DNA from: a virus
DNA length: 64,000 nt
Strand: one strand, 5' to 3'
IMG/VR virus record: IMGVR_UViG_3300042691_038416
Coordinates: 60,140-124,139 of that record
Shown: piece by piece, positions 1 through 64,000 of the stretch
Numbering within the stretch: position 1 is the stretch's first letter
Layout of the letters: each line of letters opens with the position of its first letter
Translations under genes and position numbers: made by a program
Notes under the pieces: model-generated
Seen by the model: the letters and a program-made list of their open reading frames with translations, nothing else
Databases searched by the model: none
Told to the model about the DNA's origin: nothing

Positions 1-126
1 ATAAGCCTGTTTAGACGATGAACATGATGTCATTGCCATCATAATCGCTAGAATAATTAGTGTAGCAGTAGCTGCTTGAAATGTTGACATCACTAGATGT
101 TGTGTGAAATTTAAAGCTTTTTTCAT
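1..126 (-). CDS. Putative lipoprotein, 3'-truncated by window edge
   Basis: Hand translation MKKALNFTQHLVMSTFQAATATLIILAIMMAMTSCSSSK; hydrophobic stretch plus lipobox Cys; promoter at 153-184. Confidence 0.6.
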   Translation of the reverse strand, partial: MKKALNFTQHLVMSTFQAATATLIILAIMMAMTSCSSSKQAY

Positions 127-152
127 GTGTTTATGTTTTTAAATTATTTTAC

Positions 153-184
153 TAAATATAAATTATATTATTAAATAATCCTAG
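153..184 (-). promoter_or_regulatory. Bacteroidota-type -33/-7 promoter (CTAG-N20-TATATTTA), first of ~36 copies
   Basis: Same architecture at 478,794,1406,1810,2018,2776,3043,3486,4101,4357,4877,5268,6101,6761,7224,7886,8706,9578,10120,11977,12555,13461,15043,16289,16520,21498,23783,25067,26171,29874,43985,50381,53594,56842,63873; resembles Bacteroides TTTG-N19-21-TAnnTTTG. Confidence 0.85.
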
Positions 185-459
185 CGCTGCCACTCAGCAG
201 CTGTCCCCCAGTACTCAATACAAAACGAATCACATCTGGTAATTTGCATCTTATATCCCTCAGTTTGCTTATAAAATTCAAGTGCGGCGATTGAATCTTT
301 AGTGTCCATAATAAAAAAGTTGGTGGTGATTGACCCTGATACATCCTGGCCACCATAAAGTTTAGCCTTATTTATGAAAGACGCTTTATACATGTGTCCA
401 TCTTTCTTACAGGCAGTCATACTTAAAATTGCAAACGCGATAACGGCTAATTTTTTCAT
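181..459 (-). CDS. Putative lipoprotein (paralogue of 506-775)
   Basis: Signal peptide ending SMTAC; shares TTxF..YKxT..DS.YWGT..EW with 506-775. Confidence 0.75.
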   Translation of the reverse strand: MKKLAVIAFAILSMTACKKDGHMYKASFINKAKLYGGQDVSGSITTNFFIMDTKDSIAALEFYKQTEGYKMQITRCDSFCIEYWGTAAEWQR

Positions 460-505
460 GTGCTTTTTATTTTTGTTTGAATATAAGTTAATGGACCTGG
501 TGATC

Positions 506-775
506 CTATCTACCTTGTGCTTTCCACTCCTTGCGAGTACCCCAATATGTGATTGTAACTGAGTCTGACTTAGGCATCAGTTCCTTAAACACAGACGTTT
601 CCTTATACCAGTCCCAGCAGGCGGTATCTTCCTTAGACACGTGAATAAAATCTGTTGTCACTAACATGCCTGTGTTTTCTAACTCCTGGTAGTAGGCGAC
701 CTCGTAAACATATTTTTTGCTAGCGCATGAGGCGAAGATTGAAGATGATATAATAATAATAATTAATTTTTTCAT
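506..775 (-). CDS. Putative lipoprotein, own start inside the long ORF
   Basis: MKKLIIIIISSSIFASC lipobox; own promoter-like element at 794-825; paralogue of 181-459. Confidence 0.7.
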   Translation of the reverse strand: MKKLIIIIISSSIFASCASKKYVYEVAYYQELENTGMLVTTDFIHVSKEDTACWDWYKETSVFKELMPKSDSVTITYWGTRKEWKAQGR

Positions 776-1384
776 ATAATTTTTAATTTTAGATGAACAT
801 AGGATAAAAGAATCTGCTTCCCTAGCAGGTACTCCCTCGGGCTCAAAGTACCAGCGCTGGTTATTATAATCTGCTATTTTATTTACCTCGGCAAGTTCAC
901 CGTAGGAATTTTTTACGTGCTCAAAGATCATCTTATAGTCTGGCGAATCACCTGGTATCACGCCTCCTAAGAGGTCGGCGAACCTAGAGTTTGAGGCATC
1001 GACGGTCTCTTGATCCGCAGACACCCCACAGTAACTAGCCTCTTTAACCTCGCTGATAAACATCCCAGTGTAGAGACCTTTTAGGCGGTGCCGTCCGACA
1101 AATTGATCTGCGTTGCACCAGATGAAAATACAGTGCTTGTCTCTTAAAAGTGGAACCTGCTTTTCTCCTACGGCATATAATCCTTCGCCTATCCTAGAGA
1201 CATTCATCAATCCATAAGGTGTCCCGTGGCCCATCATCAAAATTTGATCGTGCGAGCGGATTTCCTTCTCCAGACGGTGTCTAGAAACTCCTTTTGTTAA
1301 CACAGTAGCACCCTCTAGGCCGCTGTAGATAGGGCGAAGAAAATCTGTTGATCGATCGTCTGGATGAATGATTAAGGTTTTCAT
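506..1384 (-). CDS. Hypothetical protein (MKTLIIHPDD...) reading in-frame into the downstream lipoprotein
   Basis: Promoter at 1406-1437 places start at 1384, not 1465; MGHG and WCNAD motifs. Confidence 0.55.
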   Translation of the reverse strand: MKTLIIHPDDRSTDFLRPIYSGLEGATVLTKGVSRHRLEKEIRSHDQILMMGHGTPYGLMNVSRIGEGLYAVGEKQVPLLRDKHCIFIWCNADQFVGRHRLKGLYTGMFISEVKEASYCGVSADQETVDASNSRFADLLGGVIPGDSPDYKMIFEHVKNSYGELAEVNKIADYNNQRWYFEPEGVPAREADSFILCSSKIKNYMKKLIIIIISSSIFASCASKKYVYEVAYYQELENTGMLVTTDFIHVSKEDTACWDWYKETSVFKELMPKSDSVTITYWGTRKEWKAQGR

Positions 1385-1465
1385 AGGCTGTAATTTTATA
1401 ATTATTAAATATAAGGCGAGGGGTAAGGGGACCCTAACCGGGTCCCTTCCCTTTACTTTAACCAA

Positions 1466-1765
1466 TTAACCTCTTTCTAATTCAACAACATCTGAATTAT
1501 TCTTCTTGGCTAACGCTACTTGGCGCTTTGAATTTACATTAACCGGCCTTCCCTTCTTAAGCTCAATTCCATTACTAACCTTCTCATTACGCTTCTTAAT
1601 AATTTCTTGGCGCTTAGATCCCTCAATAACTGGGCGACCTCGTTTCAACAACCCCGCCTCTCGTTTGGCGTTACGATCTTGAATTTTCATTTGACGTGCA
1701 CTGTTTGGATTAGCTGGACGTCCTTTTTGTTTTGTTTCTGTGGTGTTTGTGATTGTGTTTTTCAT
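1466..1765 (-). CDS. Basic DNA-binding protein with three AT-hook-like GRP repeats
   Basis: KGRPANPNSARQ / KRGRPVIEGSKRQ / KKGRPVNVNSKRQ. Confidence 0.65.
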   Translation of the reverse strand: MKNTITNTTETKQKGRPANPNSARQMKIQDRNAKREAGLLKRGRPVIEGSKRQEIIKKRNEKVSNGIELKKGRPVNVNSKRQVALAKKNNSDVVELERG

Positions 1766-1842
1766 AACCTTTTTTTTTAATTGTTTTTATTATTTATTTT
1801 TTAACATTTTAAATATATGTAACTGAACCCTGAAATCCTAAC

Positions 1843-1998
1843 TTAAAATTGAATCAAATCAATTGCTTTTGTTCCAATACTTTTCCCATTCTTATAAACC
1901 CAATAATTTGGATCCATACCTGATGCCATGATGTCATCTAATAATTCATGAATGGTGTTGAATTTCTTTTTGTAATACTTACAGTTGAGTGTGTACAT
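1843..1998 (-). CDS. Small hypothetical protein (51 aa, not in ORF track)
   Basis: MYTLNCKYY...DLIQF; promoter at 2018-2049. Confidence 0.6.
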   Translation of the reverse strand: MYTLNCKYYKKKFNTIHELLDDIMASGMDPNYWVYKNGKSIGTKAIDLIQF

Positions 1999-2079
1999 AT
2001 CTTATTTTTCTTTTATTTAAATATAAGTAACAGGATCCTGTATGCCTAACCTGGCCTTAAAAATGGAAATAAACGTTTT

Positions 2080-2112
2080 AAAAAGCGGAGAGCGCCCACA
2101 ACAGCGCCCTCC
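2080..2112 (-). terminator. Rho-independent terminator of the RNA cluster
   Basis: GGAGGGCGC-loop-GCGCTCTCC followed by GCTTTTT on minus strand. Confidence 0.65.
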
Positions 2113-2147
2113 TAAAACACACACATGAAAATCACTATAAACACTAG

Positions 2148-2246
2148 TCGCTGAGGTGAGATTCGAACTCACATTTTCTACTCTGGCCTTAACCGCGGGT
2201 TGACCTTTTTCGAGGTGTTATCCATTTAATTTTACACTACTCAGCT
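2148..2246 (-). ncRNA. tRNA-like RNA with extended, non-canonical anticodon arm
   Basis: GCTGAG/CTCAGC acceptor, GTGT/ACAC D stem, GTGAG-TTCGAAT-CTCAC T arm; no 7-nt anticodon loop. Confidence 0.7.
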
Positions 2247-2339
2247 TGGCTCTGCCTCTTATGAGGTGGCTTTATACATCAGCCTTGGGTCTCAAACCCT
2301 CAGAACCTGAATTGGCCCGTCGGCCCCATCCGTCGATGG
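2247..2339 (-). ncRNA. Candidate structured RNA: two C(GACG)G hairpins plus a 61-nt four-way junction
   Basis: GGTTCTG/CAGAGCC closing stem with GGGT/ACCC, GGCT/AGCC and CCTC/GAGG arms; GC-rich island. Confidence 0.55.
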
Positions 2340-2343
2340 TTTG

Positions 2344-2416
2344 TTGCGGAGACAGGAATCGAACCTGTGACCTCCAGGTTATGAGCCTGGCGAGCTACCT
2401 CTGCTACCACTCCGCG
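2344..2416 (-). tRNA. tRNA-Met(CAT), initiator-like
   Basis: CCAGG-CTCATAA-CCTGG anticodon arm; C1-A72 mismatch; TTCGA T loop; no encoded CCA. Confidence 0.92.
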
Positions 2417-2427
2417 ATATTTCTTTG

Positions 2428-2512
2428 TACTCGGGGCGGGGGTCGAACCCGCACGGCCTCTTCGGCCAAGGGATTTTAAGTCCCTCGTGTATACCAGTTT
2501 CACCACCCGAGC
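2428..2512 (-). tRNA. tRNA-Leu(TAA)
   Basis: AGGGA-CTTAAAA-TCCCT anticodon arm; long variable arm GGCC-GAAGA-GGCC. Confidence 0.95.
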
Positions 2513-2518
2513 ATACTT

Positions 2519-2755
2519 TTAATTCACATTCACTTCAATCGTACCTAACATCTCTGACTCTAACACTTCTAAAACACACTCTACTATGTGAACCTTCCTT
2601 GGCTCTAACTTTGGCTTTAACCCTGGCTCTACTCCCAGTACTTCATTTAATATTTCTAATAATTCCTCTGGCTCTAAGCCCACTATATTCATTACTGTTT
2701 CCACTGGATGGCCTGCGGCTATCATTTGGAGTGCTGTGTGTGATTTGTTTTTCAT
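2519..2755 (-). CDS. Hypothetical early protein
   Basis: ORF with promoter 2776-2807 and AAAGGTT-ATG leader. Confidence 0.65.
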   Translation of the reverse strand: MKNKSHTALQMIAAGHPVETVMNIVGLEPEELLEILNEVLGVEPGLKPKLEPRKVHIVECVLEVLESEMLGTIEVNVN

Positions 2756-2809
2756 AACCTTTTTTTCTTATAAATTAAATATATGAAGCTGGATTTTGAA
2801 AGCCAAATC

Positions 2810-3016
2810 TTACTTTGAAAGAATTTCTTGAATTTCTTGTTTAACAGAATCAGACATTGGTGCCCCTGAAGTTTCATAACACCACAATAATTGTTTAGCC
2901 AACAATTTTTTGTCCTGTAATGAAATGTTGTCGTTCCATTTTAGTAATCCTGTAATTGTTCCTGTCATGTAACTTGAAAGTGAACTTAAGGTGAAATACT
3001 TTTCAGCGTAATCCAT
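2810..3016 (-). CDS. Hypothetical early protein
   Basis: ORF with promoter 3043-3074. Confidence 0.65.
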   Translation of the reverse strand: MDYAEKYFTLSSLSSYMTGTITGLLKWNDNISLQDKKLLAKQLLWCYETSGAPMSDSVKQEIQEILSK

Positions 3017-3246
3017 AGTGTCTTTGTGTTTTTTATTATGATTAAATATATGAAGTTGAATCTAGTAAGCCAAATTTGGGGGTATATCCTTATATCTCTT
3101 GTATAGGGGAGAAGGGGGCGGGATCGCAACAGGGGGGTTACCTTACCACCACTCTCCTATCACCCATTCATCTCCACACCTGTCACATACTATACTTATA
3201 TACATATTTGTTTATATTGTTATAGGACAGGTGTGACATACGTTTG

Positions 3247-3462
3247 TCACCCATTTCTCTCCATCTCATCCACTTTATCTTGAATCTGCTCCATTAGGAT
3301 TGGATCACTTATCTCATATCCACTTTTGGTCCTCAATGTACAATCAATCACTTTACCTTCCTCATTCAACCATTCTTTATAGAACACCACCTCACCTGTT
3401 TCAAGTTGAAATCGATATTCCGCCTCTGTCACTGTTGATTTACTTGTGAATAATAGTTCCAT
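3247..3462 (-). CDS. Hypothetical early protein
   Basis: ORF with promoter 3486-3517. Confidence 0.65.
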   Translation of the reverse strand: MELLFTSKSTVTEAEYRFQLETGEVVFYKEWLNEEGKVIDCTLRTKSGYEISDPILMEQIQDKVDEMERNG

Positions 3463-3513
3463 GTGTTTTTATTTTTTATTTGAATTGAATATATGTTATC
3501 CTACTTTGTAAGC

Positions 3514-3810
3514 CTATCCCAAAAATACCTTCAACGTCCTACCCCCATCTTGATATGACAATTCAATATCTATAAAATCATTTGTTTCCTTATACAATGT
3601 CATAATCCGTCCCGCTCGCATACTGTTTTTAGCATGATTGATCACCTCAAATCGAGTCACGTTATAATCATTTTTCAATTGATGTAACATTTGTTCTTTC
3701 AACCCTACCTGTTCAATGATGTATTGCATTGTTTCCCCATCCACATCCATTTCATTTAGTGTTTGAATGATGTAGTTGATTCTTGCTTCGTTGTGTTCTG
3801 AGTGTGTCAT
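3514..3810 (-). CDS. Hypothetical protein
   Basis: ORF; TAG stop lies in the -33 box of the next promoter. Confidence 0.65.
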   Translation of the reverse strand: MTHSEHNEARINYIIQTLNEMDVDGETMQYIIEQVGLKEQMLHQLKNDYNVTRFEVINHAKNSMRAGRIMTLYKETNDFIDIELSYQDGGRTLKVFLG

Positions 3811-3819
3811 GTTATTTTC

Positions 3820-4080
3820 TTATTTATTGATTCTTACCATATATTGTCCTTCCACGATACGATCTGCTTCTGTATATCCCGCTGAATCGTATTCAGGGCC
3901 TTCATCTGTTATTTCTTCCACATCATATTCAGATTCATATCCTCCATCTACAGTTTCATCGTTACCTTCTACATCTCCATTCATTACTCGTTCTAAAGCA
4001 TCTTGTTCATTTTCTGCTTCAACTTCATATACCCATAAATGGTGTATTACTCGTGTTTCTGTGATTGCAAATTTTTTCAT
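3820..4080 (-). CDS. Acidic hypothetical protein
   Basis: ORF with promoter 4101-4132; EVEAENEQDALE motif. Confidence 0.65.
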   Translation of the reverse strand: MKKFAITETRVIHHLWVYEVEAENEQDALERVMNGDVEGNDETVDGGYESEYDVEEITDEGPEYDSAGYTEADRIVEGQYMVRINK

Positions 4081-4131
4081 ATGCTTCTTTTTTAACAGTT
4101 TAAATATATGTAACCAAACTTTGGAATCCTA

Positions 4132-4329
4132 TTATTTAAACTCCATTACTAATTTACGAGCCGTATTTGGACTTGAATGAACCAAATTAACAAAATCAAA
4201 ACTACCCGAATTGTTAAATGCGGTTTTAATTGCTTCATTCCACGCTGTACTCTTGTACTTCAATTTTGAGTCCAAGTTGCGTAGTTTCTCAATTAACTGT
4301 TGTTTTTCGATTGTGCTTTTTCTTACCAT
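4132..4329 (-). CDS. Hypothetical protein
   Basis: ORF with promoter 4357-4388. Confidence 0.6.
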   Translation of the reverse strand: MVRKSTIEKQQLIEKLRNLDSKLKYKSTAWNEAIKTAFNNSGSFDFVNLVHSSPNTARKLVMEFK

Positions 4330-4384
4330 GTGTGTTATGTGTTTTTATTATTTATTTAAATATATGTCAAAGAATCTTGGAATC

Positions 4385-4555
4385 CTAATACCACTCATAC
4401 CATAAATTTAGCAGTTGAGTTGTGAATATGATCACTGCTATTCCGGCGCACGTCATTCGTGTTCCATATAATTGTCGTTTATTTTTAAACCATTTTTCAG
4501 GTAACACATTTGCCGCAATTAGGAGCGACCATCCTATAATGTTTAATACGAACAT
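4385..4555 (-). CDS. Small membrane protein (56 aa, not in ORF track)
   Basis: MFVLNIIGWSLLIAANV...; two hydrophobic segments; TAG stop in -33 box. Confidence 0.55.
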   Translation of the reverse strand: MFVLNIIGWSLLIAANVLPEKWFKNKRQLYGTRMTCAGIAVIIFTTQLLNLWYEWY

Positions 4556-4651
4556 GTTTTATTTATTTTATATTTTTTAATTAAATGTTGTTCCCAATGA
4601 TAACATAAGTATCCTGACGCTATCACAGCTCCGATTAGTGATGCTATCATA

Positions 4652-4852
4652 TTATTTTTCATTTTTATATTGTTCCAAACACTTCTCACACCCAATATGG
4701 TCTACTCCTTCAATTCGGGCCCAATTACTTGCTAGTGCTGGTGTGCCACATAAGTTACCTGTTCCTGATTTGTAAATGTGCGCTGTGTTGCTCCACACAT
4801 TACCTTTGTTTCCATAAATGGAATAACCTGATTTAAGATCTTTTGTGTTCAT
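4652..4852 (-). CDS. Small Cys/His protein (possible zinc binder)
   Basis: H..LCG...CEKC; promoter 4877-4908. Confidence 0.6.
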   Translation of the reverse strand: MNTKDLKSGYSIYGNKGNVWSNTAHIYKSGTGNLCGTPALASNWARIEGVDHIGCEKCLEQYKNEK

Positions 4853-4904
4853 ATGTTTGTGTTTTTTATAACTTATTAAATATATGTCACTGGATTCTGT
4901 AGTC

Positions 4905-5243
4905 CTAGCCTTCTATTTTCTCCATCATTCCATTAGCAATTGCTCTTATTTTAATATCATCAAAGTTTGATTCACCTTTACAAAAGATGATCCAAAATGC
5001 AACCTCATCCGCGTCAACCCATCCCTTGACTTGGTCATGTCCAAAATCAAACCAATTTCCATCCTTATCCCATATGGCTATCTCAGCTGTGCTTGATTCC
5101 ACTCTATCCATTTTCATTTCGCCTTGAATAGGTGCAGTCAGGTTTCTTCGTTCACAGTAGCTTCCTGTCCCGAATTGAACGGATATTGTGATTCCGTTTT
5201 TGAATTCCATTTGGAATCCTTTATTTTGTGTTGATCTAAACAT
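4905..5243 (-). CDS. Hypothetical phage protein
   Basis: FKNGITISVQFG..YC..STAEIAIW; promoter 5268-5299. Confidence 0.7.
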   Translation of the reverse strand: MFRSTQNKGFQMEFKNGITISVQFGTGSYCERRNLTAPIQGEMKMDRVESSTAEIAIWDKDGNWFDFGHDQVKGWVDADEVAFWIIFCKGESNFDDIKIRAIANGMMEKIEG

Positions 5244-5300
5244 AACCTTTTATTTTTTTATTTAGACTAAATATATGACGCCTTATCCTGTTTGCCTAAC

Positions 5301-5519
5301 CTACTTAATATCAAGTATTTTAATAATTATGTAAGCAGTTATTAGTAACAAAAACACTGCTACCATTAACGCTACAGGTAACCATAGTGGGGCCAAAACC
5401 CAACCCCAACCCCAATCAATCACATTTGTTAGTTTTAGTGTTATAAACACTATTGTTAACACCATTAATGTATCAATTGATGGTCCCTCAAATTTGACTA
5501 CTGTTTTTTTATCATCCAT
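5301..5519 (-). CDS. Small membrane protein
   Basis: FITLKLTNVIDWGWGWVLAPLW, two TM segments. Confidence 0.7.
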   Translation of the reverse strand: MDDKKTVVKFEGPSIDTLMVLTIVFITLKLTNVIDWGWGWVLAPLWLPVALMVAVFLLLITAYIIIKILDIK

Positions 5520-5785
5520 TAGAACTCATAATTATCGTGAACATCATTATCATAATTGTCATACTCCTCCCATTCCTCAGGATATGTTTCTAAATACTCT
5601 GTGTCACAATGACTCAAAATAACATCCAACAAATAATCATAATCACCACTCATAGCCTCATCTAAGACCTGTTTTGTTTCTTCTTTAGACCATCCTGCTT
5701 CACGCGCGGCCACTTGGAACGCTCCCATAATAACAAAAGCGTTACCGTTAATACCAACTAGGTTAAGTTTTACTTTGTTTTTCAT
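5519..5785 (-). CDS. Hypothetical phage protein
   Basis: LVGINGNAF..AMSGDYDYLL motif. Confidence 0.7.
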   Translation of the reverse strand: MKNKVKLNLVGINGNAFVIMGAFQVAAREAGWSKEETKQVLDEAMSGDYDYLLDVILSHCDTEYLETYPEEWEEYDNYDNDVHDNYEF

Positions 5786-5790
5786 ATGTG

Positions 5791-6075
5791 TTATGCTTTA
5801 TCAATTACATTATCAATAGGTACCTTTTTGCCATTTGAACGGCCTGGAAATACAACTGAAATGACTGCTCTATCTTCATACATGCCAAATCCAGCTACTT
5901 GTTTCACTTTACCTCGGAAATTACCATTACTAAACCTAACAATAACTGTGTCACCAACACCTACTACTTTGTCATTTAACAAACGCAATTTGTACTCACC
6001 ATCATTGAAGGCGTTACTATTTGGTCGTTGTGCCCAAAAAATTCTGTCTTGTTTTAATGCTTCATTTCTGTCCAT
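5791..6075 (-). CDS. Hypothetical protein (SH3/KOW-like?)
   Basis: VGDTVIV..GKV; promoter 6101-6132. Confidence 0.6.
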   Translation of the reverse strand: MDRNEALKQDRIFWAQRPNSNAFNDGEYKLRLLNDKVVGVGDTVIVRFSNGNFRGKVKQVAGFGMYEDRAVISVVFPGRSNGKKVPIDNVIDKA

Positions 6076-6128
6076 AACCTTTATTTTTTTTTTATTTACT
6101 TAAATATATGTTAATAGATTCTGAAATC

Positions 6129-6410
6129 CTAATTCTCATCAAAATAATTTCCTTCATCTTTAGAAAAAGCTGAGCCATGATCCGGTTCATCCGGGAAACC
6201 ATAATCATCTTCTTCATCATCAGGAAACATAGCGTTCCATTCATCTTCAGTAATACCGGTCATGAAAAATTCACGTTCAGCCGCTGTTAAGTTAGGAAAT
6301 GCGTACTGTATTTTCATTCCTCTCTCATAATCAAGTAATTGCTGTTGTGTGATGTTTAGATCCAATGTTCTAGTCACACCTGAGACCTGTGATTTTCTAG
6401 TTACTTCCAT
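6129..6410 (-). CDS. Hypothetical phage protein
   Basis: IQYAFPNLTAAEREFFMTGITEDEW motif. Confidence 0.7.
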   Translation of the reverse strand: MEVTRKSQVSGVTRTLDLNITQQQLLDYERGMKIQYAFPNLTAAEREFFMTGITEDEWNAMFPDDEEDDYGFPDEPDHGSAFSKDEGNYFDEN

Positions 6411-6627
6411 TTTTGTAAACAGTTATATCATTTAAACACATTGCATGACGCCACATACCAGAGTCCTCAAATAGACCCATAACCAATTCAGCATCACCTT
6501 TTGCTTGTTGTAACGCGTATGTTACTTCATTAAGTATTTCTTCACTATGATTAGCTGCTACCTGATGGTAGTGTTCACTTTCAGTTACAAACTGATCAAC
6601 AGCTTGTTCGATTTCTTCTTTATTCAT
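6397..6627 (-). CDS. Hypothetical protein
   Basis: ORF overlapping neighbours in operon. Confidence 0.6.
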   Translation of the reverse strand: MNKEEIEQAVDQFVTESEHYHQVAANHSEEILNEVTYALQQAKGDAELVMGLFEDSGMWRHAMCLNDITVYKNGSN

Positions 6628-6754
6628 GACTAAATTTATTATTTCTAGGTTTACGTTTATATGCTTTTTTACTTGGAACCGTTTTTTGAGTAGTTCTAAT
6701 CTGTTGGATTTGTAAATCCCTTCTTAATGATCCGGTTGTGTTTTCTGTTTTCAT
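6620..6754 (-). CDS. Small basic protein
   Basis: Start at 6754 downstream of promoter 6761-6792; PSKKAYKRK. Confidence 0.55.
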   Translation of the reverse strand: MKTENTTGSLRRDLQIQQIRTTQKTVPSKKAYKRKPRNNKFSHE

Positions 6755-6812
6755 ATAATATAAATATAAGTTAAGGAGCTCAGTTACCCAAGCTCCCTTC
6801 CTTACCATCTAA

Positions 6813-7202
6813 TTATTCTTGTACTTCAACTAATGTATTTTCTACAATCGGTTCTACAATTGCTGGGTAACAGTTGTAAACTTCATCCATGATTCCATTG
6901 TCATCATATGAACACTCAATAATGCCTTTAATGTTTCGTTTTATTTCACGTTGATCAATGTTTAGATCCACTGTAAAATCTCTACCATAATTGTTGTTAA
7001 TTTCAATTTCAATTGAATCTTCATCCAAGTCAAATTCATTGTCAATTTGAAAATTGATTGATTCAACTAATGATGAGGCAATGTGTTTAACAAATCGTTC
7101 CATTTGTTCTTTTGTGAATGTGAATTCTGCTTTAGCAGTTTCCATTTCTGATACGGCCTTATTTAAGGCGTCCAATTGTGTTTTGATGTCTTGTAAGTTC
7201 AT
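6813..7202 (-). CDS. Hypothetical protein
   Basis: ORF with promoter 7224-7255. Confidence 0.65.
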   Translation of the reverse strand: MNLQDIKTQLDALNKAVSEMETAKAEFTFTKEQMERFVKHIASSLVESINFQIDNEFDLDEDSIEIEINNNYGRDFTVDLNIDQREIKRNIKGIIECSYDDNGIMDEVYNCYPAIVEPIVENTLVEVQE

Positions 7203-7251
7203 ATGTGCTTTTTTTATTTGAACTAAATATAAGTTAATTTACTCTGAAAAC

Positions 7252-7455
7252 CTATTCCTCTTCTTCCTCATAAGGCCAAGTAGATGGATTATCAAAAACA
7301 TCATCAAACCACTCCATTTCAAACAGTTGAAGTGCTTCTATAGCCTGAGATCCTTCTAAATAATTGTTAATTATCCATTCCAAAATAGTTTCATTTGGAA
7401 TACCCCTTTCATTTAAACGTTCCAATAATACTTTAACTTGTTTTCGGTTTGTCAT
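7252..7455 (-). CDS. Hypothetical protein, paralogue of 7483-7707
   Basis: TNR..LL..L...GI....L...I..Y.....A..AL...E.E.F shared. Confidence 0.65.
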   Translation of the reverse strand: MTNRKQVKVLLERLNERGIPNETILEWIINNYLEGSQAIEALQLFEMEWFDDVFDNPSTWPYEEEEE

Positions 7456-7482
7456 TTTCAGTTTAAATATATGTTTATGAAT

Positions 7483-7707
7483 TTAGTCTTCGTCCTTCAC
7501 TTTATACTTACTGTTTGAGTACTCATCATCATACTCATCTTCATTTCCGAAAAATTCTTGTTCTGCTGCTAATAGAGCTTGATATGCTTCATTTGCATCC
7601 ATATAATCCCTAATTAAATAATCTAATAATGAACTAGATGTGATACCATCTCCTTCATTAGTTAATTTATCCAAAAGCATTAGCGCTCGTTCACGATTAG
7701 TTTTCAT
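7483..7707 (-). CDS. Hypothetical protein, paralogue of 7252-7455
   Basis: Shared pattern as above; acidic tail. Confidence 0.65.
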   Translation of the reverse strand: MKTNRERALMLLDKLTNEGDGITSSSLLDYLIRDYMDANEAYQALLAAEQEFFGNEDEYDDEYSNSKYKVKDED

Positions 7708-7897
7708 TTGGCATAACAGTTTTTTGAATATTCAATACTCGTTTTTTATCACTTGGTTTGTAGTATTCTTTAGCAATCATAATTGCTTCAACTAAATCAT
7801 AATTAACTCGAGTACGACCCCATTTTGTTGATTGTAAGTCGTTTCTAAAGAATGGTGAGAATATCATATTTTTTTTTATTTAGATTAAATATATGTT

Positions 7898-8329
7898 TTA
7901 GAATTTTGGAATCCAAGGTGTAGTAATCTCTCCTTCAATCCAAAACCCACCATAATAACCGTTATGTGAGTTATGATTTACAATTGTGAATACTCCATTT
8001 GTGGTTTCAAATTCAAGAAACATTGTTTCATGAACATCACCATAATCATCATCAATGTACTCAGCTGGTTTAGCATAAACATTAGTTAGTTTTGCTCCTG
8101 AATATTCTTTTAGATTGTCATCACAAACCATATATCTATGTTCACAACATGATTGTCCACCATCCCATATCCTTAGGGCTGTATCATCAGTGAAATTGAT
8201 ATACAAATTATCATCTTCAATACAAACACTAGCAATTGTTTTATCTAGTGATCCTTGAATAGCGAAACGTGTTTCATCGTCTCCTATTGATAGCGCTCTT
8301 AACATAACGCCTAAACCTGTATTAGTCAT
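7898..8329 (-). CDS. Conserved phage hypothetical protein
   Basis: QSCCE...NSHNGYYGG motifs. Confidence 0.7.
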   Translation of the reverse strand: MTNTGLGVMLRALSIGDDETRFAIQGSLDKTIASVCIEDDNLYINFTDDTALRIWDGGQSCCEHRYMVCDDNLKEYSGAKLTNVYAKPAEYIDDDYGDVHETMFLEFETTNGVFTIVNHNSHNGYYGGFWIEGEITTPWIPKF

Positions 8330-8330
8330 A

Positions 8331-8687
8331 TTAATTTATTTGTAAACAATAAGCAAAACTTTCTTGGTAATCATCATTGTCAGCCATTTCTCTTAATTTC
8401 TCAACTGTAATTGAGTTATAGAAACGCTCTCCACGTCCAATTACATCATAAACTAAATCACTCCAACTATCATCACTTGCTTCAATTCCCGGACCACCAT
8501 CATGTCCTAACCAAGCATCTTGGTATTTTTCAAATAACATTACAGCTTTTTCTTCAATGAATGATTCTAACATTTTGAATTCCTTTTTAGGTAATTCAGA
8601 CCAATTAAAACTAATTCGTTCATAGTCATGATCAAATTTCCATTTAGCATCTTCGATCATTTTCCAACATTTTTGTTCTTGTGTCAT
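8331..8687 (-). CDS. DUF4240-like protein
   Basis: W..IE...SDDSWSDL...VIGRGERFY pattern. Confidence 0.55.
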   Translation of the reverse strand: MTQEQKCWKMIEDAKWKFDHDYERISFNWSELPKKEFKMLESFIEEKAVMLFEKYQDAWLGHDGGPGIEASDDSWSDLVYDVIGRGERFYNSITVEKLREMADNDDYQESFAYCLQIN

Positions 8688-8741
8688 GTGCCTTTTTATT
8701 TGAGTTAAATATACGTTTAAAAAACTAGAAATCCTAACTCA

Positions 8742-9554
8742 TTATTCTTCTACTTCAGCCGCTTTAATGTTTGAATAAACGATTTGAGTACCTGTTAGCT
8801 GGAAATATAATTTATTTGCTACCTCACCATTTCGATTTTTAGTGAACTCCATATATGTTCCACCTCCATCACGATTTGATTCACGTCTCATTTCCATCAT
8901 TCCATCTGTCATGTGTTTCAATTTATTACTACCTACAAACACTCCTGCTTTAGTAACTTGTTGAATCAACATAAATGATGTGTACTTATTAGTTTTGTTG
9001 TTACCCTTATTGTTTTGGGTACAAACATCTACCAACCATGATTCAGCTGTTTTACGATCCCATCCCATATCAGTTCTAACATCATCAATCACTTCAGCAA
9101 TACTATCAATCAGTACCAAATCCCAACCCATGTTTAGAACTTGTTCAACCATGTCTTTAGCATTGTGTTGAGCATAATCACTTACAAACAAAGTATCAAC
9201 ATAACCAAACTGTGGATAACGTTGTGTGTACTTAAACATCTGTTTCTTTCCCATTTCACCTGAAATGAACAAACATTTACGAGTTGGATTTTTTAATTGT
9301 GTCATGGCTAAAAAGTCTAGCAACACAGTTGTTTTACCCACTCCTGGATCACCAACACACATCACATTTGAAGCGCATGGCATTCCACCTTCATGACTGA
9401 TCAATAAGTCAAGTACTGTTCCTGATTCCATCTGCTCCATCATTCGGGAGTCAATGTTTAGGTTCTTTAGCTTTGTGATTTGGCTAAAGTCAATTTGTAC
9501 ATGTGCCATTTGTGCTGGTTTGTTTTTTGTTGCTGGACGGCCTCTTTTTTTCAT
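8742..9554 (-). CDS. RadA/Sms-like RecA-family ATPase with N-terminal AT-hook
   Basis: Walker A GDPGVGKTT, ISGE, LIDS, QVTKAG..GSNKLKH, KNRNG; start after promoter 9578-9609. Confidence 0.8.
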   Translation of the reverse strand: MKKRGRPATKNKPAQMAHVQIDFSQITKLKNLNIDSRMMEQMESGTVLDLLISHEGGMPCASNVMCVGDPGVGKTTVLLDFLAMTQLKNPTRKCLFISGEMGKKQMFKYTQRYPQFGYVDTLFVSDYAQHNAKDMVEQVLNMGWDLVLIDSIAEVIDDVRTDMGWDRKTAESWLVDVCTQNNKGNNKTNKYTSFMLIQQVTKAGVFVGSNKLKHMTDGMMEMRRESNRDGGGTYMEFTKNRNGEVANKLYFQLTGTQIVYSNIKAAEVEE

Positions 9555-9610
9555 AACCTTTATTTTTTTGTGTATACTAAATATATGGTAAGAAATTTTG
9601 TAAGCCAAAC

Positions 9611-9898
9611 TTATAATCCCTCTAATCCATCATTCAGCGTCACATCCCAATCATCATCATCTCTAACCAATAAAGCCGTTTCGAATGGTTCATCAATACC
9701 TGTTTCCCAAAACATTTCAATTCCAAATTCAACATCTGGGTGTGCTGAGATACGTGCTTCGATGTTATCAAATACTTGTTCTTGATCCTCTATGATTTGA
9801 ACGTCATATGGATGTAGTGGTAGTGTTTGGAATTCACCTAACGAATTATTATACGCCACTAACCATTGATCATTTGCTTTAAATAGTCTTCCTTTCAT
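9611..9898 (-). CDS. Hypothetical protein
   Basis: Likely start MKGRLFK at 9898; WDVTLNDGLE end. Confidence 0.55.
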   Translation of the reverse strand: MKGRLFKANDQWLVAYNNSLGEFQTLPLHPYDVQIIEDQEQVFDNIEARISAHPDVEFGIEMFWETGIDEPFETALLVRDDDDWDVTLNDGLEGL

Positions 9899-10100
9899 AT
9901 GTTTCTTGATAATACTGTTCTGCTGGTAGTGGGAACTTAAACTTGGTTGATGCTTGTCCCGTTTCATAGTCTGTCTTGCTTTGCTCTTTCTCCATTGCTT
10001 TGGCTTGTTCAATCAATTCATACATTACATGATGTACTCCAACTGTTGATTCAAGTTTGATAAATTCTTGTTCAAGCCATTGTACCGCTGTTTGTTTCAT
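9879..10100 (-). CDS. Hypothetical phage protein
   Basis: MKQTAVQWL..QAKAMEKEQ..AEQYYQETY; promoter 10120-10151. Confidence 0.7.
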   Translation of the reverse strand: MKQTAVQWLEQEFIKLESTVGVHHVMYELIEQAKAMEKEQSKTDYETGQASTKFKFPLPAEQYYQETYERKTI

Positions 10101-10147
10101 ATTTTTCTTTTTAACAAGTTAAATATAAGTTAAAAGATTTTGAAAGC

Positions 10148-10348
10148 CTATAGAAGTCTCCCCTCACCACTTTCATACCATTTTTCTACACTGCCATATT
10201 TGGCTATTTGTTGATTTCCTTCTTCTTCAACCTTGCGATATGCTTCTCTCCAATATTGCTTTGTTTCTTCATTCGCATCAGAAGTGTATGTACCTGAGAA
10301 TAGGCATAGTTCGTCTATTTCTTGGTCTGTTAGTTTAAATGGATTCAT
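10148..10348 (-). CDS. Hypothetical protein
   Basis: ORF, coupled to upstream gene; TAG stop in -33 box. Confidence 0.6.
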   Translation of the reverse strand: MNPFKLTDQEIDELCLFSGTYTSDANEETKQYWREAYRKVEEEGNQQIAKYGSVEKWYESGEGRLL

Positions 10349-10551
10349 TTTTTATTCAAGTGTTCAATAGATGTGATTATAGTATTTCTAATTGGATAGC
10401 AAGCAATAACTTCATATCTATCATCTTTATTCACCCAAAACTCATAGCATCCTGCTTGGGAATATTTCATACCATCGCAGATTATAGATGTTTGATGTGT
10501 ACTATCTGAGTTATTGTAGTATCCAAGAATTGTTATGTTGTATTTTTTCAT
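10345..10551 (-). CDS. Hypothetical protein
   Basis: Translationally coupled ORF. Confidence 0.6.
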   Translation of the reverse strand: MKKYNITILGYYNNSDSTHQTSIICDGMKYSQAGCYEFWVNKDDRYEVIACYPIRNTIITSIEHLNKK

Positions 10552-10820
10552 TATTTATATTCTACGCTTACAATGTGTTTATTAACTATTTTTAATCCAT
10601 CTTTCCACAATGAATCACCTTTAACTGAGTCGCATTCAATTATTGGTGTGTGGTAATATCCTGCTGTCTCATATACAATATGAACTTGTAGTGGATATTT
10701 TTTAGTTGGTTGTTTGTTGGTAGATGAAGCCAATCCAAATCCTATTACTAATCCAAATACTAACGCAGTCATTGGTATCGCAAAGTATTTTACATTAAAT
10801 GTTGTCCATTCATCACTCAT
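10551..10820 (-). CDS. Membrane-anchored hypothetical protein
   Basis: N-terminal TM segment. Confidence 0.6.
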   Translation of the reverse strand: MSDEWTTFNVKYFAIPMTALVFGLVIGFGLASSTNKQPTKKYPLQVHIVYETAGYYHTPIIECDSVKGDSLWKDGLKIVNKHIVSVEYK

Positions 10821-11497
10821 ATTTCAAATATATTTCCGTTTGAACTTAATTTACCAAATTTTCCATCAGTCACAACTGAACCATTTGAGTAGGTGGTTCC
10901 TGGATAAGCACTTAACTGTCTTACACCTGCATTGATAATATCTTCACAGTTATGAATGTGACCAAACAATACTAGTTTAGGTTGTATTTTCAACATATGT
11001 TTTCTCATAGCTGAACATCCACAAAACTCAAGTTCATTTTCTCTATTGTAACTCAGATCCATTATTGTTGCTGGTGGACCATGTGATACAACTATATCTG
11101 TTCCTTCAGGAATTGACTGCCATGTCTTATTCATTTTATCTCTTGACTTGTTATAAGCCCAACCCACTCCAAATGATGGTGTATAAGGTGTACCCCAGAT
11201 TTTAATACCTTCAATTTCAGTTGAATTGTTTTCTAAATAAACAATACCTTTACTAGTGAAATCAGCAGGTCTGACTAAGCGCTTCTCAATACTTGTATCA
11301 TGATTTCCAGCTACAAACACTTTATGTTTGATTGGAAGTGATGAGTACCACTCAATAAAGTCTCTTACCTCAGGTTCATTCAAGTATGGATTACTTGGGT
11401 TTGAACAATCACCTGAGTGAATAACCATATCAACTCCATCAGGTATATTTAGCAGACCATGAAATGTATGAGTATCACTTATGTGCCAAATTTTCAT
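10817..11497 (-). CDS. Metallophosphoesterase (calcineurin-like)
   Basis: HISDTH, HSGD, AGNHD, SHGPP, FGHIH. Confidence 0.92.
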   Translation of the reverse strand: MKIWHISDTHTFHGLLNIPDGVDMVIHSGDCSNPSNPYLNEPEVRDFIEWYSSLPIKHKVFVAGNHDTSIEKRLVRPADFTSKGIVYLENNSTEIEGIKIWGTPYTPSFGVGWAYNKSRDKMNKTWQSIPEGTDIVVSHGPPATIMDLSYNRENELEFCGCSAMRKHMLKIQPKLVLFGHIHNCEDIINAGVRQLSAYPGTTYSNGSVVTDGKFGKLSSNGNIFEI

Positions 11498-11682
11498 TTT
11501 GAGAATTTTTCAATTGTTTTATTAACAATGAAACCAAATATTGAAAATGTTACTACCATTCCTATAAACCCAAGTACATATCTCCAACTATCAGTTGTTG
11601 TAAATAAGAAGTACAAGGCAAACAATAATGTACATGTTAGGAACCCAGTTAAGTAATTTTCAGGTGTAAATAATTTTTTCAT
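11494..11682 (-). CDS. Small membrane protein
   Basis: Two TM segments. Confidence 0.6.
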   Translation of the reverse strand: MKKLFTPENYLTGFLTCTLLFALYFLFTTTDSWRYVLGFIGMVVTFSIFGFIVNKTIEKFSK

Positions 11683-11972
11683 ATTTTATGTATTGTATAA
11701 GTGCTATTTTTTGTTTTGAATTTATTTTCACTAATGATCTCAGTGATTTCAGTAGTTAACCACATATAATTTCCTGGTCCGGTTGGATCAAGTACAATAC
11801 TACGACCAACAGCCGGTTCATTATGTACCTTACCACCTACACCATTCTTATTCCATTCTATAAACTTAATGACTGAAGCAGGCATTCGTATATCATCTTC
11901 AAGACGAGTGACAACATAGTTATCTTTTACTAAGTCCATAAATATTTTTGGTCGATCTATCTTATTTTTCAT
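11679..11972 (-). CDS. Hypothetical phage protein
   Basis: PAVGRS..WLTT...FKTKNSTY; promoter 11977-12008. Confidence 0.65.
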   Translation of the reverse strand: MKNKIDRPKIFMDLVKDNYVVTRLEDDIRMPASVIKFIEWNKNGVGGKVHNEPAVGRSIVLDPTGPGNYMWLTTEITEIISENKFKTKNSTYTIHKI

Positions 11973-12004
11973 GTTCTAAATATAAGTTAAAAGATTTTGA
12001 AAAC

Positions 12005-12550
12005 CTAATCCCACCAATTTTCTATATGTTTATTTAATGTATTAAATAATAAACGTCTTGCTCGTTCATGATTTTCTCTACCCATATAAAGAGCAATTCG
12101 TGATCTATCTGAATTGGAACCCAATTTTGCTACAACGCGTTTATATATTAATGGATACTTTTTGAAGTAACCATCTAAATTATCTTCAATTACTTCTGAA
12201 TGCATTGTGTAGTATGGATCACCATTTTCATCTTTGTCTTCAGTTGGAATAAAATCAAATTTTGTTTCATAGTAATCAAAATATTCTAATCCATACCATT
12301 CCTCTTGAACACGTTCAATCAATTTAATACATAATCTCATTCTAGCTACTTCATGTTCATAACCAACAAACCACTGTCTTTGCTCAGTGTAGTCAGCTGT
12401 ATTTTTTATCTTGAATTTAAGAACTTCAAATATAAAGTGATCATCATAGTCTTTATCATTCCAAATGATTGGGAGCCACCTCCATAAATTCTTAATACGT
12501 CCACCTAAATCAAGGAAGAAGTATCTAATGTCAGTATATATCTTTTTCAT
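12005..12550 (-). CDS. Conserved phage hypothetical protein
   Basis: WLPIIWND.D.D...WWD terminus. Confidence 0.7.
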   Translation of the reverse strand: MKKIYTDIRYFFLDLGGRIKNLWRWLPIIWNDKDYDDHFIFEVLKFKIKNTADYTEQRQWFVGYEHEVARMRLCIKLIERVQEEWYGLEYFDYYETKFDFIPTEDKDENGDPYYTMHSEVIEDNLDGYFKKYPLIYKRVVAKLGSNSDRSRIALYMGRENHERARRLLFNTLNKHIENWWD

Positions 12551-12567
12551 AATCTAAATATAAATAA

Positions 12568-12603
12568 AAAAGTAGGCCAGCCCAAATTAAGGCTGGCCTA
12601 AAA
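12568..12603 (-). terminator. Hairpin terminator overlapping the next promoter
   Basis: TAGGCCAGCC-8 nt-GGCTGGCCTA followed by CTTTTTT on minus strand. Confidence 0.7.
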
Positions 12604-12611
12604 TCAACTAA

Positions 12612-13418
12612 TTAACTCAAACAATATTCTATTGCCAACTCATATAATTTACTATTCAACTCAATATCTTTATTAAAATTCTTAATCTTACGTGCTTTAC
12701 GTGTTTTGGTTGAGTAACCATACTTGAAATCACCATCAATTACTTTTTCTTGTACTCGGTTAAACACACTCCACAAATCATTTCCTTCATCTTCCTTACG
12801 AGTTGCTTTTACAAACTCGTTATAGTCAATTGTGATACGTTTCATTTCAACCTCACCAAAACGAGCCTCAAGAGCATCCTTAGCAAACTTAAGAATCTGC
12901 TTATCCGTCAATTGAGTCTGTTTAAATTTATTCATTGACTCAACTGTGAGTGGAAGTTTCTCAACCATCGCTGTGATTGTCTTCTGTAGCTCACTAAAAT
13001 CATATCCAAAGTGCCTAATCTTCAAATCAGCAAAATCTTGAGTTGAAATCACCAAACCATTCTCACATACCAACCTAAACAAACCAGCTCGGAATGTGAA
13101 AGCATTTTTACCATCACTACTATTAGTTAACAAAATTTGAGGCCAAACTGTATCACCATCACTCCCATTAATAACAATGTCTGGATTTCGAAAAACAATT
13201 AAATGTTTTTGATAACCAGCATTGGCTCCTCGAGCGCGAACCTGTTTAGCATCAGTTACTTTCCATCCCAACACTTCCATGTCCTCAATAATTTTATAAG
13301 TTGGAATGTGGGTGTACTTCTCACTTGTATTGTGAGCACCTTTGGTAGCAAAAATAGAATTTGCTTTTTCTTTAATTTGTTCCTTAGTGAGGAACTCTTG
13401 TGATTGAGTGTTTAGCAT
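12612..13418 (-). CDS. DUF932 family protein
   Basis: LTNSSDG..F..GLFRLVCENGL, DLWSVFNRVQE, N..L...A. Confidence 0.85.
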   Translation of the reverse strand: MLNTQSQEFLTKEQIKEKANSIFATKGAHNTSEKYTHIPTYKIIEDMEVLGWKVTDAKQVRARGANAGYQKHLIVFRNPDIVINGSDGDTVWPQILLTNSSDGKNAFTFRAGLFRLVCENGLVISTQDFADLKIRHFGYDFSELQKTITAMVEKLPLTVESMNKFKQTQLTDKQILKFAKDALEARFGEVEMKRITIDYNEFVKATRKEDEGNDLWSVFNRVQEKVIDGDFKYGYSTKTRKARKIKNFNKDIELNSKLYELAIEYCLS

Positions 13419-13631
13419 AACCTTTTTTTTAGTTTGAGTTACTTATTTTTTCTTATACACTAAATATATGAGTAAATTTTCTGTAAGCCAAATTTTTTAT
13501 TCTTTTTCCTTAAAATATTCTTTTAGTATTTTAGCTTCACGTTCAGTTCTGCTTTCAATATTTCGTTTAGAACCAGTTATAACTAAAAATGCTATTAATA
13601 AAACATTCAATATTATGGTAGTTACTAGCAT

Positions 13632-13820
13632 TTAACTTAATTTATTTTTCTTATTAAAGTTAATATAATCATAATCATCTTCCTCAACCACTTGAACAAT
13701 TTCAACAAAGTCATATTCAGCAATAGCTGCTGCTTCTTCTTCAGCTTCTTGTTTAGTTATAAATCCTAAATCAGATTTAAACCATTGTCCATGTACATCT
13801 TGTATGAGGAATGTATACAT
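13632..13820 (-). CDS. Small acidic hypothetical protein
   Basis: Likely start MYTFLIQD; the longer track ORF overlaps a tRNA-like element. Confidence 0.55.
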   Translation of the reverse strand: MYTFLIQDVHGQWFKSDLGFITKQEAEEEAAAIAEYDFVEIVQVVEEDDYDYINFNKKNKLS

Positions 13821-13855
13821 GTTGTGTTGTTTATTTATACATATTAACACTTTTG

Positions 13856-13943
13856 CGGTCAGAACAGGAATCGAACCTGTGTTCTTATTCATCACATGTG
13901 TGAATAACTCTTATTAATTGCCTCACCATTCAGCCACCTGACC
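13856..13943 (-). ncRNA. tRNA-like RNA lacking a canonical anticodon arm
   Basis: GGTCAGG/TCTGACC acceptor, D arm with TGG, ACAGG-TTCGATT-CCTGT T arm; AT-rich TTATTCA/TGAATAA hairpin in place of anticodon arm. Confidence 0.75.
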
Positions 13944-13945
13944 AT

Positions 13946-14160
13946 TTCGCCCAACCGTTTCCGGCTGTCCCTAATACCGAATAGCATCGCTCAGCGGCAA
14001 CCCACTTTCGTGAGAGGTTAGGACTTGTGTGTTAACTTACTACTGTTACTGGTACACCAACCAACCGACTTAGGCTCAAGTAATCGGCTCAGGTCCCTGT
14101 GAGCAATGACCTCACTTCTCATCATGCGGGACACATTAGCTGATTATCAGTCAGCACGTG
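13946..14160 (-). ncRNA. Candidate ~210-nt structured RNA
   Basis: GC-rich, no ORF in track; stems GCTGA/TCAGC, GTCCC/GGGAC, GTGAG/CTCAC, GCCGAT/GTCGGT; GAAA tetraloops CTCAC-GAAA-GTGGG and CAGCCG-GAAA-CGGTTG. Confidence 0.7.
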
Positions 14161-14235
14161 TAGTCCGTACGGGATTCGAACCCGTGATCTCTTCCGTGAA
14201 AGGGAAGTGTCCTAAACCAGCTAGACGAACGGACC
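14161..14235 (-). tRNA. tRNA-Glu(TTC)
   Basis: CTTCC-CTTTCAC-GGAAG anticodon arm; canonical cloverleaf. Confidence 0.95.
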
Positions 14236-14242
14236 ATGTTTA

Positions 14243-14536
14243 TTAAACTAAAAACTCAACTTCAATTTCCTCAGATATCTTATTCATAATTTCATCAGCC
14301 CATTGATATGAGTCTAATGGAACAAATCTATCTGATTTATATCCCATTTCACGACCTAATCGTTCTGAGTATGGTGAGATAATTTCATCAAGAGCGATAG
14401 CGGAACCATCATTAGATAGTATTTCTCTAATTGTATATGTCTCACCTACTTTTAATTTACTTAATGCTTCAATGGTTTCAGGTCGATTATCTTTAGGTGT
14501 ATTATTGATACAAACTACTTTTTGTCCTACATCCAT
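14243..14536 (-). CDS. Hypothetical phage protein
   Basis: VGQKVVCIN..GETYTI..RF pattern. Confidence 0.65.
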   Translation of the reverse strand: MDVGQKVVCINNTPKDNRPETIEALSKLKVGETYTIREILSNDGSAIALDEIISPYSERLGREMGYKSDRFVPLDSYQWADEIMNKISEEIEVEFLV

Positions 14537-14730
14537 TACTTATCTTCTCCTTTATAAGGTTCTGTTTCAATTGTTTTAGGTAAAGGTAAACCATATATTT
14601 TTATCAATTTAACATATGTTTCATCTCCCTTTCTACACTCAACCCACAATCCATTTTCTTTACCATTTGTGGTGAGTGGAATAATAATCAATTCTTCTTT
14701 AAATAAATTCTTAAACCAATTAATAATCAT
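14536..14730 (-). CDS. Hypothetical protein
   Basis: Likely start MIINW. Confidence 0.5.
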   Translation of the reverse strand: MIINWFKNLFKEELIIIPLTTNGKENGLWVECRKGDETYVKLIKIYGLPLPKTIETEPYKGEDK

Positions 14731-15031
14731 ATGCTTCCCAACTTGTGAGTTCAAATACTAATCTTAATTCAATAACTTCTTTTGTTTCTTCATCTACAGT
14801 TGCTGTTGCTCGAAATCCACCTGTAGCGTTTATATAATTTGATTTTTCTTTTACAGCACCATCATAAGCACCATGAAGTAAATCCATTGCACATTTAAAT
14901 AATGCTCCGGTAGTGGGTACTTCACCTTCACTAGTAGCCCATGTCCAGTTTAGTAATGTCATGGCTTTATGAACTTTTCCCCAATTAAAGTTCTCAATAA
15001 TACTATCAATTGCTTTTTCTTTATTTAACAT
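14720..15031 (-). CDS. Hypothetical phage protein
   Basis: Start MLNKEK after promoter 15043-15074; F...KVHKAM..LNW.W..ATGGF. Confidence 0.7.
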   Translation of the reverse strand: MLNKEKAIDSIIENFNWGKVHKAMTLLNWTWATSEGEVPTTGALFKCAMDLLHGAYDGAVKEKSNYINATGGFRATATVDEETKEVIELRLVFELTSWEAYDY

Positions 15032-15253
15032 AACCTTTTTATTGAATATAAATTTAAAAACTTTATAAGCCAAATTATACTGTTTCTTCCCAAACTCCAA
15101 TAAATTCAGAGATAAGTAATACAATTGAAGCCAATATCATATCATATGGTAGGAGAATATATCCTATCATTCTAATAAATGATTTGGTAAAACTAAGCAT
15201 TTTGTGTTTTTTAGGATCTGGATGATTCATCTTCTTTATATTTTAATTGTTAG

Positions 15254-15327
15254 TAGTCCCGACGAGGATCGAACTCATAACCTACTGCTTAGAAGGCAGT
15301 TGCTCTATCCAATTGAGCTACGGGACC
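15254..15327 (-). tRNA. tRNA-Arg(TCT)
   Basis: ACTGC-CTTCTAA-GCAGT anticodon arm; canonical cloverleaf. Confidence 0.95.
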
Positions 15328-15422
15328 ATATTTTAACAGTATGGACATTCATATCCTCGTTCTCTAACATCATAATATTTTTGACACTTAGAACATTTTT
15401 TCCACACTTCATGATTAAATAG

Positions 15423-15499
15423 TACTCCCGGAGGGACTTGAACCCACGTGTAACCAACTACCCTTTCTACATGGTATAAGCATGAGGGGATACGGGAGC
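15423..15499 (-). tRNA. Non-canonical tRNA-Ile(TAT)-like RNA with rearranged arms
   Basis: GCTCCCG/CGGGAGT acceptor; CATG-CTTATAC-CATG anticodon-like arm with no preceding D arm; TTCAAGT T loop. Confidence 0.6.
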
Positions 15500-15505
15500 G
15501 TGAAT

Positions 15506-15763
15506 TCATATTGTTATTGTTACTTTATTATCTTTAAAACTAATTTCTTTTATTACTCTTATTTTACCATCCATGAAATATCTTCCCACATCCATTCCTA
15601 CTCTAATAAATGGACCACCTGATGGATCAACAAACTCAATAACTCCATCTAGATTTGTTCCTACTCTATAATAATCACCTCCTATCATTTCTATTTGATT
15701 ATCACTAATCTGTTTAAAAATAATATCATCTCCGTAGCGGTTAATATAACTTGCGGTCTTCAT
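15506..15763 (-). CDS. Hypothetical phage protein
   Basis: NRYGD..F, FVDPSGGPFI..G motif. Confidence 0.7.
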   Translation of the reverse strand: MKTASYINRYGDDIIFKQISDNQIEMIGGDYYRVGTNLDGVIEFVDPSGGPFIRVGMDVGRYFMDGKIRVIKEISFKDNKVTITI

Positions 15764-15971
15764 TTTGAGTTCGATTTCTTAGGATTGATTCTAGTATGAT
15801 TTTTTTGTTTGCTTCATCTCTTGCTTCTCTTTCAAGTTGGGAATTTTTACTTTTGAGCAGATTAATTTCTTGCTCTAGCTTAGTATTCTTCTTTTCCAGT
15901 TTAATATAAGCTATAGATATTCCTATTAATAAAAGTATAAGAGAAACAATCATGTGTTTGATTTTTTTCAC
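15741..15971 (-). CDS. Membrane-anchored coiled-coil protein
   Basis: GTG start, N-terminal TM, heptad pattern. Confidence 0.55.
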   Translation of the reverse strand: MKKIKHMIVSLILLLIGISIAYIKLEKKNTKLEQEINLLKSKNSQLEREARDEANKKIILESILRNRTQNEDRKLY

Positions 15972-15975
15972 TGGT

Positions 15976-15994
15976 GAAAGGGGCCGTAGCCCCT
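15976..15994 (-). terminator. Terminator after HTH gene
   Basis: AGGGGC-TACG-GCCCCT-TT on minus strand. Confidence 0.6.
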
Positions 15995-16022
15995 AAAAAC
16001 ACCAAAGAAAAATTATTGAAAA

Positions 16023-16250
16023 TTAAGCGGTTTGCTTAACACGACGACGTGAAACATAATACATTGCATTAGCAATATCATCATTAATACGACGACGACG
16101 AGCTTTCACATTTGAGATGTGAGACTCAGAGTAACCAGTTTCAGCAGCGATGCGCTGGTTGTCACCACGGCGTTCACGTGCCATGTAGAATGCTAAAATT
16201 GCTGTGCGGTTCATACGACGCTTCAGAGATTTCATTTTACTTTTTTTCAT
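16023..16250 (-). CDS. Small basic helix-turn-helix DNA-binding protein
   Basis: QRIAAETGYSESHISNV HTH pattern; own promoter and terminator. Confidence 0.7.
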   Translation of the reverse strand: MKKSKMKSLKRRMNRTAILAFYMARERRGDNQRIAAETGYSESHISNVKARRRRINDDIANAMYYVSRRRVKQTA

Positions 16251-16336
16251 AACGTTTTTTTTTGTTTTTAATTTTTAAATTTATATTATTAATATATGTT
16301 AAAAGATTTTGGAAGCCAAACTTTTTAACTTCTCTT

Positions 16337-16501
16337 TTATTTAATCCATTCTTCATAACCCATAACTATAGCCTCCACAATTGATAATTGAGGATTTTCT
16401 TTCATACTCTTAAGGGCGAATGTGACTACTTCTGCTTCTAATCCATAACCAGAGGCATTTTTAATTGCGTTTCCTATAATTTTAAGTTCTTCTAATTCCA
16501 T
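16337..16501 (-). CDS. Small hypothetical protein (54 aa, not in ORF track)
   Basis: MELEELKIIGNAIK...EEWIK; promoter 16520-16551. Confidence 0.6.
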   Translation of the reverse strand: MELEELKIIGNAIKNASGYGLEAEVVTFALKSMKENPQLSIVEAIVMGYEEWIK

Positions 16502-16553
16502 AACTTTTTTATTATATAATAAATATAAGTTAAAGAATTTAGGAAGCCAAATT

Positions 16554-18875
16554 TTATGGATATAGGTAAGAGGACATTATCTTATAATCTTCACTACCAA
16601 AATGTACTAAAATGACAGAAGCCTCATTTGCTAAAGTTATACTACTATTATTATCAATTGTTCCTCCACTTGGAGCATTTACAGAATAACTAGATCCTCC
16701 ACCAGTGTTTTTTATCATAAAAACTTTTCCTGTCTCATATCCTGTAGCCATATTAAGATCAGTTTTTATTTCTATAGCGCAAAATCTATTATCTATATTA
16801 TCTGTGGCTGTGGCTACACTTAAACCAGGAACAGTTAATGATCTAACACCATCATCATATGTAAAATTAGTATGACCTGTAAAATTATCACTATTCCCAG
16901 CATATTGAACTCGACCTGGAGAACCTCCACTACCGTTATTAGGTTTATAAAATATTGTTGTGGTACCTGCTCCATCATCTGATCCTGAGTAATTGCTACC
17001 AGAAAATTTTAAAACAACAGAATTTGAATATGATGTGGCATTAACTTGTAAATCTTTAAGAGTTCCACCTCCACCGCCACCACCACCTCCAAAAGCACTA
17101 GAGGCAGTATAATATAATTGACCTGTAGTGGTATTGATAGTGACCACATTAGATTGGTTAGTGGTAGTTAACATTGGGAAAAATACACTACCAGAAGAAT
17201 TTAAACTACCTGTGACACTTAATATACTACCATTAAATCTAAAATTAGACTCACCATTTATTGTATTAGCAGTTCCTGTGGCTGTAAGAATATAATTATC
17301 AAAATTATTATTTATAGTTACTCCACTTCCTCCACCAAACGCACTTGATGCTGTATAATATAATTGTCCGGTTGCTGTATTAATTGTGACTACATTAGAT
17401 TGATTAGTAGTGGTTAACTCAGGAAAATAAATGGCTCCTGAGGAAAACATTCGTGTAGTACTAACTCCAAGCATATCAGCTCTAGTACCAGCGTTAGCCC
17501 CTTTACCTATAACAAATACATCTGTTGTGTTATTTTGTTTGTTATAATAACCTATAGCTGTTTGAGCTGAACCTGACGCTATAGTTCCTACACCTGAGGC
17601 ATGAGAAAAATTTCCAAACGCTGTTGTTTCTGATCCTTCAGCATGTGAGGCTGTTCCTATAGCATTTGTAACTGATCCCTCAGCATGTGAGTATACTCCT
17701 GATGCTGTTGTGACATTTCCTTCTGAGTGAGCATATACTCCTAGTGCTGTAGTACTATATCCTTCAGCATGTGATGAGGCTCCTGATGCAAAAGTTAACT
17801 GACCTTCAGCGTGTGAATATAAACCAGCAGCAGTAGTATTAATTCCTTGAGCTAAACTTTTAGATTCATATTGGAAAAGAAAACTAGCATCTCCTTCAAA
17901 AGTACTAGCTGAATTAAACTGTACTGAATATTCTACACCACCCGGATTTGTACTTCCTCCTCCACCAAATGCGCTTGATGCTGTATAATATAGTTGTCCT
18001 GTAGTTGTGTTAATAGTTACAACATTTGACTGATTTGTTGTTGTTAACCCTGGAAGAAAAACATTTCCTGAGGCAAATGTTCTAGTTGAACTTACTCCAA
18101 AAGCATCTGCTCTTGATCCTATACCTGCTCCATTACCAACTGTAAATAAATCAGTTGTATTACCTTGTGTGTTATATTGGCCTACTACAGTTTGCGCTGC
18201 TCCAGAAGCTACTGTATTTTGACCTAAAGCTGTTGAAGCTTCTCCTTTAGCAACAGTACCAGCATTAGCAGCAAATGAGTAGTTTCCTGATGCGTGCGCA
18301 CTTAAATTAAATGCTGCTGTTTGGGTTCCAGAAGCAGTACTATTATATCCAAAAGCAATTGATCTATTTCCACTTACTAATGAATATCCTCCTCCAACAA
18401 ATCCACCATCCCCATCAATAGTGATAATATTATTATCACCCATAGCTAAAGCTGAGTTCCCAGAAACATTATTATTTTGTCCAAATGCTACTGAGCTATC
18501 ACTTCCTGATATATTTAAATTATAACCAACAGCTATTGAGTTGATTGCATTCACTACAGGAGGTGCTCCGCCACCTGATGATCCTAAAGATAAACTTCTA
18601 GATTCATACTGATAAAGAAAATTATCATCACCTTCTAAAACACTAGCTGAGTTAAATTGAACAGAATATTCTACTCCGCCAGGAGGTGTTCCTCCTCCTC
18701 CAAGAGCAGTTGAAGCTGTGATAAATACTCGTCCACTGCTACTTATTATTAGTACATCAGATACAGTTGTTGGTGGTGTTGTTAGTGTTGTGAAATCTAC
18801 ACTACCTGAAACAAGTAAACTACTTGATACTTTTAGATCTTTAAAACTACCTGATCGAGCTACAAATGTTGGCAT
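16554..18875 (-). CDS. Virion fibre/adhesin-like protein with YadA-head (Hep_Hag)-like repeats
   Basis: 14-aa ASGxxSHAEG repeats; 3x LTTTNQSNVVTINTxTGQLYYTASSAFGGG; 2x PGGVEYSVQFNSAS. Confidence 0.75.
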   Translation of the reverse strand: MPTFVARSGSFKDLKVSSSLLVSGSVDFTTLTTPPTTVSDVLIISSSGRVFITASTALGGGGTPPGGVEYSVQFNSASVLEGDDNFLYQYESRSLSLGSSGGGAPPVVNAINSIAVGYNLNISGSDSSVAFGQNNNVSGNSALAMGDNNIITIDGDGGFVGGGYSLVSGNRSIAFGYNSTASGTQTAAFNLSAHASGNYSFAANAGTVAKGEASTALGQNTVASGAAQTVVGQYNTQGNTTDLFTVGNGAGIGSRADAFGVSSTRTFASGNVFLPGLTTTNQSNVVTINTTTGQLYYTASSAFGGGGSTNPGGVEYSVQFNSASTFEGDASFLFQYESKSLAQGINTTAAGLYSHAEGQLTFASGASSHAEGYSTTALGVYAHSEGNVTTASGVYSHAEGSVTNAIGTASHAEGSETTAFGNFSHASGVGTIASGSAQTAIGYYNKQNNTTDVFVIGKGANAGTRADMLGVSTTRMFSSGAIYFPELTTTNQSNVVTINTATGQLYYTASSAFGGGSGVTINNNFDNYILTATGTANTINGESNFRFNGSILSVTGSLNSSGSVFFPMLTTTNQSNVVTINTTTGQLYYTASSAFGGGGGGGGGTLKDLQVNATSYSNSVVLKFSGSNYSGSDDGAGTTTIFYKPNNGSGGSPGRVQYAGNSDNFTGHTNFTYDDGVRSLTVPGLSVATATDNIDNRFCAIEIKTDLNMATGYETGKVFMIKNTGGGSSYSVNAPSGGTIDNNSSITLANEASVILVHFGSEDYKIMSSYLYP

Positions 18876-18876
18876 A

Positions 18877-20682
18877 TTAGTTATTGTATGGTGTTGCTAT
18901 CCAGTAAACATTACCGGTTAATGCGTCTGTTGAGTTTGAGTTAATTGTGAATGCATTCGCTACTTTCCCTTCTATTGTCCATGACCTAGCATCTTCACCA
19001 GTGACTGTTATAGCATAATTAGTATTAGGATATACTACTGAGAAATTAACTGTTGCTTGATAATTATCTACTCCACCTGGCTGTGTGAATGAACCAGGTG
19101 CTACTTCTCCTGCTTTTAATGTTGGTATATAAGAAGCTGTAGGAGCATATGAGGCAGACACAGCATATGAACTTGATAAAGCATATGAACTACTTAAAGC
19201 ATATGAACTACTCAAAGCATAAGATGAACTAACAGCGTGACTAGCTGTCCCAATTAATTGACCAGTTAATGATCCAGTATATGAACCTGTAAAACTAGTT
19301 GCTGAGATTGAGGTGAGTCCTGTTATAGTAGAAGCTAATGTTAAACTATCACTAGATTCTACAGCTAAATTAGTACCAGCTAAATCAGTTAATAAATCAG
19401 AGTAAATAATATATTTATTGGCTCCATCATTTACAAATACTTTATCTGATGAAGCTAAGTTAGTTGTAGCTACAGTTGGGAATACTGGTGTTGCTGTTAC
19501 ATTTGTTAATCCGGCTCCATTTCCAGTAAATGATCCACTAAATGAACCTGTTAAACTTGAATTAGCTCCAGTTAACTGAATTGATGTATTACCTGTTATT
19601 GTAGTGCCATTATCTGTTAGACTAGAATTAGCAAATGCAGTTCCAGTCCATTTAGTTATAACATCAGTTGTTAAAGCTGAGGCTCCACTCACAGCTACAG
19701 TTTGAGCTGATCCTCCATTATATGAGAATGCAGTTATACCTGTACCTTGAGATAAGGAACTCCCTACAGATCCAGCACCTGGAGCATATGAGGCTGATAC
19801 AGCATATGAACTAGACAGAGCATATGATGAACTTAAGGCATAGCTAGAACTTATAGCCACACTAGCACTTTCTGCCCAACTTGCTGTTCCTGTTAATGTT
19901 CCTATAAATGAACCACTAAATGAACCTGTGTTAAAAACAATATCAAAAGTAGATCCATCTCCTTTAGTAAATGTAATAGTTCCATTAGCTATAGAAGCTG
20001 TTATAAGTGAGTTATTAGAAGTAAGAGCAGTGGATGAAGTATAAAATACTTGTTTTGAAGAACTATCAAATACTAAAACACTAGGTTTGCTAGCTACTTG
20101 TGTTAAACCAGGTAAATATAAAGAATTTGAGACATATGTAGCTGTAGAATTTACTCCAAAAGCATCTGCTCTAGTTGTTATACTTCCACTTCCAATAATA
20201 AATAAATCTGTTGTATTACCACTTTTATTATAAGTACCTATTGCTACTTGTCCATTACCTGCCGCTATTGTTCCTTCACCTGCCGCAAATGAGTAATCAC
20301 CTGATGCCACAGTACTTGAACCTATTGATTTAGCATAATCACCTGATGCTTGTGTGCTATTTCCTTCAGCATGTGAATGATTTCCACTAGCTATATTTGA
20401 TAAACCTTCAGCGTGAGCGTAATCACCTGACGCGGTTGTACCTTTTCCTTCAGCATGTGAGTATAAACCTGACGCGTCTGAGCCACTTCCGTGGGCAAAT
20501 GATGTTGAACCATCAGTTGAATTAATTAAATTACCTTGAATAAGATCAGCATCTATAATAATAGTATTTTGAGCAGTCCCATTTAAAGCATTAATTATTC
20601 TAGCGACGTGTTCCGCCTGAACTATCTGTCCAGTAACAATAGGATTGGGTGAAGCTCCTGAGCCGGTATTTAATGTAGCCAT
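18877..20682 (-). CDS. Virion fibre-like protein with SHAEG and SSSYAL repeats
   Basis: Hep_Hag-like repeats, GSFSGSF motifs, possible C-terminal lectin-like module. Confidence 0.75.
   Translation of the reverse strand: MATLNTGSGASPNPIVTGQIVQAEHVARIINALNGTAQNTIIIDADLIQGNLINSTDGSTSFAHGSGSDASGLYSHAEGKGTTASGDYAHAEGLSNIASGNHSHAEGNSTQASGDYAKSIGSSTVASGDYSFAAGEGTIAAGNGQVAIGTYNKSGNTTDLFIIGSGSITTRADAFGVNSTATYVSNSLYLPGLTQVASKPSVLVFDSSSKQVFYTSSTALTSNNSLITASIANGTITFTKGDGSTFDIVFNTGSFSGSFIGTLTGTASWAESASVAISSSYALSSSYALSSSYAVSASYAPGAGSVGSSLSQGTGITAFSYNGGSAQTVAVSGASALTTDVITKWTGTAFANSSLTDNGTTITGNTSIQLTGANSSLTGSFSGSFTGNGAGLTNVTATPVFPTVATTNLASSDKVFVNDGANKYIIYSDLLTDLAGTNLAVESSDSLTLASTITGLTSISATSFTGSYTGSLTGQLIGTASHAVSSSYALSSSYALSSSYALSSSYAVSASYAPTASYIPTLKAGEVAPGSFTQPGGVDNYQATVNFSVVYPNTNYAITVTGEDARSWTIEGKVANAFTINSNSTDALTGNVYWIATPYNN
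19144..19232. repeat. 18-bp tandem repeat (SSSYAL); second block at 19781-19851
   Basis: agcatatgaactacttaa-type units. Confidence 0.8.
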
Positions 20683-20702
20683 TTATGAATCTAGATTTTG
20701 TT

Positions 20703-20711
20703 ATAAATATT
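20703..20711 (-). promoter_or_regulatory. Putative late promoter AATATTTAT (no -33 box)
   Basis: Also at 25637, 28281, 58901, 61226; variants at 47447, 52622, 59952; each shortly upstream of a gene start. Confidence 0.55.
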
Positions 20712-20731
20712 TACAAAACCTAGAAACACCC

Positions 20732-21316
20732 TTAATTCTCGAATATATTTTTTAGTTTTTCAGTTTCAATAATACGTTGAAGTCTACTAACATATAAACT
20801 ATCTTCAGCATATCTTTCTCCAAGTTTTCTAAAATATTCAGATTCATTAGAAACATTACACATTACAGAACTTTGATACATAGCGTAATCATATACACAA
20901 TCCACCCAGTCTCTATAAGACGCATATGTATTTTTTTCACCTTGAGCTGAGGTGACACGTTGGCGTGCTTTACGCATACCGAACATATTATTATTTTGTT
21001 TAAATACTTTACTAGTGAAATTTCCTGATTCTAGTTTAGCCTGAGCTAGCACAATATGTGGGTATTTCACATTACAGCTCTCTAATAGTTTTATTAATGC
21101 TTTTTCACTGAAAGGTACAGATGGTATAGTAATTGTATCTGTTGTTTTTCGATGGATTATCCTACTAATTGCTTTATTAGAGGAAGCATATCCCAAACCA
21201 AACACTAATACTATAAGTGTGAGAAATCCAATTATTGGAGTTCTAAACTTAACAGGTACATAGACCAGTTTTTCTTTATTAAAATAAAATAGTTTCATAT
21301 TTTTATTGATTTTCAT
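20732..21316 (-). CDS. Glucosaminidase (GH73-like) peptidoglycan hydrolase with N-terminal TM
   Basis: AQAKLESG, NNMFGM, YAED..Y motifs. Confidence 0.85.
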   Translation of the reverse strand: MKINKNMKLFYFNKEKLVYVPVKFRTPIIGFLTLIVLVFGLGYASSNKAISRIIHRKTTDTITIPSVPFSEKALIKLLESCNVKYPHIVLAQAKLESGNFTSKVFKQNNNMFGMRKARQRVTSAQGEKNTYASYRDWVDCVYDYAMYQSSVMCNVSNESEYFRKLGERYAEDSLYVSRLQRIIETEKLKNIFEN

Positions 21317-21511
21317 TATCGATTTCTTCTCGTTGAATTGAAATAATAATAATTACCATCACATGAAAAAGACTTACTAATAATTGATGATTAGTAGGTT
21401 CAGGAACCGCAAATAAGGTATGAAGTAATGATACTAATGATACTAGATATATAATTCCTACTATAAACCTTTTCATAACCTTTTATTTTATTTAAGCTAA
21501 ATATATTGAAA

Positions 21512-21533
21512 AAGGCTCGGTAATCCGAGCCTT
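21512..21533 (-). terminator. 22-bp palindrome embedded in promoter (copies at 25081, 26185, 56856)
   Basis: AAGGCTCGG-4 nt-CCGAGCCTT followed by T-run on minus strand. Confidence 0.7.
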
Positions 21534-21537
21534 CCTT

Positions 21538-21798
21538 TTAGAATCTATTTGCTATTTTTCTTAACAATTCATCCTCTTCATTTGTTAATTGGAGTCGATT
21601 TTTATAAATCTTAATTAACATATCATTAAATTCTTTTTCCAAAACTGATGATTTTGGATCAGAATTAAGAATGAACCATCGACCTGTTGATTTTAAAGTA
21701 TCAACAAATTTATTGATATCTCTTTCACTACATAATTCAATAAATTCATCTACACTTAGATCAATTTCTGCTTCTACATCTTTATAAAATTGTGGCAT
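21538..21798 (-). CDS. Hypothetical protein
   Basis: ORF downstream of clpP-like gene. Confidence 0.65.
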   Translation of the reverse strand: MPQFYKDVEAEIDLSVDEFIELCSERDINKFVDTLKSTGRWFILNSDPKSSVLEKEFNDMLIKIYKNRLQLTNEEDELLRKIANRF

Positions 21799-21810
21799 AA
21801 CTTTTTATTT

Positions 21811-22494
21811 TTAAGGTTTATAAATTTCATCTGCGAATCCTAAATCAACTGTTTCTTCAGCTGTTAGGATAGTATCAAAATTCAGCATTTCTTTTAATAC
21901 TGATCTGAGTTCTTCTTTTTTAGTTTCTGCTTTCCTAGAAAACGTTTTAGGTGAATCTAATATACTTGATAAAGTTTTAGCTAAATATCCATGACCTTCT
22001 TTTTCTTCCTTATCTAACATAGCTTTAAGGTATATTTCCTCCATATCATAATTTATACGTCTTTCCTCATTTACCCATTTTTCAATTAATGGTAAAGAAG
22101 CATCATCAAATGAAGTACCTCCATAATGTATCATAAATCTACTATTAGGCATCAGAATACGATTATCAGCCGCTTGTAAAATAATACTACCCATACTCAT
22201 AGCATAACCATACACTTTAATAGTACAATGACATCTAGCGTTTTGAATAGCATCATAAATAGCCATTCCATGATACCACTCACCACCTGGGTTATTCATG
22301 ATGATAGTGATTTCATTATCGTTTTTAGATTCTAAAACATGCAATCCTTTAATAAATGATTCAGCCATTAAGTGATCAACACCTGATTCATATTCAGAAG
22401 TTCTATCAACTGAGCCCATATATAGGACTCTATTTTCTACATCTAGATTATGGTTAAACCATTTATCTATGCTTTCTTTTGTTAGTGTTGCCAT
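21811..22494 (-). CDS. clpP: ClpP-family protease
   Basis: NNPGG, G.AIYDAI, YAMSMGS (catalytic Ser), FMIH, AEETVDLGFAD. Confidence 0.88.
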   Translation of the reverse strand: MATLTKESIDKWFNHNLDVENRVLYMGSVDRTSEYESGVDHLMAESFIKGLHVLESKNDNEITIIMNNPGGEWYHGMAIYDAIQNARCHCTIKVYGYAMSMGSIILQAADNRILMPNSRFMIHYGGTSFDDASLPLIEKWVNEERRINYDMEEIYLKAMLDKEEKEGHGYLAKTLSSILDSPKTFSRKAETKKEELRSVLKEMLNFDTILTAEETVDLGFADEIYKP

Positions 22495-22495
22495 A

Positions 22496-23575
22496 TTATT
22501 CGTAACTTTCTCTATCTATCTTAATCACATATGGAAACCTAGGTACTCCATCTGGTGTTAAGTTAAAATATTTTACTGTAGCTGATTTACCTATTAATTG
22601 GTCTCGTTCAGCCCACATACGTTGACATTCCTCCCAATTGAATTTAGGTGATGAATTAAAACGTTTACCTGTTTTACTTTCAAATATAAATGAACCTACC
22701 ATTCCTGTCTTGTTACCAATCCCTTCCTCAACACCTAGAATAGTATATTCTTCATCAATAAATGATTTATGTTTTAAAAGTGATTTGGAGCGTTTATTTT
22801 CATATGGTTTGTCTAAACGAACCATTTGACCTTCATAACCCCAATCAATATAATCTTCATACCAGTCTTTTAATATATCTTCATCTCCACAAACATCAGT
22901 TCTTACTCGTTTACAACAATCAGGTAAACTCATCTCAATTAATGTTGTATATCTTTCTATAAATGTTCCTTTATGGCTTGGTAAATCGTAAATATGATAT
23001 TCAATCGCTTTAGCTGATGCGTTTAAGTCCTCTACTGTTGGCTTAGTCTTTTTAACCAATGAACAAATAGCGTTGAAATCATTTGCAAACTTATCAGCAT
23101 ATAACTCACCATCAAATATTAGATTTGGATTATCTTTAAACAGCGACTCCATTGTCTCAAAAATATGAGGTGCACTAATAATTCGTTTTCCATTTCTACT
23201 CCACATTCCATCTTTCTTTACAATACAACGAATACCATCTAATTTTGGTTGTGAGTATACTGGGTATTTTATTTTGGATTTTTCTTTATGCCAGTCATGA
23301 GCTAACATTGGTTCAAAAAATGTTTCATTATCAATATCAGAGATATTTTCAAATGAACCTGCTTCCATTTTCTTACGATGAAGCGCAGTTGCCTCCTTCA
23401 TGGCTTGTTCCTCAGCTGTACAATATGATTTAGCAGCACATACTTTCCATTCAGATACTGTTTTAATTCCATCAGTATAACCTGATATGGTTCTGTATTT
23501 GTTGCCTTCTACTTCAACAACATATTCATTAATTTTGCCGTTTGTAGCGCGAGAGTATAGTGTGTTTAGTTTCAT
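22496..23575 (-). CDS. ATP-dependent DNA ligase
   Basis: PMLA, QPKLDGIRC, FDGELY, YEGQMVR, LLKHK, GVPRFP. Confidence 0.93.
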   Translation of the reverse strand: MKLNTLYSRATNGKINEYVVEVEGNKYRTISGYTDGIKTVSEWKVCAAKSYCTAEEQAMKEATALHRKKMEAGSFENISDIDNETFFEPMLAHDWHKEKSKIKYPVYSQPKLDGIRCIVKKDGMWSRNGKRIISAPHIFETMESLFKDNPNLIFDGELYADKFANDFNAICSLVKKTKPTVEDLNASAKAIEYHIYDLPSHKGTFIERYTTLIEMSLPDCCKRVRTDVCGDEDILKDWYEDYIDWGYEGQMVRLDKPYENKRSKSLLKHKSFIDEEYTILGVEEGIGNKTGMVGSFIFESKTGKRFNSSPKFNWEECQRMWAERDQLIGKSATVKYFNLTPDGVPRFPYVIKIDRESYE

Positions 23576-23580
23576 AACCT

Positions 23581-23766
23581 TTATATAATATCAAAATATA
23601 AACATATTAAATAAGTAACAGTGAACCATATCACTAAACTTATCCAATCTTTTTCTTTAATAGTTTTAATAATCCATTCTACAATATTATAGATGAAACC
23701 AATAATTACTAAAATAATTAAAAATAACCACATGTTTTCTAAGAATGAATTTTTATTTGTACTCAT
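23581..23766 (-). CDS. Small membrane protein
   Basis: Two TM segments; promoter 23783-23814. Confidence 0.6.
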   Translation of the reverse strand: MSTNKNSFLENMWLFLIILVIIGFIYNIVEWIIKTIKEKDWISLVIWFTVTYLICLYFDII

Positions 23767-23800
23767 AACTTTTTTATCTCTATAAATATAAGAAAAAAGA

Positions 23801-24085
23801 TCAAGTAAGCCTAATACTTCTTAATTTTAATTTTGTATATTCTTTTAAATTTTTAACAAGAACCATGTAAACATCTCGATGTATTCTTGATTTAATGCAA
23901 TATATTTCAAAATTTTTTATAATTCTAAAACAACAATCTATATGGTTCCCAGTTGTACAAGACTTAATAATAGATAATATCTTATTATATTTAATACGAA
24001 TCTTTTTAAATTCGTCCGAATGCTCTAGTGTCTTTGATTTTCCTTGGGTCCACATCATTTGGGAAAAGAAGTCCTCGCTTCTCAA
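23801..24085 (-). CDS. Hypothetical protein (start uncertain)
   Basis: ORF; overlaps upstream gene. Confidence 0.5.
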   Translation of the reverse strand: MRSEDFFSQMMWTQGKSKTLEHSDEFKKIRIKYNKILSIIKSCTTGNHIDCCFRIIKNFEIYCIKSRIHRDVYMVLVKNLKEYTKLKLRSIRLT

Positions 24086-24317
24086 CTTTATCTAGATTAA
24101 CAATGGTATTTGTACCATATAAATATGTGGGACCTTCATAGATTTCAGTAACATATTCCTTACCCTTAATCTGAGATATTCTTCTAGGATATGTAAATGA
24201 TCTAAATTCTCTACAAGTCACTCTATACCAATTTCCATTTGGTAATTGAACTTCTAAACACCCAGCTGAATTAAATGGGTATTCTAACTTTATTGTTGCG
24301 CCTCTTTTTTCTGACAT
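24006..24317 (-). CDS. Hypothetical phage protein
   Basis: WYRVTCREFRSF motif. Confidence 0.65.
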   Translation of the reverse strand: MSEKRGATIKLEYPFNSAGCLEVQLPNGNWYRVTCREFRSFTYPRRISQIKGKEYVTEIYEGPTYLYGTNTIVNLDKVEKRGLLFPNDVDPRKIKDTRAFGRI

Positions 24318-24528
24318 TTGGTTTAGTATCTAAAAACATTTGTTCTAATTTAAGATGATAATGCATTTGTAGAAAATTAAATTTTTCTTGACCTTGTAAT
24401 GGTTTTGCTTCATCTAAGTCTTCTGAGAAGAATGGATAACCTTCTCTACAACCTGCAAATACTCTAGCTCGTTCATCTAAAATAATGAACTCAGGTTCTT
24501 CTTCATACTCCTGTCTACTCTTCTTCAT
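24271..24528 (-). CDS. Hypothetical protein
   Basis: Coupled ORF. Confidence 0.6.
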   Translation of the reverse strand: MKKSRQEYEEEPEFIILDERARVFAGCREGYPFFSEDLDEAKPLQGQEKFNFLQMHYHLKLEQMFLDTKPNVRKKRRNNKVRIPI

Positions 24529-24770
24529 TTTTGTTTTTTATATTTTTTAAATGCTTCATCTAGGTAATGAGATAGTTCAGATGGCACATCTTCATTAAGT
24601 GGCTCTAAATATTTTTTTAGATTCTTTTTATCAAATGCATACCAAGCAAAAGTATATTTTATATAAATCTTATCTCCTTCTTCTTTATAATTAAAAGTCA
24701 TCTCATCTGAGGTGATAATTGGGAATACTTCAATTAGTGCTTTTTTAGCTTTTGTTCGTTTCCAACTCAT
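24525..24770 (-). CDS. Hypothetical protein
   Basis: Coupled ORF (ATGA overlap). Confidence 0.6.
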   Translation of the reverse strand: MSWKRTKAKKALIEVFPIITSDEMTFNYKEEGDKIYIKYTFAWYAFDKKNLKKYLEPLNEDVPSELSHYLDEAFKKYKKQK

Positions 24771-25051
24771 ATAATTCCTAATTCTTTAGCTCTAGTATAA
24801 GCAACCATCTTACCATTAGCTGGGTTTAAATATTTACGTTTTGTTTTAGGTAATTTTTCATTTTCAACCTCATCAATCTCATCCTTAAACCATCCTTTAG
24901 GATAAAATATCTCAACCATAAGAGGCCCATTTGGACTTTTATCTAAGTCATAGTGCCATTTTTGACTAACACCATCCTCAAATTTAACATCCCGAATAAA
25001 TTTTCGTGGTTGTGATTCAGCGGTTTGTTCAACTGGTCTACCTTTCGCCAT
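24767..25051 (-). CDS. Hypothetical protein
   Basis: MAKGRP start; promoter 25067-25098. Confidence 0.65.
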   Translation of the reverse strand: MAKGRPVEQTAESQPRKFIRDVKFEDGVSQKWHYDLDKSPNGPLMVEIFYPKGWFKDEIDEVENEKLPKTKRKYLNPANGKMVAYTRAKELGII

Positions 25052-25113
25052 AACCTTAATTTTTATTAAATATAAAAAAGAAGGCTCGGTATTCCGAGCC
25101 TTTTTAAATTTTA

Positions 25114-25620
25114 TTAATCACCTTTATATTTCAAACTATCATAAAAGCGTTGAACCGCTTCTTGATATTCTGGTGACTCTTCGTAATCTTTTATTCTTTT
25201 TTGATGAGCTAAATATTCATCAGATACTAATGTACCTCTCACAATATTATCTTTACCAGCAATTGAGATTCTTTCAGTTGTAAATCTTGGTTCTTCACCA
25301 TTATATGTAGATTTATATGTATCTACCCATTTTTTAGCTTTTTCTTTAGAGTATAAGAAACCATTTTCAGCCCCAATATTTGGAACCAAAATAAAGATAT
25401 CAATATACCTCATATCTTTTCTAGGAACTTCTTTATCAGTTTCAGGCAAATCATTATATGTAGGTAATTTTTCTAATGGTAAACCTAATCTATTACCTTT
25501 TCCACCTGTTGGAGGTACAAACCCAATTGCTTTTTTAAGTGCAGCATTAATTGGATCTTCTGCTTCTAGAATAGATTTAACTTCTTCTTGTATGATTTGC
25601 TTTAATTCTGATTTTTTCAT
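25114..25620 (-). CDS. Putative internal head protein (MKKSELKQIIQEEV leader)
   Basis: Leader identical to 26210-27175; late-type motif at 25637. Confidence 0.55.
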   Translation of the reverse strand: MKKSELKQIIQEEVKSILEAEDPINAALKKAIGFVPPTGGKGNRLGLPLEKLPTYNDLPETDKEVPRKDMRYIDIFILVPNIGAENGFLYSKEKAKKWVDTYKSTYNGEEPRFTTERISIAGKDNIVRGTLVSDEYLAHQKRIKDYEESPEYQEAVQRFYDSLKYKGD

Positions 25621-25621
25621 A
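25580..25621. repeat. 42-bp exact direct repeat (second copy 27135-27176)
   Basis: Encodes MKKSELKQIIQEEV in both genes. Confidence 0.9.
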
Positions 25622-25643
25622 TTTGTAGTATATGTTATAAATA

Positions 25644-26153
25644 TTATGCCTTCTTTGGTCTTCCACGTTTACCAGTGCTTCTCTTCTGTCTCTCAATACG
25701 TTCTGCTTCTCTAGCCGCTTTCACTTCAGGATCAAGCGCTCTACGCCCACGTTTACCTCCAGTTGGTTTATACACTGCTATTGATTTAAGTTCACTTGGA
25801 TCTTTTTTAGGACGACCACGTTTACCTTTAGGTCCAGTTGTTACTTTTTCCTTAACAGTGTTTTGAGCTTTAGAAAAATAATTTTTCATACCTAACTGAT
25901 ATGGGTGTACTACTACCTCATCTAAATAGAAATTATATGTACCTCCATCAGGGCCAGTCACCTCAAATCCACCTTGTGGAAAACCCGGTGAACCTGGTTC
26001 AAAACGTTTTCTAAGTGTAAAATACATTTGTGGATCATCAAAGTGACGAGCTGGCAGTACTCTACAATTAGGTTTAAAATTTAGGAATTTTTCCTCAACA
26101 TCTGTGAAATACTTGTAAGGAGGAAATGCTTCTGTGTTTTCGTTGATTTTCAT
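25644..26153 (-). CDS. Protein with C-terminal AT-hook repeats
   Basis: KRGRPKK x2, KRGRR. Confidence 0.7.
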   Translation of the reverse strand: MKINENTEAFPPYKYFTDVEEKFLNFKPNCRVLPARHFDDPQMYFTLRKRFEPGSPGFPQGGFEVTGPDGGTYNFYLDEVVVHPYQLGMKNYFSKAQNTVKEKVTTGPKGKRGRPKKDPSELKSIAVYKPTGGKRGRRALDPEVKAAREAERIERQKRSTGKRGRPKKA

Positions 26154-26209
26154 AACCTTTTTATTTAAGTTAAATATATGAAAAAGGGCCCGGTAATCCG
26201 AGCCCTAAA

Positions 26210-27175
26210 TTATTTTCCTTTTCTTAATGCTGCAAAATCAGCTCCTGTAATTTTGTCCTCAGGTGGTGCTGCTTTAGCTATTTTCATTTGCTTTTTAGTC
26301 AATTCATCCATTGGAGCTTTGTTACTCATTAAGAAGTTATGTACTTCTTCAATATCATCTTTTGATGTAGCGATATGATCCGCGGCCCAGTCATGACCAT
26401 TTGCTAAAATAGCATCAACCATTTGAGGATCTAGACTTAACATTTCTTCAACCTCTTTTTTAATGGTTTCAAGATTTTGAAAGAACATGTATTTTTCTGA
26501 ATTCTCATTTAGTTTTTCAGTCATTCCATATCCTTTAATTCTGAATCCTTGCCCACCAGCACCATATTTTGTTTCAGGATTGATTTGTTTAGCTATAAGT
26601 GATAATATTCTAGCATCAGCTCTAGTAATTTCAATTCCTATTCCCCAATCATCATCTTGTACATCATAATAAATGTATTTATCATTTTCACCAGGAATAG
26701 TAACAGTTAATGATACCTCTCCTTCTTTAGATGGACTTGAATGATATTTGTGGTAAACAATATCAGTAATTGTACCACCTAATAATGGTTTTCCAATAAA
26801 TTTACTAAAAAAGGCACGACCCATAGATACTGTTCTTTGATCTTGGTTTCTAGAACGAGATATATTTGTTGCTCTTTTAAATAGTTCAGGAGAAATTTCA
26901 TTTAACTCTTTACTCTGAATATCAGATATAATATCACTTAAGAAATCATCATCATTCATCAAACTCATTATCTCATTACGTGTCCATCTAGGATTCTCAC
27001 CTGTTGGCATTTTATCATTTTTTAAATAATTAAATATCATTCCAATTATTTCATCTTGAGATTTACCTTTAGCTTTATCTTTAATAGCTTTAGATATTGT
27101 GTCTGAGTATCTAGTTTCATTTAATACTTTAGATACTTCTTCTTGTATGATTTGCTTTAATTCTGATTTTTTCAT
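26210..27175 (-). CDS. Putative multi-module internal head protein
   Basis: MKKSELKQIIQEEV leader; repeated LNE junctions; GHDWAADHI and KITGADFAALR modules. Confidence 0.55.
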   Translation of the reverse strand: MKKSELKQIIQEEVSKVLNETRYSDTISKAIKDKAKGKSQDEIIGMIFNYLKNDKMPTGENPRWTRNEIMSLMNDDDFLSDIISDIQSKELNEISPELFKRATNISRSRNQDQRTVSMGRAFFSKFIGKPLLGGTITDIVYHKYHSSPSKEGEVSLTVTIPGENDKYIYYDVQDDDWGIGIEITRADARILSLIAKQINPETKYGAGGQGFRIKGYGMTEKLNENSEKYMFFQNLETIKKEVEEMLSLDPQMVDAILANGHDWAADHIATSKDDIEEVHNFLMSNKAPMDELTKKQMKIAKAAPPEDKITGADFAALRKGK

Positions 27176-27189
27176 AATTTATTTTAAAT

Positions 27190-27621
27190 TTATTTTACTA
27201 TGTTATGTCTCCAACCAACTGTAAAAATAGCTGATTGGCCAAATGATGTTGCACCCCAAGACATAGCTTCTATTGTAAATAAAATGTCTCTATTTTTATC
27301 TGGACGATTTGATCTTAATTGTAGATATGTTGTTGAAGGCCATATTCTAGCTCCAAGTGATAATTCATATTTAGAATCAAAAGTATATCCTACACCTGCT
27401 TTAGCTGTTAAAATACTAGGAAATGCTAATCCACCTTGATAATCTAATAATACTCCACTATTAAATCTAGTAGTAGCACCATATAAAAATGATGCTCCAG
27501 GAAATAAAGGAACTGTTCCAACACTTACACCAGCATTAAGCTCAGTGTATGTTGTTGTGGTTTGTGCTTTACTTATATTGAAGCATAAAGCTAAAATAAA
27601 CAGTAATAATAATTTTTTCAT
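27190..27621 (-). CDS. Putative small outer-membrane beta-barrel protein
   Basis: SPI signal peptide (..ISKA-Q), alternating amphipathic strands, FTVGWR near C-terminus. Confidence 0.6.
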   Translation of the reverse strand: MKKLLLLFILALCFNISKAQTTTTYTELNAGVSVGTVPLFPGASFLYGATTRFNSGVLLDYQGGLAFPSILTAKAGVGYTFDSKYELSLGARIWPSTTYLQLRSNRPDKNRDILFTIEAMSWGATSFGQSAIFTVGWRHNIVK

Positions 27622-27764
27622 TTTCCTTGACCTCTATATGGTTTCTTCCAATTTTTACTTGATTTTAAAACACTAGTCTTTTTCTTACTATGAACACCAG
27701 GACGGCTGATGTTCTTTTTTATAATAACTTTAGATGTGTCTTTACCTGATTTTTTTGCAGCCAT
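27618..27764 (-). CDS. Small basic protein (48 aa, not in ORF track)
   Basis: MAAKKSGK...RPGVHSKKK...KPYRGQGK. Confidence 0.6.
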   Translation of the reverse strand: MAAKKSGKDTSKVIIKKNISRPGVHSKKKTSVLKSSKNWKKPYRGQGK

Positions 27765-27795
27765 TGTATATGTTTTTACTTATACATATATAACT

Positions 27796-28113
27796 TTATG
27801 CTGCTGATTCAGATTTGTTTAAAATTTTAATAGCCTTAGTTATTTCAGCACAATCTTCATACATCTCGCGATCTTCAAAATATTTTAGATTTTCTTTAAG
27901 AGTATCACTAAAACTAGTTTTTTCTAAAGTTATATCAAATATTGTATTTTCTTCTAAACATTTAACACTTAATACATGAACATTTTTCCTACGTGTTTTC
28001 AAATTACTTAATATTGAACCCACTATGGCTTGAGATATACTAAAATGTTTTTTATCAACTAAATCTTGGAAATCAGTCATTGATCTGACTTCAATTTCTT
28101 TTGGCTTACCCAT
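27796..28113 (-). CDS. Hypothetical protein with UVR-like C-terminal motif
   Basis: EMYEDCAEI. Confidence 0.6.
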   Translation of the reverse strand: MGKPKEIEVRSMTDFQDLVDKKHFSISQAIVGSILSNLKTRRKNVHVLSVKCLEENTIFDITLEKTSFSDTLKENLKYFEDREMYEDCAEITKAIKILNKSESAA

Positions 28114-28115
28114 AT

Positions 28116-28274
28116 TTAAAATAGTTTTAGGAAGTTTTTATTTATTTTTTTCTCTTTTAGCTTCTGCATTTTCTCATCATTCTTCAACATTTTAGAAGCT
28201 AATTTATCTAAATGTTCAGACTTCTGTTTATCGTAGTCTTTAACTAATCTATCATGATTCTTGTTCTTAGCCAT
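28116..28274 (-). CDS. Small basic protein (52 aa, not in ORF track)
   Basis: MAKNKNHDRL...FLKLF; late-type motif at 28281. Confidence 0.55.
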   Translation of the reverse strand: MAKNKNHDRLVKDYDKQKSEHLDKLASKMLKNDEKMQKLKEKKINKNFLKLF

Positions 28275-28289
28275 ACATCAATAAATATT

Positions 28290-28943
28290 TTAAAGTCTTG
28301 AAATAAACTCAGAACCATCATCTTCTGGTTTAGGAGGTTGGTAGAGACCTAATTCTGCTAGTCTTTGTTTTTGATAATCGTCTAATTGAAAATCTACTGC
28401 CTCACTAGTGTTATATGTAGGCTGATGTGTTTCTAACTGTTGTATATCTTTTTGATTAAATATTTCACCAACATTTAAGAAATAACAGTTATAACATAAA
28501 AACCTAATATTACCTAAGTTATAATGATTTGGATTATTATCTTTAAAATTTAGGATAAGTGGTATTTTATAATCATTAACTCGACGTTCATGAAAACCAC
28601 AAATACCACACTCTTCTTTTAGATAACCTTCATCAACCATTTTTCTTTTGATATCCTCAGATCTAAAATGAACAGCAGCTATTCTACCTTCAATCACATC
28701 TAATACATCCCATTGAGATTTTTTCTCTGGATTGCCAGCTAAGAATTTAGGAATACCTTTACCAGCTTGATTTTTATGAGCTTCAAATAATGACCTACCA
28801 CCTTCAAATTCATGATATCTTTTAGCCCACATTTTATAGTGAATATAAGAGCAATTAAGGTAGCGTGCTGCAGCCTTATTACTCTTAGTCATTTTCATAG
28901 CTAAAAGTACTTGTTCTTTTGTTAATGGTTTTGGTTTAGGCAT
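28290..28943 (-). CDS. HTH plus degenerate HNH/zinc-finger protein
   Basis: AAARYLNCSY; CGICG...NIRFLCYNC; catalytic His positions not evident. Confidence 0.65.
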   Translation of the reverse strand: MPKPKPLTKEQVLLAMKMTKSNKAAARYLNCSYIHYKMWAKRYHEFEGGRSLFEAHKNQAGKGIPKFLAGNPEKKSQWDVLDVIEGRIAAVHFRSEDIKRKMVDEGYLKEECGICGFHERRVNDYKIPLILNFKDNNPNHYNLGNIRFLCYNCYFLNVGEIFNQKDIQQLETHQPTYNTSEAVDFQLDDYQKQRLAELGLYQPPKPEDDGSEFISRL

Positions 28944-29278
28944 TACTCTTCTAAATCTTCTAAATCAACATCTTTTATTTCTTCAATATCTTCTAACTCA
29001 ATTGTTTCCTCATCATCTTCTTCTTCAATTTCTTCATCTGGGTGAGGAGGATCATCTTTTCTACGACCATATAATTTATGTTCTAATTCTTGATACTTAT
29101 CATAGTCTTCACGATCCATGATAACAACATCATTATATGTATGGTCTCCTTCTCCTACAACAACAGTGACACCTGCTTTTTTACCTGTTGTAGAACATTT
29201 AACACATTGTGTTGCTGATGGTAGAATTTCTAGTCGTTTTGGGTGGATTTCTTCTCCACATGCGTTGCACTTTTTCAT
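28943..29278 (-). CDS. TraR/DksA C4-type zinc finger protein with acidic tail
   Basis: CNACGEEIHPKRLEILPSATQCVKC. Confidence 0.8.
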   Translation of the reverse strand: MKKCNACGEEIHPKRLEILPSATQCVKCSTTGKKAGVTVVVGEGDHTYNDVVIMDREDYDKYQELEHKLYGRRKDDPPHPDEEIEEEDDEETIELEDIEEIKDVDLEDLEE

Positions 29279-29286
29279 AACCTTTT

Positions 29287-29694
29287 TTATTTGTCTGTAT
29301 TGTTTTCTTTTCTTAAGCGTTCAAGTAAGTCCCATAAATCTGAGGATGTTTTAACTATTACTTCCTCATCTTCTTTTCCTTCAAATTGAAGAAGTAGAGG
29401 AGCAATATTTTCACCATCTAATTCTCTAGCAAATATGTACCATAAAATAATTTCTGCCTCCCAAACATTATATTTAAGACACAGACAATTTTCAATAATT
29501 TGATAGAATTTTTCTTCGTACTCTAATAAATTTATTTTATACTTTTCATAAGCTTCATTTGACCTAATCCAAACTTCATAAAACATATCTACTGTTTCAA
29601 TAAATAATTCTTTTTCAGTTATTATTTTTTGTTTTGTAGGTCTTTCATTTAACTTAAGTTTTTTACCAAAATTATTCAGATTTGGTTTCTTCAT
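29287..29694 (-). CDS. Hypothetical protein
   Basis: ORF in operon. Confidence 0.65.
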   Translation of the reverse strand: MKKPNLNNFGKKLKLNERPTKQKIITEKELFIETVDMFYEVWIRSNEAYEKYKINLLEYEEKFYQIIENCLCLKYNVWEAEIILWYIFARELDGENIAPLLLQFEGKEDEEVIVKTSSDLWDLLERLRKENNTDK

Positions 29695-29857
29695 ATGTTT
29701 CTATATTATATAACGTAGTGAATGTGTATTCATCAATTTGTTTTCGTTCAGAAAAATAAATTAACGCTTCATTTTCATTTGGAGCCAAAATTTTATCAAT
29801 TGGTTCCTTTTTAATATCATTCTTATGATAATAAAAATAAGGTTTAAAATCTAGCAT
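29672..29857 (-). CDS. Hypothetical protein
   Basis: ORF with promoter 29874-29905. Confidence 0.6.
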   Translation of the reverse strand: MLDFKPYFYYHKNDIKKEPIDKILAPNENEALIYFSERKQIDEYTFTTLYNIETYEETKSE

Positions 29858-29907
29858 ATCTTTTCTTTCTTTATAAATATAGGTTAAAGATTTTAGGAAG
29901 CCAAATC

Positions 29908-31053
29908 TTAAATTTTAATTAAATCTTTCTCAAAAGTTTTTAAGTTCATTATAGTAATTTTAAAACAATCTAATTCAAACTCACCTATCTCTCCTGATTC
30001 AGTGATGATATCTGCTAAATTTTGAATGATATTAAATTGGTTCATACCAAATTTAAAAGTATCAAATTCAACTAAAATATAGTTTTGTTTTTCATTATGG
30101 TATGGTTTAATACGCTCCCATAAATCATATTTTGTATTTGGTTGCTCATTTTGAATATATGAATTATAGTCACAGTCAACATATATAGTAGAACACCACG
30201 GTTCAAGAACTTCTAATAATTGTTGATTACAGTTTTTAATTATAAATCCAATATCATACTTATGAGGAATAATTGGATATTGGTACTCATCATTTTTAAT
30301 CCAACTACCCCATTTACGTAAATAATTTCTAGCTGCTCGTTGAGATACTACTTTATAATAATCATCATCTTTACCTATTTGTTCATTCCATCTATGGCCT
30401 CTACAAGTTAAATGGTAAACAAAAGCGTCTCTACTTTGAACTAACTCATATCCATTTAAAATCCATCTTTGAAATATATCTGAGTCTTCATATGGAAACG
30501 GAGCAAATAGTGGATCATGACCTCCAATTGCTTGAAAATCTTCTTTATATAAAATCCAAGGCGCAAACATTCCTTTTGTTGTTTGATTTTTAAATTCATC
30601 TTGAGCTTCTAAACAATATTTTTCAAAAGCATCTATATTTAAAGTATCAAAATCAAGACCAAAATCCTTAATAATTTTTTCTTTACCTGCTGGATGGAGA
30701 GGAGGCTCAATTCTAGTACCACATACCACAGTAAGTGGTTTTAAATGTTTTAATAAATTTTTAGTATAATTAGGACCAACAATCATATCAGCATGTAATA
30801 TACCTACAATATTATTTGTAGCTAATTCTATACCTTTATCATATAGGATAGTATGCCCTACTCTAATGTCACTTTTATATATTATTAGTTTATCATCAAT
30901 AGATTGTAATCCTTGAATCCAAGACCATGTACCATCAGTAGAACCATCATCTAATAGTATTATTTCAGCTTCAGGTTCATGTTTTTTAATAGAAGTATAA
31001 ACATTTTTTAAATGTTGTAAATTATTATAACTTGGTATTATAAATGATATCAT
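29908..31053 (-). CDS. Glycosyltransferase family 2
   Basis: ISFIIPSYN, LDDGSTDGT, HAD, EDSD. Confidence 0.9.
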   Translation of the reverse strand: MISFIIPSYNNLQHLKNVYTSIKKHEPEAEIILLDDGSTDGTWSWIQGLQSIDDKLIIYKSDIRVGHTILYDKGIELATNNIVGILHADMIVGPNYTKNLLKHLKPLTVVCGTRIEPPLHPAGKEKIIKDFGLDFDTLNIDAFEKYCLEAQDEFKNQTTKGMFAPWILYKEDFQAIGGHDPLFAPFPYEDSDIFQRWILNGYELVQSRDAFVYHLTCRGHRWNEQIGKDDDYYKVVSQRAARNYLRKWGSWIKNDEYQYPIIPHKYDIGFIIKNCNQQLLEVLEPWCSTIYVDCDYNSYIQNEQPNTKYDLWERIKPYHNEKQNYILVEFDTFKFGMNQFNIIQNLADIITESGEIGEFELDCFKITIMNLKTFEKDLIKI

Positions 31054-31889
31054 AGTGGAAAGCATATTAAGTTAGTAGTTCCTTCTTGTAATGTTACATC
31101 TCTATAAGATAAAACAGGTTTATTTTTATCATATAAAGAATAATAATTAATTTCATTATACGCTACATAATTAACCTTACTAATAGCGTTTATTAATTCA
31201 TCTATTTCTTTAGCATTTAAACCAGCATATACTTCTGTAATTAGTATAGGTTTATTTGTATCTAAAATTTCTTTAATAGTAGGTATGATATCTTTATCAT
31301 ATCCTTCAGCATCTATTTTAACTAAACTTATGTTTTTAATAAAATCAGGATGATATTCTTTTAAAAATTTAGTGACATTAACTCCATAAACATCTAAAGG
31401 AAATGAATGTCCTGTTACTCCTATACCAGCATTTAAAGCCTCAGCAAATCCTCCATTACATAATCCTGGATCTGAGTAGTGAAATGTTAAGGGTCCGTCT
31501 TCTTTAACACATGCCAAATTATAAGGAATAATATTAGAATTTAATTTAGAGTTAGCCTCTAATACTTCATAAGCAGCAGGATTAGGTTCAAATGATATTA
31601 CTTTATTAGCAAATAATGAGAACATAATAGCAACATTTCCAGCTTGTGCTCCTATATCTAAAACATTCGAGTTAGGTTTAATTAATGTTTTTATTCCTTC
31701 TATATTTTTTAATACCCATTCTTGTCTTTGATGAGTAAAGAAATCTTCTTGATTAGGATGTTTCCATTTATAATAATTAATATTATAATTAGATATTTTA
31801 TGATTATTTGATTCTATAGGAAAATGTAAATTATTTTGTTTTAAATAATCTAAAACTGCTTCTCTATAGTTTTTTATTTTATCAATCAT
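31050..31889 (-). CDS. FkbM family methyltransferase
   Basis: VLDIGAQAG, SFEPNP, VKIDAEGYD. Confidence 0.9.
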   Translation of the reverse strand: MIDKIKNYREAVLDYLKQNNLHFPIESNNHKISNYNINYYKWKHPNQEDFFTHQRQEWVLKNIEGIKTLIKPNSNVLDIGAQAGNVAIMFSLFANKVISFEPNPAAYEVLEANSKLNSNIIPYNLACVKEDGPLTFHYSDPGLCNGGFAEALNAGIGVTGHSFPLDVYGVNVTKFLKEYHPDFIKNISLVKIDAEGYDKDIIPTIKEILDTNKPILITEVYAGLNAKEIDELINAISKVNYVAYNEINYYSLYDKNKPVLSYRDVTLQEGTTNLICFPL

Positions 31890-31890
31890 T

Positions 31891-32427
31891 TTATTTATAT
31901 AAAGTATTATATTCGTTTTTAAGCATACCTAACATATAAGAATCTAAGTATTCTCCATTTTTATAAACATGTTGTCTTAAAACTCCTTCATCTTTAAATC
32001 CTATTTTCCTATAAACATGAATTGAATCATTATTAGAATAAACTTCACACCAAATACGATTTAAATTTAATTCTTCAAATCCATATTTAATTAAAGTTAA
32101 TAACATATCTTTACCATAACCTTTTCCTCTATATTCTGGATTTCCTAAGGTTATTCCAAATTCACCAGTTTTATATATAGGATGTATATGATTCAAGAAT
32201 GCTACACCTATATTTATATTTGGATTATCAATAGGTTTAACTATAAAATGATGCCAGGTTGAATCCTTCATCATTATATTCTCATACCAATTTAATTGAT
32301 CTTCTAAATTAGATTCTCTATATTCTCTATAATATTTTCTATGCTCAGGATTATTTCTCCACTCAAGAAGTAAAGGCATATCTTCTTTTTGAGGTTTAAC
32401 TAAATAAATAAGATTTCCTTTTATCAT
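31891..32427 (-). CDS. GNAT N-acetyltransferase (PseH/RimL-like)
   Basis: WRNNPE, YRGKGYG, Y.KIGFKDEG.LR. Confidence 0.85.
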   Translation of the reverse strand: MIKGNLIYLVKPQKEDMPLLLEWRNNPEHRKYYREYRESNLEDQLNWYENIMMKDSTWHHFIVKPIDNPNINIGVAFLNHIHPIYKTGEFGITLGNPEYRGKGYGKDMLLTLIKYGFEELNLNRIWCEVYSNNDSIHVYRKIGFKDEGVLRQHVYKNGEYLDSYMLGMLKNEYNTLYK

Positions 32428-33068
32428 AATATTTCTCTAAGAAGTTTAAATTTCTCACAATATAAAGATCCTACTTCTGATCCCCAAACTTTCATTAGGT
32501 TTTCTATATTCTCATAACTTCTAGTATGAGGATATGGTCTCATTTCTTTATCATATACTTTTAATGCTTTTAATTTAGTTTCAACTTCATGTTGATTTAA
32601 GGTAAGATATGTTGTAGCATCAAAAGTAGTTAATGGATTATAATCTGTAGATGAAGGAACATAATATGAATATATTTTCATTTTTTTACCATATTGTGGT
32701 CTAAAGACAGTTAGAGCAGCTTTAGTTACAATTTGATGATCAATATTTAAATCTCCAGTAAAATGAGTAAATATAATATCTGGTTGAATAATAATATTTG
32801 ACTCTAAGAATTTACAAATTTCTAATAACGGAACCGAATCCATAGCATTATCTGGAAATGTTCCTGATTTGAATTCTTTTATTTTTAGTATCTCTGATAC
32901 TTCTTGTAACTTAGAATTCCTATTTTCTTCTTCATTATTTCTACTTCCTACTCCATCAGTAAAAGTAAGAAGTTGAACATGGTGGCCTTCACTAGTTAAT
33001 TTAAATATAGTTCCTCCACAACCTAAAGTTTCATCATCTGGATGAGCAGCTAATACTAAAATATTCAT
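32424..33068 (-). CDS. PIG-L family N-deacetylase
   Basis: AAHPDDETLGCGG, TH..GDLNIDH. Confidence 0.92.
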   Translation of the reverse strand: MNILVLAAHPDDETLGCGGTIFKLTSEGHHVQLLTFTDGVGSRNNEEENRNSKLQEVSEILKIKEFKSGTFPDNAMDSVPLLEICKFLESNIIIQPDIIFTHFTGDLNIDHQIVTKAALTVFRPQYGKKMKIYSYYVPSSTDYNPLTTFDATTYLTLNQHEVETKLKALKVYDKEMRPYPHTRSYENIENLMKVWGSEVGSLYCEKFKLLREIL

Positions 33069-33718
33069 TTTTTTCTAATTTTAACATCTGAAATGATTTC
33101 ATTATTTTCTAATTTAGCTCTACTAAATTCAAGTCTAAATTCTCCTATATCAATATAAGCATTAGGATATTCTTTTGAATCTAAAATTCTTATTTGATTA
33201 TATATAGAGTAAAGTGAATCATCAAATTTAATTTGATTATCTTTTTTTCTTTTATAAATTTGAGATTCTCCAAATTGAGGTCTAGGAATTAAATCTTCAT
33301 TAATACATTTCAAAATTAAATCTTTAGTGATAATAGCTATAGTAATCCAAATATCAGTTATATTTCCTTGTAATGTTATAGGTGATGAACAATATATTCC
33401 TCCAGAATCAATCTCTTCTTTCATTTCTATAATATTAACATAACTAGAAGTTATTTCATCTAAAATTTGATTTTGAAGTGGGCTACCTCCTTTACCTTTA
33501 GGTAAATTTCCAGTATGAATAACAGCACATTTATAATTCTCAAAAATATCTTTAGAAACTATTTCAGACCAATGAAAGAAAAAAATCCAATTTGGATTGT
33601 ATTTCTCTACAATTTCTTTAGTTAAAGAATTAACCCAATGTATATTGATTTTTTGTTTTAAAGAATTATATAAAAATTCTGACCATTCATTATTTTTAGA
33701 TACTAGTAATATTTTCAT
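33065..33718 (-). CDS. Sugar N-formyltransferase (Fmt-like)
   Basis: IHTGNLPKGKGGSPLQNQI, IDSG, YPNAY. Confidence 0.85.
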   Translation of the reverse strand: MKILLVSKNNEWSEFLYNSLKQKINIHWVNSLTKEIVEKYNPNWIFFFHWSEIVSKDIFENYKCAVIHTGNLPKGKGGSPLQNQILDEITSSYVNIIEMKEEIDSGGIYCSSPITLQGNITDIWITIAIITKDLILKCINEDLIPRPQFGESQIYKRKKDNQIKFDDSLYSIYNQIRILDSKEYPNAYIDIGEFRLEFSRAKLENNEIISDVKIRKK

Positions 33719-34689
33719 ATAAAACTATCCTCCTCATAATCTTTTTCAGCTGTTTTACCTAATATAAAATTAAAACTAGTAGCTGAGATATTTCCTTCTA
33801 AAAATGGTCGTTTAGTAGTGATATTATTTTTAGTAAAAATATCTCCTTTTTTAATATTAGTTTTAGCTACTATTGAACGTCTCGCTTTAATAAAATCTTT
33901 TTCTGATTTAGAGTATTCTTCATTTTGTGGAGTGAAAGCAATTTCTGCTATTCTAATATTAGAAATCATCTCCATTAATTGAATAGGCTCTAAAGCAAAT
34001 GGATGATCAGGACCGGGTAAATGTTTACTTAATGTAAAATGTTTTTCTATCACTTGGGCTCCAGCAGCTACTGCTAATGATGGAATTAGAGTAGACATAG
34101 TGTGATCTGATAAACCACATTTAAATCTAGAATCTAATGATAATTTTTTAACTGTGTTTAAATCAATATCATCTATAGGAGTTGGATAAGCATTATTACA
34201 ATGTAATAATGTTATATCATTAGTATATTTAGAAGTTATATTTAATAATTTATCTATCCATTCATATTTAAATCCTATACCTAAAGATATAATTAGAGGT
34301 AATTTAGATGATGCTACCATCTCTACAAATCTAAAATCTGTAGCCTCAAATCCTGCTATTTTTAATCGTTTGACTCCTAAAGCAACTAACTCATCAACTG
34401 CTTTTTCATCGAATGGAGTAGACATAAATTCAATATCTTTTTCATCACAATATTGTTTTAAATCTTTTTGCCATTCACGAGGTAACTCAATATCTTTAAT
34501 TAGTTGATTGATATTTTTATAACCAGCAAAATCAGGGACATTTTTAGCATATAATGTTTCTGAAGAATATGTTTGGAATTTAACAGCGTCTGCTCCAGAA
34601 TGAATTGCTACATCTATTAAAGCTAAGGCTTGATCAAAGTTACGATTATGATTTGCTCCTGCTTCTGCTATTATAAAAGTTGTATTCAT
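33715..34689 (-). CDS. neuB: Nonulosonic acid synthase (NeuB/PseI family) with SAF domain
   Basis: IIAEAGANHN, ADAVKFQTY, FMSTPFD, GLSDHT, IEKHFTL, RRS. Confidence 0.93.
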   Translation of the reverse strand: MNTTFIIAEAGANHNRNFDQALALIDVAIHSGADAVKFQTYSSETLYAKNVPDFAGYKNINQLIKDIELPREWQKDLKQYCDEKDIEFMSTPFDEKAVDELVALGVKRLKIAGFEATDFRFVEMVASSKLPLIISLGIGFKYEWIDKLLNITSKYTNDITLLHCNNAYPTPIDDIDLNTVKKLSLDSRFKCGLSDHTMSTLIPSLAVAAGAQVIEKHFTLSKHLPGPDHPFALEPIQLMEMISNIRIAEIAFTPQNEEYSKSEKDFIKARRSIVAKTNIKKGDIFTKNNITTKRPFLEGNISATSFNFILGKTAEKDYEEDSFI

Positions 34690-35198
34690 TGATTCTCTTT
34701 TTGTTCGTATTCTAATATTTTAGCATTAACTCTTTCAAAATAATAAGATATTTCAACTAAATAATCTTTAGCTCTTTCATTTGTTGTTGTATCTTTTATT
34801 TTCTTTAGCAATTCAAATACACTATGATGAGAATGATCTAAGTATTGTTGACCTAATACTCTTTTATCCTCAGTAAATTCACTTCTAGATTTATTATTTC
34901 CTTCCCAGTCATTTCCTGGAGCTTTACTATAATTTCCTAATTTTATTACAGCATTATTAGCAAAATTTACTAGAAGTATAAAATCTTTATGGTATTCAAA
35001 ATCAGTTAATCCATTTGCATTTCTTAACATCTGACAAATAGTACGAGGATCATCTATATTAGAAGAACCTCCCTTTACTGATTTATACTCAGAATATTCA
35101 TGTAATGGCATATGTTTTTCATTTGAAAAACAAAATAAAGTTTCTGTGTCTACTACTTGATTAACTATAAAAAAATTAGATAATGGTGGTTTATTCAT
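34686..35198 (-). CDS. Hypothetical protein in glycosylation locus
   Basis: Coupled at both ends (ATGA overlaps); no recognised motif. Confidence 0.65.
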   Translation of the reverse strand: MNKPPLSNFFIVNQVVDTETLFCFSNEKHMPLHEYSEYKSVKGGSSNIDDPRTICQMLRNANGLTDFEYHKDFILLVNFANNAVIKLGNYSKAPGNDWEGNNKSRSEFTEDKRVLGQQYLDHSHHSVFELLKKIKDTTTNERAKDYLVEISYYFERVNAKILEYEQKENQ

Positions 35199-36016
35199 AT
35201 TAAATGTTTCAATAAATTATTAGCTTCTTTAAAATTATTCATACATTGTTGTTTATTATTAACCTGATTCAGAAAATAAATAATTTCATTAATATACATT
35301 TGGTTATCTATTTTAAGATGGACTCGTTTTAAATAATCTTTTTCTAATATATCATAATAACGTTGATAATCCTCTGATAGATAGTTTAGAGTAAAATCAG
35401 CTATAGTTCCAGATTCAAATTCTATTCTTCCTGTGACTAAATCCTCAGTATCATTAGTTATATCAGTTAATTTATTTTTAATATAAGAAATATTTTTTAA
35501 AGGGCCAAACTTATAATAAAGATAATCTAATTCATGGATTGCGTCTAATAATATTCCTCCTCCTAAATTTTTATTAGAACTATAAGATTTTAAATGATTA
35601 GTTCCTGGTCTCCATTTTTTAAGATTATACCCAAAATAAACATTAATATATCTACTATTAGAATCAATTTGTTGTATTTCAGGTATAAATCTTAAATTAC
35701 AACCAACCATAGTTATTAAATTTTTTTCTTTAACTATAGCTAGTAATTCTTCAATACCATCTATTTTTGTATAAAAAGGTTTTTCACAAAATATAGACAC
35801 ACCATATTGAGCTAATTTAATACAGTGTTCAATATGATTAATATTAGGAGTACAAACTAAACCTATATCAAAATTTTCTTGTAAAATATTATCTATATTA
35901 TCAATCTCATCTATATCAACAATTCGGGTTTGTACTCCTAAATTATTTAGATTAGATGAATGTCTTTTACCTATAGACCCACCACCTATTATTATTGCTT
36001 TTAAATTTTTCTCCAT
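35195..36016 (-). CDS. Gfo/Idh/MocA oxidoreductase
   Basis: IGGGSIGKRH, CEKP, GGGILLDAIHELD. Confidence 0.9.
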   Translation of the reverse strand: MEKNLKAIIIGGGSIGKRHSSNLNNLGVQTRIVDIDEIDNIDNILQENFDIGLVCTPNINHIEHCIKLAQYGVSIFCEKPFYTKIDGIEELLAIVKEKNLITMVGCNLRFIPEIQQIDSNSRYINVYFGYNLKKWRPGTNHLKSYSSNKNLGGGILLDAIHELDYLYYKFGPLKNISYIKNKLTDITNDTEDLVTGRIEFESGTIADFTLNYLSEDYQRYYDILEKDYLKRVHLKIDNQMYINEIIYFLNQVNNKQQCMNNFKEANNLLKHLI

Positions 36017-36795
36017 TGAATTAAACTACCAACATTATGGAATCCCCCATCTCCACAAAACCAATCTGGTTTATATGTGTCAATTTTTATAAGATTCTCA
36101 TTTTCAAGATCAGTTAATATTTGTATTAAATTTTGATTATAATTTGGATTTCCAGAATATTGAGGATTACCATTTTCCATTTGAAATCCAACTGGTTCTA
36201 TATGAGTGAATTTAATATTATTTATTTTTAATAGATCTAAGAATAATTGTTTATCTAAATAAGGTATTTGTTCAACTGAGTAACTAGTGTAGAAACATAT
36301 ATTTTTATAATTTTTTTCTATTATAAAAGAATATAAACTACTCCAATCATAATAATTAAAATGTAAAGATATTATTGGTAAATCATATTTTTTTACTATA
36401 GCGCTACAAACATCTTGTCCTCCTGCTGTGTATTCTCCGGCTATATATGTTACATTTGGATATTTAGAAGAAAATTCTTCATATAACATAAAAATATTTC
36501 TCCCAAATCCACTACCTAATTCTATAACAGCATCAACAGAATCATCTATTTGAGAACCTATAGTTGACATAACAGATTGTCTTTTTAAAGATGCTGCTTC
36601 TTTAATTGTTACTGTTTTAATATTATTATCATATATAATATTTACAGTATTTTTTTCTATAAATTCATTAGATTTAAATTGATAAGCTGGGTTAAATTGA
36701 TCCCAGTAGTTTAATTTAGTTATAAGATCTTTTAAAGATAATTCTTCTGAACTTATTTGGGAAATTAAAGAACCCCAATTTGATTCGTAACTCAT
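36001..36795 (-). CDS. Class I SAM-dependent methyltransferase-like protein
   Basis: VIELGSGFGRN, SVEQIP, HIEP. Confidence 0.7.
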   Translation of the reverse strand: MSYESNWGSLISQISSEELSLKDLITKLNYWDQFNPAYQFKSNEFIEKNTVNIIYDNNIKTVTIKEAASLKRQSVMSTIGSQIDDSVDAVIELGSGFGRNIFMLYEEFSSKYPNVTYIAGEYTAGGQDVCSAIVKKYDLPIISLHFNYYDWSSLYSFIIEKNYKNICFYTSYSVEQIPYLDKQLFLDLLKINNIKFTHIEPVGFQMENGNPQYSGNPNYNQNLIQILTDLENENLIKIDTYKPDWFCGDGGFHNVGSLIQWRKI

Positions 36796-36806
36796 ATTTT
36801 TTATTT

Positions 36807-37496
36807 TTAAAGGTTAATATATAATTTTTCTGCTATTTCAAATTGCCAAGGCCAATCAATATCAAAACATTCAATTTCTTCCATCACAAAGAAATTTGGA
36901 TCTTTTGGTTGTTTAAATGAACCCATATATATTCCATTAGCTACATCTTCAGTTGAACCCGCGTATAATGAGTGAGCTGCTTCATAGCATGTCTCTACAA
37001 ATTTAGTTTCTAATGTTGCTAAGTATTTATCTTCTCCAAAAAAACGATTTATCATAACTCCATCATTATTAAATAAAAATGTTTTCTTTTCAAATACTCC
37101 AAATAATCCGTTTGAATCTACTTCAAGAAACTTGTTAACAAAATTATCTATTGTTTCTACTTTTAAAAGTGGATTACAAGCATTTATAAGTACAAAATAT
37201 TTAAAAGGTAATTTGTCATGCCACTCAAATACTTTTTGAATTGTTACAGGTTCTTGAGTTGATTCTTCACTTCGTACAAAATAGTTGATTCCATATTTAT
37301 TAGCTATATCAATTAATTCTTGATCCATAACTGATAGATAGAAATTTTCTTTAGGAATAATAGATGATTGTAAAACTTTATTTATAGCTATTTCAAATAA
37401 ATTAGAATTAGCAAATGGTTTAAGCATTTTATTTGGAACTCGAGTTGATTGAGTTCTTGCTTGAATAACAAAAATTATATCTTTTATATTTTTCAT
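36807..37496 (-). CDS. Acylneuraminate cytidylyltransferase (NeuA/PseF family)
   Basis: IQARTQSTRVPNKML, CNPLL, FDIDWP. Confidence 0.88.
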   Translation of the reverse strand: MKNIKDIIFVIQARTQSTRVPNKMLKPFANSNLFEIAINKVLQSSIIPKENFYLSVMDQELIDIANKYGINYFVRSEESTQEPVTIQKVFEWHDKLPFKYFVLINACNPLLKVETIDNFVNKFLEVDSNGLFGVFEKKTFLFNNDGVMINRFFGEDKYLATLETKFVETCYEAAHSLYAGSTEDVANGIYMGSFKQPKDPNFFVMEEIECFDIDWPWQFEIAEKLYINL

Positions 37497-37497
37497 A

Positions 37498-38076
37498 TTA
37501 TTTAAATAAATTAAGTATTTGATCTTGAGGAACATCTAAAGATATATGAGCATACGGTTGAAGTCCTCCTCCATTTCTAAAACAGTGAATATTAAAATAA
37601 TCTGGATTTAGCTGTAAACATCCTCCTGGTACTTGATGAGGCTGAGAAATTAGATATTCATTAAATATAAAATTTTTACATCCACGTTTTAATAATTCTA
37701 TGAAGAAATTTTCTTGAGTTTCTTTACTCTCATACATCATAGTACCTTGAGTATAAATTAAACAGTTAGATAAATCTAGTAAAATATTATTAGCATATTC
37801 TGTAAAATCTTTTATTGAGCATTCATGATATTCTAAATTTTCAAATTTATCAACCCATACTATTTCATCAAATGGAGCTATATCAAATCCTATTAATTTA
37901 TATTTATTATTAAAAGGTTTAAAATCTCTTCCAGATGCACAACCAAAATTAATAATGGTATTAATATTTTTTGGTAAAATATCAATTATGTTATATAAGA
38001 ATAGTTCTGGGGTAAGATATTCTTGTTTTTGAAGCTTAAAATAATGATTCCAATTAATCCAATGAGGATAATTCAT
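37498..38076 (-). CDS. Class I SAM-dependent methyltransferase-like protein
   Basis: IINFGCASGR, IGFDI. Confidence 0.7.
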   Translation of the reverse strand: MNYPHWINWNHYFKLQKQEYLTPELFLYNIIDILPKNINTIINFGCASGRDFKPFNNKYKLIGFDIAPFDEIVWVDKFENLEYHECSIKDFTEYANNILLDLSNCLIYTQGTMMYESKETQENFFIELLKRGCKNFIFNEYLISQPHQVPGGCLQLNPDYFNIHCFRNGGGLQPYAHISLDVPQDQILNLFK

Positions 38077-38077
38077 A

Positions 38078-38941
38078 TTAATATATTTTTAAATATTTTT
38101 GTTTTTCTTTTAAATTAATATAATCTTGAGAATTAGGATTAATTTGATTAACTGTAGGGTCATAATTAATATTTAAACCATTTCTAAGCCAAATAGCATC
38201 AGGTCTTAAATATAAAGCATGACTCATACATCTAAATCCTTTAGATACTAAACCTCCTCTATGGTAACCACTATTATTAGTAATAATAACATCTCCTACT
38301 GTACCCTTAAAAGTAACAGCAGCGTTATTACATATCTCAGTTTGTTCTGAGGTCATATTATAACTTCCACCATTACTATATATGTAATCTTCAAAAGTTG
38401 TTTTACCTTGATTTAAAATAAAATTTCCACCACAGTAACTATTAGGTACATACTGTAGTGCTCCATTTTCTTCTTCTACATCATGATAATAGATAAAAAC
38501 TTTCATTAATTTATAATCTTCTCCATCTCTATGCCAGTTTTGAGATCCACTTCTTCCTAAAGGACGTTCACCGTGAATCCAAAATAAAACATTATAAATT
38601 AAAGGATCTATTTTTAAAAATCTAGTAGATAATTCAATAAAATAATCATTTAAATACAAATTAAATAAATCTCCATCTTGTAAAGATAATCCTCGGTTTA
38701 AATAATCATAATGAGTTATTTCATAAAATTTATCTTTATTTTTTATATTTAAACCTTGTTTGATAGTTTCTAATTGGTACTGTATTTCTGGATTTGAAAG
38801 CATTTGATCATAAAAATCACTTGCTTTATTAAAAGATTCTATCCCAGATGAATCTAGAATATCAACAACATTTGTTTTATAATATCCTACTGTCTCTAAA
38901 TTATGTAGTGCTTCTAACACTTTTTGTTCATTGTAAGCCAT
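38078..38941 (-). CDS. PhyH-like 2OG-Fe(II) dioxygenase
   Basis: WHRD, KVFIY..DV...NG...YVP.S, GD.....GYHRG. Confidence 0.8.
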   Translation of the reverse strand: MAYNEQKVLEALHNLETVGYYKTNVVDILDSSGIESFNKASDFYDQMLSNPEIQYQLETIKQGLNIKNKDKFYEITHYDYLNRGLSLQDGDLFNLYLNDYFIELSTRFLKIDPLIYNVLFWIHGERPLGRSGSQNWHRDGEDYKLMKVFIYYHDVEEENGALQYVPNSYCGGNFILNQGKTTFEDYIYSNGGSYNMTSEQTEICNNAAVTFKGTVGDVIITNNSGYHRGGLVSKGFRCMSHALYLRPDAIWLRNGLNINYDPTVNQINPNSQDYINLKEKQKYLKIY

Positions 38942-38951
38942 AAATTTTTTA

Positions 38952-40232
38952 TTAGTTGTTTTTTCTAAAAATTGCTATTGGGCGTTTTCCTTCTAAGACA
39001 CTATCAATATTATTAAGATTTTCACTTAAAAATTTAAATGCTTTATCAGCAGCATCAATTGTTTTTTGAATATCTTTTTTAGTATGAGCGAAACTTATAT
39101 AAATCACATTTGGAAATAATATTCCTTGTTTTACCATTTCTTGGTAAAATAAAGCTTTTAATCCATCAGCATCTGGGTATGTCTCAGAATTAAAAGTTAA
39201 ATTATGTCTAGGAGCGTCACCAGCAAAATTAATATCTAGATTATATTTTTTAGCTGCTTCTTTGATTCCTAAGTCAAGCATATTTCCTAATTCCCAAATA
39301 TAATTGTAGTTTTTAGTTTTAAGTTCTTTAATAGTTTCAATAGCAGCTACTAATGATAAACATTCACCTCCAAAAGTCATAGAATAAAAAACATAATCTA
39401 ATTCTTTCATAAATTCTTTTTTACCAGCTATAGCGGCTAAAGGCATTCCATTAGCTACAGCTTTACCTAAACAACATAAATCAGGAGTTACACCAAAATA
39501 TTCTTGAGCGCCACCTAAACTCCATCTAAACCCAGTTACTACTTCATCAAAAATAAGAACAACTTTATATTTATCACACAAATCTCTTACACCTTGTAAA
39601 AATCCAGGAGCAGGAGTAGTTAATGCTTGTGGCTCAATAATAACAGCAGCTACATCATCTTTTTTAAGTAATTCTTCTAAACTATCTAAATTATTAAACT
39701 CAAATTCATCTATTAAGTCTTTTAAACATTTAGGTACACCATAATCTCTAATTGAAATGGCATGCCAATCTCCCCATCCATGATAACCACCTTTAGGTTT
39801 TAATATTTTTTCTTTACCTGTATATGAACGAGCTATTCTTACTGAGGCTAGATTAACATCTGTTCCGTTTTTACCAAAACGAACTTGCTCAGCACAAGGT
39901 ACCACTTCACTAATTAATTGAGCTAATTCTTGTTCTAATAAAGTAGGCCAAGAAAATATAATACCATTTTTAAGTTGTTTTTTAATAGCTTTATTTGTAC
40001 GATTATGGTTATAACCTAGAATAATTGGTCCTAAACCACACATATAATCAAGATATTTTTTATCATCAAGACCATATAAATAGGCTCCTTTACCTGATTT
40101 TACAAATTTAGGATAAACTCCATCTACAAATTGATCAGGACATTTACTCATTGTTTGAGTACCTCTAGGCATAAGTCTAAGAGCATTATCCCAAAGTTCT
40201 TGTTCATTAATTTTCTTCTTTTTAATTAGCAT
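38952..40232 (-). CDS. Class III PLP aminotransferase (glutamate-1-semialdehyde aminomutase-like)
   Basis: YLDY..GLG, KNGTD, YHGW, LIFDEVVTGFR, LGKAVANG. Confidence 0.9.
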   Translation of the reverse strand: MLIKKKKINEQELWDNALRLMPRGTQTMSKCPDQFVDGVYPKFVKSGKGAYLYGLDDKKYLDYMCGLGPIILGYNHNRTNKAIKKQLKNGIIFSWPTLLEQELAQLISEVVPCAEQVRFGKNGTDVNLASVRIARSYTGKEKILKPKGGYHGWGDWHAISIRDYGVPKCLKDLIDEFEFNNLDSLEELLKKDDVAAVIIEPQALTTPAPGFLQGVRDLCDKYKVVLIFDEVVTGFRWSLGGAQEYFGVTPDLCCLGKAVANGMPLAAIAGKKEFMKELDYVFYSMTFGGECLSLVAAIETIKELKTKNYNYIWELGNMLDLGIKEAAKKYNLDINFAGDAPRHNLTFNSETYPDADGLKALFYQEMVKQGILFPNVIYISFAHTKKDIQKTIDAADKAFKFLSENLNNIDSVLEGKRPIAIFRKNN

Positions 40233-41223
40233 CTTTTAAACCTTTATTTATTAGTTTTGTTAAATAATCTATATCATGATTTAAAAATATACCTGAGTTA
40301 AATTCTTGACCTGTATATTTTTCTAAAATATATTCTTTTTCTGTGTATTGAGGAATAACACAAAGTAATTTATTACAATGTTCAGTTGTGAATCCTGGTA
40401 AGAAATTTGAGTGATATGTGAATGGCAACTCAGTTTTTGCTATCATATCTTCATGAAATTTTTCTCCTGGACGCATTCCTATAGTATTATATTTAATTTC
40501 TTTATTTGTTATTTGAGATAAGGCTTTAATTATAGTTTCCATATCAAATGAGTCAAAATAAGGAATAAATACTTCTCCTCCAATACTATTAATTAAAGAA
40601 GATAATACAGTATTAACTGCATCTTCTAATGTAAATAAAAATCTTGTACAATCCAAAGAAGTAACATTAATACTTTTATTTTGGTTAACTAAATCTAACC
40701 ATAAAGGAATAAATGAACCTCTACTAGCTATTACATTACCGTATCTAACTGAACTAAAAATAGTATTAGGAGAATTATAATCAGAATTTGTAAATAATCT
40801 TTCTGCTGTGAATTTAGATGCTCCATATACATTAATAGGAATACATGCTTTATCTGTAGAAACTAAAATACATTTATCAACGTTAGCTTCCATAGCAGCA
40901 TTAGCAACATTTATAGAACCCTGGATATTTGTTTTAACACATTCTTCAGGATAATATTCCATGTCATCAATACGTTTTAAAGCGGCGGCGTGGATAATAT
41001 AATTCGGTTTATGTTTTTTACATGTTTTGACTAATTGTTCATAATCTCTAACATCACCAATTACTTTAATAATTGATTTATCTTGACCAAAATATAAAGC
41101 TTGTTTACCTTCATCACGACTATAAACAATAATTTTACAATTATATTTTTTAAGACGTTGGATGATAGCTCTACCTAATGAACCTGTTCCTCCAGTAATT
41201 AATATAGTTTTATTATTAAACAT
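40222..41223 (-). CDS. pseB: UDP-GlcNAc 4,6-dehydratase (PseB/FlaA1-like)
   Basis: ITGGTGSLG, SRDE.KQ, HAAALK, STDKA, YGASK, RYGNV..SRGS, RPGEK.HE. Confidence 0.88.
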   Translation of the reverse strand: MFNNKTILITGGTGSLGRAIIQRLKKYNCKIIVYSRDEGKQALYFGQDKSIIKVIGDVRDYEQLVKTCKKHKPNYIIHAAALKRIDDMEYYPEECVKTNIQGSINVANAAMEANVDKCILVSTDKACIPINVYGASKFTAERLFTNSDYNSPNTIFSSVRYGNVIASRGSFIPLWLDLVNQNKSINVTSLDCTRFLFTLEDAVNTVLSSLINSIGGEVFIPYFDSFDMETIIKALSQITNKEIKYNTIGMRPGEKFHEDMIAKTELPFTYHSNFLPGFTTEHCNKLLCVIPQYTEKEYILEKYTGQEFNSGIFLNHDIDYLTKLINKGLKDAN

Positions 41224-42400
41224 ATAAATTTTCTATTTCATTAACAATTCTTTCTGATGCTTTAAAATCATTAAAGTCATCGAATATTTTTAACACTGAT
41301 TTAGCATTAGGAGAATCTATTTCTAACCATTTAAAATTATCATCATAAATTATTAAATTATTTTTAATAATATTAATTAAATTATTTTTTCTATCAATAG
41401 CCTTATCAATAAATTTAGGATCTATTTTATCAACTAACTCTTCAAATGAATTTACTCTCATAATTGGAGCCCAAAAATCATAATGTTTAGTATGATTATA
41501 ATTTTGTAGATCAAATCCTTTTTCAATTCCAATATCTTTAATATCAAAAATAACTGTTTTTTTATTTAACACTAAAGAATAATACATTATTGAACTTATT
41601 ATGCCAACATTTATATCTGAAGCTTTGACTATAGATTGAAATGAGGCTTCATCTTTTATTACTTTAATATAAGGAATATTTTTTAGATTATCAAAATTAT
41701 TTTCAAAATCTTTTGAAAAATCAATATATTCTACAGGATGAGGTTTATAAAATAATTCATATTCACTATGAAGTTTTTCTACTATATTTTTAGTTTTATC
41801 TAAAATCTCATCATGCATAAATTTATTCATAGAACCATAAATAATAATAATTGGTTTTATTTTTTTATATGGTTCTATATCAATAAGACTATCAAATTTA
41901 GAATTACCTACTATTTTAGTTTTATGAGTTACCCAACTAGCTATTTTTTTAGTTTCAAATACCCAGTCACTATGATCAAAAAACATATCTATTAAATTTG
42001 TAGGAAAAGACTTTCTACTATATAATTCTAATTTAGAGTCAATTTCTGAGTATAACCAACTTGAGTTTTCAATACAACATATTAAAGTTCCTAGTTGTTT
42101 AAATTCTACAAACATTGATTTTTCTGGTTCCCAATTTTCTCTACTTACTAGTAATACATCAGGAATAAAAGGTAAGGTTATACCACCTAAAGTTTTAGCA
42201 ATATATGTTTTGTTTGACTCTGTTACATTAGAATCATACATAAAACTATTTAATGAAATGTGAGGATATTGAGTACTTAATTCATTTGTATATAAAAAGA
42301 AAAAATTATGATCTCGTTTTTTTATTTCTTTAACAATGTTAATTAATTCTACAGTACATCTATCACTAGTAGAAACTATTAATATATTTTTCTTTTTCAT
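41216..42400 (-). CDS. GT-B fold protein, candidate nonulosonate transferase
   Basis: VGNSKFD, YKPHP.E, SS...., ASERI; typical of sialyl-/glycerophospho-transferase-like folds. Confidence 0.55.
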   Translation of the reverse strand: MKKKNILIVSTSDRCTVELINIVKEIKKRDHNFFFLYTNELSTQYPHISLNSFMYDSNVTESNKTYIAKTLGGITLPFIPDVLLVSRENWEPEKSMFVEFKQLGTLICCIENSSWLYSEIDSKLELYSRKSFPTNLIDMFFDHSDWVFETKKIASWVTHKTKIVGNSKFDSLIDIEPYKKIKPIIIIYGSMNKFMHDEILDKTKNIVEKLHSEYELFYKPHPVEYIDFSKDFENNFDNLKNIPYIKVIKDEASFQSIVKASDINVGIISSIMYYSLVLNKKTVIFDIKDIGIEKGFDLQNYNHTKHYDFWAPIMRVNSFEELVDKIDPKFIDKAIDRKNNLINIIKNNLIIYDDNFKWLEIDSPNAKSVLKIFDDFNDFKASERIVNEIENLYV

Positions 42401-43359
42401 TTTAATTTTTCAATATCGTTCTCAACCATTTTCTTAACCATATCACTAAAACTAGTTTTTGGAGACCATCTTAACTCAGAGTTTGCTTTAAAATAACTAC
42501 CTCGTAACACATCTACTTCAGCTGGTCTCATAAATCTTGGATCTTGTTTAATATAAGAAGACCAATCTGTTATTCCAACAACTTTAAAAGCCTCATCTAA
42601 AAATTCTCTAATAGATCTAGTTTCATTAGTAGCAATTACATAGTCATCTGCTTTATCTTGTTGTAACATTAACCACATTGCTTCAACATAATCAGGAGCA
42701 TATCCCCAATCTCGTTTAGCATCTAGATTACCTAATGTAATATGATCTGAGAGTCCTAAATGGATTCTAGCTACACCATCAGATATTTTTCTAGTTACAA
42801 ATTCAATACCTCTTCTTTCACTTTCATGGTTAAATAAAATACCACTACAAGCAAACATATTATATGATTCTCTATAATTCTTTGTAATCCAATGTCCATA
42901 TAATTTAGCTACACCATATGGTGATCTAGGATAGAAAGGAGTATTTTCATTAGCTGGATTTTCTACCATTCTACCAAACATTTCTGAGCTTGATGCTTGA
43001 TAGAATTTAATTTTTTCATGACCATACTCTCTAATTGCTTCAAGTATTCTTAATACTCCTAAACCAGTCACATTAGATGTTTGTTCAGGTGTATTCCAGC
43101 TCTCACCTACAAATGATTGAGCTGCTAAGTTATATACTTCATCTGGGTTAGATTCTTTTAATGCTCTTAAAAGTGAATTTTGATCTGTTAAATCACCTTT
43201 TATAAAATTAATTTTACCTTCTAAGTGTTTAATATTAGTTCTATTTTCACCTGAACTTCTTCTCTCTAAACCATATATAGTATAACCTTTTTGGAGGAGG
43301 AAGTCAGCTAAATGACTTCCATCCATACCATTTATACCTGTAATTAGGGCTGTTTTCAT
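42397..43359 (-). CDS. gmd: GDP-mannose 4,6-dehydratase
   Basis: ITGINGMDGS, YNLAAQSFV, QASSSEMFG, SPYGVAK, LFNHES, RDWG.A.DYV. Confidence 0.95.
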   Translation of the reverse strand: MKTALITGINGMDGSHLADFLLQKGYTIYGLERRSSGENRTNIKHLEGKINFIKGDLTDQNSLLRALKESNPDEVYNLAAQSFVGESWNTPEQTSNVTGLGVLRILEAIREYGHEKIKFYQASSSEMFGRMVENPANENTPFYPRSPYGVAKLYGHWITKNYRESYNMFACSGILFNHESERRGIEFVTRKISDGVARIHLGLSDHITLGNLDAKRDWGYAPDYVEAMWLMLQQDKADDYVIATNETRSIREFLDEAFKVVGITDWSSYIKQDPRFMRPAEVDVLRGSYFKANSELRWSPKTSFSDMVKKMVENDIEKLK

Positions 43360-43979
43360 AATGAATTGTAATAACTATTTTGTTTTTCTTGTCTTTCTAC
43401 TGTTTTAGGATGATATAAAGCATAATCTTCTAATCCAGGTAAATGAGCATAATTTTTATATCCATCTAACTTTTCATGAACTTTATTAATCCATTTGATT
43501 TCAGGAGTATTTTTATAAATTCTCCATTGATGATCAGGCCATTGAATCCATCCTTTTTCATTTATTTTCCAACCCCATCTTTTAACATAATTTTCATCTA
43601 CTTTAGGATATAAAGTATTTACTCTAGGAACTAAGATGATATCAGATTCATTGTTTTCTAAAATGAATGGTAAACTTTCTATTAAAGTTATGTTAGGATA
43701 TTCATCAGCGTCAATTTGAAAGATCCAATCTCCAGAACATATATGATTTAACTCATTTTTCCAGTTTGCAAAATGTCCTTTAAATTCACTTTCTTTTAAA
43801 GTGATCCAATTTGCTGATGAGTATCTATAAAGTTGATCTAATAATTCTTGTGATGCTTTTGGTTTATCAAGTAAGACTACAATTTCGTCTTCTTGTCTTA
43901 TATTTTCTTTTAGAAGAGGAATTAAACAACTAATTTCTTCTAGTTCATTACAAACTGTTATAGCATAACTTATTTTCAT
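43356..43979 (-). CDS. Glycosyltransferase family 2
   Basis: ISYAITVCNE, WIFQIDADE, WPD.Q.R, KVHE. Confidence 0.85.
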   Translation of the reverse strand: MKISYAITVCNELEEISCLIPLLKENIRQEDEIVVLLDKPKASQELLDQLYRYSSANWITLKESEFKGHFANWKNELNHICSGDWIFQIDADEYPNITLIESLPFILENNESDIILVPRVNTLYPKVDENYVKRWGWKINEKGWIQWPDHQWRIYKNTPEIKWINKVHEKLDGYKNYAHLPGLEDYALYHPKTVERQEKQNSYYNSL

Positions 43980-44016
43980 ATAATTAAATATATAAAACTT
44001 TTTTTATTAAGCCAAA

Positions 44017-44481
44017 TTATTTTTCTTCTTCAGGAAAAATTCCTATATAAGAAAGTGCTTCCATAAAGTCTTTCATTTCATAATTCATAATAGAACCCAT
44101 ATCCATTCTATATTCATAGAATTGTCCTGGTTTACCTTTGATTGGATATTTTTCTTTTTCCTCTTCAGCTACTTTTACTGCTTTTACAGCTGACCATTTA
44201 GAATCTTCTTTAGAAGTACCATTATAGAACACCATACCTTGTTGAGGTAAATTAATAGTTGTTGGCATCCAAACTAAATCTTCATCATCTGTAAATAAAA
44301 GATCCTTATATAATTCAGGTAAAACAGAAATTTGTTTTTCATAAAATTCCTGTCCTTCTTTCATTAAAGAGTTTGTAGTAAATCCACAACCAAAACAAGA
44401 ATATGTTTTAATTTCAGGACCATTTTCTGTTACATAACAAGCATCTGATCCACAATGCTTACATATTATTAGATTATCCAT
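44017..44481 (-). CDS. Zinc-ribbon hypothetical protein
   Basis: CKHCGSDAC..CFGCG. Confidence 0.7.
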   Translation of the reverse strand: MDNLIICKHCGSDACYVTENGPEIKTYSCFGCGFTTNSLMKEGQEFYEKQISVLPELYKDLLFTDDEDLVWMPTTINLPQQGMVFYNGTSKEDSKWSAVKAVKVAEEEKEKYPIKGKPGQFYEYRMDMGSIMNYEMKDFMEALSYIGIFPEEEK

Positions 44482-45787
44482 TTTCTTCTATTTTTTGCAA
44501 TTTTGGTAACTCAATTTTCTTTAATTGTGGTAATTTAAGTTGAACTTGTTTAGGAAATTCAGGAATACGTTTTAAATATTCACCTAACTTCTCAGTCATT
44601 TTTTCAAAATTAAAATTTGTCTTAGCAAAATATGCTTGACGTTTAGCTCCGTCTGAGTAGTTTTTATAGTTTTCATAAACATCTCTTAAATAAAATCCTA
44701 CTTGACCTAGATCAGGTGAGAACCATTTAAATTCTTTATGTAACCATTGATTAGCTGCGCTTGGATGGACATTTGTTAATGTACCCTCAATTAATGGAGT
44801 AAATTCTTTATTTAAGAAATCTAAATGACCACTCCAATTAGTTGTAATTAATGGTTTTTTACTTTGAGTAAATTCAACTAACGGTAAACCATATCCTTCT
44901 CCTTTAGTCAATGAAACCATTGCTTTAATTTTAGGATGATTATAAATCTCATTCATTTCCTCATCTGTAAATTCACCATGTAATAGATAAACATTAGGTA
45001 AATCAGTTGAATTTACAGTGTCCCGAATTACTTTTATACGTTTCAAAATCTCATCTCTATCCATATAACTAGGACCTACAATAGATGTTTTTAAAACTAG
45101 TGCTGGGCGATTTTTCTTGTTTTTAAAAGTCTCAAAAAACGCTTTAATTAATAGACCTACATTTTTTCTATCCTCGCCTACATCTCCTTGTAACCAATGT
45201 CCTACAAACAGATAACAAAATTCTTCAGGAATTGTATTTAACGCTCCAATTTCTTTATTTGGTGTTTCTAAAAATTTATAGATATTAGTATTCATACCTA
45301 CAAATAATACTTCAACAGGTGTTTTTAACTCAATATTTCCTTCAAACATTTTAGTTTGAGGATTTTGTTTTTGGTATTTAGAAATTTCAAATCCTTTTTT
45401 ACCATGTTCAGATGATACTAGAACTAAATCCATTCTATTACATCCCTCAATCCAATCACCTGGAACTAAATCTGTTTCTAATCCTGCTGTGATTCCAATA
45501 TTGTATTTACCTACTTTTTGGAATTCAGTTGGAATAGTCATCCAAATAAAAACATCAGGCTGAGTTGTTAATTGACCTTGTATCATATAGTCATTTAAAA
45601 ATTTCCACTCAGGATTATCATCAATAAACCCATTTGGAGTATTTCCCCAACCGCAAGAAATAATTTTAATATCCCACTCGTCTTTTTTTAATTCAATTAT
45701 TGATTTAGTAGTGTCACGAGCTAAACTACCATATCCTGATAAGGTATCTACTGGAGCGTAGATTACACAACTATTTTTACCGCTCAT
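44474..45787 (-). CDS. Glycosyltransferase (GT4-like, GT-B)
   Basis: SGYG, DRKN..LIKAF, KGEGYGLPLVEF, T.WSGHLDF. Confidence 0.85.
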   Translation of the reverse strand: MSGKNSCVIYAPVDTLSGYGSLARDTTKSIIELKKDEWDIKIISCGWGNTPNGFIDDNPEWKFLNDYMIQGQLTTQPDVFIWMTIPTEFQKVGKYNIGITAGLETDLVPGDWIEGCNRMDLVLVSSEHGKKGFEISKYQKQNPQTKMFEGNIELKTPVEVLFVGMNTNIYKFLETPNKEIGALNTIPEEFCYLFVGHWLQGDVGEDRKNVGLLIKAFFETFKNKKNRPALVLKTSIVGPSYMDRDEILKRIKVIRDTVNSTDLPNVYLLHGEFTDEEMNEIYNHPKIKAMVSLTKGEGYGLPLVEFTQSKKPLITTNWSGHLDFLNKEFTPLIEGTLTNVHPSAANQWLHKEFKWFSPDLGQVGFYLRDVYENYKNYSDGAKRQAYFAKTNFNFEKMTEKLGEYLKRIPEFPKQVQLKLPQLKKIELPKLQKIEENG

Positions 45788-45788
45788 A

Positions 45789-47228
45789 TTAATAAAGTAA
45801 TTTATGATTTAAAACTCTTTTTTGAATATTTTTAGTATTGATAAGTTCAAATTTTTCTCTAGGTGTCCAAGTAGCAAATAAATGATCTAATGTTTCAATA
45901 ATTCGTTTACCCATTTTTTCACCTGTGAAACCTGCTTCATTACTTAAAGCCCACTCACGTCCTTTTAATCCTCTTTCTTTAAGTTTTTCTCTACCTAAAG
46001 TATAAGCAAATTTAATCTGATTAGCCGCATCTTCAGCTGTACATCTATCATCCCAAATATAAGGTGTGACTGGTGATCCTTGAATTGAACGATTTGTTGG
46101 ATATACTGGTAATGCCCATTCACCATGTTCTCTTAAAGTACCATTATGGTTTGAAGGAAAATCAGCATCAAAATCTACCCATTTACCATTCTTAACAAAT
46201 CGCATTTGGTCTTGCATTCCACCAGTCACATTTGCAATAATTGGATTTCCAACTAAAAGCGCTTCTGTTAAACTTAATCCCCAACCTTCATTACTTGTTA
46301 ATAAGATCTGAGTGTCACTCATATTATATAACCAACTCATTTGTTCTGGTCCTAAACCAGGAGGTGTAAATATAATATTATATTTTGGATTTCCATCAAA
46401 CAAATAATCACATATTGCTCCTAAATCTGTTCCATTATCATCTACTACATGAGTATGAAGTACAAAAGCACATTTCTTAGCTTTTTCTTCAGATAATCCA
46501 TCAATAAAATATTTGTATGCTAAAAGTGTATCTGGAATTTGTTTACGACGAATGTTTCTAGAGTTAAAGAATAAAACAAAATCATATTCTTTTCCTTTAA
46601 AAATTTGACTTTTAAATTCTCTAAATTTAGGATCATTCTTATCAATTGGTTTAAAAATATTTTCATTTAAACCATGAGGAACATATTCAATAATTTTTTT
46701 CTTAGCTTTTTCTTCACCTAAAACTAATTTATTGATATTAACAGTTTGTTTAGAAATACCTAATAATGCATCACATGCTTCATAGAATGGTCTATTATAC
46801 ATTGGAGCTGGATAATCATCCCAAATATTGAGATAAATAATAGGCATTTTTCTTCTAATTTCATTTTCAATCTGAAATAACCACATAAAGTATCTTGGAT
46901 CAGTGATCAAGAAAATGGCATCTGGTTTTTCAATTTTAATGAGTTGTCTAATTAGATTTGGATCACCATATCCATCTACAGGATACATCACAACAGAAGC
47001 ATCTGTTAAACCTGTATTTGTATTAGTGTCTCCAGATAAATCTAATCTTTTTCCTTTATCAGGATGATTGATTGCTCCTGCAATCTGAACCCAATTAAAA
47101 TGTTGAGCTGTATTTAAAACCATTTCACGAGCAACAGTTGCTACTCCAGAATGTACTCTTAAATCATCACAAATTAATAAGATCTTTTTCCTCTCATTTT
47201 GAGGTAAATAAGCAAAACTTGAATTCAT
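45789..47228 (-). CDS. Glycosyltransferase (GT4-like, GT-B)
   Basis: HSGVA, VPHG, RNIRRK, NEGWGLSLTEA, TGGMQDQ. Confidence 0.88.
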   Translation of the reverse strand: MNSSFAYLPQNERKKILLICDDLRVHSGVATVAREMVLNTAQHFNWVQIAGAINHPDKGKRLDLSGDTNTNTGLTDASVVMYPVDGYGDPNLIRQLIKIEKPDAIFLITDPRYFMWLFQIENEIRRKMPIIYLNIWDDYPAPMYNRPFYEACDALLGISKQTVNINKLVLGEEKAKKKIIEYVPHGLNENIFKPIDKNDPKFREFKSQIFKGKEYDFVLFFNSRNIRRKQIPDTLLAYKYFIDGLSEEKAKKCAFVLHTHVVDDNGTDLGAICDYLFDGNPKYNIIFTPPGLGPEQMSWLYNMSDTQILLTSNEGWGLSLTEALLVGNPIIANVTGGMQDQMRFVKNGKWVDFDADFPSNHNGTLREHGEWALPVYPTNRSIQGSPVTPYIWDDRCTAEDAANQIKFAYTLGREKLKERGLKGREWALSNEAGFTGEKMGKRIIETLDHLFATWTPREKFELINTKNIQKRVLNHKLLY

Positions 47229-47239
47229 AGAACTTGTTT

Positions 47240-47425
47240 TTAGTCTTTAATTTTTGGATTTGAATAATTGGTAACTTGTTTTCTAAAATCTTCATTAGTA
47301 AGATATAAATCAATTGCCCGATTAACAAGCTTATTTAAAGAAAATTTTCTCTTAACACATTCGATTTTAAAGTTGTCAAATAGATCCTTGTCTACTTTGA
47401 CAGAGGTTAATTGTGTATTGTCCAT
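47240..47425 (-). CDS. Ribbon-helix-helix-like small DNA-binding protein
   Basis: LTSVKV..DLF..FK.....FSL.KLV.RAI.LY. Confidence 0.6.
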   Translation of the reverse strand: MDNTQLTSVKVDKDLFDNFKIECVKRKFSLNKLVNRAIDLYLTNEDFRKQVTNYSNPKIKD

Positions 47426-47466
47426 AACATTATTTATTGTATATATATAAATATATGTAGATCTAA

Positions 47467-48414
47467 TTAGATTGCACTTTCACATAAATCTTTTTTATCT
47501 TTAAAAGGACAATACATACAACTATTTTTTGATGGTGTAGGTTGATGATCAGTTGATTTAAAAGAACCATCTATACTAAATACATCTTCTATAAATGATG
47601 TTAATGCACTTTTAGCTTTATTTACTTTAGTTTTACCATTTGCTGGAGTAAATTCTTGAACACGTTTTTGAGGAAATTCACTTTCCTCCCATATTTTACG
47701 TTTTACAATAAAAAACTTAACATCAATATTATCAGCTGGGACTCCGAACTGTTCACTAAAGTATGTTTTATATAATAGGATTTGAAATTGTTTTATTTCA
47801 TCTTTCTTTTCCTTATCACTCCACCCACGTGTACTTGTTTTTATATCATATATAATAAATTCATTAGTTGGTTCATGATACATTACTAAATCAATAAATC
47901 CATTGAAATAAAGGTTGTTATAGCGTTTATCTGGTGAAATAACAATTGGGATCTCGATTCCAACTAAATGCCATCCTCTTGAACTAAAATACTCACCTCT
48001 ACGTTTTTTAACAAAATTAATAATAGCAATGCCATCATCAAAAAATTCTCTCATTGTTCCAGGATCACTGAAATGAACTGATTTATTATTTTGGTATTCT
48101 TTTGAATATACTTCTCTAAATTTTTCTTCAAAATATGTTTCTAAATCAATTCTATCTGCTGCTGCTCCTGATTCATTATAAGCTACACTTAAATAATGTT
48201 GTAATGTTTCATGGATTGCTGTTCCAAATACTGTATTAATAGTTGGAGTGTATACTTTATGACCATCTCTATATTGTAGTGCCCATTTTTTAGGGCAAGA
48301 CAAATACATTGATAATTGAGAATAAGATATACTTTTATGGAATGCATAATTAATTTCAATTGGTTTGAAATTCTTTATACGTTTTAGTACATCAGGCAAT
48401 TTATTTTTGGCCAT
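47467..48414 (-). CDS. PD-(D/E)XK Cas4/RecB-like exonuclease
   Basis: SYSQL...CP, GTAIHE, GFIDL, DIKTS, Q..LY, C..CP......C. Confidence 0.88.
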   Translation of the reverse strand: MAKNKLPDVLKRIKNFKPIEINYAFHKSISYSQLSMYLSCPKKWALQYRDGHKVYTPTINTVFGTAIHETLQHYLSVAYNESGAAADRIDLETYFEEKFREVYSKEYQNNKSVHFSDPGTMREFFDDGIAIINFVKKRRGEYFSSRGWHLVGIEIPIVISPDKRYNNLYFNGFIDLVMYHEPTNEFIIYDIKTSTRGWSDKEKKDEIKQFQILLYKTYFSEQFGVPADNIDVKFFIVKRKIWEESEFPQKRVQEFTPANGKTKVNKAKSALTSFIEDVFSIDGSFKSTDHQPTPSKNSCMYCPFKDKKDLCESAI

Positions 48415-48415
48415 A

Positions 48416-48766
48416 CTATTTTTTCCACATTCCGTTTTGCACTATCTGAGCAATAATACCATAGTTAGTAATATCTCTATAACTATCAGTTGTAGATTCA
48501 TCTGCTACTCGATTTTCTTTACCTAACAAAACTAGATTTTTTAAACGATTCATTTTATCATTCATTCGAATCCAAACTGCTGTTAATGAAAGTTTCTTTT
48601 CATCTTGAGTTTCAAGACGTGTACCCATAGAAATATTATCTAGACCATAATCTAACATCTTTCCAGCAAATAATTCATATTGTTCCTTAAGAATCTTTTT
48701 ATATTCTCTAGCTACTTCTGGATACTCTTCTTCCATTTGTTGGATGACTGTTTTTTCTGTTGCCAT
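48416..48766 (-). CDS. DUF1599 / nucleotide-modification-associated domain protein
   Basis: K..DYG, RMNDKMNRL.NL, ES..DS..D..NYGII. Confidence 0.75.
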   Translation of the reverse strand: MATEKTVIQQMEEEYPEVAREYKKILKEQYELFAGKMLDYGLDNISMGTRLETQDEKKLSLTAVWIRMNDKMNRLKNLVLLGKENRVADESTTDSYRDITNYGIIAQIVQNGMWKK

Positions 48767-48768
48767 TT

Positions 48769-49221
48769 TTATTTAATTAATTTTTTAATTTCTTTTTCAT
48801 CAATTCCTTTAGCTACTAAAATATTCTCTAACCATTTTTTATCAGTTAATGAAATATATTCTTCTGCTTCACTTATAGAACATTCAAAATATTCTGCTAT
48901 ATGCTGAGCTGCTTCAGGTGAAGTCTTTTTTGTATTTGACTTAATATAAGCTGAGTAAGTGTTTTTAGATTGTGGAATCATAAAACAGTATACTTCATAT
49001 AACTTTTTAGGATCTTTTAAATTCAAACCTTGAACATAATTTACAATCTCAATATACTTAGGATTCATACTTAAAAAACGATGAATCATATAATTATTAA
49101 ATTGTTTTTGTTGGTCTGGATTAAATGAATCCCAAGATGGTTTAGTATCAATGATTGCTTTTATCCAATCAAATACAGTAAATGACTTACTTTTTGTTGT
49201 TGTATTCTTCATATTCTTCAC
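48769..49221 (-). CDS. Clamp-loader small subunit (T4 gp62-like), start uncertain
   Basis: FNNYMIHRFLS, IAEYFECS..EA.EY; near clamp-loader ATPase. Confidence 0.65.
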   Translation of the reverse strand: MKNMKNTTTKSKSFTVFDWIKAIIDTKPSWDSFNPDQQKQFNNYMIHRFLSMNPKYIEIVNYVQGLNLKDPKKLYEVYCFMIPQSKNTYSAYIKSNTKKTSPEAAQHIAEYFECSISEAEEYISLTDKKWLENILVAKGIDEKEIKKLIK

Positions 49222-49435
49222 GAATTTCCTTAGGCAACAATGCTGTTAAGATTTTACCTGTTTTTACATCAATGAATACAGGAATAGGAATAATAGCATC
49301 CTCAGATGTACCAACTAAAAACTTACTTGCTTTTCTTAGCACTACTGCTTCTTGAAATACTTGATTTCCATCTTCTGATTCTACAGGGACAGTTTGTTTA
49401 ATGTCCACATTCATTTTCATTTGTTCTTGGTTCAT
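49187..49435 (-). CDS. Hypothetical phage protein
   Basis: LRKASKFLVGT..DAIIPIPVF motif. Confidence 0.65.
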   Translation of the reverse strand: MNQEQMKMNVDIKQTVPVESEDGNQVFQEAVVLRKASKFLVGTSEDAIIPIPVFIDVKTGKILTALLPKEIREEYEEYNNKK

Positions 49436-50367
49436 ATTACTTTTTTATTATTTATTGTTTCTAATATTTTTGATATACACGCCATTATATTGATTTCTTT
49501 ATCAAGTCTAAATGTTGCGTGGTACATATATTCTTCTAAATAACAGATGATTAAACCATCGTTACCTTTAGAATATTCACTTAAATACTCATATAAAAAC
49601 TTATATAAATCATCAAAATCATTTACATCAGCATTTGCTATAATTTGTCTAATATTGTTAAATGATTTGTTAGACGGTTTTTTTAATTCCTCTAATATAT
49701 GTTCTTTATATTGTTCATCTGTATCATTTAATTCACCTAATTTTAGAGCTCCATCAACAGTATATTTTTGACAATTGTTAATGATTTTTCTAAAATCAGG
49801 ATAGAACTTGTTTACAATAGTAACTAGATCTGGAATTTCATATTCAATATTTTCTTTATCTAGAATAACACTAACATGTTGTGCTACTACTTTTTTAGTA
49901 GGAGGAGATAAATCAAATTCTTGTAAACGACTTCTTAATGGTTCTATAAGACGTTCTGGGTAGTTACCTGTTAAGATAAAACGTGTTGTTAAACTATATG
50001 TTTCCATCATGTTTAACAATATAACTTGTGATGCTTGTAAAATATGAGTGGCTTCATCTAGAATCACTATTTTAAGTGGTTTAAATGAACCAGCGGCAGC
50101 AAATGCTCCTACTTTATCTCTCATAACATCAATTGATCGTTCATCAGTTGCATTAATATATAAGTAATCACAATCAATATTATTAACTAATATTTTAGCA
50201 ATTGTGGTTTTACCTGCGCCTGGTTTACCTGCAAATAGTAAATGAGGGATATCTTGATTCTTAATGAATTCTTGAAATTTGGTTTTAATTTCATCTTTAC
50301 AAATATATCCTTCTAATGTATCAGGACGATATTTTTCATTTAGAATTGTGTGTAACCTTTTTGACAT
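49432..50367 (-). CDS. Clamp-loader large subunit (RFC / T4 gp44-like AAA+)
   Basis: EKYRP, GKPGAGKTT, INATDE, ILDEA, RSR, YPDFR. Confidence 0.92.
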   Translation of the reverse strand: MSKRLHTILNEKYRPDTLEGYICKDEIKTKFQEFIKNQDIPHLLFAGKPGAGKTTIAKILVNNIDCDYLYINATDERSIDVMRDKVGAFAAAGSFKPLKIVILDEATHILQASQVILLNMMETYSLTTRFILTGNYPERLIEPLRSRLQEFDLSPPTKKVVAQHVSVILDKENIEYEIPDLVTIVNKFYPDFRKIINNCQKYTVDGALKLGELNDTDEQYKEHILEELKKPSNKSFNNIRQIIANADVNDFDDLYKFLYEYLSEYSKGNDGLIICYLEEYMYHATFRLDKEINIMACISKILETINNKKVI

Positions 50368-50412
50368 AACTTATTTTTATTAAATATATAGAATATTTCT
50401 CTGAAATCCAAA

Positions 50413-50657
50413 TTAATAGTCTCCGTAGATATTAAACTTTTTAGGTGGAGGAGCTTCTACATTTTCAGTAGTAATAACATATAACTCACCTTTTAATGGT
50501 TCAAGTCTAAACGCTTGAGGTTTAATAGTACTTTTTTGATAATATGCTTCTAATGTTTCAGTTAACGAATTATAAACTGTATCCTCACCATTAAGTAGCG
50601 ACCAGCGGTCCCCAGGGGGGACACGCTTCGCTATCAATATATTCTTTTCTTGTTCCA

Positions 50658-50658
<1 letters not shown>
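50413..50658 (-). CDS. Hypothetical protein
   Basis: RVPPGDRW motif; coupled to groEL. Confidence 0.65.
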
Positions 50659-52298
<1,640 letters not shown>

Positions 52299-52303
52299 TT
52301 AAT

Positions 52304-52591
52304 TTATTCTATAACTGCTAATACTTGTGATTCTTGACATGCCCAATATTCTTGACCTTCATGATCAAGTTTAGTTGGTCCCATAGCTGGTAGATATACT
52401 TTTTGACCTACTTCTAATGTTGTTTTAATGTAATTACCAGTGACTGACCAGTAGCCGTCTCCAACAGAGACAATAGTTCCTACTAATCCTTTTTCTTTTC
52501 CTAAATCTGGTACTACAATTGAACCATAAGTGGTTTCTTCCTCTTCTTGAGGTTTAACAATAATGTTGTTGAAAACTGCTTTTAATGACAT
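52304..52591 (-). CDS. groS: Co-chaperonin GroES
   Basis: IIVKP.EEEETT.G.IVVPD..KEK...G.IVSVG.G; adjacent to groEL. Confidence 0.9.
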   Translation of the reverse strand: MSLKAVFNNIIVKPQEEEETTYGSIVVPDLGKEKGLVGTIVSVGDGYWSVTGNYIKTTLEVGQKVYLPAMGPTKLDHEGQEYWACQESQVLAVIE

Positions 52592-52630
52592 AATCTTTAT
52601 TTTATAACTTTATTTACTTATATAAATATA

Positions 52631-52852
52631 TTAAAAATCCAGTTCTAATTGACCTGTTTCAGGAATTATTTGAGCTTCATCAATTTTAATAGCGAAATAA
52701 TATAATCCATCCTTTTTTAAAACTGTATCCGCACCTATATATTCTTTATATTCTAACACAAACTCTTCTTTAATACTAGTTTCTTTAATTGTTCGTTTGA
52801 TAATATATAAATTATCTTGAAAATTAATAACTTTTTTTACTAAATTAAACAT
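52631..52852 (-). CDS. Hypothetical protein
   Basis: Coupled ORF. Confidence 0.6.
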   Translation of the reverse strand: MFNLVKKVINFQDNLYIIKRTIKETSIKEEFVLEYKEYIGADTVLKKDGLYYFAIKIDEAQIIPETGQLELDF

Positions 52853-53579
52853 CTTTCTTTACAATATAATAAGTACTTGTTGTTTTATTTGTTTTAAATT
52901 CTAATTTAATTAGACCTTCTAAATTAACAGACATTTTAGCTGTTTCATAATCTTTATTACAACTAAGTATCTCTTTAAGTAGATCTGAATTAAATGCTAA
53001 TTCAAATTCCTTATTAGTGTTTTTATTAATATTTAAATAATAAGATACTTTATTGGCATATTCAATATCACCACCAAATGTAAGTTCTAATTGAGGGTCA
53101 CCATCTAAACTAGAATATGGATTAATAACCACTGTAGTACTTTCAGGTAATGCTGATTTAGCTTTAATTAAAGCTGTTATAGCTTCAGATTCTAATTCAA
53201 TTTCAATATCCCATTCTTCAGATCCACTATATGCTCCTGTTTTAGGAATTGTTAAAATGTCTGCTAATGAATAATTAACTGTAAATTGCTGATCAGCAAT
53301 AATTAATTTATTAAATATTTTATTATTTTTAACAAAACTCAACATCACTTCACCTGCTGTGATATTAATTAATTTTAGTAGCTGTGAAGTATTACTAATA
53401 CCAAATGATGAATCTTCTAGTTTAAATTCATTATGATTTATTTCACCAATCATTTCTCGTGTTGGTGCTGTAAATTTAATATTTAGAATATCATCTTTAA
53501 TATCCCATTTAACAGCTTCAATTAAGCCATTAAGATAATATTTATTAATTATGGATTGTAGTTCTACTTTATTTATCAT
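52845..53579 (-). CDS. Sliding clamp (T4 gp45/PCNA-like), putative
   Basis: ~240 aa two-domain size, between PolB and clamp loader; EGLIKLEF...YYIV end. Confidence 0.6.
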   Translation of the reverse strand: MINKVELQSIINKYYLNGLIEAVKWDIKDDILNIKFTAPTREMIGEINHNEFKLEDSSFGISNTSQLLKLINITAGEVMLSFVKNNKIFNKLIIADQQFTVNYSLADILTIPKTGAYSGSEEWDIEIELESEAITALIKAKSALPESTTVVINPYSSLDGDPQLELTFGGDIEYANKVSYYLNINKNTNKEFELAFNSDLLKEILSCNKDYETAKMSVNLEGLIKLEFKTNKTTSTYYIVKKDV

Positions 53580-53626
53580 AACTTTTATTTAGTTTAATAT
53601 AAGAAAAATATTTTAGAAGTCCAAAT

Positions 53627-56212
53627 TTAGAAACTAAAAAACTTTTTAATGTTAGGATTAAGTGATGGAAACTCCCACTTCAAATCACCATATAAGTTCT
53701 TTAATTTATTTCCTAATAACGACTCAAATATCTCCTCAACATCAATATATTGTTTAACAAATTCCTCAATTTCAGGTGGTACTTGAGCATTTGGAATACC
53801 TATTGTTTCTAGATTATAAGGATTTTGTTTTAGATTAACTATAAACAACTTATCACCTTCAATAATAGATTCATACTTTTTATCTAATTTTTTAAACTTA
53901 AGTAAGTCATTATATCTCACAGATGCTTTTGTATTAGCTGGTGCTTTCAACCTAAATGAGCTAAACATTTCTCCTGCTCTAGCTGGTATATGATATGCTG
54001 ATATTTGTTTTACTCCTGTGGGTTTACCTAATTCTTTTGGATTAAGTGTTTTAAGTGACTTATAGAAGTCAACTATGTTATTATCTATTTCCTCTTTTGA
54101 TTTACCAAACAAAATATCCTTAATTAGATTCTCACCAAACTTTTTAAATAACTTATTCATGTTTGACTTCATCAATTCAAGTCCTTTCATGTCTAATTCT
54201 TCAACAGGAACACCTTCCTTATTAGTGACATACATAGCATACCTTCGTTTACCAGTTGTAAGTACACCAGCACAAATTACTTCTTGTTTTAATTGGAAGT
54301 AGTGAGTGCCAGGTTTAATATTGAATAATTTCTTACTTAACTCGTTTAGGTAATCATTTGAATATGTTTGTATTTCATGAGCTAGTTCTAGTATTTTATC
54401 GTTTTTATCTTCTGGTTTAAGATTTGGATATCTATGTTTGATTAGATCACCTAACACAATATACATAGAATCTGTGTCACTAATACAAATATGTTGTTTA
54501 TCAACACCTAATTCATCATTTATAGTTTTATTAACATAAACAATACTTTCTTGGGTTAAGCGTTGACCACTGTTTGTGATAGCAGCACTACAAATCAAAT
54601 GACCATCAGTATACCTCCAACCATTTTTAGCATATGTACCATACATTGCGTTCTGTAAGATCTTAAATGAATGTTGAAACAAATCATATAATTTATAATT
54701 GGTCCAATCTTCTTCTTTACCTGCTTTCTTTTTTAATGCTCTGTAATGTTCTCGTTTTTCAAACCAACCTTGTAAAATAGTAGAACAAATGCTTTGTTCA
54801 TTAGTATCAAATATAGCACCTGAAGCAGCTATTGTATAATCATTTTTTTCAATTAAATCAATTAGTGTTTTTAATTTAATTTTAGCTGATTTAAGTTTAT
54901 AATTTGTTTTGTCTAATTTTTCAACAGTCACTTCTTCATTAGGATCTCTTTCTTTAAGTTTTTCTAATGAATGATTTTGTTCATAAGTAGAATGATATGG
55001 TACTTTAATTCTACCAATTAATGTTTCAATCCCTAAATTAAGTGATTTAATAATACTAGGATATAGTGAAGTAAAGTCTAAGTCAATCACATCAAAATAT
55101 AAACCAGGTACTGGTTCTAATAAGTAACCACCAGCATATGTTTCATTAGCTGCTTTTAGAGATGGATTATGAGTAGTTGGTTTATTAGGTGAGATAATAC
55201 CTTCACGACGTAAATACTTTAAGATAGCACCCTCATTCATAACTGTATTCCAATAAACACTTTCATATGGAATATTACAGATATGAGAAATCATAATTGT
55301 TAGGTCAATAAATTTTAATTTACCTTCTAGTTTTTCAATGATTTCAACATCTCGTAAGTTATAGTCTATAAAGGTATTTATATCATTTTTAAATAATGTA
55401 TTTAAATTTCCCTCGTATTCTACCTTACCTAAGTTAACGTATTTTAAACCAATATCTCCTAATTTATATGATGGTTCTTCCTTCATAATATATTTTTTAT
55501 GAAGTAACATATAGTCTAGATGATTAACTCCACCAACAGTAATCTGATGCTCACCATTAAAATCACGATAATCTACTTTACGAATAGGAGATAAACGTAA
55601 TACTTCATCTTCACCCATTACTTGTTTAATTCTAAAATACAAGTAAGGCATATCAAAGTATTCTGAGTTATATCCTACTAATATAGTTGGATCTAATTCT
55701 TCTAGTTTGTCTAAGAATCGTTTAATTAATTCTTTTTCAGAACCACAAGGTATGATATGTTGACCATCTTGATTATATTCTTTTATTTCCTTTGTTTTAT
55801 CTACAATTAAACATATTTTTTGTTTAGTTGTAACATCTATCAAAGCAATAGAAGTTAAAGGCATAGGAGCAGAAGAAATATATTCAGGTGTTAATGCTCC
55901 ACCCATTTCAATCTCAATGTCGAAATAAACTATATTATGCCATTCAGGTACAACATCATCATACTTGTAATATAATTCACGTAATACAACTAATTCTTTA
56001 TCAATATCTTTTTCTAATAAATTAGTATCTTCTTTATCATATTTTTTAGTTGGTATAGCCCAACCACCAGTTAATACTGGTTGAGCATTTTCTTGCCAAT
56101 CATCAACACGTCTCCAATAAGTTGGTTGATATTGAAATTGTGACCAACCTGTTTGATCATCACGAAGATAATAAGTGTATGATTTACGGTCGTAATAAAT
56201 TGATTGGTACAT
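53627..56212 (-). CDS. Family B DNA polymerase with 3'-5' exonuclease
   Basis: FDIEI, GYNSEYFD, YN..DV, DFTSLYPSII, K...NAMYG, SDTDS, KRRY. Confidence 0.96.
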   Translation of the reverse strand: MYQSIYYDRKSYTYYLRDDQTGWSQFQYQPTYWRRVDDWQENAQPVLTGGWAIPTKKYDKEDTNLLEKDIDKELVVLRELYYKYDDVVPEWHNIVYFDIEIEMGGALTPEYISSAPMPLTSIALIDVTTKQKICLIVDKTKEIKEYNQDGQHIIPCGSEKELIKRFLDKLEELDPTILVGYNSEYFDMPYLYFRIKQVMGEDEVLRLSPIRKVDYRDFNGEHQITVGGVNHLDYMLLHKKYIMKEEPSYKLGDIGLKYVNLGKVEYEGNLNTLFKNDINTFIDYNLRDVEIIEKLEGKLKFIDLTIMISHICNIPYESVYWNTVMNEGAILKYLRREGIISPNKPTTHNPSLKAANETYAGGYLLEPVPGLYFDVIDLDFTSLYPSIIKSLNLGIETLIGRIKVPYHSTYEQNHSLEKLKERDPNEEVTVEKLDKTNYKLKSAKIKLKTLIDLIEKNDYTIAASGAIFDTNEQSICSTILQGWFEKREHYRALKKKAGKEEDWTNYKLYDLFQHSFKILQNAMYGTYAKNGWRYTDGHLICSAAITNSGQRLTQESIVYVNKTINDELGVDKQHICISDTDSMYIVLGDLIKHRYPNLKPEDKNDKILELAHEIQTYSNDYLNELSKKLFNIKPGTHYFQLKQEVICAGVLTTGKRRYAMYVTNKEGVPVEELDMKGLELMKSNMNKLFKKFGENLIKDILFGKSKEEIDNNIVDFYKSLKTLNPKELGKPTGVKQISAYHIPARAGEMFSSFRLKAPANTKASVRYNDLLKFKKLDKKYESIIEGDKLFIVNLKQNPYNLETIGIPNAQVPPEIEEFVKQYIDVEEIFESLLGNKLKNLYGDLKWEFPSLNPNIKKFFSF

Positions 56213-56227
56213 AACCTTTATTTAATA

Positions 56228-56824
56228 TTAAAAAAATTTCTTAAGATCTGGTTTAAAATAGTTAATGTTTTTCATCACTTTTCTATCTCTTGATCTATAG
56301 ACAATCCAATATTCACCTACTTTTTCATAATGACATGGTTCACCTTGTTGTTCAGATCTTACTTTAACTGTTTCAATTGCTTCTTCTTCTGTCTTACAAG
56401 CTTTACTCATGTTTGATGCTTGTACCTCAGCATACGCATCCTGGAATTTATCTTTTAAACCATGAAGCATAACTCCATTACCTGTTGCTACATAAGTGAT
56501 ATCACAAAGTGCATCTAATACTTCTACAATATTTCCTGTTTCACAAGCTTCCTTATATTCCTCTAATTCTTCTAAAATAAAATTATAAACAAACATCCAT
56601 TCTTTTTCATCTGGAATATTTGGAGTATAAGTATTTGGCTTGCCCATTGTAGCATTAAATTCCTCTACTTCAGAGATATAAGGTACATAATTTAGTTTTT
56701 GTTCTAATGAAACAATTTTTTCTATAACATCATCACCTAATTCAATTTTAGACATCATTGACAAATCAATAACTTGTGATTTAAGTACTTTTATTAATTC
56801 TTGGTAGATTTTTTCTTTTTCCAT
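56228..56824 (-). CDS. MazG-like nucleoside triphosphate pyrophosphohydrolase
   Basis: EELEEY...EVLDALCDITYV...SNMSK; start after promoter 56842-56873. Confidence 0.82.
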   Translation of the reverse strand: MEKEKIYQELIKVLKSQVIDLSMMSKIELGDDVIEKIVSLEQKLNYVPYISEVEEFNATMGKPNTYTPNIPDEKEWMFVYNFILEELEEYKEACETGNIVEVLDALCDITYVATGNGVMLHGLKDKFQDAYAEVQASNMSKACKTEEEAIETVKVRSEQQGEPCHYEKVGEYWIVYRSRDRKVMKNINYFKPDLKKFF

Positions 56825-56900
56825 ATAACTTTTATTTTTTATTAATATAAGAAAAAAGGCTTGGATCACCAAGCCTTAATTAAGAACTTTAAATTAAATA

Positions 56901-58346
56901 TTATCTAGGTACTGCTAAGAAATAATATCTGTTAGAACCACACCCTCCACCACTACAATTTTGTACAGCTGTTCCACTAAACCAAGTAGGAACTGTGGTA
57001 CTAGGTGTTTGAGTTGTTAAAGAGTTTTCATTATATTTTAATATCCAACCTACAGCACCTGCGTTATTAAATGCTTTACCAGCTTTGAACACCCAATAAG
57101 ACACATGAGATATTTCTGCTGTGATATAACCACCTGTAGCACCTATATCTGCTAAGATAGAAGCGTATTGTCCAAATACTTTATCTATTGTAACAATACC
57201 ATTAGCCATTCTAACTTTAATAAATGCTTCTGTAGCACCTTGAGTACATTCAAAGTGAGTATTACGTACTGTAAAATCTTTTACTACTGTTGAGGATTGT
57301 CCATCAAAATCAATACCTGCTCTAACTGAAAATCCTTCGATAATACAATCTTCAACTACAACACCTGAGGCAGCTACAATTTTAAAAGCAACATCTCCCG
57401 AACCAAAGTATCTGCAGCTTCTAAAAGTAGTATGGTTTGATTGAGAGTTTGAGTTGGAAGATCCAGCCCAGTTACCTCTATCAGCTACCCAACCAGAAAC
57501 GCAGTTAGTAGCAAAGCAGTTATCTACTGTGGTTCTCAAAGCAAAACGTAAGTGAATACATTCACCTAAAGTCTCGCCCATTATGTTTTGGTAATATGCA
57601 CCATAGGTAGGACCGATATCAATACCAATTTGAGTATTAGTGCCTTTCAATACTAAATTTCTAAAAGTACACCTGAGATCAATCATCGTATTAGCATCAC
57701 TATTATCTGTAGGTGAAGGTCTGCTAAATATAGGTGTAGTACCAGTAGATATTAATTTAGAATAGTTACCATCAATTTGAAAGTATTTAGAATATTTTTC
57801 AATCATTATAGATTTAGTACCAATGTAATAAGTACCACCTCTTGCTTTTACGCCACCACCATTCAATGTTGCTTGCTTAACAGCCATCTGCCAAGCTGCC
57901 CAATCAACAAGATCCGAGGTAGTAAAACCCATTCCTGGATAAAGAGCGTTGATAGTATCTTGTGTAATACCACGTTGAGCAAAAGTTTGATTTGCTCTGA
58001 TTGCTCCGTATTGTTCAGGTGTATAATCAGCTCCTCCTCCACTACCTCCTGATGAACTAATATATATAGTGTCTTTTGTTACAATAAATACAGTATCCTT
58101 TAATGATAAAGACTTAAATAAACTATCTTTAACCCAAGTAGTACTACCTGTATATCTATATTGATCCCCAGTTTTTGGGTTTATATTATAATATCCTGTT
58201 TTAATTATATTTCCGGTTCCAAATGGATTATAATTTAGAGTAGAGGTATCATTAGTAATACGATACCAAGTTATTGTTTTTTGCCCAAAAGATAAAGTAC
58301 TAGTTAATAATAAAACTGCTAATAATAATTGTTTTGTAAAATGCAT
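56901..58346 (-). CDS. Secreted right-handed beta-helix (pectate-lyase-like) protein
   Basis: SPI signal peptide; PEQYGA..D.AAWQ.A..GGTY.I; beta-helix-like N/G repeats. Confidence 0.65.
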   Translation of the reverse strand: MHFTKQLLLAVLLLTSTLSFGQKTITWYRITNDTSTLNYNPFGTGNIIKTGYYNINPKTGDQYRYTGSTTWVKDSLFKSLSLKDTVFIVTKDTIYISSSGGSGGGADYTPEQYGAIRANQTFAQRGITQDTINALYPGMGFTTSDLVDWAAWQMAVKQATLNGGGVKARGGTYYIGTKSIMIEKYSKYFQIDGNYSKLISTGTTPIFSRPSPTDNSDANTMIDLRCTFRNLVLKGTNTQIGIDIGPTYGAYYQNIMGETLGECIHLRFALRTTVDNCFATNCVSGWVADRGNWAGSSNSNSQSNHTTFRSCRYFGSGDVAFKIVAASGVVVEDCIIEGFSVRAGIDFDGQSSTVVKDFTVRNTHFECTQGATEAFIKVRMANGIVTIDKVFGQYASILADIGATGGYITAEISHVSYWVFKAGKAFNNAGAVGWILKYNENSLTTQTPSTTVPTWFSGTAVQNCSGGGCGSNRYYFLAVPR

Positions 58347-58876
58347 AATTTATAGATTTTATATAGTTTTTCATCAGTATGTAATCTTACAAAGTACATA
58401 CCATTTGATAATTTAGATAAATTTAAATTTGTGTGATAATCTATAATTTGTGTGTTATAAACCAATAAATTACTAGTTGTGTATACTGATATTTGTAAAT
58501 TTTCTACTAGTTGATTAATAAATATATTTACGTTATTAATAGCTGGGTTAGGTGAAATAACAGAAATTACAGGTTCATCTTTTTTAACTAACCAATAGTC
58601 ATAATCTGATGGATTAGAAAGAATTTTATTGTTTTTCACTTCTGTATAACCTAATATATTGTATGATTCATTATTTAAGTCAAAAATTTCATCACTAAAA
58701 TATGAAGGAACTCTCCAAACAACTATACCTAAATCATCAGTATGAATAATGTCATAATCTTCTATATTTGTTGATTTATAGTAAGATGTAGAAACTATAC
58801 CTATAGATTCATTATACTGAGATTTAACTTTTGTTGAAAAAGTAAGAAACAATATAATTAGAATGATATATTTCAT
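58319..58876 (-). CDS. Protein with signal peptide and T9SS (Por) C-terminal sorting domain
   Basis: ISPNPA...NI..ISVY...LNLSKLSNGMYFVRL...KL. Confidence 0.75.
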   Translation of the reverse strand: MKYIILIILFLTFSTKVKSQYNESIGIVSTSYYKSTNIEDYDIIHTDDLGIVVWRVPSYFSDEIFDLNNESYNILGYTEVKNNKILSNPSDYDYWLVKKDEPVISVISPNPAINNVNIFINQLVENLQISVYTTSNLLVYNTQIIDYHTNLNLSKLSNGMYFVRLHTDEKLYKIYKLCILQNNYY

Positions 58877-58925
58877 TTGGTTTTGGTTGATTGTACACCA
58901 ATAAATATTGCGAAATTTTTAAAAT

Positions 58926-59936
58926 TTACGCGAAATTATTTAACCAAATGTACTTTGAATCACTATTATATAATTTTAGTTTTTGTTTATTTAAAAATTT
59001 AAATAATCCCCAATCACCAAAAAAGTAAGCAGTTTCTAATTTAATTTGAATACTATCTACTGAGTTAGGATCTGCTTTAAAGCAATTATTTACCCAAAAT
59101 ATTTCAGGAGAAACTACAACAGGTATATTATTATTTACAAAATCTGCTGTCACAATATTAAATGTCTCAGAATAACTCACTTGCATTCCAATATCCATTT
59201 GTTTAATCACATTAACAAATTCATGATGAGGCATCCATTCATGTTTAATTAATTTATGATATGGATTATTTGCGAATAAATTTTCTATATTTTTTAAAAT
59301 AGGTTCTCCTTTACCTTCAACTCGAGTAGCATTAATATGAAAATGAATAGATTTTCTTAAACTATTTCCAAAATTAATAGCTGCTACTGCTTGTATTAAT
59401 TGATTTTTTAAAGGTCTAATAGCTCCAAAACATCCTATATTGATATGAGTTTTAGGTTGTTTTTTATTTTTATGATTGTATACTGGGTAGTAATTTGGAA
59501 GATATAGGATAGGACGTTTTAATAATTCTGTAAGTTGTTTATCCATTCTTCTTGAATTAACAGATAAAATTACATTTTTACAATCTAGATACTTATAAAT
59601 CCACTCTATAGCGATTCCTTCACCTGATAAGAAAGGAATTTCACTGTGTAATCTAACAATCCATTTTACATTTGGATGTAATTTAGCTAAAACTTTAAAC
59701 TTTTCAGGCGTAACCCATAATGCTTCTATAATAACATGAGTTGGTTTATATAAATGGACTTCTTTATCTATAGAATTAGCATCAACTACATTTGCTAATT
59801 TAGCTTCTACTCCATTATGATTTAACATATTAACAACAAACTGAGCTGAATTGTACAGACCAGACGCTATAGGGGTATTAGTTATGTTTGAATAAATGTG
59901 TTTTTGTTTACTGATAAAAAGAAGTCTAGATTTCAT
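58926..59936 (-). CDS. Glycosyltransferase (GT-B, GT4-like)
   Basis: GCFGAIRPLKN, VSYSETFNIVTAD, IPVV.S. Confidence 0.75.
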   Translation of the reverse strand: MKSRLLFISKQKHIYSNITNTPIASGLYNSAQFVVNMLNHNGVEAKLANVVDANSIDKEVHLYKPTHVIIEALWVTPEKFKVLAKLHPNVKWIVRLHSEIPFLSGEGIAIEWIYKYLDCKNVILSVNSRRMDKQLTELLKRPILYLPNYYPVYNHKNKKQPKTHINIGCFGAIRPLKNQLIQAVAAINFGNSLRKSIHFHINATRVEGKGEPILKNIENLFANNPYHKLIKHEWMPHHEFVNVIKQMDIGMQVSYSETFNIVTADFVNNNIPVVVSPEIFWVNNCFKADPNSVDSIQIKLETAYFFGDWGLFKFLNKQKLKLYNSDSKYIWLNNFA

Positions 59937-59979
59937 AGGTTAAGGTTTCTCATAAATATAGAGAAATCTTAACTAAGGA

Positions 59980-60216
59980 TTATTCTATAGTAATTACTTC
60001 ACCACTTAATAATATTTCAATAGATTGTCCTCTTTTAAGTGGTTTATCTAAATTTATAAGTTTTAAAATCGCGTCACAAAAATTTCTTATACCTATAGGT
60101 TCACCTGGAGCTACATAAGCATCTTCGTATTCTCTACCTTCTACTTTAATTATTATAGGTTTATTTTTTGTTAACATGTATAACCCATTATGCTGTCTAG
60201 TTAACCACAATCTCAT
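59980..60216 (-). CDS. Hypothetical protein
   Basis: ORF. Confidence 0.6.
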   Translation of the reverse strand: MRLWLTRQHNGLYMLTKNKPIIIKVEGREYEDAYVAPGEPIGIRNFCDAILKLINLDKPLKRGQSIEILLSGEVITIE

Positions 60217-60225
60217 ATTAAATTC

Positions 60226-61200
60226 TTATCTAGGAGGGATAGCGGCATAACAATATCTTTTAGTAAACCACACAAATCCCTTAAAGTTAATCCACTGCTT
60301 TTGAAACGATGTCATATTATAGTAAATATTATTATACGTTTGAGTTTCAATATATAAATAAGGATTTGGATACCCAAAAGCAGCCGCTAAAGTAGGACCT
60401 GTGAAAGTATTACTAGCTCCCCAGGCTGTATTCTCAGCAGATATAATGATGTAGAGATTAATTCGTTTATTAGCCTGTCGTGCCCCTTTGGCGATAATAT
60501 CCAATCTGCCACCGGTGGCACCGGTACTTTGAGCATTAGCATAACTATAAGTAGGAATCCCATTTTGATAACAATGTAATAAAATTCTATCTGAATATCT
60601 AACTTGATCTTTAGAGGCAATAGTATCTATAGTTGATCCTAAGTTCTTATACCAACCCTCATAAAAATCATTTGTAACTATTGTTCCATTATTTATTTGT
60701 TGATTTATATTATTCCAGTTACTCCAAGTAGTAGCTCCATTCCACCACTCAAGTTCTAAATTAGCTATATTAATTTTTTTAGTAGGATCAGATTGTGAGT
60801 TATTATATCTAGTAATATTTCCTGTGGTTGAAAAAGTTGTTGAGCTACCACTCACTACAGCTCTAGTTGTTACACCACTATCATTTAATTGCTTTAAAAA
60901 ATTACTAAAATTAGTATAATTAGAAGTAGAAGATACAATTCCAGAAGTACTATAAAAATATACTCCTGTAAAGTTATATTTTTTAAGGTATCTACTAAAA
61001 GTATTTTTACCTTGAGTATTATTATATAATGTATCAGTTTTATCTACATACATTAATCTTTCCCAAGTTGGTATTCTTAAATCTAAAGGAATAGTTTTGT
61101 TTAGAGCACCTGATGGAGAAATTTCTTCTTTAGCACATCTAGTGACTGATAAACATAAGAATAGTAAGATAAGTAGGAAGTGTGTGGAGCCTGTTTTCAT
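60226..61200 (-). CDS. Putative lipoprotein, possible glycoside-hydrolase-like barrel
   Basis: Lipobox ..VTRC-AKEE; NLELEWW, ILLHCY. Confidence 0.55.
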   Translation of the reverse strand: MKTGSTHFLLILLFLCLSVTRCAKEEISPSGALNKTIPLDLRIPTWERLMYVDKTDTLYNNTQGKNTFSRYLKKYNFTGVYFYSTSGIVSSTSNYTNFSNFLKQLNDSGVTTRAVVSGSSTTFSTTGNITRYNNSQSDPTKKINIANLELEWWNGATTWSNWNNINQQINNGTIVTNDFYEGWYKNLGSTIDTIASKDQVRYSDRILLHCYQNGIPTYSYANAQSTGATGGRLDIIAKGARQANKRINLYIIISAENTAWGASNTFTGPTLAAAFGYPNPYLYIETQTYNNIYYNMTSFQKQWINFKGFVWFTKRYCYAAIPPR

Positions 61201-61245
61201 GAAAAATAACAGTTTGTGGTTTCATATAAATATTATAATATTTAG

Positions 61246-62241
61246 CTAGTTTGATAAAGGCATTTTAATTGATGGGTGTGATTGATAATTTTCTATTTGA
61301 AAATCACCTATCTCCATACTATTAATATATCTACTTATAGTACTATACTCATGATTCCAAAACTCACTATTAACAAACAATTCAGGTAATTTAAATGGCT
61401 CTCTTGTTAATTGTTCCTTAATACCATCAATTTGATTTTCATAAATGTGGCAATCACCTAAATTACCAATCAATTCATCTGGTATCATATTTGTTGCTTC
61501 TGCTAATATATGAAGTAATAAACCATAGGAAGCAATGTTGAATGGTAAACCTAATGGAACATCTACGCTTCGTTGATTCCACATTAGAGAGATTGCTCTT
61601 CTTTGTACTCCAATTTTATCTAATACTTCATGATATTGTTCCTCTGTAAGGTATCCAATAGGAAAATCCATGACATCTCTAGTAGGTATTTTATTCCATA
61701 ATTCAAATCGTTCTTTTATAGACAACTCTCTTGTATAAACTTGAAATCCATAATGACAAGGAGGTAATACCATTTGATCTAATTCACCTACATTCCAAGC
61801 TGATACCATTAATCGTCTTGAGTCAGGTTCTGTTTTTAGACTATGAACTAATCTTGCAATTTGATCATACCAAAGTGAACCAACTGCTTTACCATCTTTA
61901 ACTAACCAACCTTGCCACTGTCTCCATTGCTTACCATAAATTGGACCTAATTCACCATCTGTTCTACCACTCTTCTCATAATCACCATCCCAAATATGGC
62001 AGTTGTTATCATGCAAAAACTTAATGTTGGTATCACCTCTTAAAAACCAAAGTAATTCTGTTACAATAGTTTTCCATGCCATCTTTTTAGTTGTTAATAA
62101 AGGAAATCCATCACTCATTTTATGACGAATTTGTCTACCAAATATAGAAATGGAATCTGTACCAGTTCTAGTTTGTTTTTTGGTTCCGTTGTCAAGAATG
62201 TCTTGGCAAAGAGATAGGTATTGTGGATCTATATTATTCAT
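61246..62241 (-). CDS. thyA: Thymidylate synthase
   Basis: RTGT, PLLTTK, ELLWFL.G, PDSRR, LPPCH, QRSVD..LGLPFNIASY, HIY. Confidence 0.97.
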   Translation of the reverse strand: MNNIDPQYLSLCQDILDNGTKKQTRTGTDSISIFGRQIRHKMSDGFPLLTTKKMAWKTIVTELLWFLRGDTNIKFLHDNNCHIWDGDYEKSGRTDGELGPIYGKQWRQWQGWLVKDGKAVGSLWYDQIARLVHSLKTEPDSRRLMVSAWNVGELDQMVLPPCHYGFQVYTRELSIKERFELWNKIPTRDVMDFPIGYLTEEQYHEVLDKIGVQRRAISLMWNQRSVDVPLGLPFNIASYGLLLHILAEATNMIPDELIGNLGDCHIYENQIDGIKEQLTREPFKLPELFVNSEFWNHEYSTISRYINSMEIGDFQIENYQSHPSIKMPLSN

Positions 62242-62250
62242 AACTTTCTA

Positions 62251-62847
62251 TTAATAGTATTTTACTCCCCAAACTTTTATATTCATAGTATTAGGGGCAA
62301 CTGATGTGCCTCCAAAATAAGGATATAAAATATAACCAGTTTGTTTAGTGGTTCCTTTACCAACAACAAATCTAGTTGTTGCTTTACCATTTTGTACTAA
62401 TGTAATCCAAGATGTATCACCTGATAATTTTTGATCAACATAAATTGGTACTTGTCTTGCATAATTACCAATTTTTCTTGATACACGAACACCTGAAAAG
62501 TAAGAGTAATTGTAAAGCATTAGTGTATCAAGTTTCCAATTCCAACCTAATCTAGTTGAGTTAGTTTGATGTGCTCCATAAGAGTAACCATATGCTTTAT
62601 TAATGTCATTACTATCAGTTGTATTAAGTTTATATTTACAATTATCTTCAAACTGGATGTAATAAGACATTCTACTAATGCCTGGGTGGGTTTGATTTAA
62701 GCGAGGTGAACAAAAATGTGCTCCTTTCGCTATTGTAAAATTAATACTGTCTGCTACTCCAGAAGCAATATCTCCTCCAGTAGGAATACAAGCAGATCCA
62801 ATTAAAATTAATGTAAAAAAGAATAAAGAATAAATAAGTGTTTTCAT
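62251..62847 (-). CDS. Putative lipoprotein, beta-sandwich
   Basis: LIGSAC lipobox; NSTRLGW, YPYFGG...AP. Confidence 0.6.
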   Translation of the reverse strand: MKTLIYSLFFFTLILIGSACIPTGGDIASGVADSINFTIAKGAHFCSPRLNQTHPGISRMSYYIQFEDNCKYKLNTTDSNDINKAYGYSYGAHQTNSTRLGWNWKLDTLMLYNYSYFSGVRVSRKIGNYARQVPIYVDQKLSGDTSWITLVQNGKATTRFVVGKGTTKQTGYILYPYFGGTSVAPNTMNIKVWGVKYY

Positions 62848-62864
62848 AATTTAAATTTTTATTT

Positions 62865-62997
62865 TAGGAAAGTAGAAGATGGGTGCGTGGACATCTACTT
62901 TTACGATTGGCGTTTCTTGCCGATTATGGAACCTGCCCTCACCACATGCATCAGCCCTTTCTACAGTTAAAAGATGCATGGTTTCCCAATCAACCTA
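62865..62997 (-). ncRNA. Candidate structured RNA (~130 nt)
   Basis: TAGG/CCTA, GATTGG/CCAATC, CATGCATC/GATGCATG, AAAGTA-GATG/CATC-TACTTT stems; GC-rich intergenic island. Confidence 0.6.
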
Positions 62998-63003
62998 TAT
63001 TTT

Positions 63004-63222
63004 TTAACAACCATCTTCTGGTATACGTCTTAGATTTACTATTTCATCATCAGACTCATCAAAACTGAAGTATTTACAAATTTCTGTCATTACATAGTGA
63101 TAGATATTTGCTTTAAATTGATCTTCATCTAGTGTATCTGTATGCCTGCGGGCTTTATAATACCCACCCTCAATACCTTTTTCAACTGCATCTGATAATA
63201 CTCTGTATTTATTTATTTTCAT
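63004..63222 (-). CDS. Hypothetical phage protein
   Basis: Y.VL..AVE.GI..G...A..HT...EIC.YF.F. Confidence 0.65.
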   Translation of the reverse strand: MKINKYRVLSDAVEKGIEGGYYKARRHTDTLDEDQFKANIYHYVMTEICKYFSFDESDDEIVNLRRIPEDGC

Positions 63223-63223
63223 A

Positions 63224-63859
63224 TTAAAATTCTACTCCATTCTTTTGAATCGCATGTAAAAATTCTTCACGAATCAAATTATCTTTTTCCATAAATACTC
63301 CACTAAATTTATTTGTGGTCATAGTACTTGTAGGATGTTTGATTCCACGATTTGAACAACACATATGTTTTGAAGCTATACTTACAGCTACAGATCCACA
63401 TTCCATTTTCTTAGCTACAAAATCATGAATCTGTTGAGTAAGTGATTCTTGCATTTGAGGTCTACGTGCAAACCAATCTACAATACGATTTAATTTACTT
63501 AAACCAATCACATAATCACTAGGCACATAAGCTACAGTAGCATAACCAATAAATGGTAAATTATGATGTGCACACATTGATATTACTGGAATGCCTGTTT
63601 GAATAACAATACCATTATAATTTTCCTCATTTGGAAATACTGTAATATTAGGTTCGTCAGTTACTGATCCAATTACAAGATCTTTTAACCATGCTTTAGC
63701 TACACGACGAGGTGTGTCCATAGTTTGAGGATCTTTTTCATAATCAAAGCCTACTGATTTTAGAAATTCACCATAGTGTTTAGTAGCTTTGTCAATCATT
63801 TTTTCAACTTCCTTAGACGAACGAGGAAGATTTTCATTTGCTTTATTTAATAAGTCCAT
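63224..63859 (-). CDS. folE: GTP cyclohydrolase I
   Basis: DTPRRVAK, SMCAHH.LPF, GLSKLNRIV..FARRPQ.QE, H.C...RG. Confidence 0.95.
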   Translation of the reverse strand: MDLLNKANENLPRSSKEVEKMIDKATKHYGEFLKSVGFDYEKDPQTMDTPRRVAKAWLKDLVIGSVTDEPNITVFPNEENYNGIVIQTGIPVISMCAHHNLPFIGYATVAYVPSDYVIGLSKLNRIVDWFARRPQMQESLTQQIHDFVAKKMECGSVAVSIASKHMCCSNRGIKHPTSTMTTNKFSGVFMEKDNLIREEFLHAIQKNGVEF

Positions 63860-63904
63860 ATTTTCTTTTTTATTAATATATCAAAACTAATTTTGTAATC
63901 CAAA

Positions 63905-64000
63905 CTATTTTTCTATTTTTAGCCCACAATATAAATCAATCATAACCATTTCACGCTCAGCCATTTTCTTAGTCCAGCGTTTTTTCTTTCGTAAGTATTC
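63905..64000 (-). CDS. 3' end of a hypothetical gene (5'-truncated)
   Basis: ...EYLRKKKRWTKKMAEREMVMIDLYCGLKIEK-TAG, abutting promoter 63873-63904. Confidence 0.5.
   Translation of the reverse strand, partial: EYLRKKKRWTKKMAEREMVMIDLYCGLKIEK

What the first reader, a model, noticed from the sequence alone, without database searches (positions are those of the whole stretch)
15423..15499. Rearranged tRNA with UAU anticodon loop and no D arm in the normal position
Seen: a 7-bp acceptor stem (GCTCCCG/CGGGAGT) and a T arm (GTGGG-TTCAAGT-CCCTC, one mismatch). The anticodon-like hairpin CATG-CT TAT AC-CATG starts only ~8 nt after the acceptor strand and is extended by CCCT/AGGG. A GG-containing D-like segment (GTAGTTGGTTAC) comes after it, where the variable arm would be. 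Established: bacteria normally decode AUA with lysidine-modified CAU, and UAU tRNAs are rare. Inference: a functional non-cloverleaf tRNA-Ile for AUA codons, a decoy for anticodon nucleases, or a new tRNA-like class.
Basis: partly seen in the sequence, partly recalled or inferred. Interest (0 to 1): 0.75.

Follow-up and report, generated by a model that had tools for sequence, protein, structure and literature searches.

The report
Rewired phage isoleucine tRNA (UAU)
This 77-base phage gene is very probably a working isoleucine tRNA for the AUA codon in which one D-stem strand and the D-loop lie after the anticodon arm instead of before it, a conserved non-cloverleaf layout that tRNA finders and annotations miss.

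Summary
On the minus strand of window 15423-15499 lies a 77-nt RNA gene with a 7-bp acceptor stem, a T arm, a UAU anticodon hairpin and a GG-bearing D-loop-like segment after that hairpin. ARAGORN misses it. Rfam's tRNA model gives 24.5 bits, under its cut-off of 29.

It is not a broken tRNA. Pattern scans brought in 308 such genes in 304 loci, 200 of them distinct. Nearly all loci are viral contigs. Only 8 genome-collection contigs, all labelled MAG, hold one.

Covariation supports every helix, including a 3-bp D-stem whose strands flank the anticodon arm, and an R15:Y48-like pair.

Moving one block in silico turns 198 of 200 into ARAGORN-callable tRNAs, against 0 of 200 native.

In the scan that left the anticodon free, all 81 distinct genes carry UAU or GAU. 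They sit in same-strand tRNA arrays and fill the isoleucine slot that the canonical genes leave empty.

Expression and charging are not shown. I found no paper describing this layout. This scan has reported the same class on other DNA many times.

The parts
15493..15499 (-). Acceptor stem, 5' strand (GCUCCCG, tRNA positions 1-7)
   Evidence: Pairs with 15424-15430. All 7 pairs show changes on both sides in 149 relatives, and 97.1% of cells are paired.
15490..15492 (-). Connector U8 A9 plus U (equivalent of position 22, opposite U13)
   Evidence: U8 and A9 are invariant and the third U is at least 90% conserved in 149 sequences. The search patterns did not fix these columns.
15487..15489 (-). 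D-stem strand CCC lying BEFORE the anticodon arm (equivalent of positions 23-25)
   Evidence: Pairs with GGG 15461-15463. In 200 distinct genes the types are CCC/GGG 85, CTC/GAG 56, CGG/CCG 20, CCG/CGG 10, ACC/GGT 9, CCA/TGG 4 and TCC/GGA 4, plus rarer ones. All 3 pairs change on both sides and 99.6% of cells are paired.
15486..15486 (-). Unpaired C (equivalent of position 26)
   Evidence: Invariant in 149 of 149 sequences and not fixed by any pattern.
15470..15485 (-). Anticodon arm: U.U (27:43 begins here), 4-bp stem CAUG/CAUG, 7-nt loop CUUAUAC; anticodon UAU at 15476-15478
   Evidence: All 4 stem pairs covary and 99.5% of cells are paired. The loop keeps C32, U33, A35, U36 and A37. In the scan that left the anticodon free, 76 of 81 distinct genes carry TAT and 5 of 81 carry GAT.
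15464..15469 (-). U43, A44 and the GAAA linker that joins the anticodon stem to the second D-stem strand
   Evidence: GAAA was required by my patterns, so its invariance is by construction. A role in groove contacts, like positions 9 and 45 of a normal tRNA, is inference.
15460..15463 (-). D-stem strand GGG plus U, lying AFTER the anticodon arm (equivalent of positions 10-13)
   Evidence: Pairs with 15487-15489.
15448..15459 (-). D-loop-like segment A14 G15 U U G18 G19 U U A C A, ending in C (equivalent of position 48)
   Evidence: G15458 and C15448 behave as the 15:48 (Levitt) pair: A:U 95, G:C 49 and other 5 of 149. This pair ranks 12th among all column pairs by mutual information. GG and the TA before R15 were fixed by the patterns.
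15431..15447 (-). T arm GUGGG-UUCAAGU-CCCUC
   Evidence: 98.0% of cells are paired in relatives. The window has a U.U at the second pair; 15 of 149 relatives also lack a standard pair there.
15423..15430 (-). Acceptor stem 3' strand CGGGAGU and discriminator A (15423)
   Evidence: The discriminator is A in 200 of 200 distinct genes. CCA is not encoded here (the next bases are CTA). C follows the discriminator in all 121 first-scan genes.
15253..15327 (-). Neighbouring canonical tRNA-Arg(UCU), 95 nt downstream on the same strand. It is part of the array with tRNA-Glu (14160-14235) and tRNA-Leu (13855-13943).
   Evidence: ARAGORN; Rfam 68.2 bits.

Best explanation
The gene encodes an elongator tRNA-Ile (anticodon UAU, codon AUA) with a rewired core.

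In a normal tRNA the order is 1-9 | 10-21 (first D-stem strand and D-loop) | 22-44 (second D-stem strand and anticodon arm) | 45-48 | T arm. Here the two middle blocks are swapped: 1-9 | 22-44 | GAAA | 10-21 | 48 | T arm.

The D-stem still forms, but around the anticodon hairpin, so the secondary structure is a three-way junction and not a cloverleaf.

Shown here:
- the family exists and is large;
- all helices, the 15:48-like pair and the arm order are conserved;
- the anticodon is restricted to isoleucine;
- the genes lie in phage tRNA arrays.

Inferred:
- The RNA folds into the usual L-shape, using U8:A14, R15:Y48 and G18G19 against the T-loop.
- It is cut out of the array transcript by RNase P and 3' processing, and receives CCA from the host enzyme.
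- It is charged by host IleRS through the anticodon loop and A73.
- It supplies AUA decoding to an AT-rich phage.

Why this topology is kept is not known.
For: 1. Family. It gave 121 complete genes, 81 of them distinct. Three further scans brought the total to 308 genes in 304 loci, 200 distinct.

2. Structure. On 149 sequences, 98.2% of cells are paired against 66.8% in shuffles. The covariation score is 0.794 against 0.194, reached by 0 of 500 shuffles. Versions with the 3' partners slid score 0.087-0.171. All 3 D-stem pairs change on both sides. The 16 best column pairs by corrected mutual information are all pairs of this model.

3. Block swap. ARAGORN of 200 native genes. After the 10-21 block is moved in front of the 22-44 block it of 200: 189 Ile-tat, 7 Ile-gat and 2 miscalled.

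4. Isoleucine identity. With the anticodon left free, 76 of 81 distinct genes carry TAT and 5 of 81 carry GAT. The discriminator is A in 200 of 200. A37 is kept in 199 of 200.

5. Array context. 223 of 308 genes have another tRNA within 1 kb, and 764 of 764 such neighbours are on the same strand.

6. Complementary slots.
- Of 40 loci with 12 or more other tRNAs, 24 have a canonical GAT and no canonical TAT beside a rewired TAT. One has a canonical TAT.
- The 3 loci with a rewired GAT have no canonical GAT.
- In the cultured phage Kehishuvirus 'tikkala' the rewired gene is GAU and the canonical Ile gene is TAT.

7. This phage. It has 30.6% G+C, and ATA accounts for 424 of 1271 Ile codons, or 27.5 per 1000 codons. 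No canonical tRNA-Ile is among its tRNA-model matches.

8. No conserved partner. No neighbouring protein cluster occurs in more than 27 of 200 loci. This fits use of host enzymes.
Against: - There is no evidence of transcription, processing, CCA addition or charging. The two true RNA runs give depth 0 to 0.75 over the element.
- The invariance of GAAA, of TA before R15, of GGT and of GGGTTCRA is by construction of my patterns.
- The window's copy has a G.U at 1:72, a U.U in the T stem, only 4 standard pairs in the anticodon stem and a 3-bp D-stem. Its MFE is no better than that of shuffles.
- The ARAGORN permutation test is lenient: with the moved block shuffled it still of 200.
- 15 of the 40 large arrays hold no canonical Ile gene in the part fetched, so complementarity is not seen everywhere.
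- A UAU anticodon could misread AUG unless U34 is modified. Nothing here speaks to that.
- The L-shape is inferred from conserved positions, not modelled.
Confidence: 0.77

Rival explanations
1. It is a tRNA mimic that is not used in translation. It could be a decoy or sponge for a host tRNA-Ile-directed nuclease, toxin or modification enzyme, or a regulator that imitates uncharged tRNA-Ile.
For: - The anticodon loop, acceptor end and T arm would also be conserved in a decoy.
- The core differs from every host tRNA, as one might expect of something meant to be seen by some proteins and not by others.
- No charging or expression data exist.
Against: - The genes fill exactly the Ile isoacceptor slot that the canonical genes of the same array leave empty, in both directions (UAU or GAU).
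- The A73 discriminator is invariant in 200 of 200, and the acceptor plus T helices keep the standard 7+5 layout.
- The positions that build the tRNA elbow are kept: U8, A14, R15:Y48, G18G19 and the T-loop.
- The family occurs in phages of hosts as different as Bacteroides, Streptomyces and Rhodococcus and in aquatic viral contigs. A defence system common to all of these is not known to me.
Confidence: 0.14
2. It is a precursor that is rearranged at the RNA level into a normal cloverleaf, by analogy with permuted or split tRNA genes.
For: Moving one block gives a canonical tRNA in 198 of 200 cases.
Against: - The 5' and 3' ends are already in the normal places, so circularisation, as in permuted genes, would not help.
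- An internal cut-and-paste of 16 nt has no known enzyme.
- No conserved ligase or endonuclease gene lies nearby: no protein cluster occurs in more than 27 of 200 loci.
- The D-stem covaries in the native order, which already gives a consistent fold.
Confidence: 0.02
3. It is a decaying tRNA pseudogene, a chance resemblance, or part of the 58-codon ORF 15333-15509 on the same strand.
For: - ARAGORN and Rfam do not call it.
- An ORF spans it.
- The MFE is not better than that of shuffles.
Against: - 200 distinct homologues show compensatory changes in every helix and no change of arm order.
- The conserved columns are the tRNA tertiary positions, with no three-base periodicity.
- In annotated relatives the element lies between genes or between tRNAs.
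Confidence: 0.01

Closest known systems
Canonical class I elongator tRNA-Ile (Rfam RF00005), including UAU isoacceptors of phages. An example is the ARAGORN-called tRNA-Ile(tat) at L340 2735-2809 in Kehishuvirus 'tikkala'. TilS-independent bacterial UAU tRNAs such as that of Mycoplasma mobile are recalled, not read here.
   Same: - 7-bp acceptor stem, 5-bp T stem and UUCRA T-loop.
- 7-nt anticodon loop with U33 and A37; discriminator A73.
- U8, A14, R15:Y48 and G18G19 are kept.
- Length of 75-79 nt.
- Located in tRNA arrays.
   Different: - The block 10-21 lies after the anticodon arm, so the D-stem encloses that arm.
- There is no D hairpin.
- The fold is a three-way and not a four-way junction.
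- A GAAA linker replaces positions 45-47.
- The anticodon stem has 4 standard pairs plus U.U.
- It scores under Rfam's cut-off (24.5 against 29 bits).
D-arm-lacking mitochondrial tRNAs, for example nematode and mammalian mt-tRNA-Ser (review PMC7609411; passages read)
   Same: No D hairpin between the acceptor and anticodon stems.
   Different: - Those have lost the D-arm and its GG, are shorter and are described as flexible.
- This RNA keeps all D-arm nucleotides and a covarying D-stem, in another order.
- It would work with bacterial, not mitochondrial, machinery.
Permuted and split tRNA genes (Cyanidioschyzon merolae, Nanoarchaeum; recalled, not read here)
   Same: The segments of a tRNA occur in a non-standard order in the gene.
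   Different: In those cases the mature tRNA is a normal cloverleaf after processing. Here the ends are normal, an internal block is displaced, and the mature RNA itself would be non-cloverleaf.
allo-tRNAs and (8/4) phage tRNAs (Mukai et al., PMC5389517; passages read)
   Same: Irregular tRNAs found in metagenomes and phage tRNA clusters. UAU is a common allo-tRNA anticodon.
   Different: Those keep the cloverleaf order with 8/4 or 9/3 acceptor/T stems, a long variable arm and a Sec-like D-arm. This RNA is 7/5 and has no variable-arm helix.
Rewired phage tRNA-Arg genes. They were seen here in the same loci and reported before by this scan on other DNA.
   Same: Anticodon arm directly after U8 A9 and a short strand; a GG-bearing D-loop-like segment after it; located in phage tRNA arrays.
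   Different: - They carry arginine anticodons (TCT, TCG, CCT, GCG).
- Most have other linkers and a TAATGGATGAAAAT-type loop.
- They score only 31-42 bits on the Ile model, except L186 2526-2602 (CCT, 75.9 bits), which shares the Ile scaffold.

Membership tests
Canonical tRNA (Rfam RF00005 / cloverleaf) | Score at or above the family's gathering cut-off (29 bits) | tested here: not met
   24.5 bits, E 0.0036. Not listed at gathering thresholds.
Canonical tRNA (Rfam RF00005 / cloverleaf) | D hairpin between position 9 and the anticodon arm | tested here: not met
   Only 6 nt (UCCCCU) lie there. The Rfam alignment deletes the D arm. ARAGORN makes no call.
Canonical tRNA (Rfam RF00005 / cloverleaf) | 7-bp acceptor stem, 5-bp T stem with UUCRA loop, 7-nt anticodon loop with U33 and purine 37 | tested here: met
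   The window's copy has one G.U and one U.U.
Canonical tRNA (Rfam RF00005 / cloverleaf) | Aminoacylation and use on the ribosome | not testable with these tools
   No charging data. RNA runs gave no cover of the element.
Rewired phage tRNA-Ile family (defined here by model R1) | D-stem strands on either side of the anticodon arm, kept by compensatory changes | tested here: met
   Pairs 11:39, 12:38 and 13:37 all change on both sides, and 99.6% of cells are paired.
Rewired phage tRNA-Ile family (defined here by model R1) | A14 R15 .. G18 G19 .. segment after the anticodon arm, with R15 covarying with the base before the T stem | tested here: met
   A:U 95, G:C 49 and other 5 of 149. The window has G:C.
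Rewired phage tRNA-Ile family (defined here by model R1) | Isoleucine anticodon (UAU or GAU) and discriminator A | tested here: met
   The window has UAU and A. In the family, 76 TAT and 5 GAT of 81 and A in 200 of 200. One exception carries CCT.
Rewired phage tRNA-Ile family (defined here by model R1) | High score on the family covariance model | tested here: met
   96.3 bits, against 19.6 for the best canonical tRNA of the window. The window's sequence was among the 81 used to build R1, so this is partly by construction. 'tikkala', which was not in the model, scores 77.4 bits.
D-armless mitochondrial-type tRNA | Loss of the D-arm nucleotides, including G18 G19, and a shortened molecule | tested here: not met
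   The gene is 77 nt, GG is kept and a D-stem is present.
Class II tRNA (long variable arm) | Conserved helix within the region between the anticodon arm and the T arm | tested here: not met
   No pair inside columns 43-53 appears among the 40 best mutual-information pairs. Only 42:54 does. The GUA/UAC pairing of the window's copy is not kept in relatives.
allo-tRNA (8/4 or 9/3) | 8- or 9-bp acceptor stem with a 4- or 3-bp T stem | tested here: not met
   The layout is 7/5 throughout the family.

The most novel reading that the evidence does not exclude
Phages have evolved a second working tRNA architecture. It is a three-way-junction tRNA in which the D-stem encloses the anticodon arm, used for isoleucine and, in related forms, arginine. 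It is read by bacterial IleRS or ArgRS, EF-Tu and ribosomes. It is kept because the altered core changes how host tRNA-directed nucleases, toxins or modification enzymes see it, or how it decodes weak A/U-rich codons. This would be a natural non-cloverleaf elongator tRNA outside organelles.
Probability: 0.3. Interest if true: 0.95.

Novelty: new variant of a known kind. Interest (0 to 1): 0.85.

Why it matters
The cloverleaf order of arms is treated as universal for tRNAs that work with bacterial, archaeal and eukaryotic cytosolic machinery. A conserved, widespread family that keeps every core nucleotide but strings them in another order has several consequences.

- The L-shape can be reached by a second topology.
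- It gives a natural test case for what synthetases, EF-Tu, RNase P, the CCA enzyme and the ribosome really read.
- It offers a possible source of orthogonal tRNA scaffolds.
- Phage tRNA complements are under-counted. None of the named phage records that I opened annotates the gene as a tRNA, and ARAGORN calls overlap only 5 of 308 genes. Estimates of phage codon adaptation for AUA are therefore biased.
- Cultured phages carry the gene, so the question can be tested directly. They are Kehishuvirus 'tikkala', Rhodococcus phage Peregrin, and Streptomyces phages LilMartin, MulchMansion, Angela, Coruscant, Targaryen and Evy.

Tried and rejected
- RNA evidence. One search for public runs gave 4 runs with small shares (0.06-0.10). 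Laid on 13800-16500, the two true RNA runs gave depth 0 and 0-0.75 over the element. The two runs that are probably DNA hold relatives' copies (records 22, 28, 29). This says nothing either way about expression.

- Synteny. A search for relatives of the 773-aa neighbour (16554-18875, minus strand) in viral contigs found none. I therefore could not ask what sits at this slot in close relatives of this phage.

- Thermodynamic fold. The result is uninformative.

I first tested 12-14:37-39 and found no variation. The scans showed the true register, 11-13:37-39.

- A conserved partner protein. None was found; the largest neighbour cluster is in 27 of 200 loci. The nucleotidyltransferase gene beside the element in the two Streptomyces phage records opened is not general.

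- Second blastn query. A CGG/CCG-type gene found no cultured phage.

- Literature. Eight full-text searches listed no paper describing this layout.
  - I read only matching passages of PMC7609411, PMC10690425, PMC13092985 and PMC5389517.
  - Supplementary tables were closed. Those of PMC10690425, with 10,006 candidate viral RNAs, could contain this motif unnamed.
  - Subscription journals are not covered.

- Not run: tRNAscan-SE and 3D modelling, which are not on hand.

- Rows dropped.
  - One partial gene at a contig end (L075) was left out of the counts.
  - Alignment A3 holds 149 of the 200 distinct genes: all 59 of the rarer D-stem types, a random 50 of 85 CCC/GGG (the window among them) and a random 40 of 56 CTC/GAG.
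  - Two hits of the relaxed layout scan were ordinary tRNAs read in a false register (L106).

Full report
**What is there**

Read on the minus strand, window 15499-15423 is a 77-nt sequence. In order it holds:
- GCUCCCG, the acceptor 5' strand;
- UAU;
- CCC, then C, then U;
- CAUG-CUUAUAC-CAUG, the anticodon hairpin with anticodon UAU;
- U, A, GAAA;
- GGG, then U;
- AGUUGGUUACA, then C;
- GUGGG-UUCAAGU-CCCUC, the T arm;
- CGGGAGU, the acceptor 3' strand;
- A, the discriminator.

ARAGORN finds five tRNAs in the window, all on the minus strand, but not this one. They are Met-cat, Leu-taa, Leu-aag, Glu-ttc and Arg-tct. Rfam at gathering thresholds finds the same five.

At a loose threshold the Rfam tRNA model matches 15423-15499 with 24.5 bits, against a cut-off of 29. 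It does so by deleting the D arm and inserting 18 nt in the variable region. The RNAfold energy is no better than that of shuffles, with z -0.27.

**It has homologues in unrelated phages**

blastn of the element against 50,697 phage records found 18 records.
- Eight match the core from U8 onward: crAss-like phage cr130_1, bajarodcaudo virus 1, Rhodococcus phage Peregrin, Streptomyces phages LilMartin, MulchMansion and Angela, and two records of Coruscant.
- The other ten match only the T-arm end of a tRNA-Lys.

In the five records I opened, the element is not annotated as a tRNA. It lies between genes or inside tRNA clusters. ARAGORN does not call it there either.

The six-sequence alignment already showed three things:
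- different but complementary acceptor and anticodon stems;
- invariant UAUCCCC and GAAAGGGUA;
- anticodons TAT (4 sequences) or GAT (2 sequences).

**Size and spread of the family**

With the named loci and the window this gave 121 complete genes, 81 of them distinct.
- All 81 carry TAT (76) or GAT (5).
- All 81 have discriminator A.
- Lengths are 76-78 nt.

The same pattern over 596 billion bases of prokaryote genomes gave 35 hits. Only 8 of them score as family members, at 74.9-97.8 bits on model R1. All 8 lie on contigs whose record titles are marked MAG. The family is therefore essentially viral.

Cultured carriers include Kehishuvirus 'tikkala' (host Bacteroides cellulosilyticus) and Streptomyces phages Targaryen and Evy.

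**Structure**

On the 81 sequences, the acceptor stem, a 4-bp anticodon stem, the T stem and one isolated pair all covary. The isolated pair joins the purine after the invariant A with the base before the T stem.

The CCC/GGG pairing did not vary in that set. I therefore scanned for genes with a non-G at each of the three G positions (64 loci, at least 120 loci, 22 loci). These scans select for change on the 3' side only.

The 5' side had changed to match, in the register 11:39, 12:38, 13:37. Among 200 distinct genes the types are:
- CCC/GGG 85
- CTC/GAG 56
- CGG/CCG 20
- CCG/CGG 10
- ACC/GGT 9
- CCA/TGG 4
- TCC/GGA 4
- several rarer types.

I then aligned 149 of the 200 distinct genes. The subset holds all 59 of the rarer types, a random 50 of 85 CCC/GGG and a random 40 of 56 CTC/GAG. 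On it:
- 98.2% of cells are paired, against 66.8% in shuffles;
- the covariation score is 0.794 against 0.194, reached by 0 of 500 shuffles;
- slid versions score 0.087-0.171;
- all three D-stem pairs change on both sides, and 99.6% of cells are paired;
- the isolated pair reads A:U 95, G:C 49 and other 5.

The 16 highest column pairs by corrected mutual information are all pairs of this model.

**Mapping to standard tRNA numbering**

The order is: U8 A9, then U22 N23-25 C26, then 27-43 (the anticodon arm), then N44, then GAAA, then N10-12 U13, then A14 R15 .. G18 G19 U20 .. C A, then Y48, then the T arm.

Compared with a normal tRNA, the block 10-21 has changed places with the block 22-44. 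The D-stem now encloses the anticodon hairpin, and the D-loop runs from the D-stem straight to the T stem. The secondary structure is a nested three-way junction.

The partners of the known tertiary contacts are all present: U8 with A14, R15 with Y48, and G18 G19 with the T-loop. U8, A9 and C26 are invariant without having been fixed by any pattern. GAAA, the TA before R15, GGT and GGGTTCRA were fixed by my patterns, so their invariance is by construction. That the RNA reaches the usual L-shape is my inference from these positions.

**A direct test of the block-swap reading**

A script moved the 10-21 block in front of the 22-44 block in all 200 genes and ran ARAGORN.
- Native: 0 of 200 called.
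- Reordered: 198 of 200 called (189 Ile-tat, 7 Ile-gat, 2 miscalled as Tyr-ata).
- Boundary shifted by -3: 1 of 200. Shifted by +3: 40 of 200.
- Moved block reversed: 0 of 200.
- Moved block shuffled: 96 of 200.

The shuffled control shows that the test is lenient towards the D-arm. The contrast between native and reordered genes is still clear.

**Evidence that it is used as a tRNA**

Across 304 loci holding 308 genes:
- ARAGORN calls overlap 5 genes;
- 223 genes have another tRNA within 1 kb;
- all 764 such neighbours are on the same strand.

Among 40 loci with at least 12 other tRNAs:
- 24 have a canonical Ile-GAT and no canonical Ile-TAT beside a rewired TAT;
- one has a canonical TAT;
- 15 have no canonical Ile gene in the part fetched;
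- the three loci with a rewired GAT (L078, L089, L105) have no canonical GAT;
- two of those three (L089, L105) carry both isoacceptors in rewired form.

In Kehishuvirus 'tikkala' the rewired gene lies at L340 2495-2571. It scores 77.4 bits and was not used to build the model. It fills the unannotated 89-nt gap between tRNA-Trp and tRNA-Met in an array of 23 ARAGORN-called tRNAs. It carries GAU, while the array's canonical Ile gene carries TAT. The rewired genes thus take whichever isoleucine slot the canonical genes leave open.

No neighbouring protein cluster is found in more than 27 of 200 loci. No dedicated helper enzyme is indicated.

**This phage**

The window is the last 64 kb of a 124,139-base viral record, estimated to be 76% complete. 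It encodes a DNA polymerase, a GroEL-like chaperonin and glycosyltransferases.
- It has 30.6% G+C.
- ATA accounts for 424 of 1271 Ile codons, or 27.5 per 1000 codons, in 53 long ORFs.
- Its other tRNAs (Arg-UCU, Leu-UAA, Glu-UUC) also serve A-ending codons that are frequent in its genes.
- No canonical tRNA-Ile is among the record's seven tRNA-model matches.
- The element lies 95 nt upstream of tRNA-Arg-UCU on the same strand.

**Other anticodons**

A relaxed layout scan of the fetched loci and model R1 found one gene in the same scaffold with anticodon CCT, which reads an arginine codon: L186 2526-2602, 75.9 bits.

They also found looser relatives of the layout that score 31-42 bits. A motif from these relatives hit 7 viral loci with 8 genes. 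All carry arginine anticodons: TCT 2, TCG 3, CCT 1 and GCG 2. Longer forms have CTCA:TGAG or CGG:CCG D-stems.

The layout is therefore not unique to isoleucine. I did not study the arginine forms further.

**What is not shown**

- There is no evidence here for transcription, processing or charging. The public RNA runs gave no cover of the element.
- I could not find close relatives of this phage to compare the slot.
- The reason for the topology is open. Candidate reasons are escape from host proteins that act on tRNA, or tuned decoding of a weak A/U-only codon-anticodon pair.
- How a UAU anticodon avoids AUG is also open.

**Comparison with what is known**

Eight full-text searches and the passages read in four papers turned up no description of this layout.
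- The review of non-canonical tRNAs (PMC7609411), in the passages shown, covers Sec, allo- and mitochondrial tRNAs. It holds no occurrence of the word 'phage'.
- Rfam 15 has no family for the layout.
- Supplements were closed and subscription journals are not covered, so 'not in print' is limited to these searches.

This scan has reported the same Ile class and the Arg class on other DNA many times, with the same reading. I reached the block-swap reading before seeing those follow-up texts. They are not independent evidence.

**Verdict**

- A non-translational mimic stands at about 0.14.
- It is a new structural variant of a known kind of molecule, and of high interest.

Noticed in passing
window 2148-2246 (minus strand): A 99-nt tRNA-like sequence that scores 28.1 bits on the Rfam tRNA model, just under the cut-off of 29. 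It has an acceptor stem, a D arm with a 15-nt loop and a T arm. About 40 nt with a long hairpin lie where the anticodon arm should be, and no clear anticodon is visible.
   Followed up: partly
window 2343-2416 (minus strand): ARAGORN calls this tRNA-Met(cat), but Rfam gives only 39.8 bits, with mismatches in the acceptor stem. Whether it is an elongator Met, an initiator or a lysidine-type Ile2 tRNA is not resolved. This bears on whether the phage has a second AUA decoder.
   Followed up: no
L186 2526-2602; L111, L334-L339; L336 478-555 and 3407-3493; L338 1793-1876: The same rewired layout occurs with arginine anticodons. One gene in the Ile scaffold carries CCT (75.9 bits on R1). A second type, with a TAATGGATGAAAAT loop, has 8 genes in 7 loci, all with Arg anticodons. 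Longer forms of 84-87 nt have CTCA:TGAG or CGG:CCG D-stems.
   Followed up: partly
L340 2495-2571 (Kehishuvirus 'tikkala', OQ198717.1): This cultured crAss-like phage has a rewired tRNA-Ile(GAU) in an unannotated gap of its tRNA array. Its canonical Ile gene carries TAT, the reverse of the usual arrangement.
   Followed up: yes
first base after the discriminator in the 121 first-scan genes (window 15422): C follows the discriminator A in all 121 genes, although full CCA is encoded in only 7 of 121. This may be a processing or CCA-repair signal. I did not compare it with canonical neighbours.
   Followed up: no
L070 5165-5228: A truncated 64-nt copy of a rewired GAT-type gene (34.5 bits on R1) lies between two full rewired genes of the same array. 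It looks like a decayed duplicate.
   Followed up: no
L004 957-1478 and L005 961-1482 (Streptomyces phages LilMartin and Coruscant): A nucleotidyltransferase gene ends just upstream of the rewired tRNA. In Coruscant the annotated start of the FtsK-like gene overlaps the tRNA by about 25 nt, which suggests a misplaced start.
   Followed up: no
window 15333-15509 (minus strand): A 58-codon ORF spans the whole RNA gene on the same strand. A gene caller could annotate it as a small protein in place of the tRNA.
   Followed up: partly

Follow-up and report, generated by a model that had tools for sequence, protein, structure and literature searches.

The window analyzed here, a 64,000-nucleotide stretch of the IMG/VR record IMGVR_UViG_3300042691_038416 (positions 60,140 to 124,139), carries between its positions 29908 and 47228 a run of 20 intact open reading frames, all called on the minus strand (Table 1). 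Using Pfam and NCBIfam models with their cut-offs, we obtained domain calls for 15 of the 20 proteins and leads for three more. The first-pass annotation had described a phage-encoded run of sugar genes, and this observation held up. The island spans about 17 kb and lies in a genuine phage genome, with phage genes on either side of the block, with PolB, a clamp loader, ligase, prohead protease and endolysin encoded in the window, and with portal, TerL, baseplate and primase genes in the left half of the 124-kb record. CheckV puts the completeness of the record at 76%, so genes missing from the island pathway could lie off the contig. The carrier is an uncultured myophage related to the Baltic Sea Flavobacterium phage immuto, and its host phylum is probably Bacteroidota.

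We rejected the possibility, raised at first pass, that the block is a chimeric, host-derived assembly or host contamination; its probability appears negligible. The GC content of the block (0.245-0.294) is somewhat below that of much of the window, as a chimera might produce, but adjoining phage stretches are of like GC (0.276-0.285), the single-strand arrangement runs between phage genes, and the same two junctions are present in independently assembled IMG/VR contigs (L012, L014 and L022 among them) and in two isolate genomes. In addition, 20 run records, drawn from 15 studies, contain near-identical 31-mers.

Table 1. Features of the island and its flanks (window coordinates).
Feature	Position	Strand	Evidence or remark
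PD-(D/E)XK exonuclease, conserved upstream flank	47467..48414	-	phrog_69 exonuclease, E 1.1e-27
Small 61-aa ORF between exonuclease and GT4b	47240..47425	-	ParG/RHH_10, E 0.04-0.06 only
GT4b, glycosyltransferase family 4 (GT-B), frame	45789..47228	-	Glycos_transf_1, 31 bits
GT4a, glycosyltransferase family 4, frame	44474..45787	-	Glycos_transf_1, 27.2 bits
154-aa protein, faint zinc-ribbon match, accompanies frame	44017..44481	-	Zn_ribbon_10, E 0.0044
Sigma-70-like promoter motif TTGGCTT-N16-TATATT, phage-specific	43987..44015	-	Heads 17-gene unit 43979..29908
GT2b, glycosyltransferase family 2, 207 aa, soluble, frame	43356..43979	-	Glycos_transf_2, 34 bits
GDP-mannose 4,6-dehydratase (Gmd)	42397..43359	-	TIGR01472, 425.4 bits, cut-off 415 (equivalog passed)
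394-aa GT-B protein, candidate CMP-nonulosonate transferase (sialyltransferase/TagB-like)	41216..42400	-	AF2 model, pLDDT 88.9
PseB-type (inverting) UDP-GlcNAc 4,6-dehydratase	40222..41223	-	Polysacc_synt_2, 260.9 bits
Class-III (HemL-like) aminotransferase	38952..40232	-	Aminotran_3, 172.9 bits
PhyH-like Fe(II)/2-oxoglutarate dioxygenase	38078..38941	-	Weak PhyH, 24 bits, cut-off 22
192-aa protein, probable SAM methyltransferase	37498..38076	-	MetW, E 0.044
Nonulosonate cytidylyltransferase (NeuA/PseF type)	36807..37535	-	CTP_transf_3, 53.6 bits
264-aa protein, class-I SAM methyltransferase-like fold	36001..36795	-	Atlas
Gfo/Idh/MocA oxidoreductase	35195..36016	-	GFO_IDH_MocA, 55.4 bits, plus C-terminal domain
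170-aa helical protein	34686..35198	-	Translationally coupled on both sides
Nonulosonic acid synthase, NeuB family with SAF domain	33715..34689	-	NeuB, 237 bits
Formyltransferase-fold protein, candidate N-acyl (perhaps N-formyl) transferase	33065..33718	-	Formyl_trans_C_2, 59.8 bits
PIG-L/LmbE-type de-N-acetylase	32424..33068	-	PIG-L, 76.8 bits
PseH-like GNAT N-acetyltransferase	31891..32427	-	Acetyltransf_3, 81.8 bits
FkbM-family methyltransferase	31050..31889	-	TIGR01444, 76.7 bits, cut-off 37.7
GT2a, glycosyltransferase family 2, 385 aa, frame; closes 17-gene unit	29908..31065	-	Glycos_transf_2, 75.9 bits
DksA-like zinc-finger and HNH-like proteins, conserved downstream flank	28290..29278	-	zf-dskA_traR, 31.7 bits; phrog_14736 HNH

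The genes are tightly coupled, as their many ATGA overlaps had suggested: 4-nt ATGA overlaps occur at 7 of the 19 junctions and overlaps of any kind at 13. The promoter reported at 43985-44016 is real as a motif, which occurs nine times in the window against 0.02 copies expected, on the coding strand every time, and 13 times across the record. With the next copy at 29876-29904, just beyond the last gene, the motif brackets the 17-gene unit. Its sigma-70 type, also seen close to primase, tRNA and small-ORF genes, sets it apart from late structural promoters.

Pfam or NCBIfam support was found for the proposed PseB-like dehydratase, GNAT, NeuB synthase, cytidylyltransferase, PIG-L, Gfo/Idh/MocA, Gmd and GT2 proteins, with all Pse equivalog models scoring under their cut-offs on the island proteins. 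The dehydratase reached 270 bits with the PseB model (cut-off 407.75), 204 with FnlA and 54 with LegB, and 208, 180 and 111 bits against 2GN4, CapE and PglF/WlaL in the PDB; judged by these scores, it is closest to the inverting PseB/FnlA/CapE types and distant from PglF. The GNAT scored 89.2 bits with the PseH model (cut-off 93.1) and the cytidylyltransferase, the sole one in the record, 46 bits with PseF (cut-off 205.7). For the synthase, the NeuB_NnaB and PseI models gave 308 and 259 bits, each under its own cut-off, and the PDB entries SpsE, PseI and N. meningitidis NeuB gave 165, 162 and 138. Phylogenetic placement, which had been proposed as a check, set the synthase in a viral clade (support 99) that pairs with two PseI references (support 91). 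This quick tree came from a search not run to completion and used five references, four of which carry labels based only on automatic annotation (three) and/or neighboring genes; the model scores, in contrast, rank NeuB above PseI. The 124-kb record lacks PseC (DegT), PseG, NeuC and Maf genes throughout, and we detected none for the UDP-sugar hydrolase step. With PseC and PseG absent and an aminotransferase of class III, the initial equation of the set with PseB/C/H/G/I/F does not stand, and the pathway is only partly 'pseudaminic'.

The aminotransferase itself was correctly recognized at first pass, but is HemL-like rather than of the DegT type, with PDB matches to GSA-aminomutase (up to 275 bits) and an aminoglycoside C-6' aminotransferase (162 bits). 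Across a comparison set of 47 related IMG/VR loci, NeuB was present in 47, the dehydratase in 45 and the cytidylyltransferase in 43; 34 loci carried DegT only, 12 the class-III enzyme only and none both. Within the phage loci, the two aminotransferases occupy one position, directly after the dehydratase, and the NeuBs of both locus kinds interleave, that of L010 (DegT) being sister to those of L007 and L012 (class III) with a support of 99. We infer that the class-III enzyme stands in for PseC. In bacterial loci with NeuB, however, it adjoins a DegT enzyme in four of the six loci in our set, and the available text on Aeromonas group I islands describes the same neighborhood (PMC7874193), which leaves a tailoring role, instead of PseC substitution, as a possibility.

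Among the tailoring genes, PIG-L occurs in 12 loci, with a formyltransferase-like gene alongside in all of them. In the latter protein, which bore no similarity to DpdN of immuto, the N-terminal formyltransferase domain was matched at E 0.004 only. H68 and D104 are invariant, but the Asn of the N-x-H motif, ahead of the His, is missing across the viral set, leaving the N-formyl part of the original proposal uncertain. The FkbM protein is the solid member of the three methyltransferases named at first pass, the other two being leads. The 192-aa protein carries an FGCANGRD...GFD motif, its eight weak hits to PDB profiles are all to methyltransferase-type proteins (best E 0.0085), and its slot holds a Methyltransf_11 gene in L005 and L026. 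The 264-aa protein had no Pfam match, but carries an ELGSGFGRN motif and in Atlas gave feature scores of 0.98 and a structure TM of 0.76-0.77, the ten best named matches all falling in one methyltransferase clan. The PhyH-like dioxygenase, possibly a tailoring hydroxylase, clears its cut-off weakly; a relative in L005 reaches 30 bits, and its protein cluster occurs in 14 loci. For the 170-aa protein (model pLDDT 90; 22 relatives among 1.84 billion representatives), Pfam and NCBIfam returned no match, and fold searches gave a best E of 0.9 with Foldseek and a best Z of 6.7, to generic helices, with VIA. The proposed phage-encoded route to a nonulosonic acid that is activated with CMP and tailored with N-acyl, methyl and possibly hydroxyl groups is supported.

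The 394-aa GT-B protein matched TarL (Z 20.3), UDP-GlcNAc 2-epimerases (19.9-19.1), TagF (19.4) and NeuC (17.9) by VIA. By this predicted structure, TagF/TarL-like transferases and 2-epimerases tie, and a UDP-sugar 2-epimerase/hydrolase is the alternative reading. Glyphos_transf scored 19.7 bits, under its cut-off. Using hhalign, FYKPHPxEP aligned onto FIKPHPKEP of the E. coli K1 polysialyltransferase (E 0.0011), with no alignment to NeuC and an E of 0.37 to PseG; the His of the HP motif varies among 18 relatives. With its sialyltransferase-type HP motif, the protein is the likeliest candidate for the CMP-sugar transferase.

Glycos_transf_1 matches bore out the two GT4-like genes upstream of the promoter. 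GT4b was found in 21 of the 47 related loci, GT4a in 28 and the 154-aa protein in 14; the best PDB sequence match of GT4b is the chlorovirus glycosyltransferase B736L (E 9.7e-6). Among GenBank phages, GT4a occurs in four immuto records (54% identity) and in Microcystis phage Mel-JY01 (43%), and in no others. Identities to immuto and Mel-JY01, respectively, are 53% and 36-49% for GT4b, 61% and 38% for GT2b, 47% and 25% for GT2a, and 43% and 37% for the exonuclease, whose position is conserved in 14 related loci; the 154-aa protein is 46% identical in immuto, and the HNH-like flank gene, present in 12 related loci, 45%. The 61-aa ORF, faintly ribbon-helix-helix-like in sequence, may be a regulator, and immuto has a 183-nt ORF in the corresponding place. 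Both isolates keep the flanks and the four glycosyltransferases around a different, NeuB-less middle, consisting of a DegT-type amino-sugar set in immuto and of a methyltransferase and two unknowns in Mel-JY01. NeuB matches occurred in three of 50,697 GenBank phage records, all unrelated. We read the island as a transferase frame that is conserved and a sugar cargo that can be swapped.

As the best overall explanation, which we consider reasonably probable, the locus would be a two-layer glycosylation island that makes, decorates and attaches a nonulosonate, most likely to a phage protein; the sequence data show its gene content, intactness, phage setting, conservation pattern and promoter motif, whereas each enzymatic step, the stereochemistry and the acceptor are inferred. 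The lineage-conserved layer would comprise GT4b, GT4a, GT2b, GT2a and the small zinc-ribbon protein, and the exchangeable layer the cargo between GT2b and GT2a, whose product would be a pseudaminic-like nonulosonic acid of the 5,7-diamino type, activated with CMP. In this pathway, the PseB-type enzyme would dehydrate UDP-GlcNAc, the class-III aminotransferase would aminate the product in place of PseC, and the PseH-like GNAT would N-acylate the aminated sugar. Following release of the sugar from UDP, a step for which we found no gene, the NeuB/PseI-type synthase would join it to PEP and the single cytidylyltransferase would activate the nonulosonate. The PIG-L de-N-acetylase and the formyltransferase-fold enzyme may exchange an N-acyl group, and up to three methyltransferases, the PhyH-like dioxygenase and the Gfo/Idh/MocA oxidoreductase may add further tailoring. 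Gmd would supply the precursor of a second 6-deoxyhexose, and the 394-aa protein would be the likeliest transferase of the CMP-sugar.

The predicted absence of Wzx, Wzy and an ABC exporter was borne out: none of the 20 cluster proteins contains a hydrophobic 19-mer at a KD value of at least 1.6 (the top KD19 value in GT2a, which lacks a membrane segment, is 1.09), and none of the 201 ORFs in the record encodes a polytopic membrane protein. As all island proteins are soluble, the glycan would be built in the cytoplasm, and both targets named at first pass, a soluble acceptor and host glycan assembly, stay live alternatives. A phage protein as acceptor, probably a virion protein, is a tentative assignment whose chances we put slightly short of even. 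Retention of frame and flanks around differing middles in two isolates with hosts of different phyla fits a phage-supplied acceptor, on a sample of n=2 (immuto and Mel-JY01). CST-I/MptE-like (Maf-type) genes, of a family linked to direct protein O-glycosylation (in part PMC5420450), occur in 22 of the 47 related loci. The sigma-70-type, non-late promoter, in turn, does not favor a virion target and, being early-type, would suit a host surface glycan as target, a possible though rather unlikely scenario. Here, the phage CMP-sugar and soluble transferases would act on a host lipid-linked glycan at the inner membrane face, and host flippase and transferases would export it, altering the surface during infection, for example to block other phages. 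No phage export genes would be needed, in line with their absence, and the available text on pelagimyophages proposes this role for glycosyltransferases in hypervariable islands (PMC7029224). Likewise, Tannerella, a member of the Bacteroidota, is described as capping its general protein O-glycan with Pse/Leg derivatives through a TagB-like transferase that carries an HP motif (PMC5420450, available part). However, the same four transferases serve Flavobacterium and Microcystis phages, whose hosts should differ in envelope glycans, an initiating phosphoglycosyltransferase is absent, and a short lytic infection would presumably profit little from slow surface turnover.

Phages are known to glycosylate DNA bases, and the window encodes ThyA-like and MazG-like proteins and a GTP cyclohydrolase. 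Nonetheless, DNA as the target, also considered at first pass, is very improbable: six transferase-like genes and two sugar pathways indicate an oligosaccharide, the DNA of immuto, which has the same frame with its four transferases, is reported to contain only dA, dC, dT and fdPreQ1 by LC-UV-MS/MS (PMC10516641, available part), and the GTP cyclohydrolase fits an immuto-type 7-deazaguanine route. Compatible with either a protein or a surface target is a different chemistry, in which the class-III aminotransferase, Gfo/Idh/MocA oxidoreductase and cytidylyltransferase would act on the CMP-linked sugar, converting a hydroxyl to an amino group late and yielding a nonulosonate with another amination pattern, neither standard Pse nor Leg. 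We consider this unlikely. Aminoglycoside C-6' aminotransferases, which are among the structural relatives of the class-III enzyme, act after an oxidase. The three genes occur together in 12 of 12 class-III loci, whose cytidylyltransferases form a distinct subtype (64-85% identity, versus 39-50% in DegT loci), and a bacterial class-III enzyme is described beside PseF and a reductase even with PseC present (PMC7874193, available part). Yet the phage enzyme sits exactly in the DegT position, never alongside DegT, one NeuB lineage serves both locus kinds, suggesting the same kind of hexose substrate, and no separate 4-ketoreductase is present to handle the dehydratase product.

The bacterial CMP-pseudaminic acid pathway comprises PseB, PseC, PseH, PseG, PseI and PseF, as in Helicobacter and Campylobacter and in clusters of Bacillus thuringiensis and of an Aureibacter plasmid. 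The island shares with this pathway a short inverting-type Polysacc_synt_2 dehydratase, a PseH-like GNAT, a CTP_transf_3 cytidylyltransferase, a NeuB-family synthase grouping with PseI references and a tight operon, but has the class-III aminotransferase and Gfo/Idh/MocA instead of DegT and PseG, equivalog scores all under cut-off, and a lytic-looking phage as carrier. Aeromonas group I polar flagellin islands, according to the available text (PMC7874193), are similarly polymorphic, built on pse genes with inserted reductase, PseF, class-III aminotransferase, deacetylases and methyltransferases, and in some subgroups lack PseG; they differ in retaining PseC beside the class-III enzyme and in using Maf-1 on flagellin, whereas the phage lacks both PseC and Maf and carries four extra glycosyltransferases. 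With Tannerella forsythia O-glycosylation, the phage shares a GT-B/TagB-like HP-motif protein proposed to transfer CMP-nonulosonate (PMC5420450, available part) and probably the host phylum, but similarity of the 394-aa protein is weak, 2-epimerases match it structurally as well, and in Tannerella the assembled glycan is destined for export. Pelagimyophages are likewise large aquatic myophages with variable regions rich in glycosyltransferase and sugar genes (PMC7029224), and Hurwitz et al. 2015, as cited in PMC6359870, reported pseI among the auxiliary genes of viruses in Pacific Ocean viromes; the available parts of these reports propose O-chain change or motility as roles and describe no full nonulosonate pathway, conserved frame or PseC replacement. 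Finally, phages immuto and Mel-JY01 share with the island its slot, PD-(D/E)XK flank and four transferases at 25-61% identity, immuto additionally the DksA-like and HNH flank genes; unlike either of them, the present phage carries NeuB in its cargo.

The sugar-gene island comprises 20 ORFs, none of them broken, and 13 of its 19 ORF junctions overlap, seven of these as ATGA overlaps. The minus strand carries all long ORFs of the window. In the parent record (124,139 bp, CheckV completeness 76%), genes for portal, large terminase, baseplate wedge and primase are found in the left half, and the window encodes a family-B DNA polymerase, clamp loader, GroEL (preceded by a small ORF), DNA ligase, prohead protease, endolysin, ThyA-like protein and GTP cyclohydrolase. 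The GC content of the block (0.245-0.294) is slightly under that of much of the window and comparable to that of the adjoining phage stretches (0.276-0.285). The chimeric or host-derived origin that the first-pass annotation had entertained is contradicted by the surroundings of the island, as its neighbours are the same in independent contigs and in two isolates; the island is genuine phage DNA. Twenty run records, belonging to 15 studies and bearing labels such as estuary, seawater, lagoon or wastewater, contained near-identical 31-mers of the stretch; these labels give the habitat as 'aquatic' and nothing narrower.

Positions of the island, its promoter motif and other features of the phage
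Feature	Position	Remarks
Sugar-gene island	window 29908-47228	20 minus-strand genes
Putative downstream transcription unit	window 43979-29908	17 genes
TTGGCTT-N16-TATATT motif copies	window 2778-16550, 29876-29904, 43987-44015; four sites in left record half	coding strand
170-aa protein	window 34686-35198	between oxidoreductase and NeuB
61-aa ORF	window 47240-47425	between exonuclease and GT4b
Large S/T-rich proteins	window 16554-20682; record 9819-11601	25-31% Ser+Thr, S/T-dense stretches
Small ORF before GroEL gene	window 50413-50658	
GroEL, full-length	window 50658-52292	phrog_5725, E 5.5e-149
MazG-like pyrophosphatase	window 56228-56872	
Long ThyA-like protein	window 61246-62241	
GTP cyclohydrolase I	window 63224-63859	

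A pattern scan of IMG/VR returned 47 further viral loci (given L numbers here) with a NeuB 49-76% identical to that of the window. Loci were compared using a simple ORF caller, BLASTP clustering and a Pfam scan of one representative per cluster (64 selected clusters, one of them with two members and the others with at least three); absences in single loci are soft, because the loci span 10 kb on either side of NeuB and some contigs are shorter. Across these loci and two isolates, the frame of GT4b, GT4a, GT2b and GT2a was conserved, while the middle differed. Several independent contigs, L012, L014 and L022 among them, carried a PD-(D/E)XK exonuclease gene upstream and an HNH-like gene downstream, as in the window, and these three loci also shared its transferase order, GT4b-GT4a-GT2b ... 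GT2a between the PD-(D/E)XK nuclease and DksA-like/HNH genes. The nearest cultured phages by terminase were Flavobacterium phage vB_FspM_immuto (59%) and Microcystis phage Mel-JY01 (53%). In immuto, the exonuclease, GT4b, GT4a, a 154-aa protein, GT2b, GT2a and the HNH gene were colinear and 43-61% identical, and Mel-JY01 retained the exonuclease and all four transferases at 25-49% identity. The cargo ranged from 13 genes in the window, Gmd through an FkbM methyltransferase, to a DegT-type amino-sugar set without NeuB in immuto and a methyltransferase with two unknowns in Mel-JY01.

Among the 47 loci, NeuB was accompanied by a PseB-like dehydratase in 45 and a cytidylyltransferase in 43. Two or three NeuB paralogues were present in 25 loci (L010, L017, L024, L032, L041 and others), many related phages had up to three cytidylyltransferases, and 21 rows of about 280 aa formed a second viral NeuB clade, separate from the primary one; these sequences suggest that a relative with several NeuB genes makes more than one nonulosonate. 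NeuB was found in only three of 50,697 GenBank phage records, all outside this lineage. In metagenomes the window-type synthase is common: the best 120 clusters were 68-100% identical and all environmental, one of them being the window's own protein.

The promoter proposed by the first-pass annotation proved to be a copy of a phage-specific motif, TTGGCTT-N16-TATATT, located at 44015-43987 ahead of GT2b. This motif occurs nine times in the window, against 0.02 copies expected from shuffling, and 13 times in the whole record, on the coding strand every time. The following copy (29904-29876) lies immediately beyond GT2a, so that the stretch between the two reads as one 17-gene unit; GT4b, GT4a and the 154-aa protein form a separate upstream unit. 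As the motif is sigma-70-like and its other copies cluster by tRNA genes, small ORFs and the primase gene, we infer an early or middle promoter class, and the transcription units that carry the motif probably belong to one temporal class. The 61-aa ORF next to GT4b, which gave faint ribbon-helix-helix matches and has a counterpart of like size at this position in immuto, may encode a regulator of the island.

Bacteria, archaea and animals carry nonulosonic acids as surface sugars, with roles in recognition and immune evasion. The established route to CMP-Pse uses PseB/C/H/G/I/F; here the front end (dehydratase and GNAT) is Pse-like, with both enzymes scoring below the model cut-offs, and PseC and PseG had no match in the record. 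The dehydratase scored best on the PseB model, albeit below the cut-off (270 bits versus 407.75), and its nearest solved chains were 2GN4 (208 bits), which we take to be Helicobacter PseB/FlaA1, an FnlA-like enzyme and CapE, with the retaining PglF/WlaL enzymes distant (111 bits). It reached only 54 bits on the LegB model (cut-off 475), and no hexapeptide-repeat N-acetyltransferase family appeared in the Pfam matches of the 20 proteins. On the PseH model TIGR03585, the GNAT fell 4 bits short of the cut-off (89.2 versus 93.1). Neither DegT_DnrJ_EryC1 (PseC), nor PseG (TIGR03590), nor Epimerase_2 (NeuC/LegG type) was matched anywhere in the 124-kb, 76% complete record. The cytidylyltransferase passed the Pfam cut-off for CTP_transf_3 and scored 46 on the PseF equivalog (cut-off 205.7).

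Placement of the synthase gave a mixed picture. By profile, the NeuB model outscored PseI (308 versus 259, with cut-offs of 400 and 340), and solved structures ranked SpsE (165 bits), PseI (162) and Neisseria NeuB (138). In a quick maximum-likelihood tree of 74 sequences (SH-aLRT support, arbitrary root, reference labels from automatic annotation and gene context), the window synthase fell inside a viral clade (43 rows, support 99). This clade grouped, with support 91, with two PseI references whose genes lie in canonical pseB-pseC-pseG-pseH or pseB-pseC-pseF clusters in Bacillus thuringiensis and Aureibacter; E. coli K1 NeuB, a neuC-adjacent Rhodobacteraceae NeuB and an Azospirillum NeuB lay outside this group. 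Typing the synthase through database names was discarded: JGI names for metagenomic relatives use both SpsE and legionaminate synthase, plasmid-borne 'neuB' (34-36%) and 'pseI' (34-35%) are at near-equal distance, and the closest plasmid rows (38-39%) have no annotation or just 'NeuB family'. Given the Pse-like front end, the tree grouping and the whole-record absences, 'pseudaminic-like' appears to be the better label, with two of the six canonical enzymes missing and stereochemistry unreadable from sequence.

Pfam and NCBIfam agreed with nearly all gene calls of the first-pass annotation; the aminotransferase, the only one found, is class III (HemL-like; Aminotran_3, 172.9 bits) and not DegT, on which the Pse and Leg pathways rely. 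Among the 47 loci, 34 had DegT alone, 12 had class III alone, none had both, and the one with neither was a truncated contig. In both kinds of locus the aminotransferase directly follows the dehydratase, and the two kinds interleave in the NeuB tree, where the DegT locus L010 groups as sister of the class-III loci L007 and L012 (support 99). The simplest reading, to which we give somewhat better than even chances from these gene contents, is that the class-III enzyme stands in for PseC in the phage. Along with the aminotransferase gene, the class-III loci also share a Gfo/Idh/MocA oxidoreductase (12 of 12) and a cytidylyltransferase of a separate subtype (identity to that of the window 64-85%, as against 39-50% for DegT loci), and this trio could instead aminate a CMP-linked sugar late, yielding a different amination pattern; we regard this as rather improbable, and what likelihood is left falls to some other role. 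Bacterial class-III relatives (80 genomic loci, 29-43% identical) were mostly from Thermoleophilia without sugar context; NeuB was nearby in only six, four of which also had a DegT gene. Aeromonas group I flagellin islands carry the set pseB-pseC-reductase-pseF-class III aminotransferase, according to the available text of PMC7874193. In the main texts of openly accessible journals, we found no account of the island or of a PseC replacement. The island offers a natural experiment in pathway evolution, with one synthase lineage served by either a DegT or a class-III aminotransferase, and the role of the widespread, uncharacterised trio thereby becomes testable.

The 394-aa protein encoded upstream of the dehydratase was predicted with confidence to adopt a GT-B fold (pLDDT 88.9). 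Structure searches tied the candidate classes, with TarL (Z 20.3) and TagF (19.4) next to UDP-GlcNAc 2-epimerases (19.9-19.1) and NeuC (17.9). A PDB sequence profile search returned spurious nucleoporin matches and a weak C-terminal 2-epimerase match (E 0.33), and hhalign comparisons with single sequences were weak in every case (B. thuringiensis PseG, E 0.37; E. coli NeuC, no match). We moderately favour a CMP-sugar transferase, on the grounds of a sub-threshold Glyphos_transf match, Atlas neighbours with Glyphos_transf or polysialyltransferase domains, and the alignment of its FYKPHPxEP motif to FIKPHPKEP of the E. coli K1 polysialyltransferase (E 0.0011); the HP motif also occurs in Tannerella Pse/Leg transferases, as described in the accessible part of PMC5420450. 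An epimerase or hydrolase is the less probable function, although the HP histidine is Y, N or L in some relatives, conservation is highest in the N-terminal half and its C-terminal part has a DG-AS-RI motif similar to one in 2-epimerases. No UDP-sugar hydrolase gene was evident in the record.

Among the tailoring genes, PIG-L occurred in 12 loci with a formyltransferase-like gene alongside in all 12, which, from gene content, supports an 'N-acetyl off, other acyl on' pair. Formyltransferases rely on a catalytic triad of Asn, His and Asp; in the window protein of this fold, His and Asp are invariant and the Asn two residues ahead of His is missing, whereas the Azospirillum homologue has it. The acyl group may therefore be formyl or not, and of the N-formyl decoration first proposed, the enzyme pairing stands and the formyl group itself is uncertain. 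A DNA-modifying role like that of DpdN, the formyltransferase acting on immuto DNA in the available text of PMC10516641, was rejected, as no similarity to immuto was found at E <= 0.01. Only FkbM is solid among the three methyltransferases called initially, the other two being leads, and the PhyH call is marginal. The family of the 170-aa protein is rare, as 1.84 billion representatives included 22 relatives, some of them fused into proteins of 408-423 aa. Neither form had a Pfam or NCBIfam match, and the confident helical model of the 170-aa protein found no match in a fold search.

The lack of export genes noted earlier was confirmed: none of the 20 island proteins has a hydrophobic or membrane segment, and a hydrophobicity scan of the record's 201 ORFs revealed no polytopic membrane protein, and so no candidate for the membrane proteins of a Wzx/Wzy- or ABC-dependent locus (initiating phosphoglycosyltransferase, flippase or ABC exporter, polymerase). 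This argues for cytoplasmic assembly without a phage-encoded carrier or export. Attachment to DNA, one of the targets initially considered, conflicts with the situation in immuto, in which all G is replaced by fdPreQ1 and only dA, dC, dT and fdPreQ1 are listed as nucleosides in the accessible portion of PMC10516641. By virtue of this kinship, the DNA of the window phage may likewise contain a 7-deazaguanine, in which case the remaining pathway genes would lie past the contig end.

A phage protein as acceptor is the reading to which we lean, at slightly under even chances. The frame is retained in phages of Flavobacterium and Microcystis, hosts from different phyla, CST-I/MptE-like (Maf-type) genes occur in 22 of the 47 related loci, and the best solved-sequence match of GT4b is a chlorovirus transferase (E 9.7e-6); Maf itself (MptE-like/DUF115, PF01973) had no match in the record. 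A weaker point is the Ser+Thr content of several structural-type proteins, which are possible glycan acceptors, S/T richness being common in fibre proteins. Among these proteins, phrog_25468 is common to two, and one has a match to a family of virion structural proteins. The soluble nature of the island enzymes is a further, circumstantial point in favour of glycosylated virions. Conversion of a host surface glycan seems less probable, but would fit the early-type promoter of the island and the exported O-glycans that Bacteroidota cap with Pse/Leg-type sugars (available text of PMC5420450); a host-surface role has also been proposed for pelagimyophages, as far as the accessible text of PMC7029224 goes. 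Another or unknown acceptor is slightly less probable still. Taken as a whole, a scheme in which immutovirus-like phages coat their own particle protein with an oligosaccharide, its base built by the four conserved transferases and its strain-variable nonulosonate cap creating O-antigen-like 'serotypes', with a class-III cap route lacking PseC and PseG and possibly involving late CMP-sugar amination, is unlikely; if true, the class-III route would yield a nonulosonate not yet described.

A widespread aquatic phage group would devote 10-15% of its genome to the production and attachment of nonulosonic acids. This share, together with the swapping of sugar genes among close relatives, indicates that a glycan made by the phage is under selection that is both strong and changing. 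If carried on the particle, the glycan would influence adsorption, decay and grazing as well as how host defences recognise the phage, and would represent a phage diversity missed by gene-sharing networks. With immuto growing on Flavobacterium sp. LMO8 and sharing the transferase frame, the acceptor question is approachable at the bench.

Related systems are known in part. Prophage enzymes reportedly edit capsule nonulosonates in Acinetobacter. The gene pseI has been named as a virome gene (cited in the available text of PMC6359870), and sugar-gene islands are described for pelagimyophages in that of PMC7029224. On plasmid AZO_p6 of Azospirillum lipoferum (locus L136), a gene of the formyltransferase family comes after neuB, then two genes of the Gfo/Idh/MocA type and genes for a transferase and an aminotransferase, an arrangement that echoes the adjacency of NeuB and formyltransferase in the phage.
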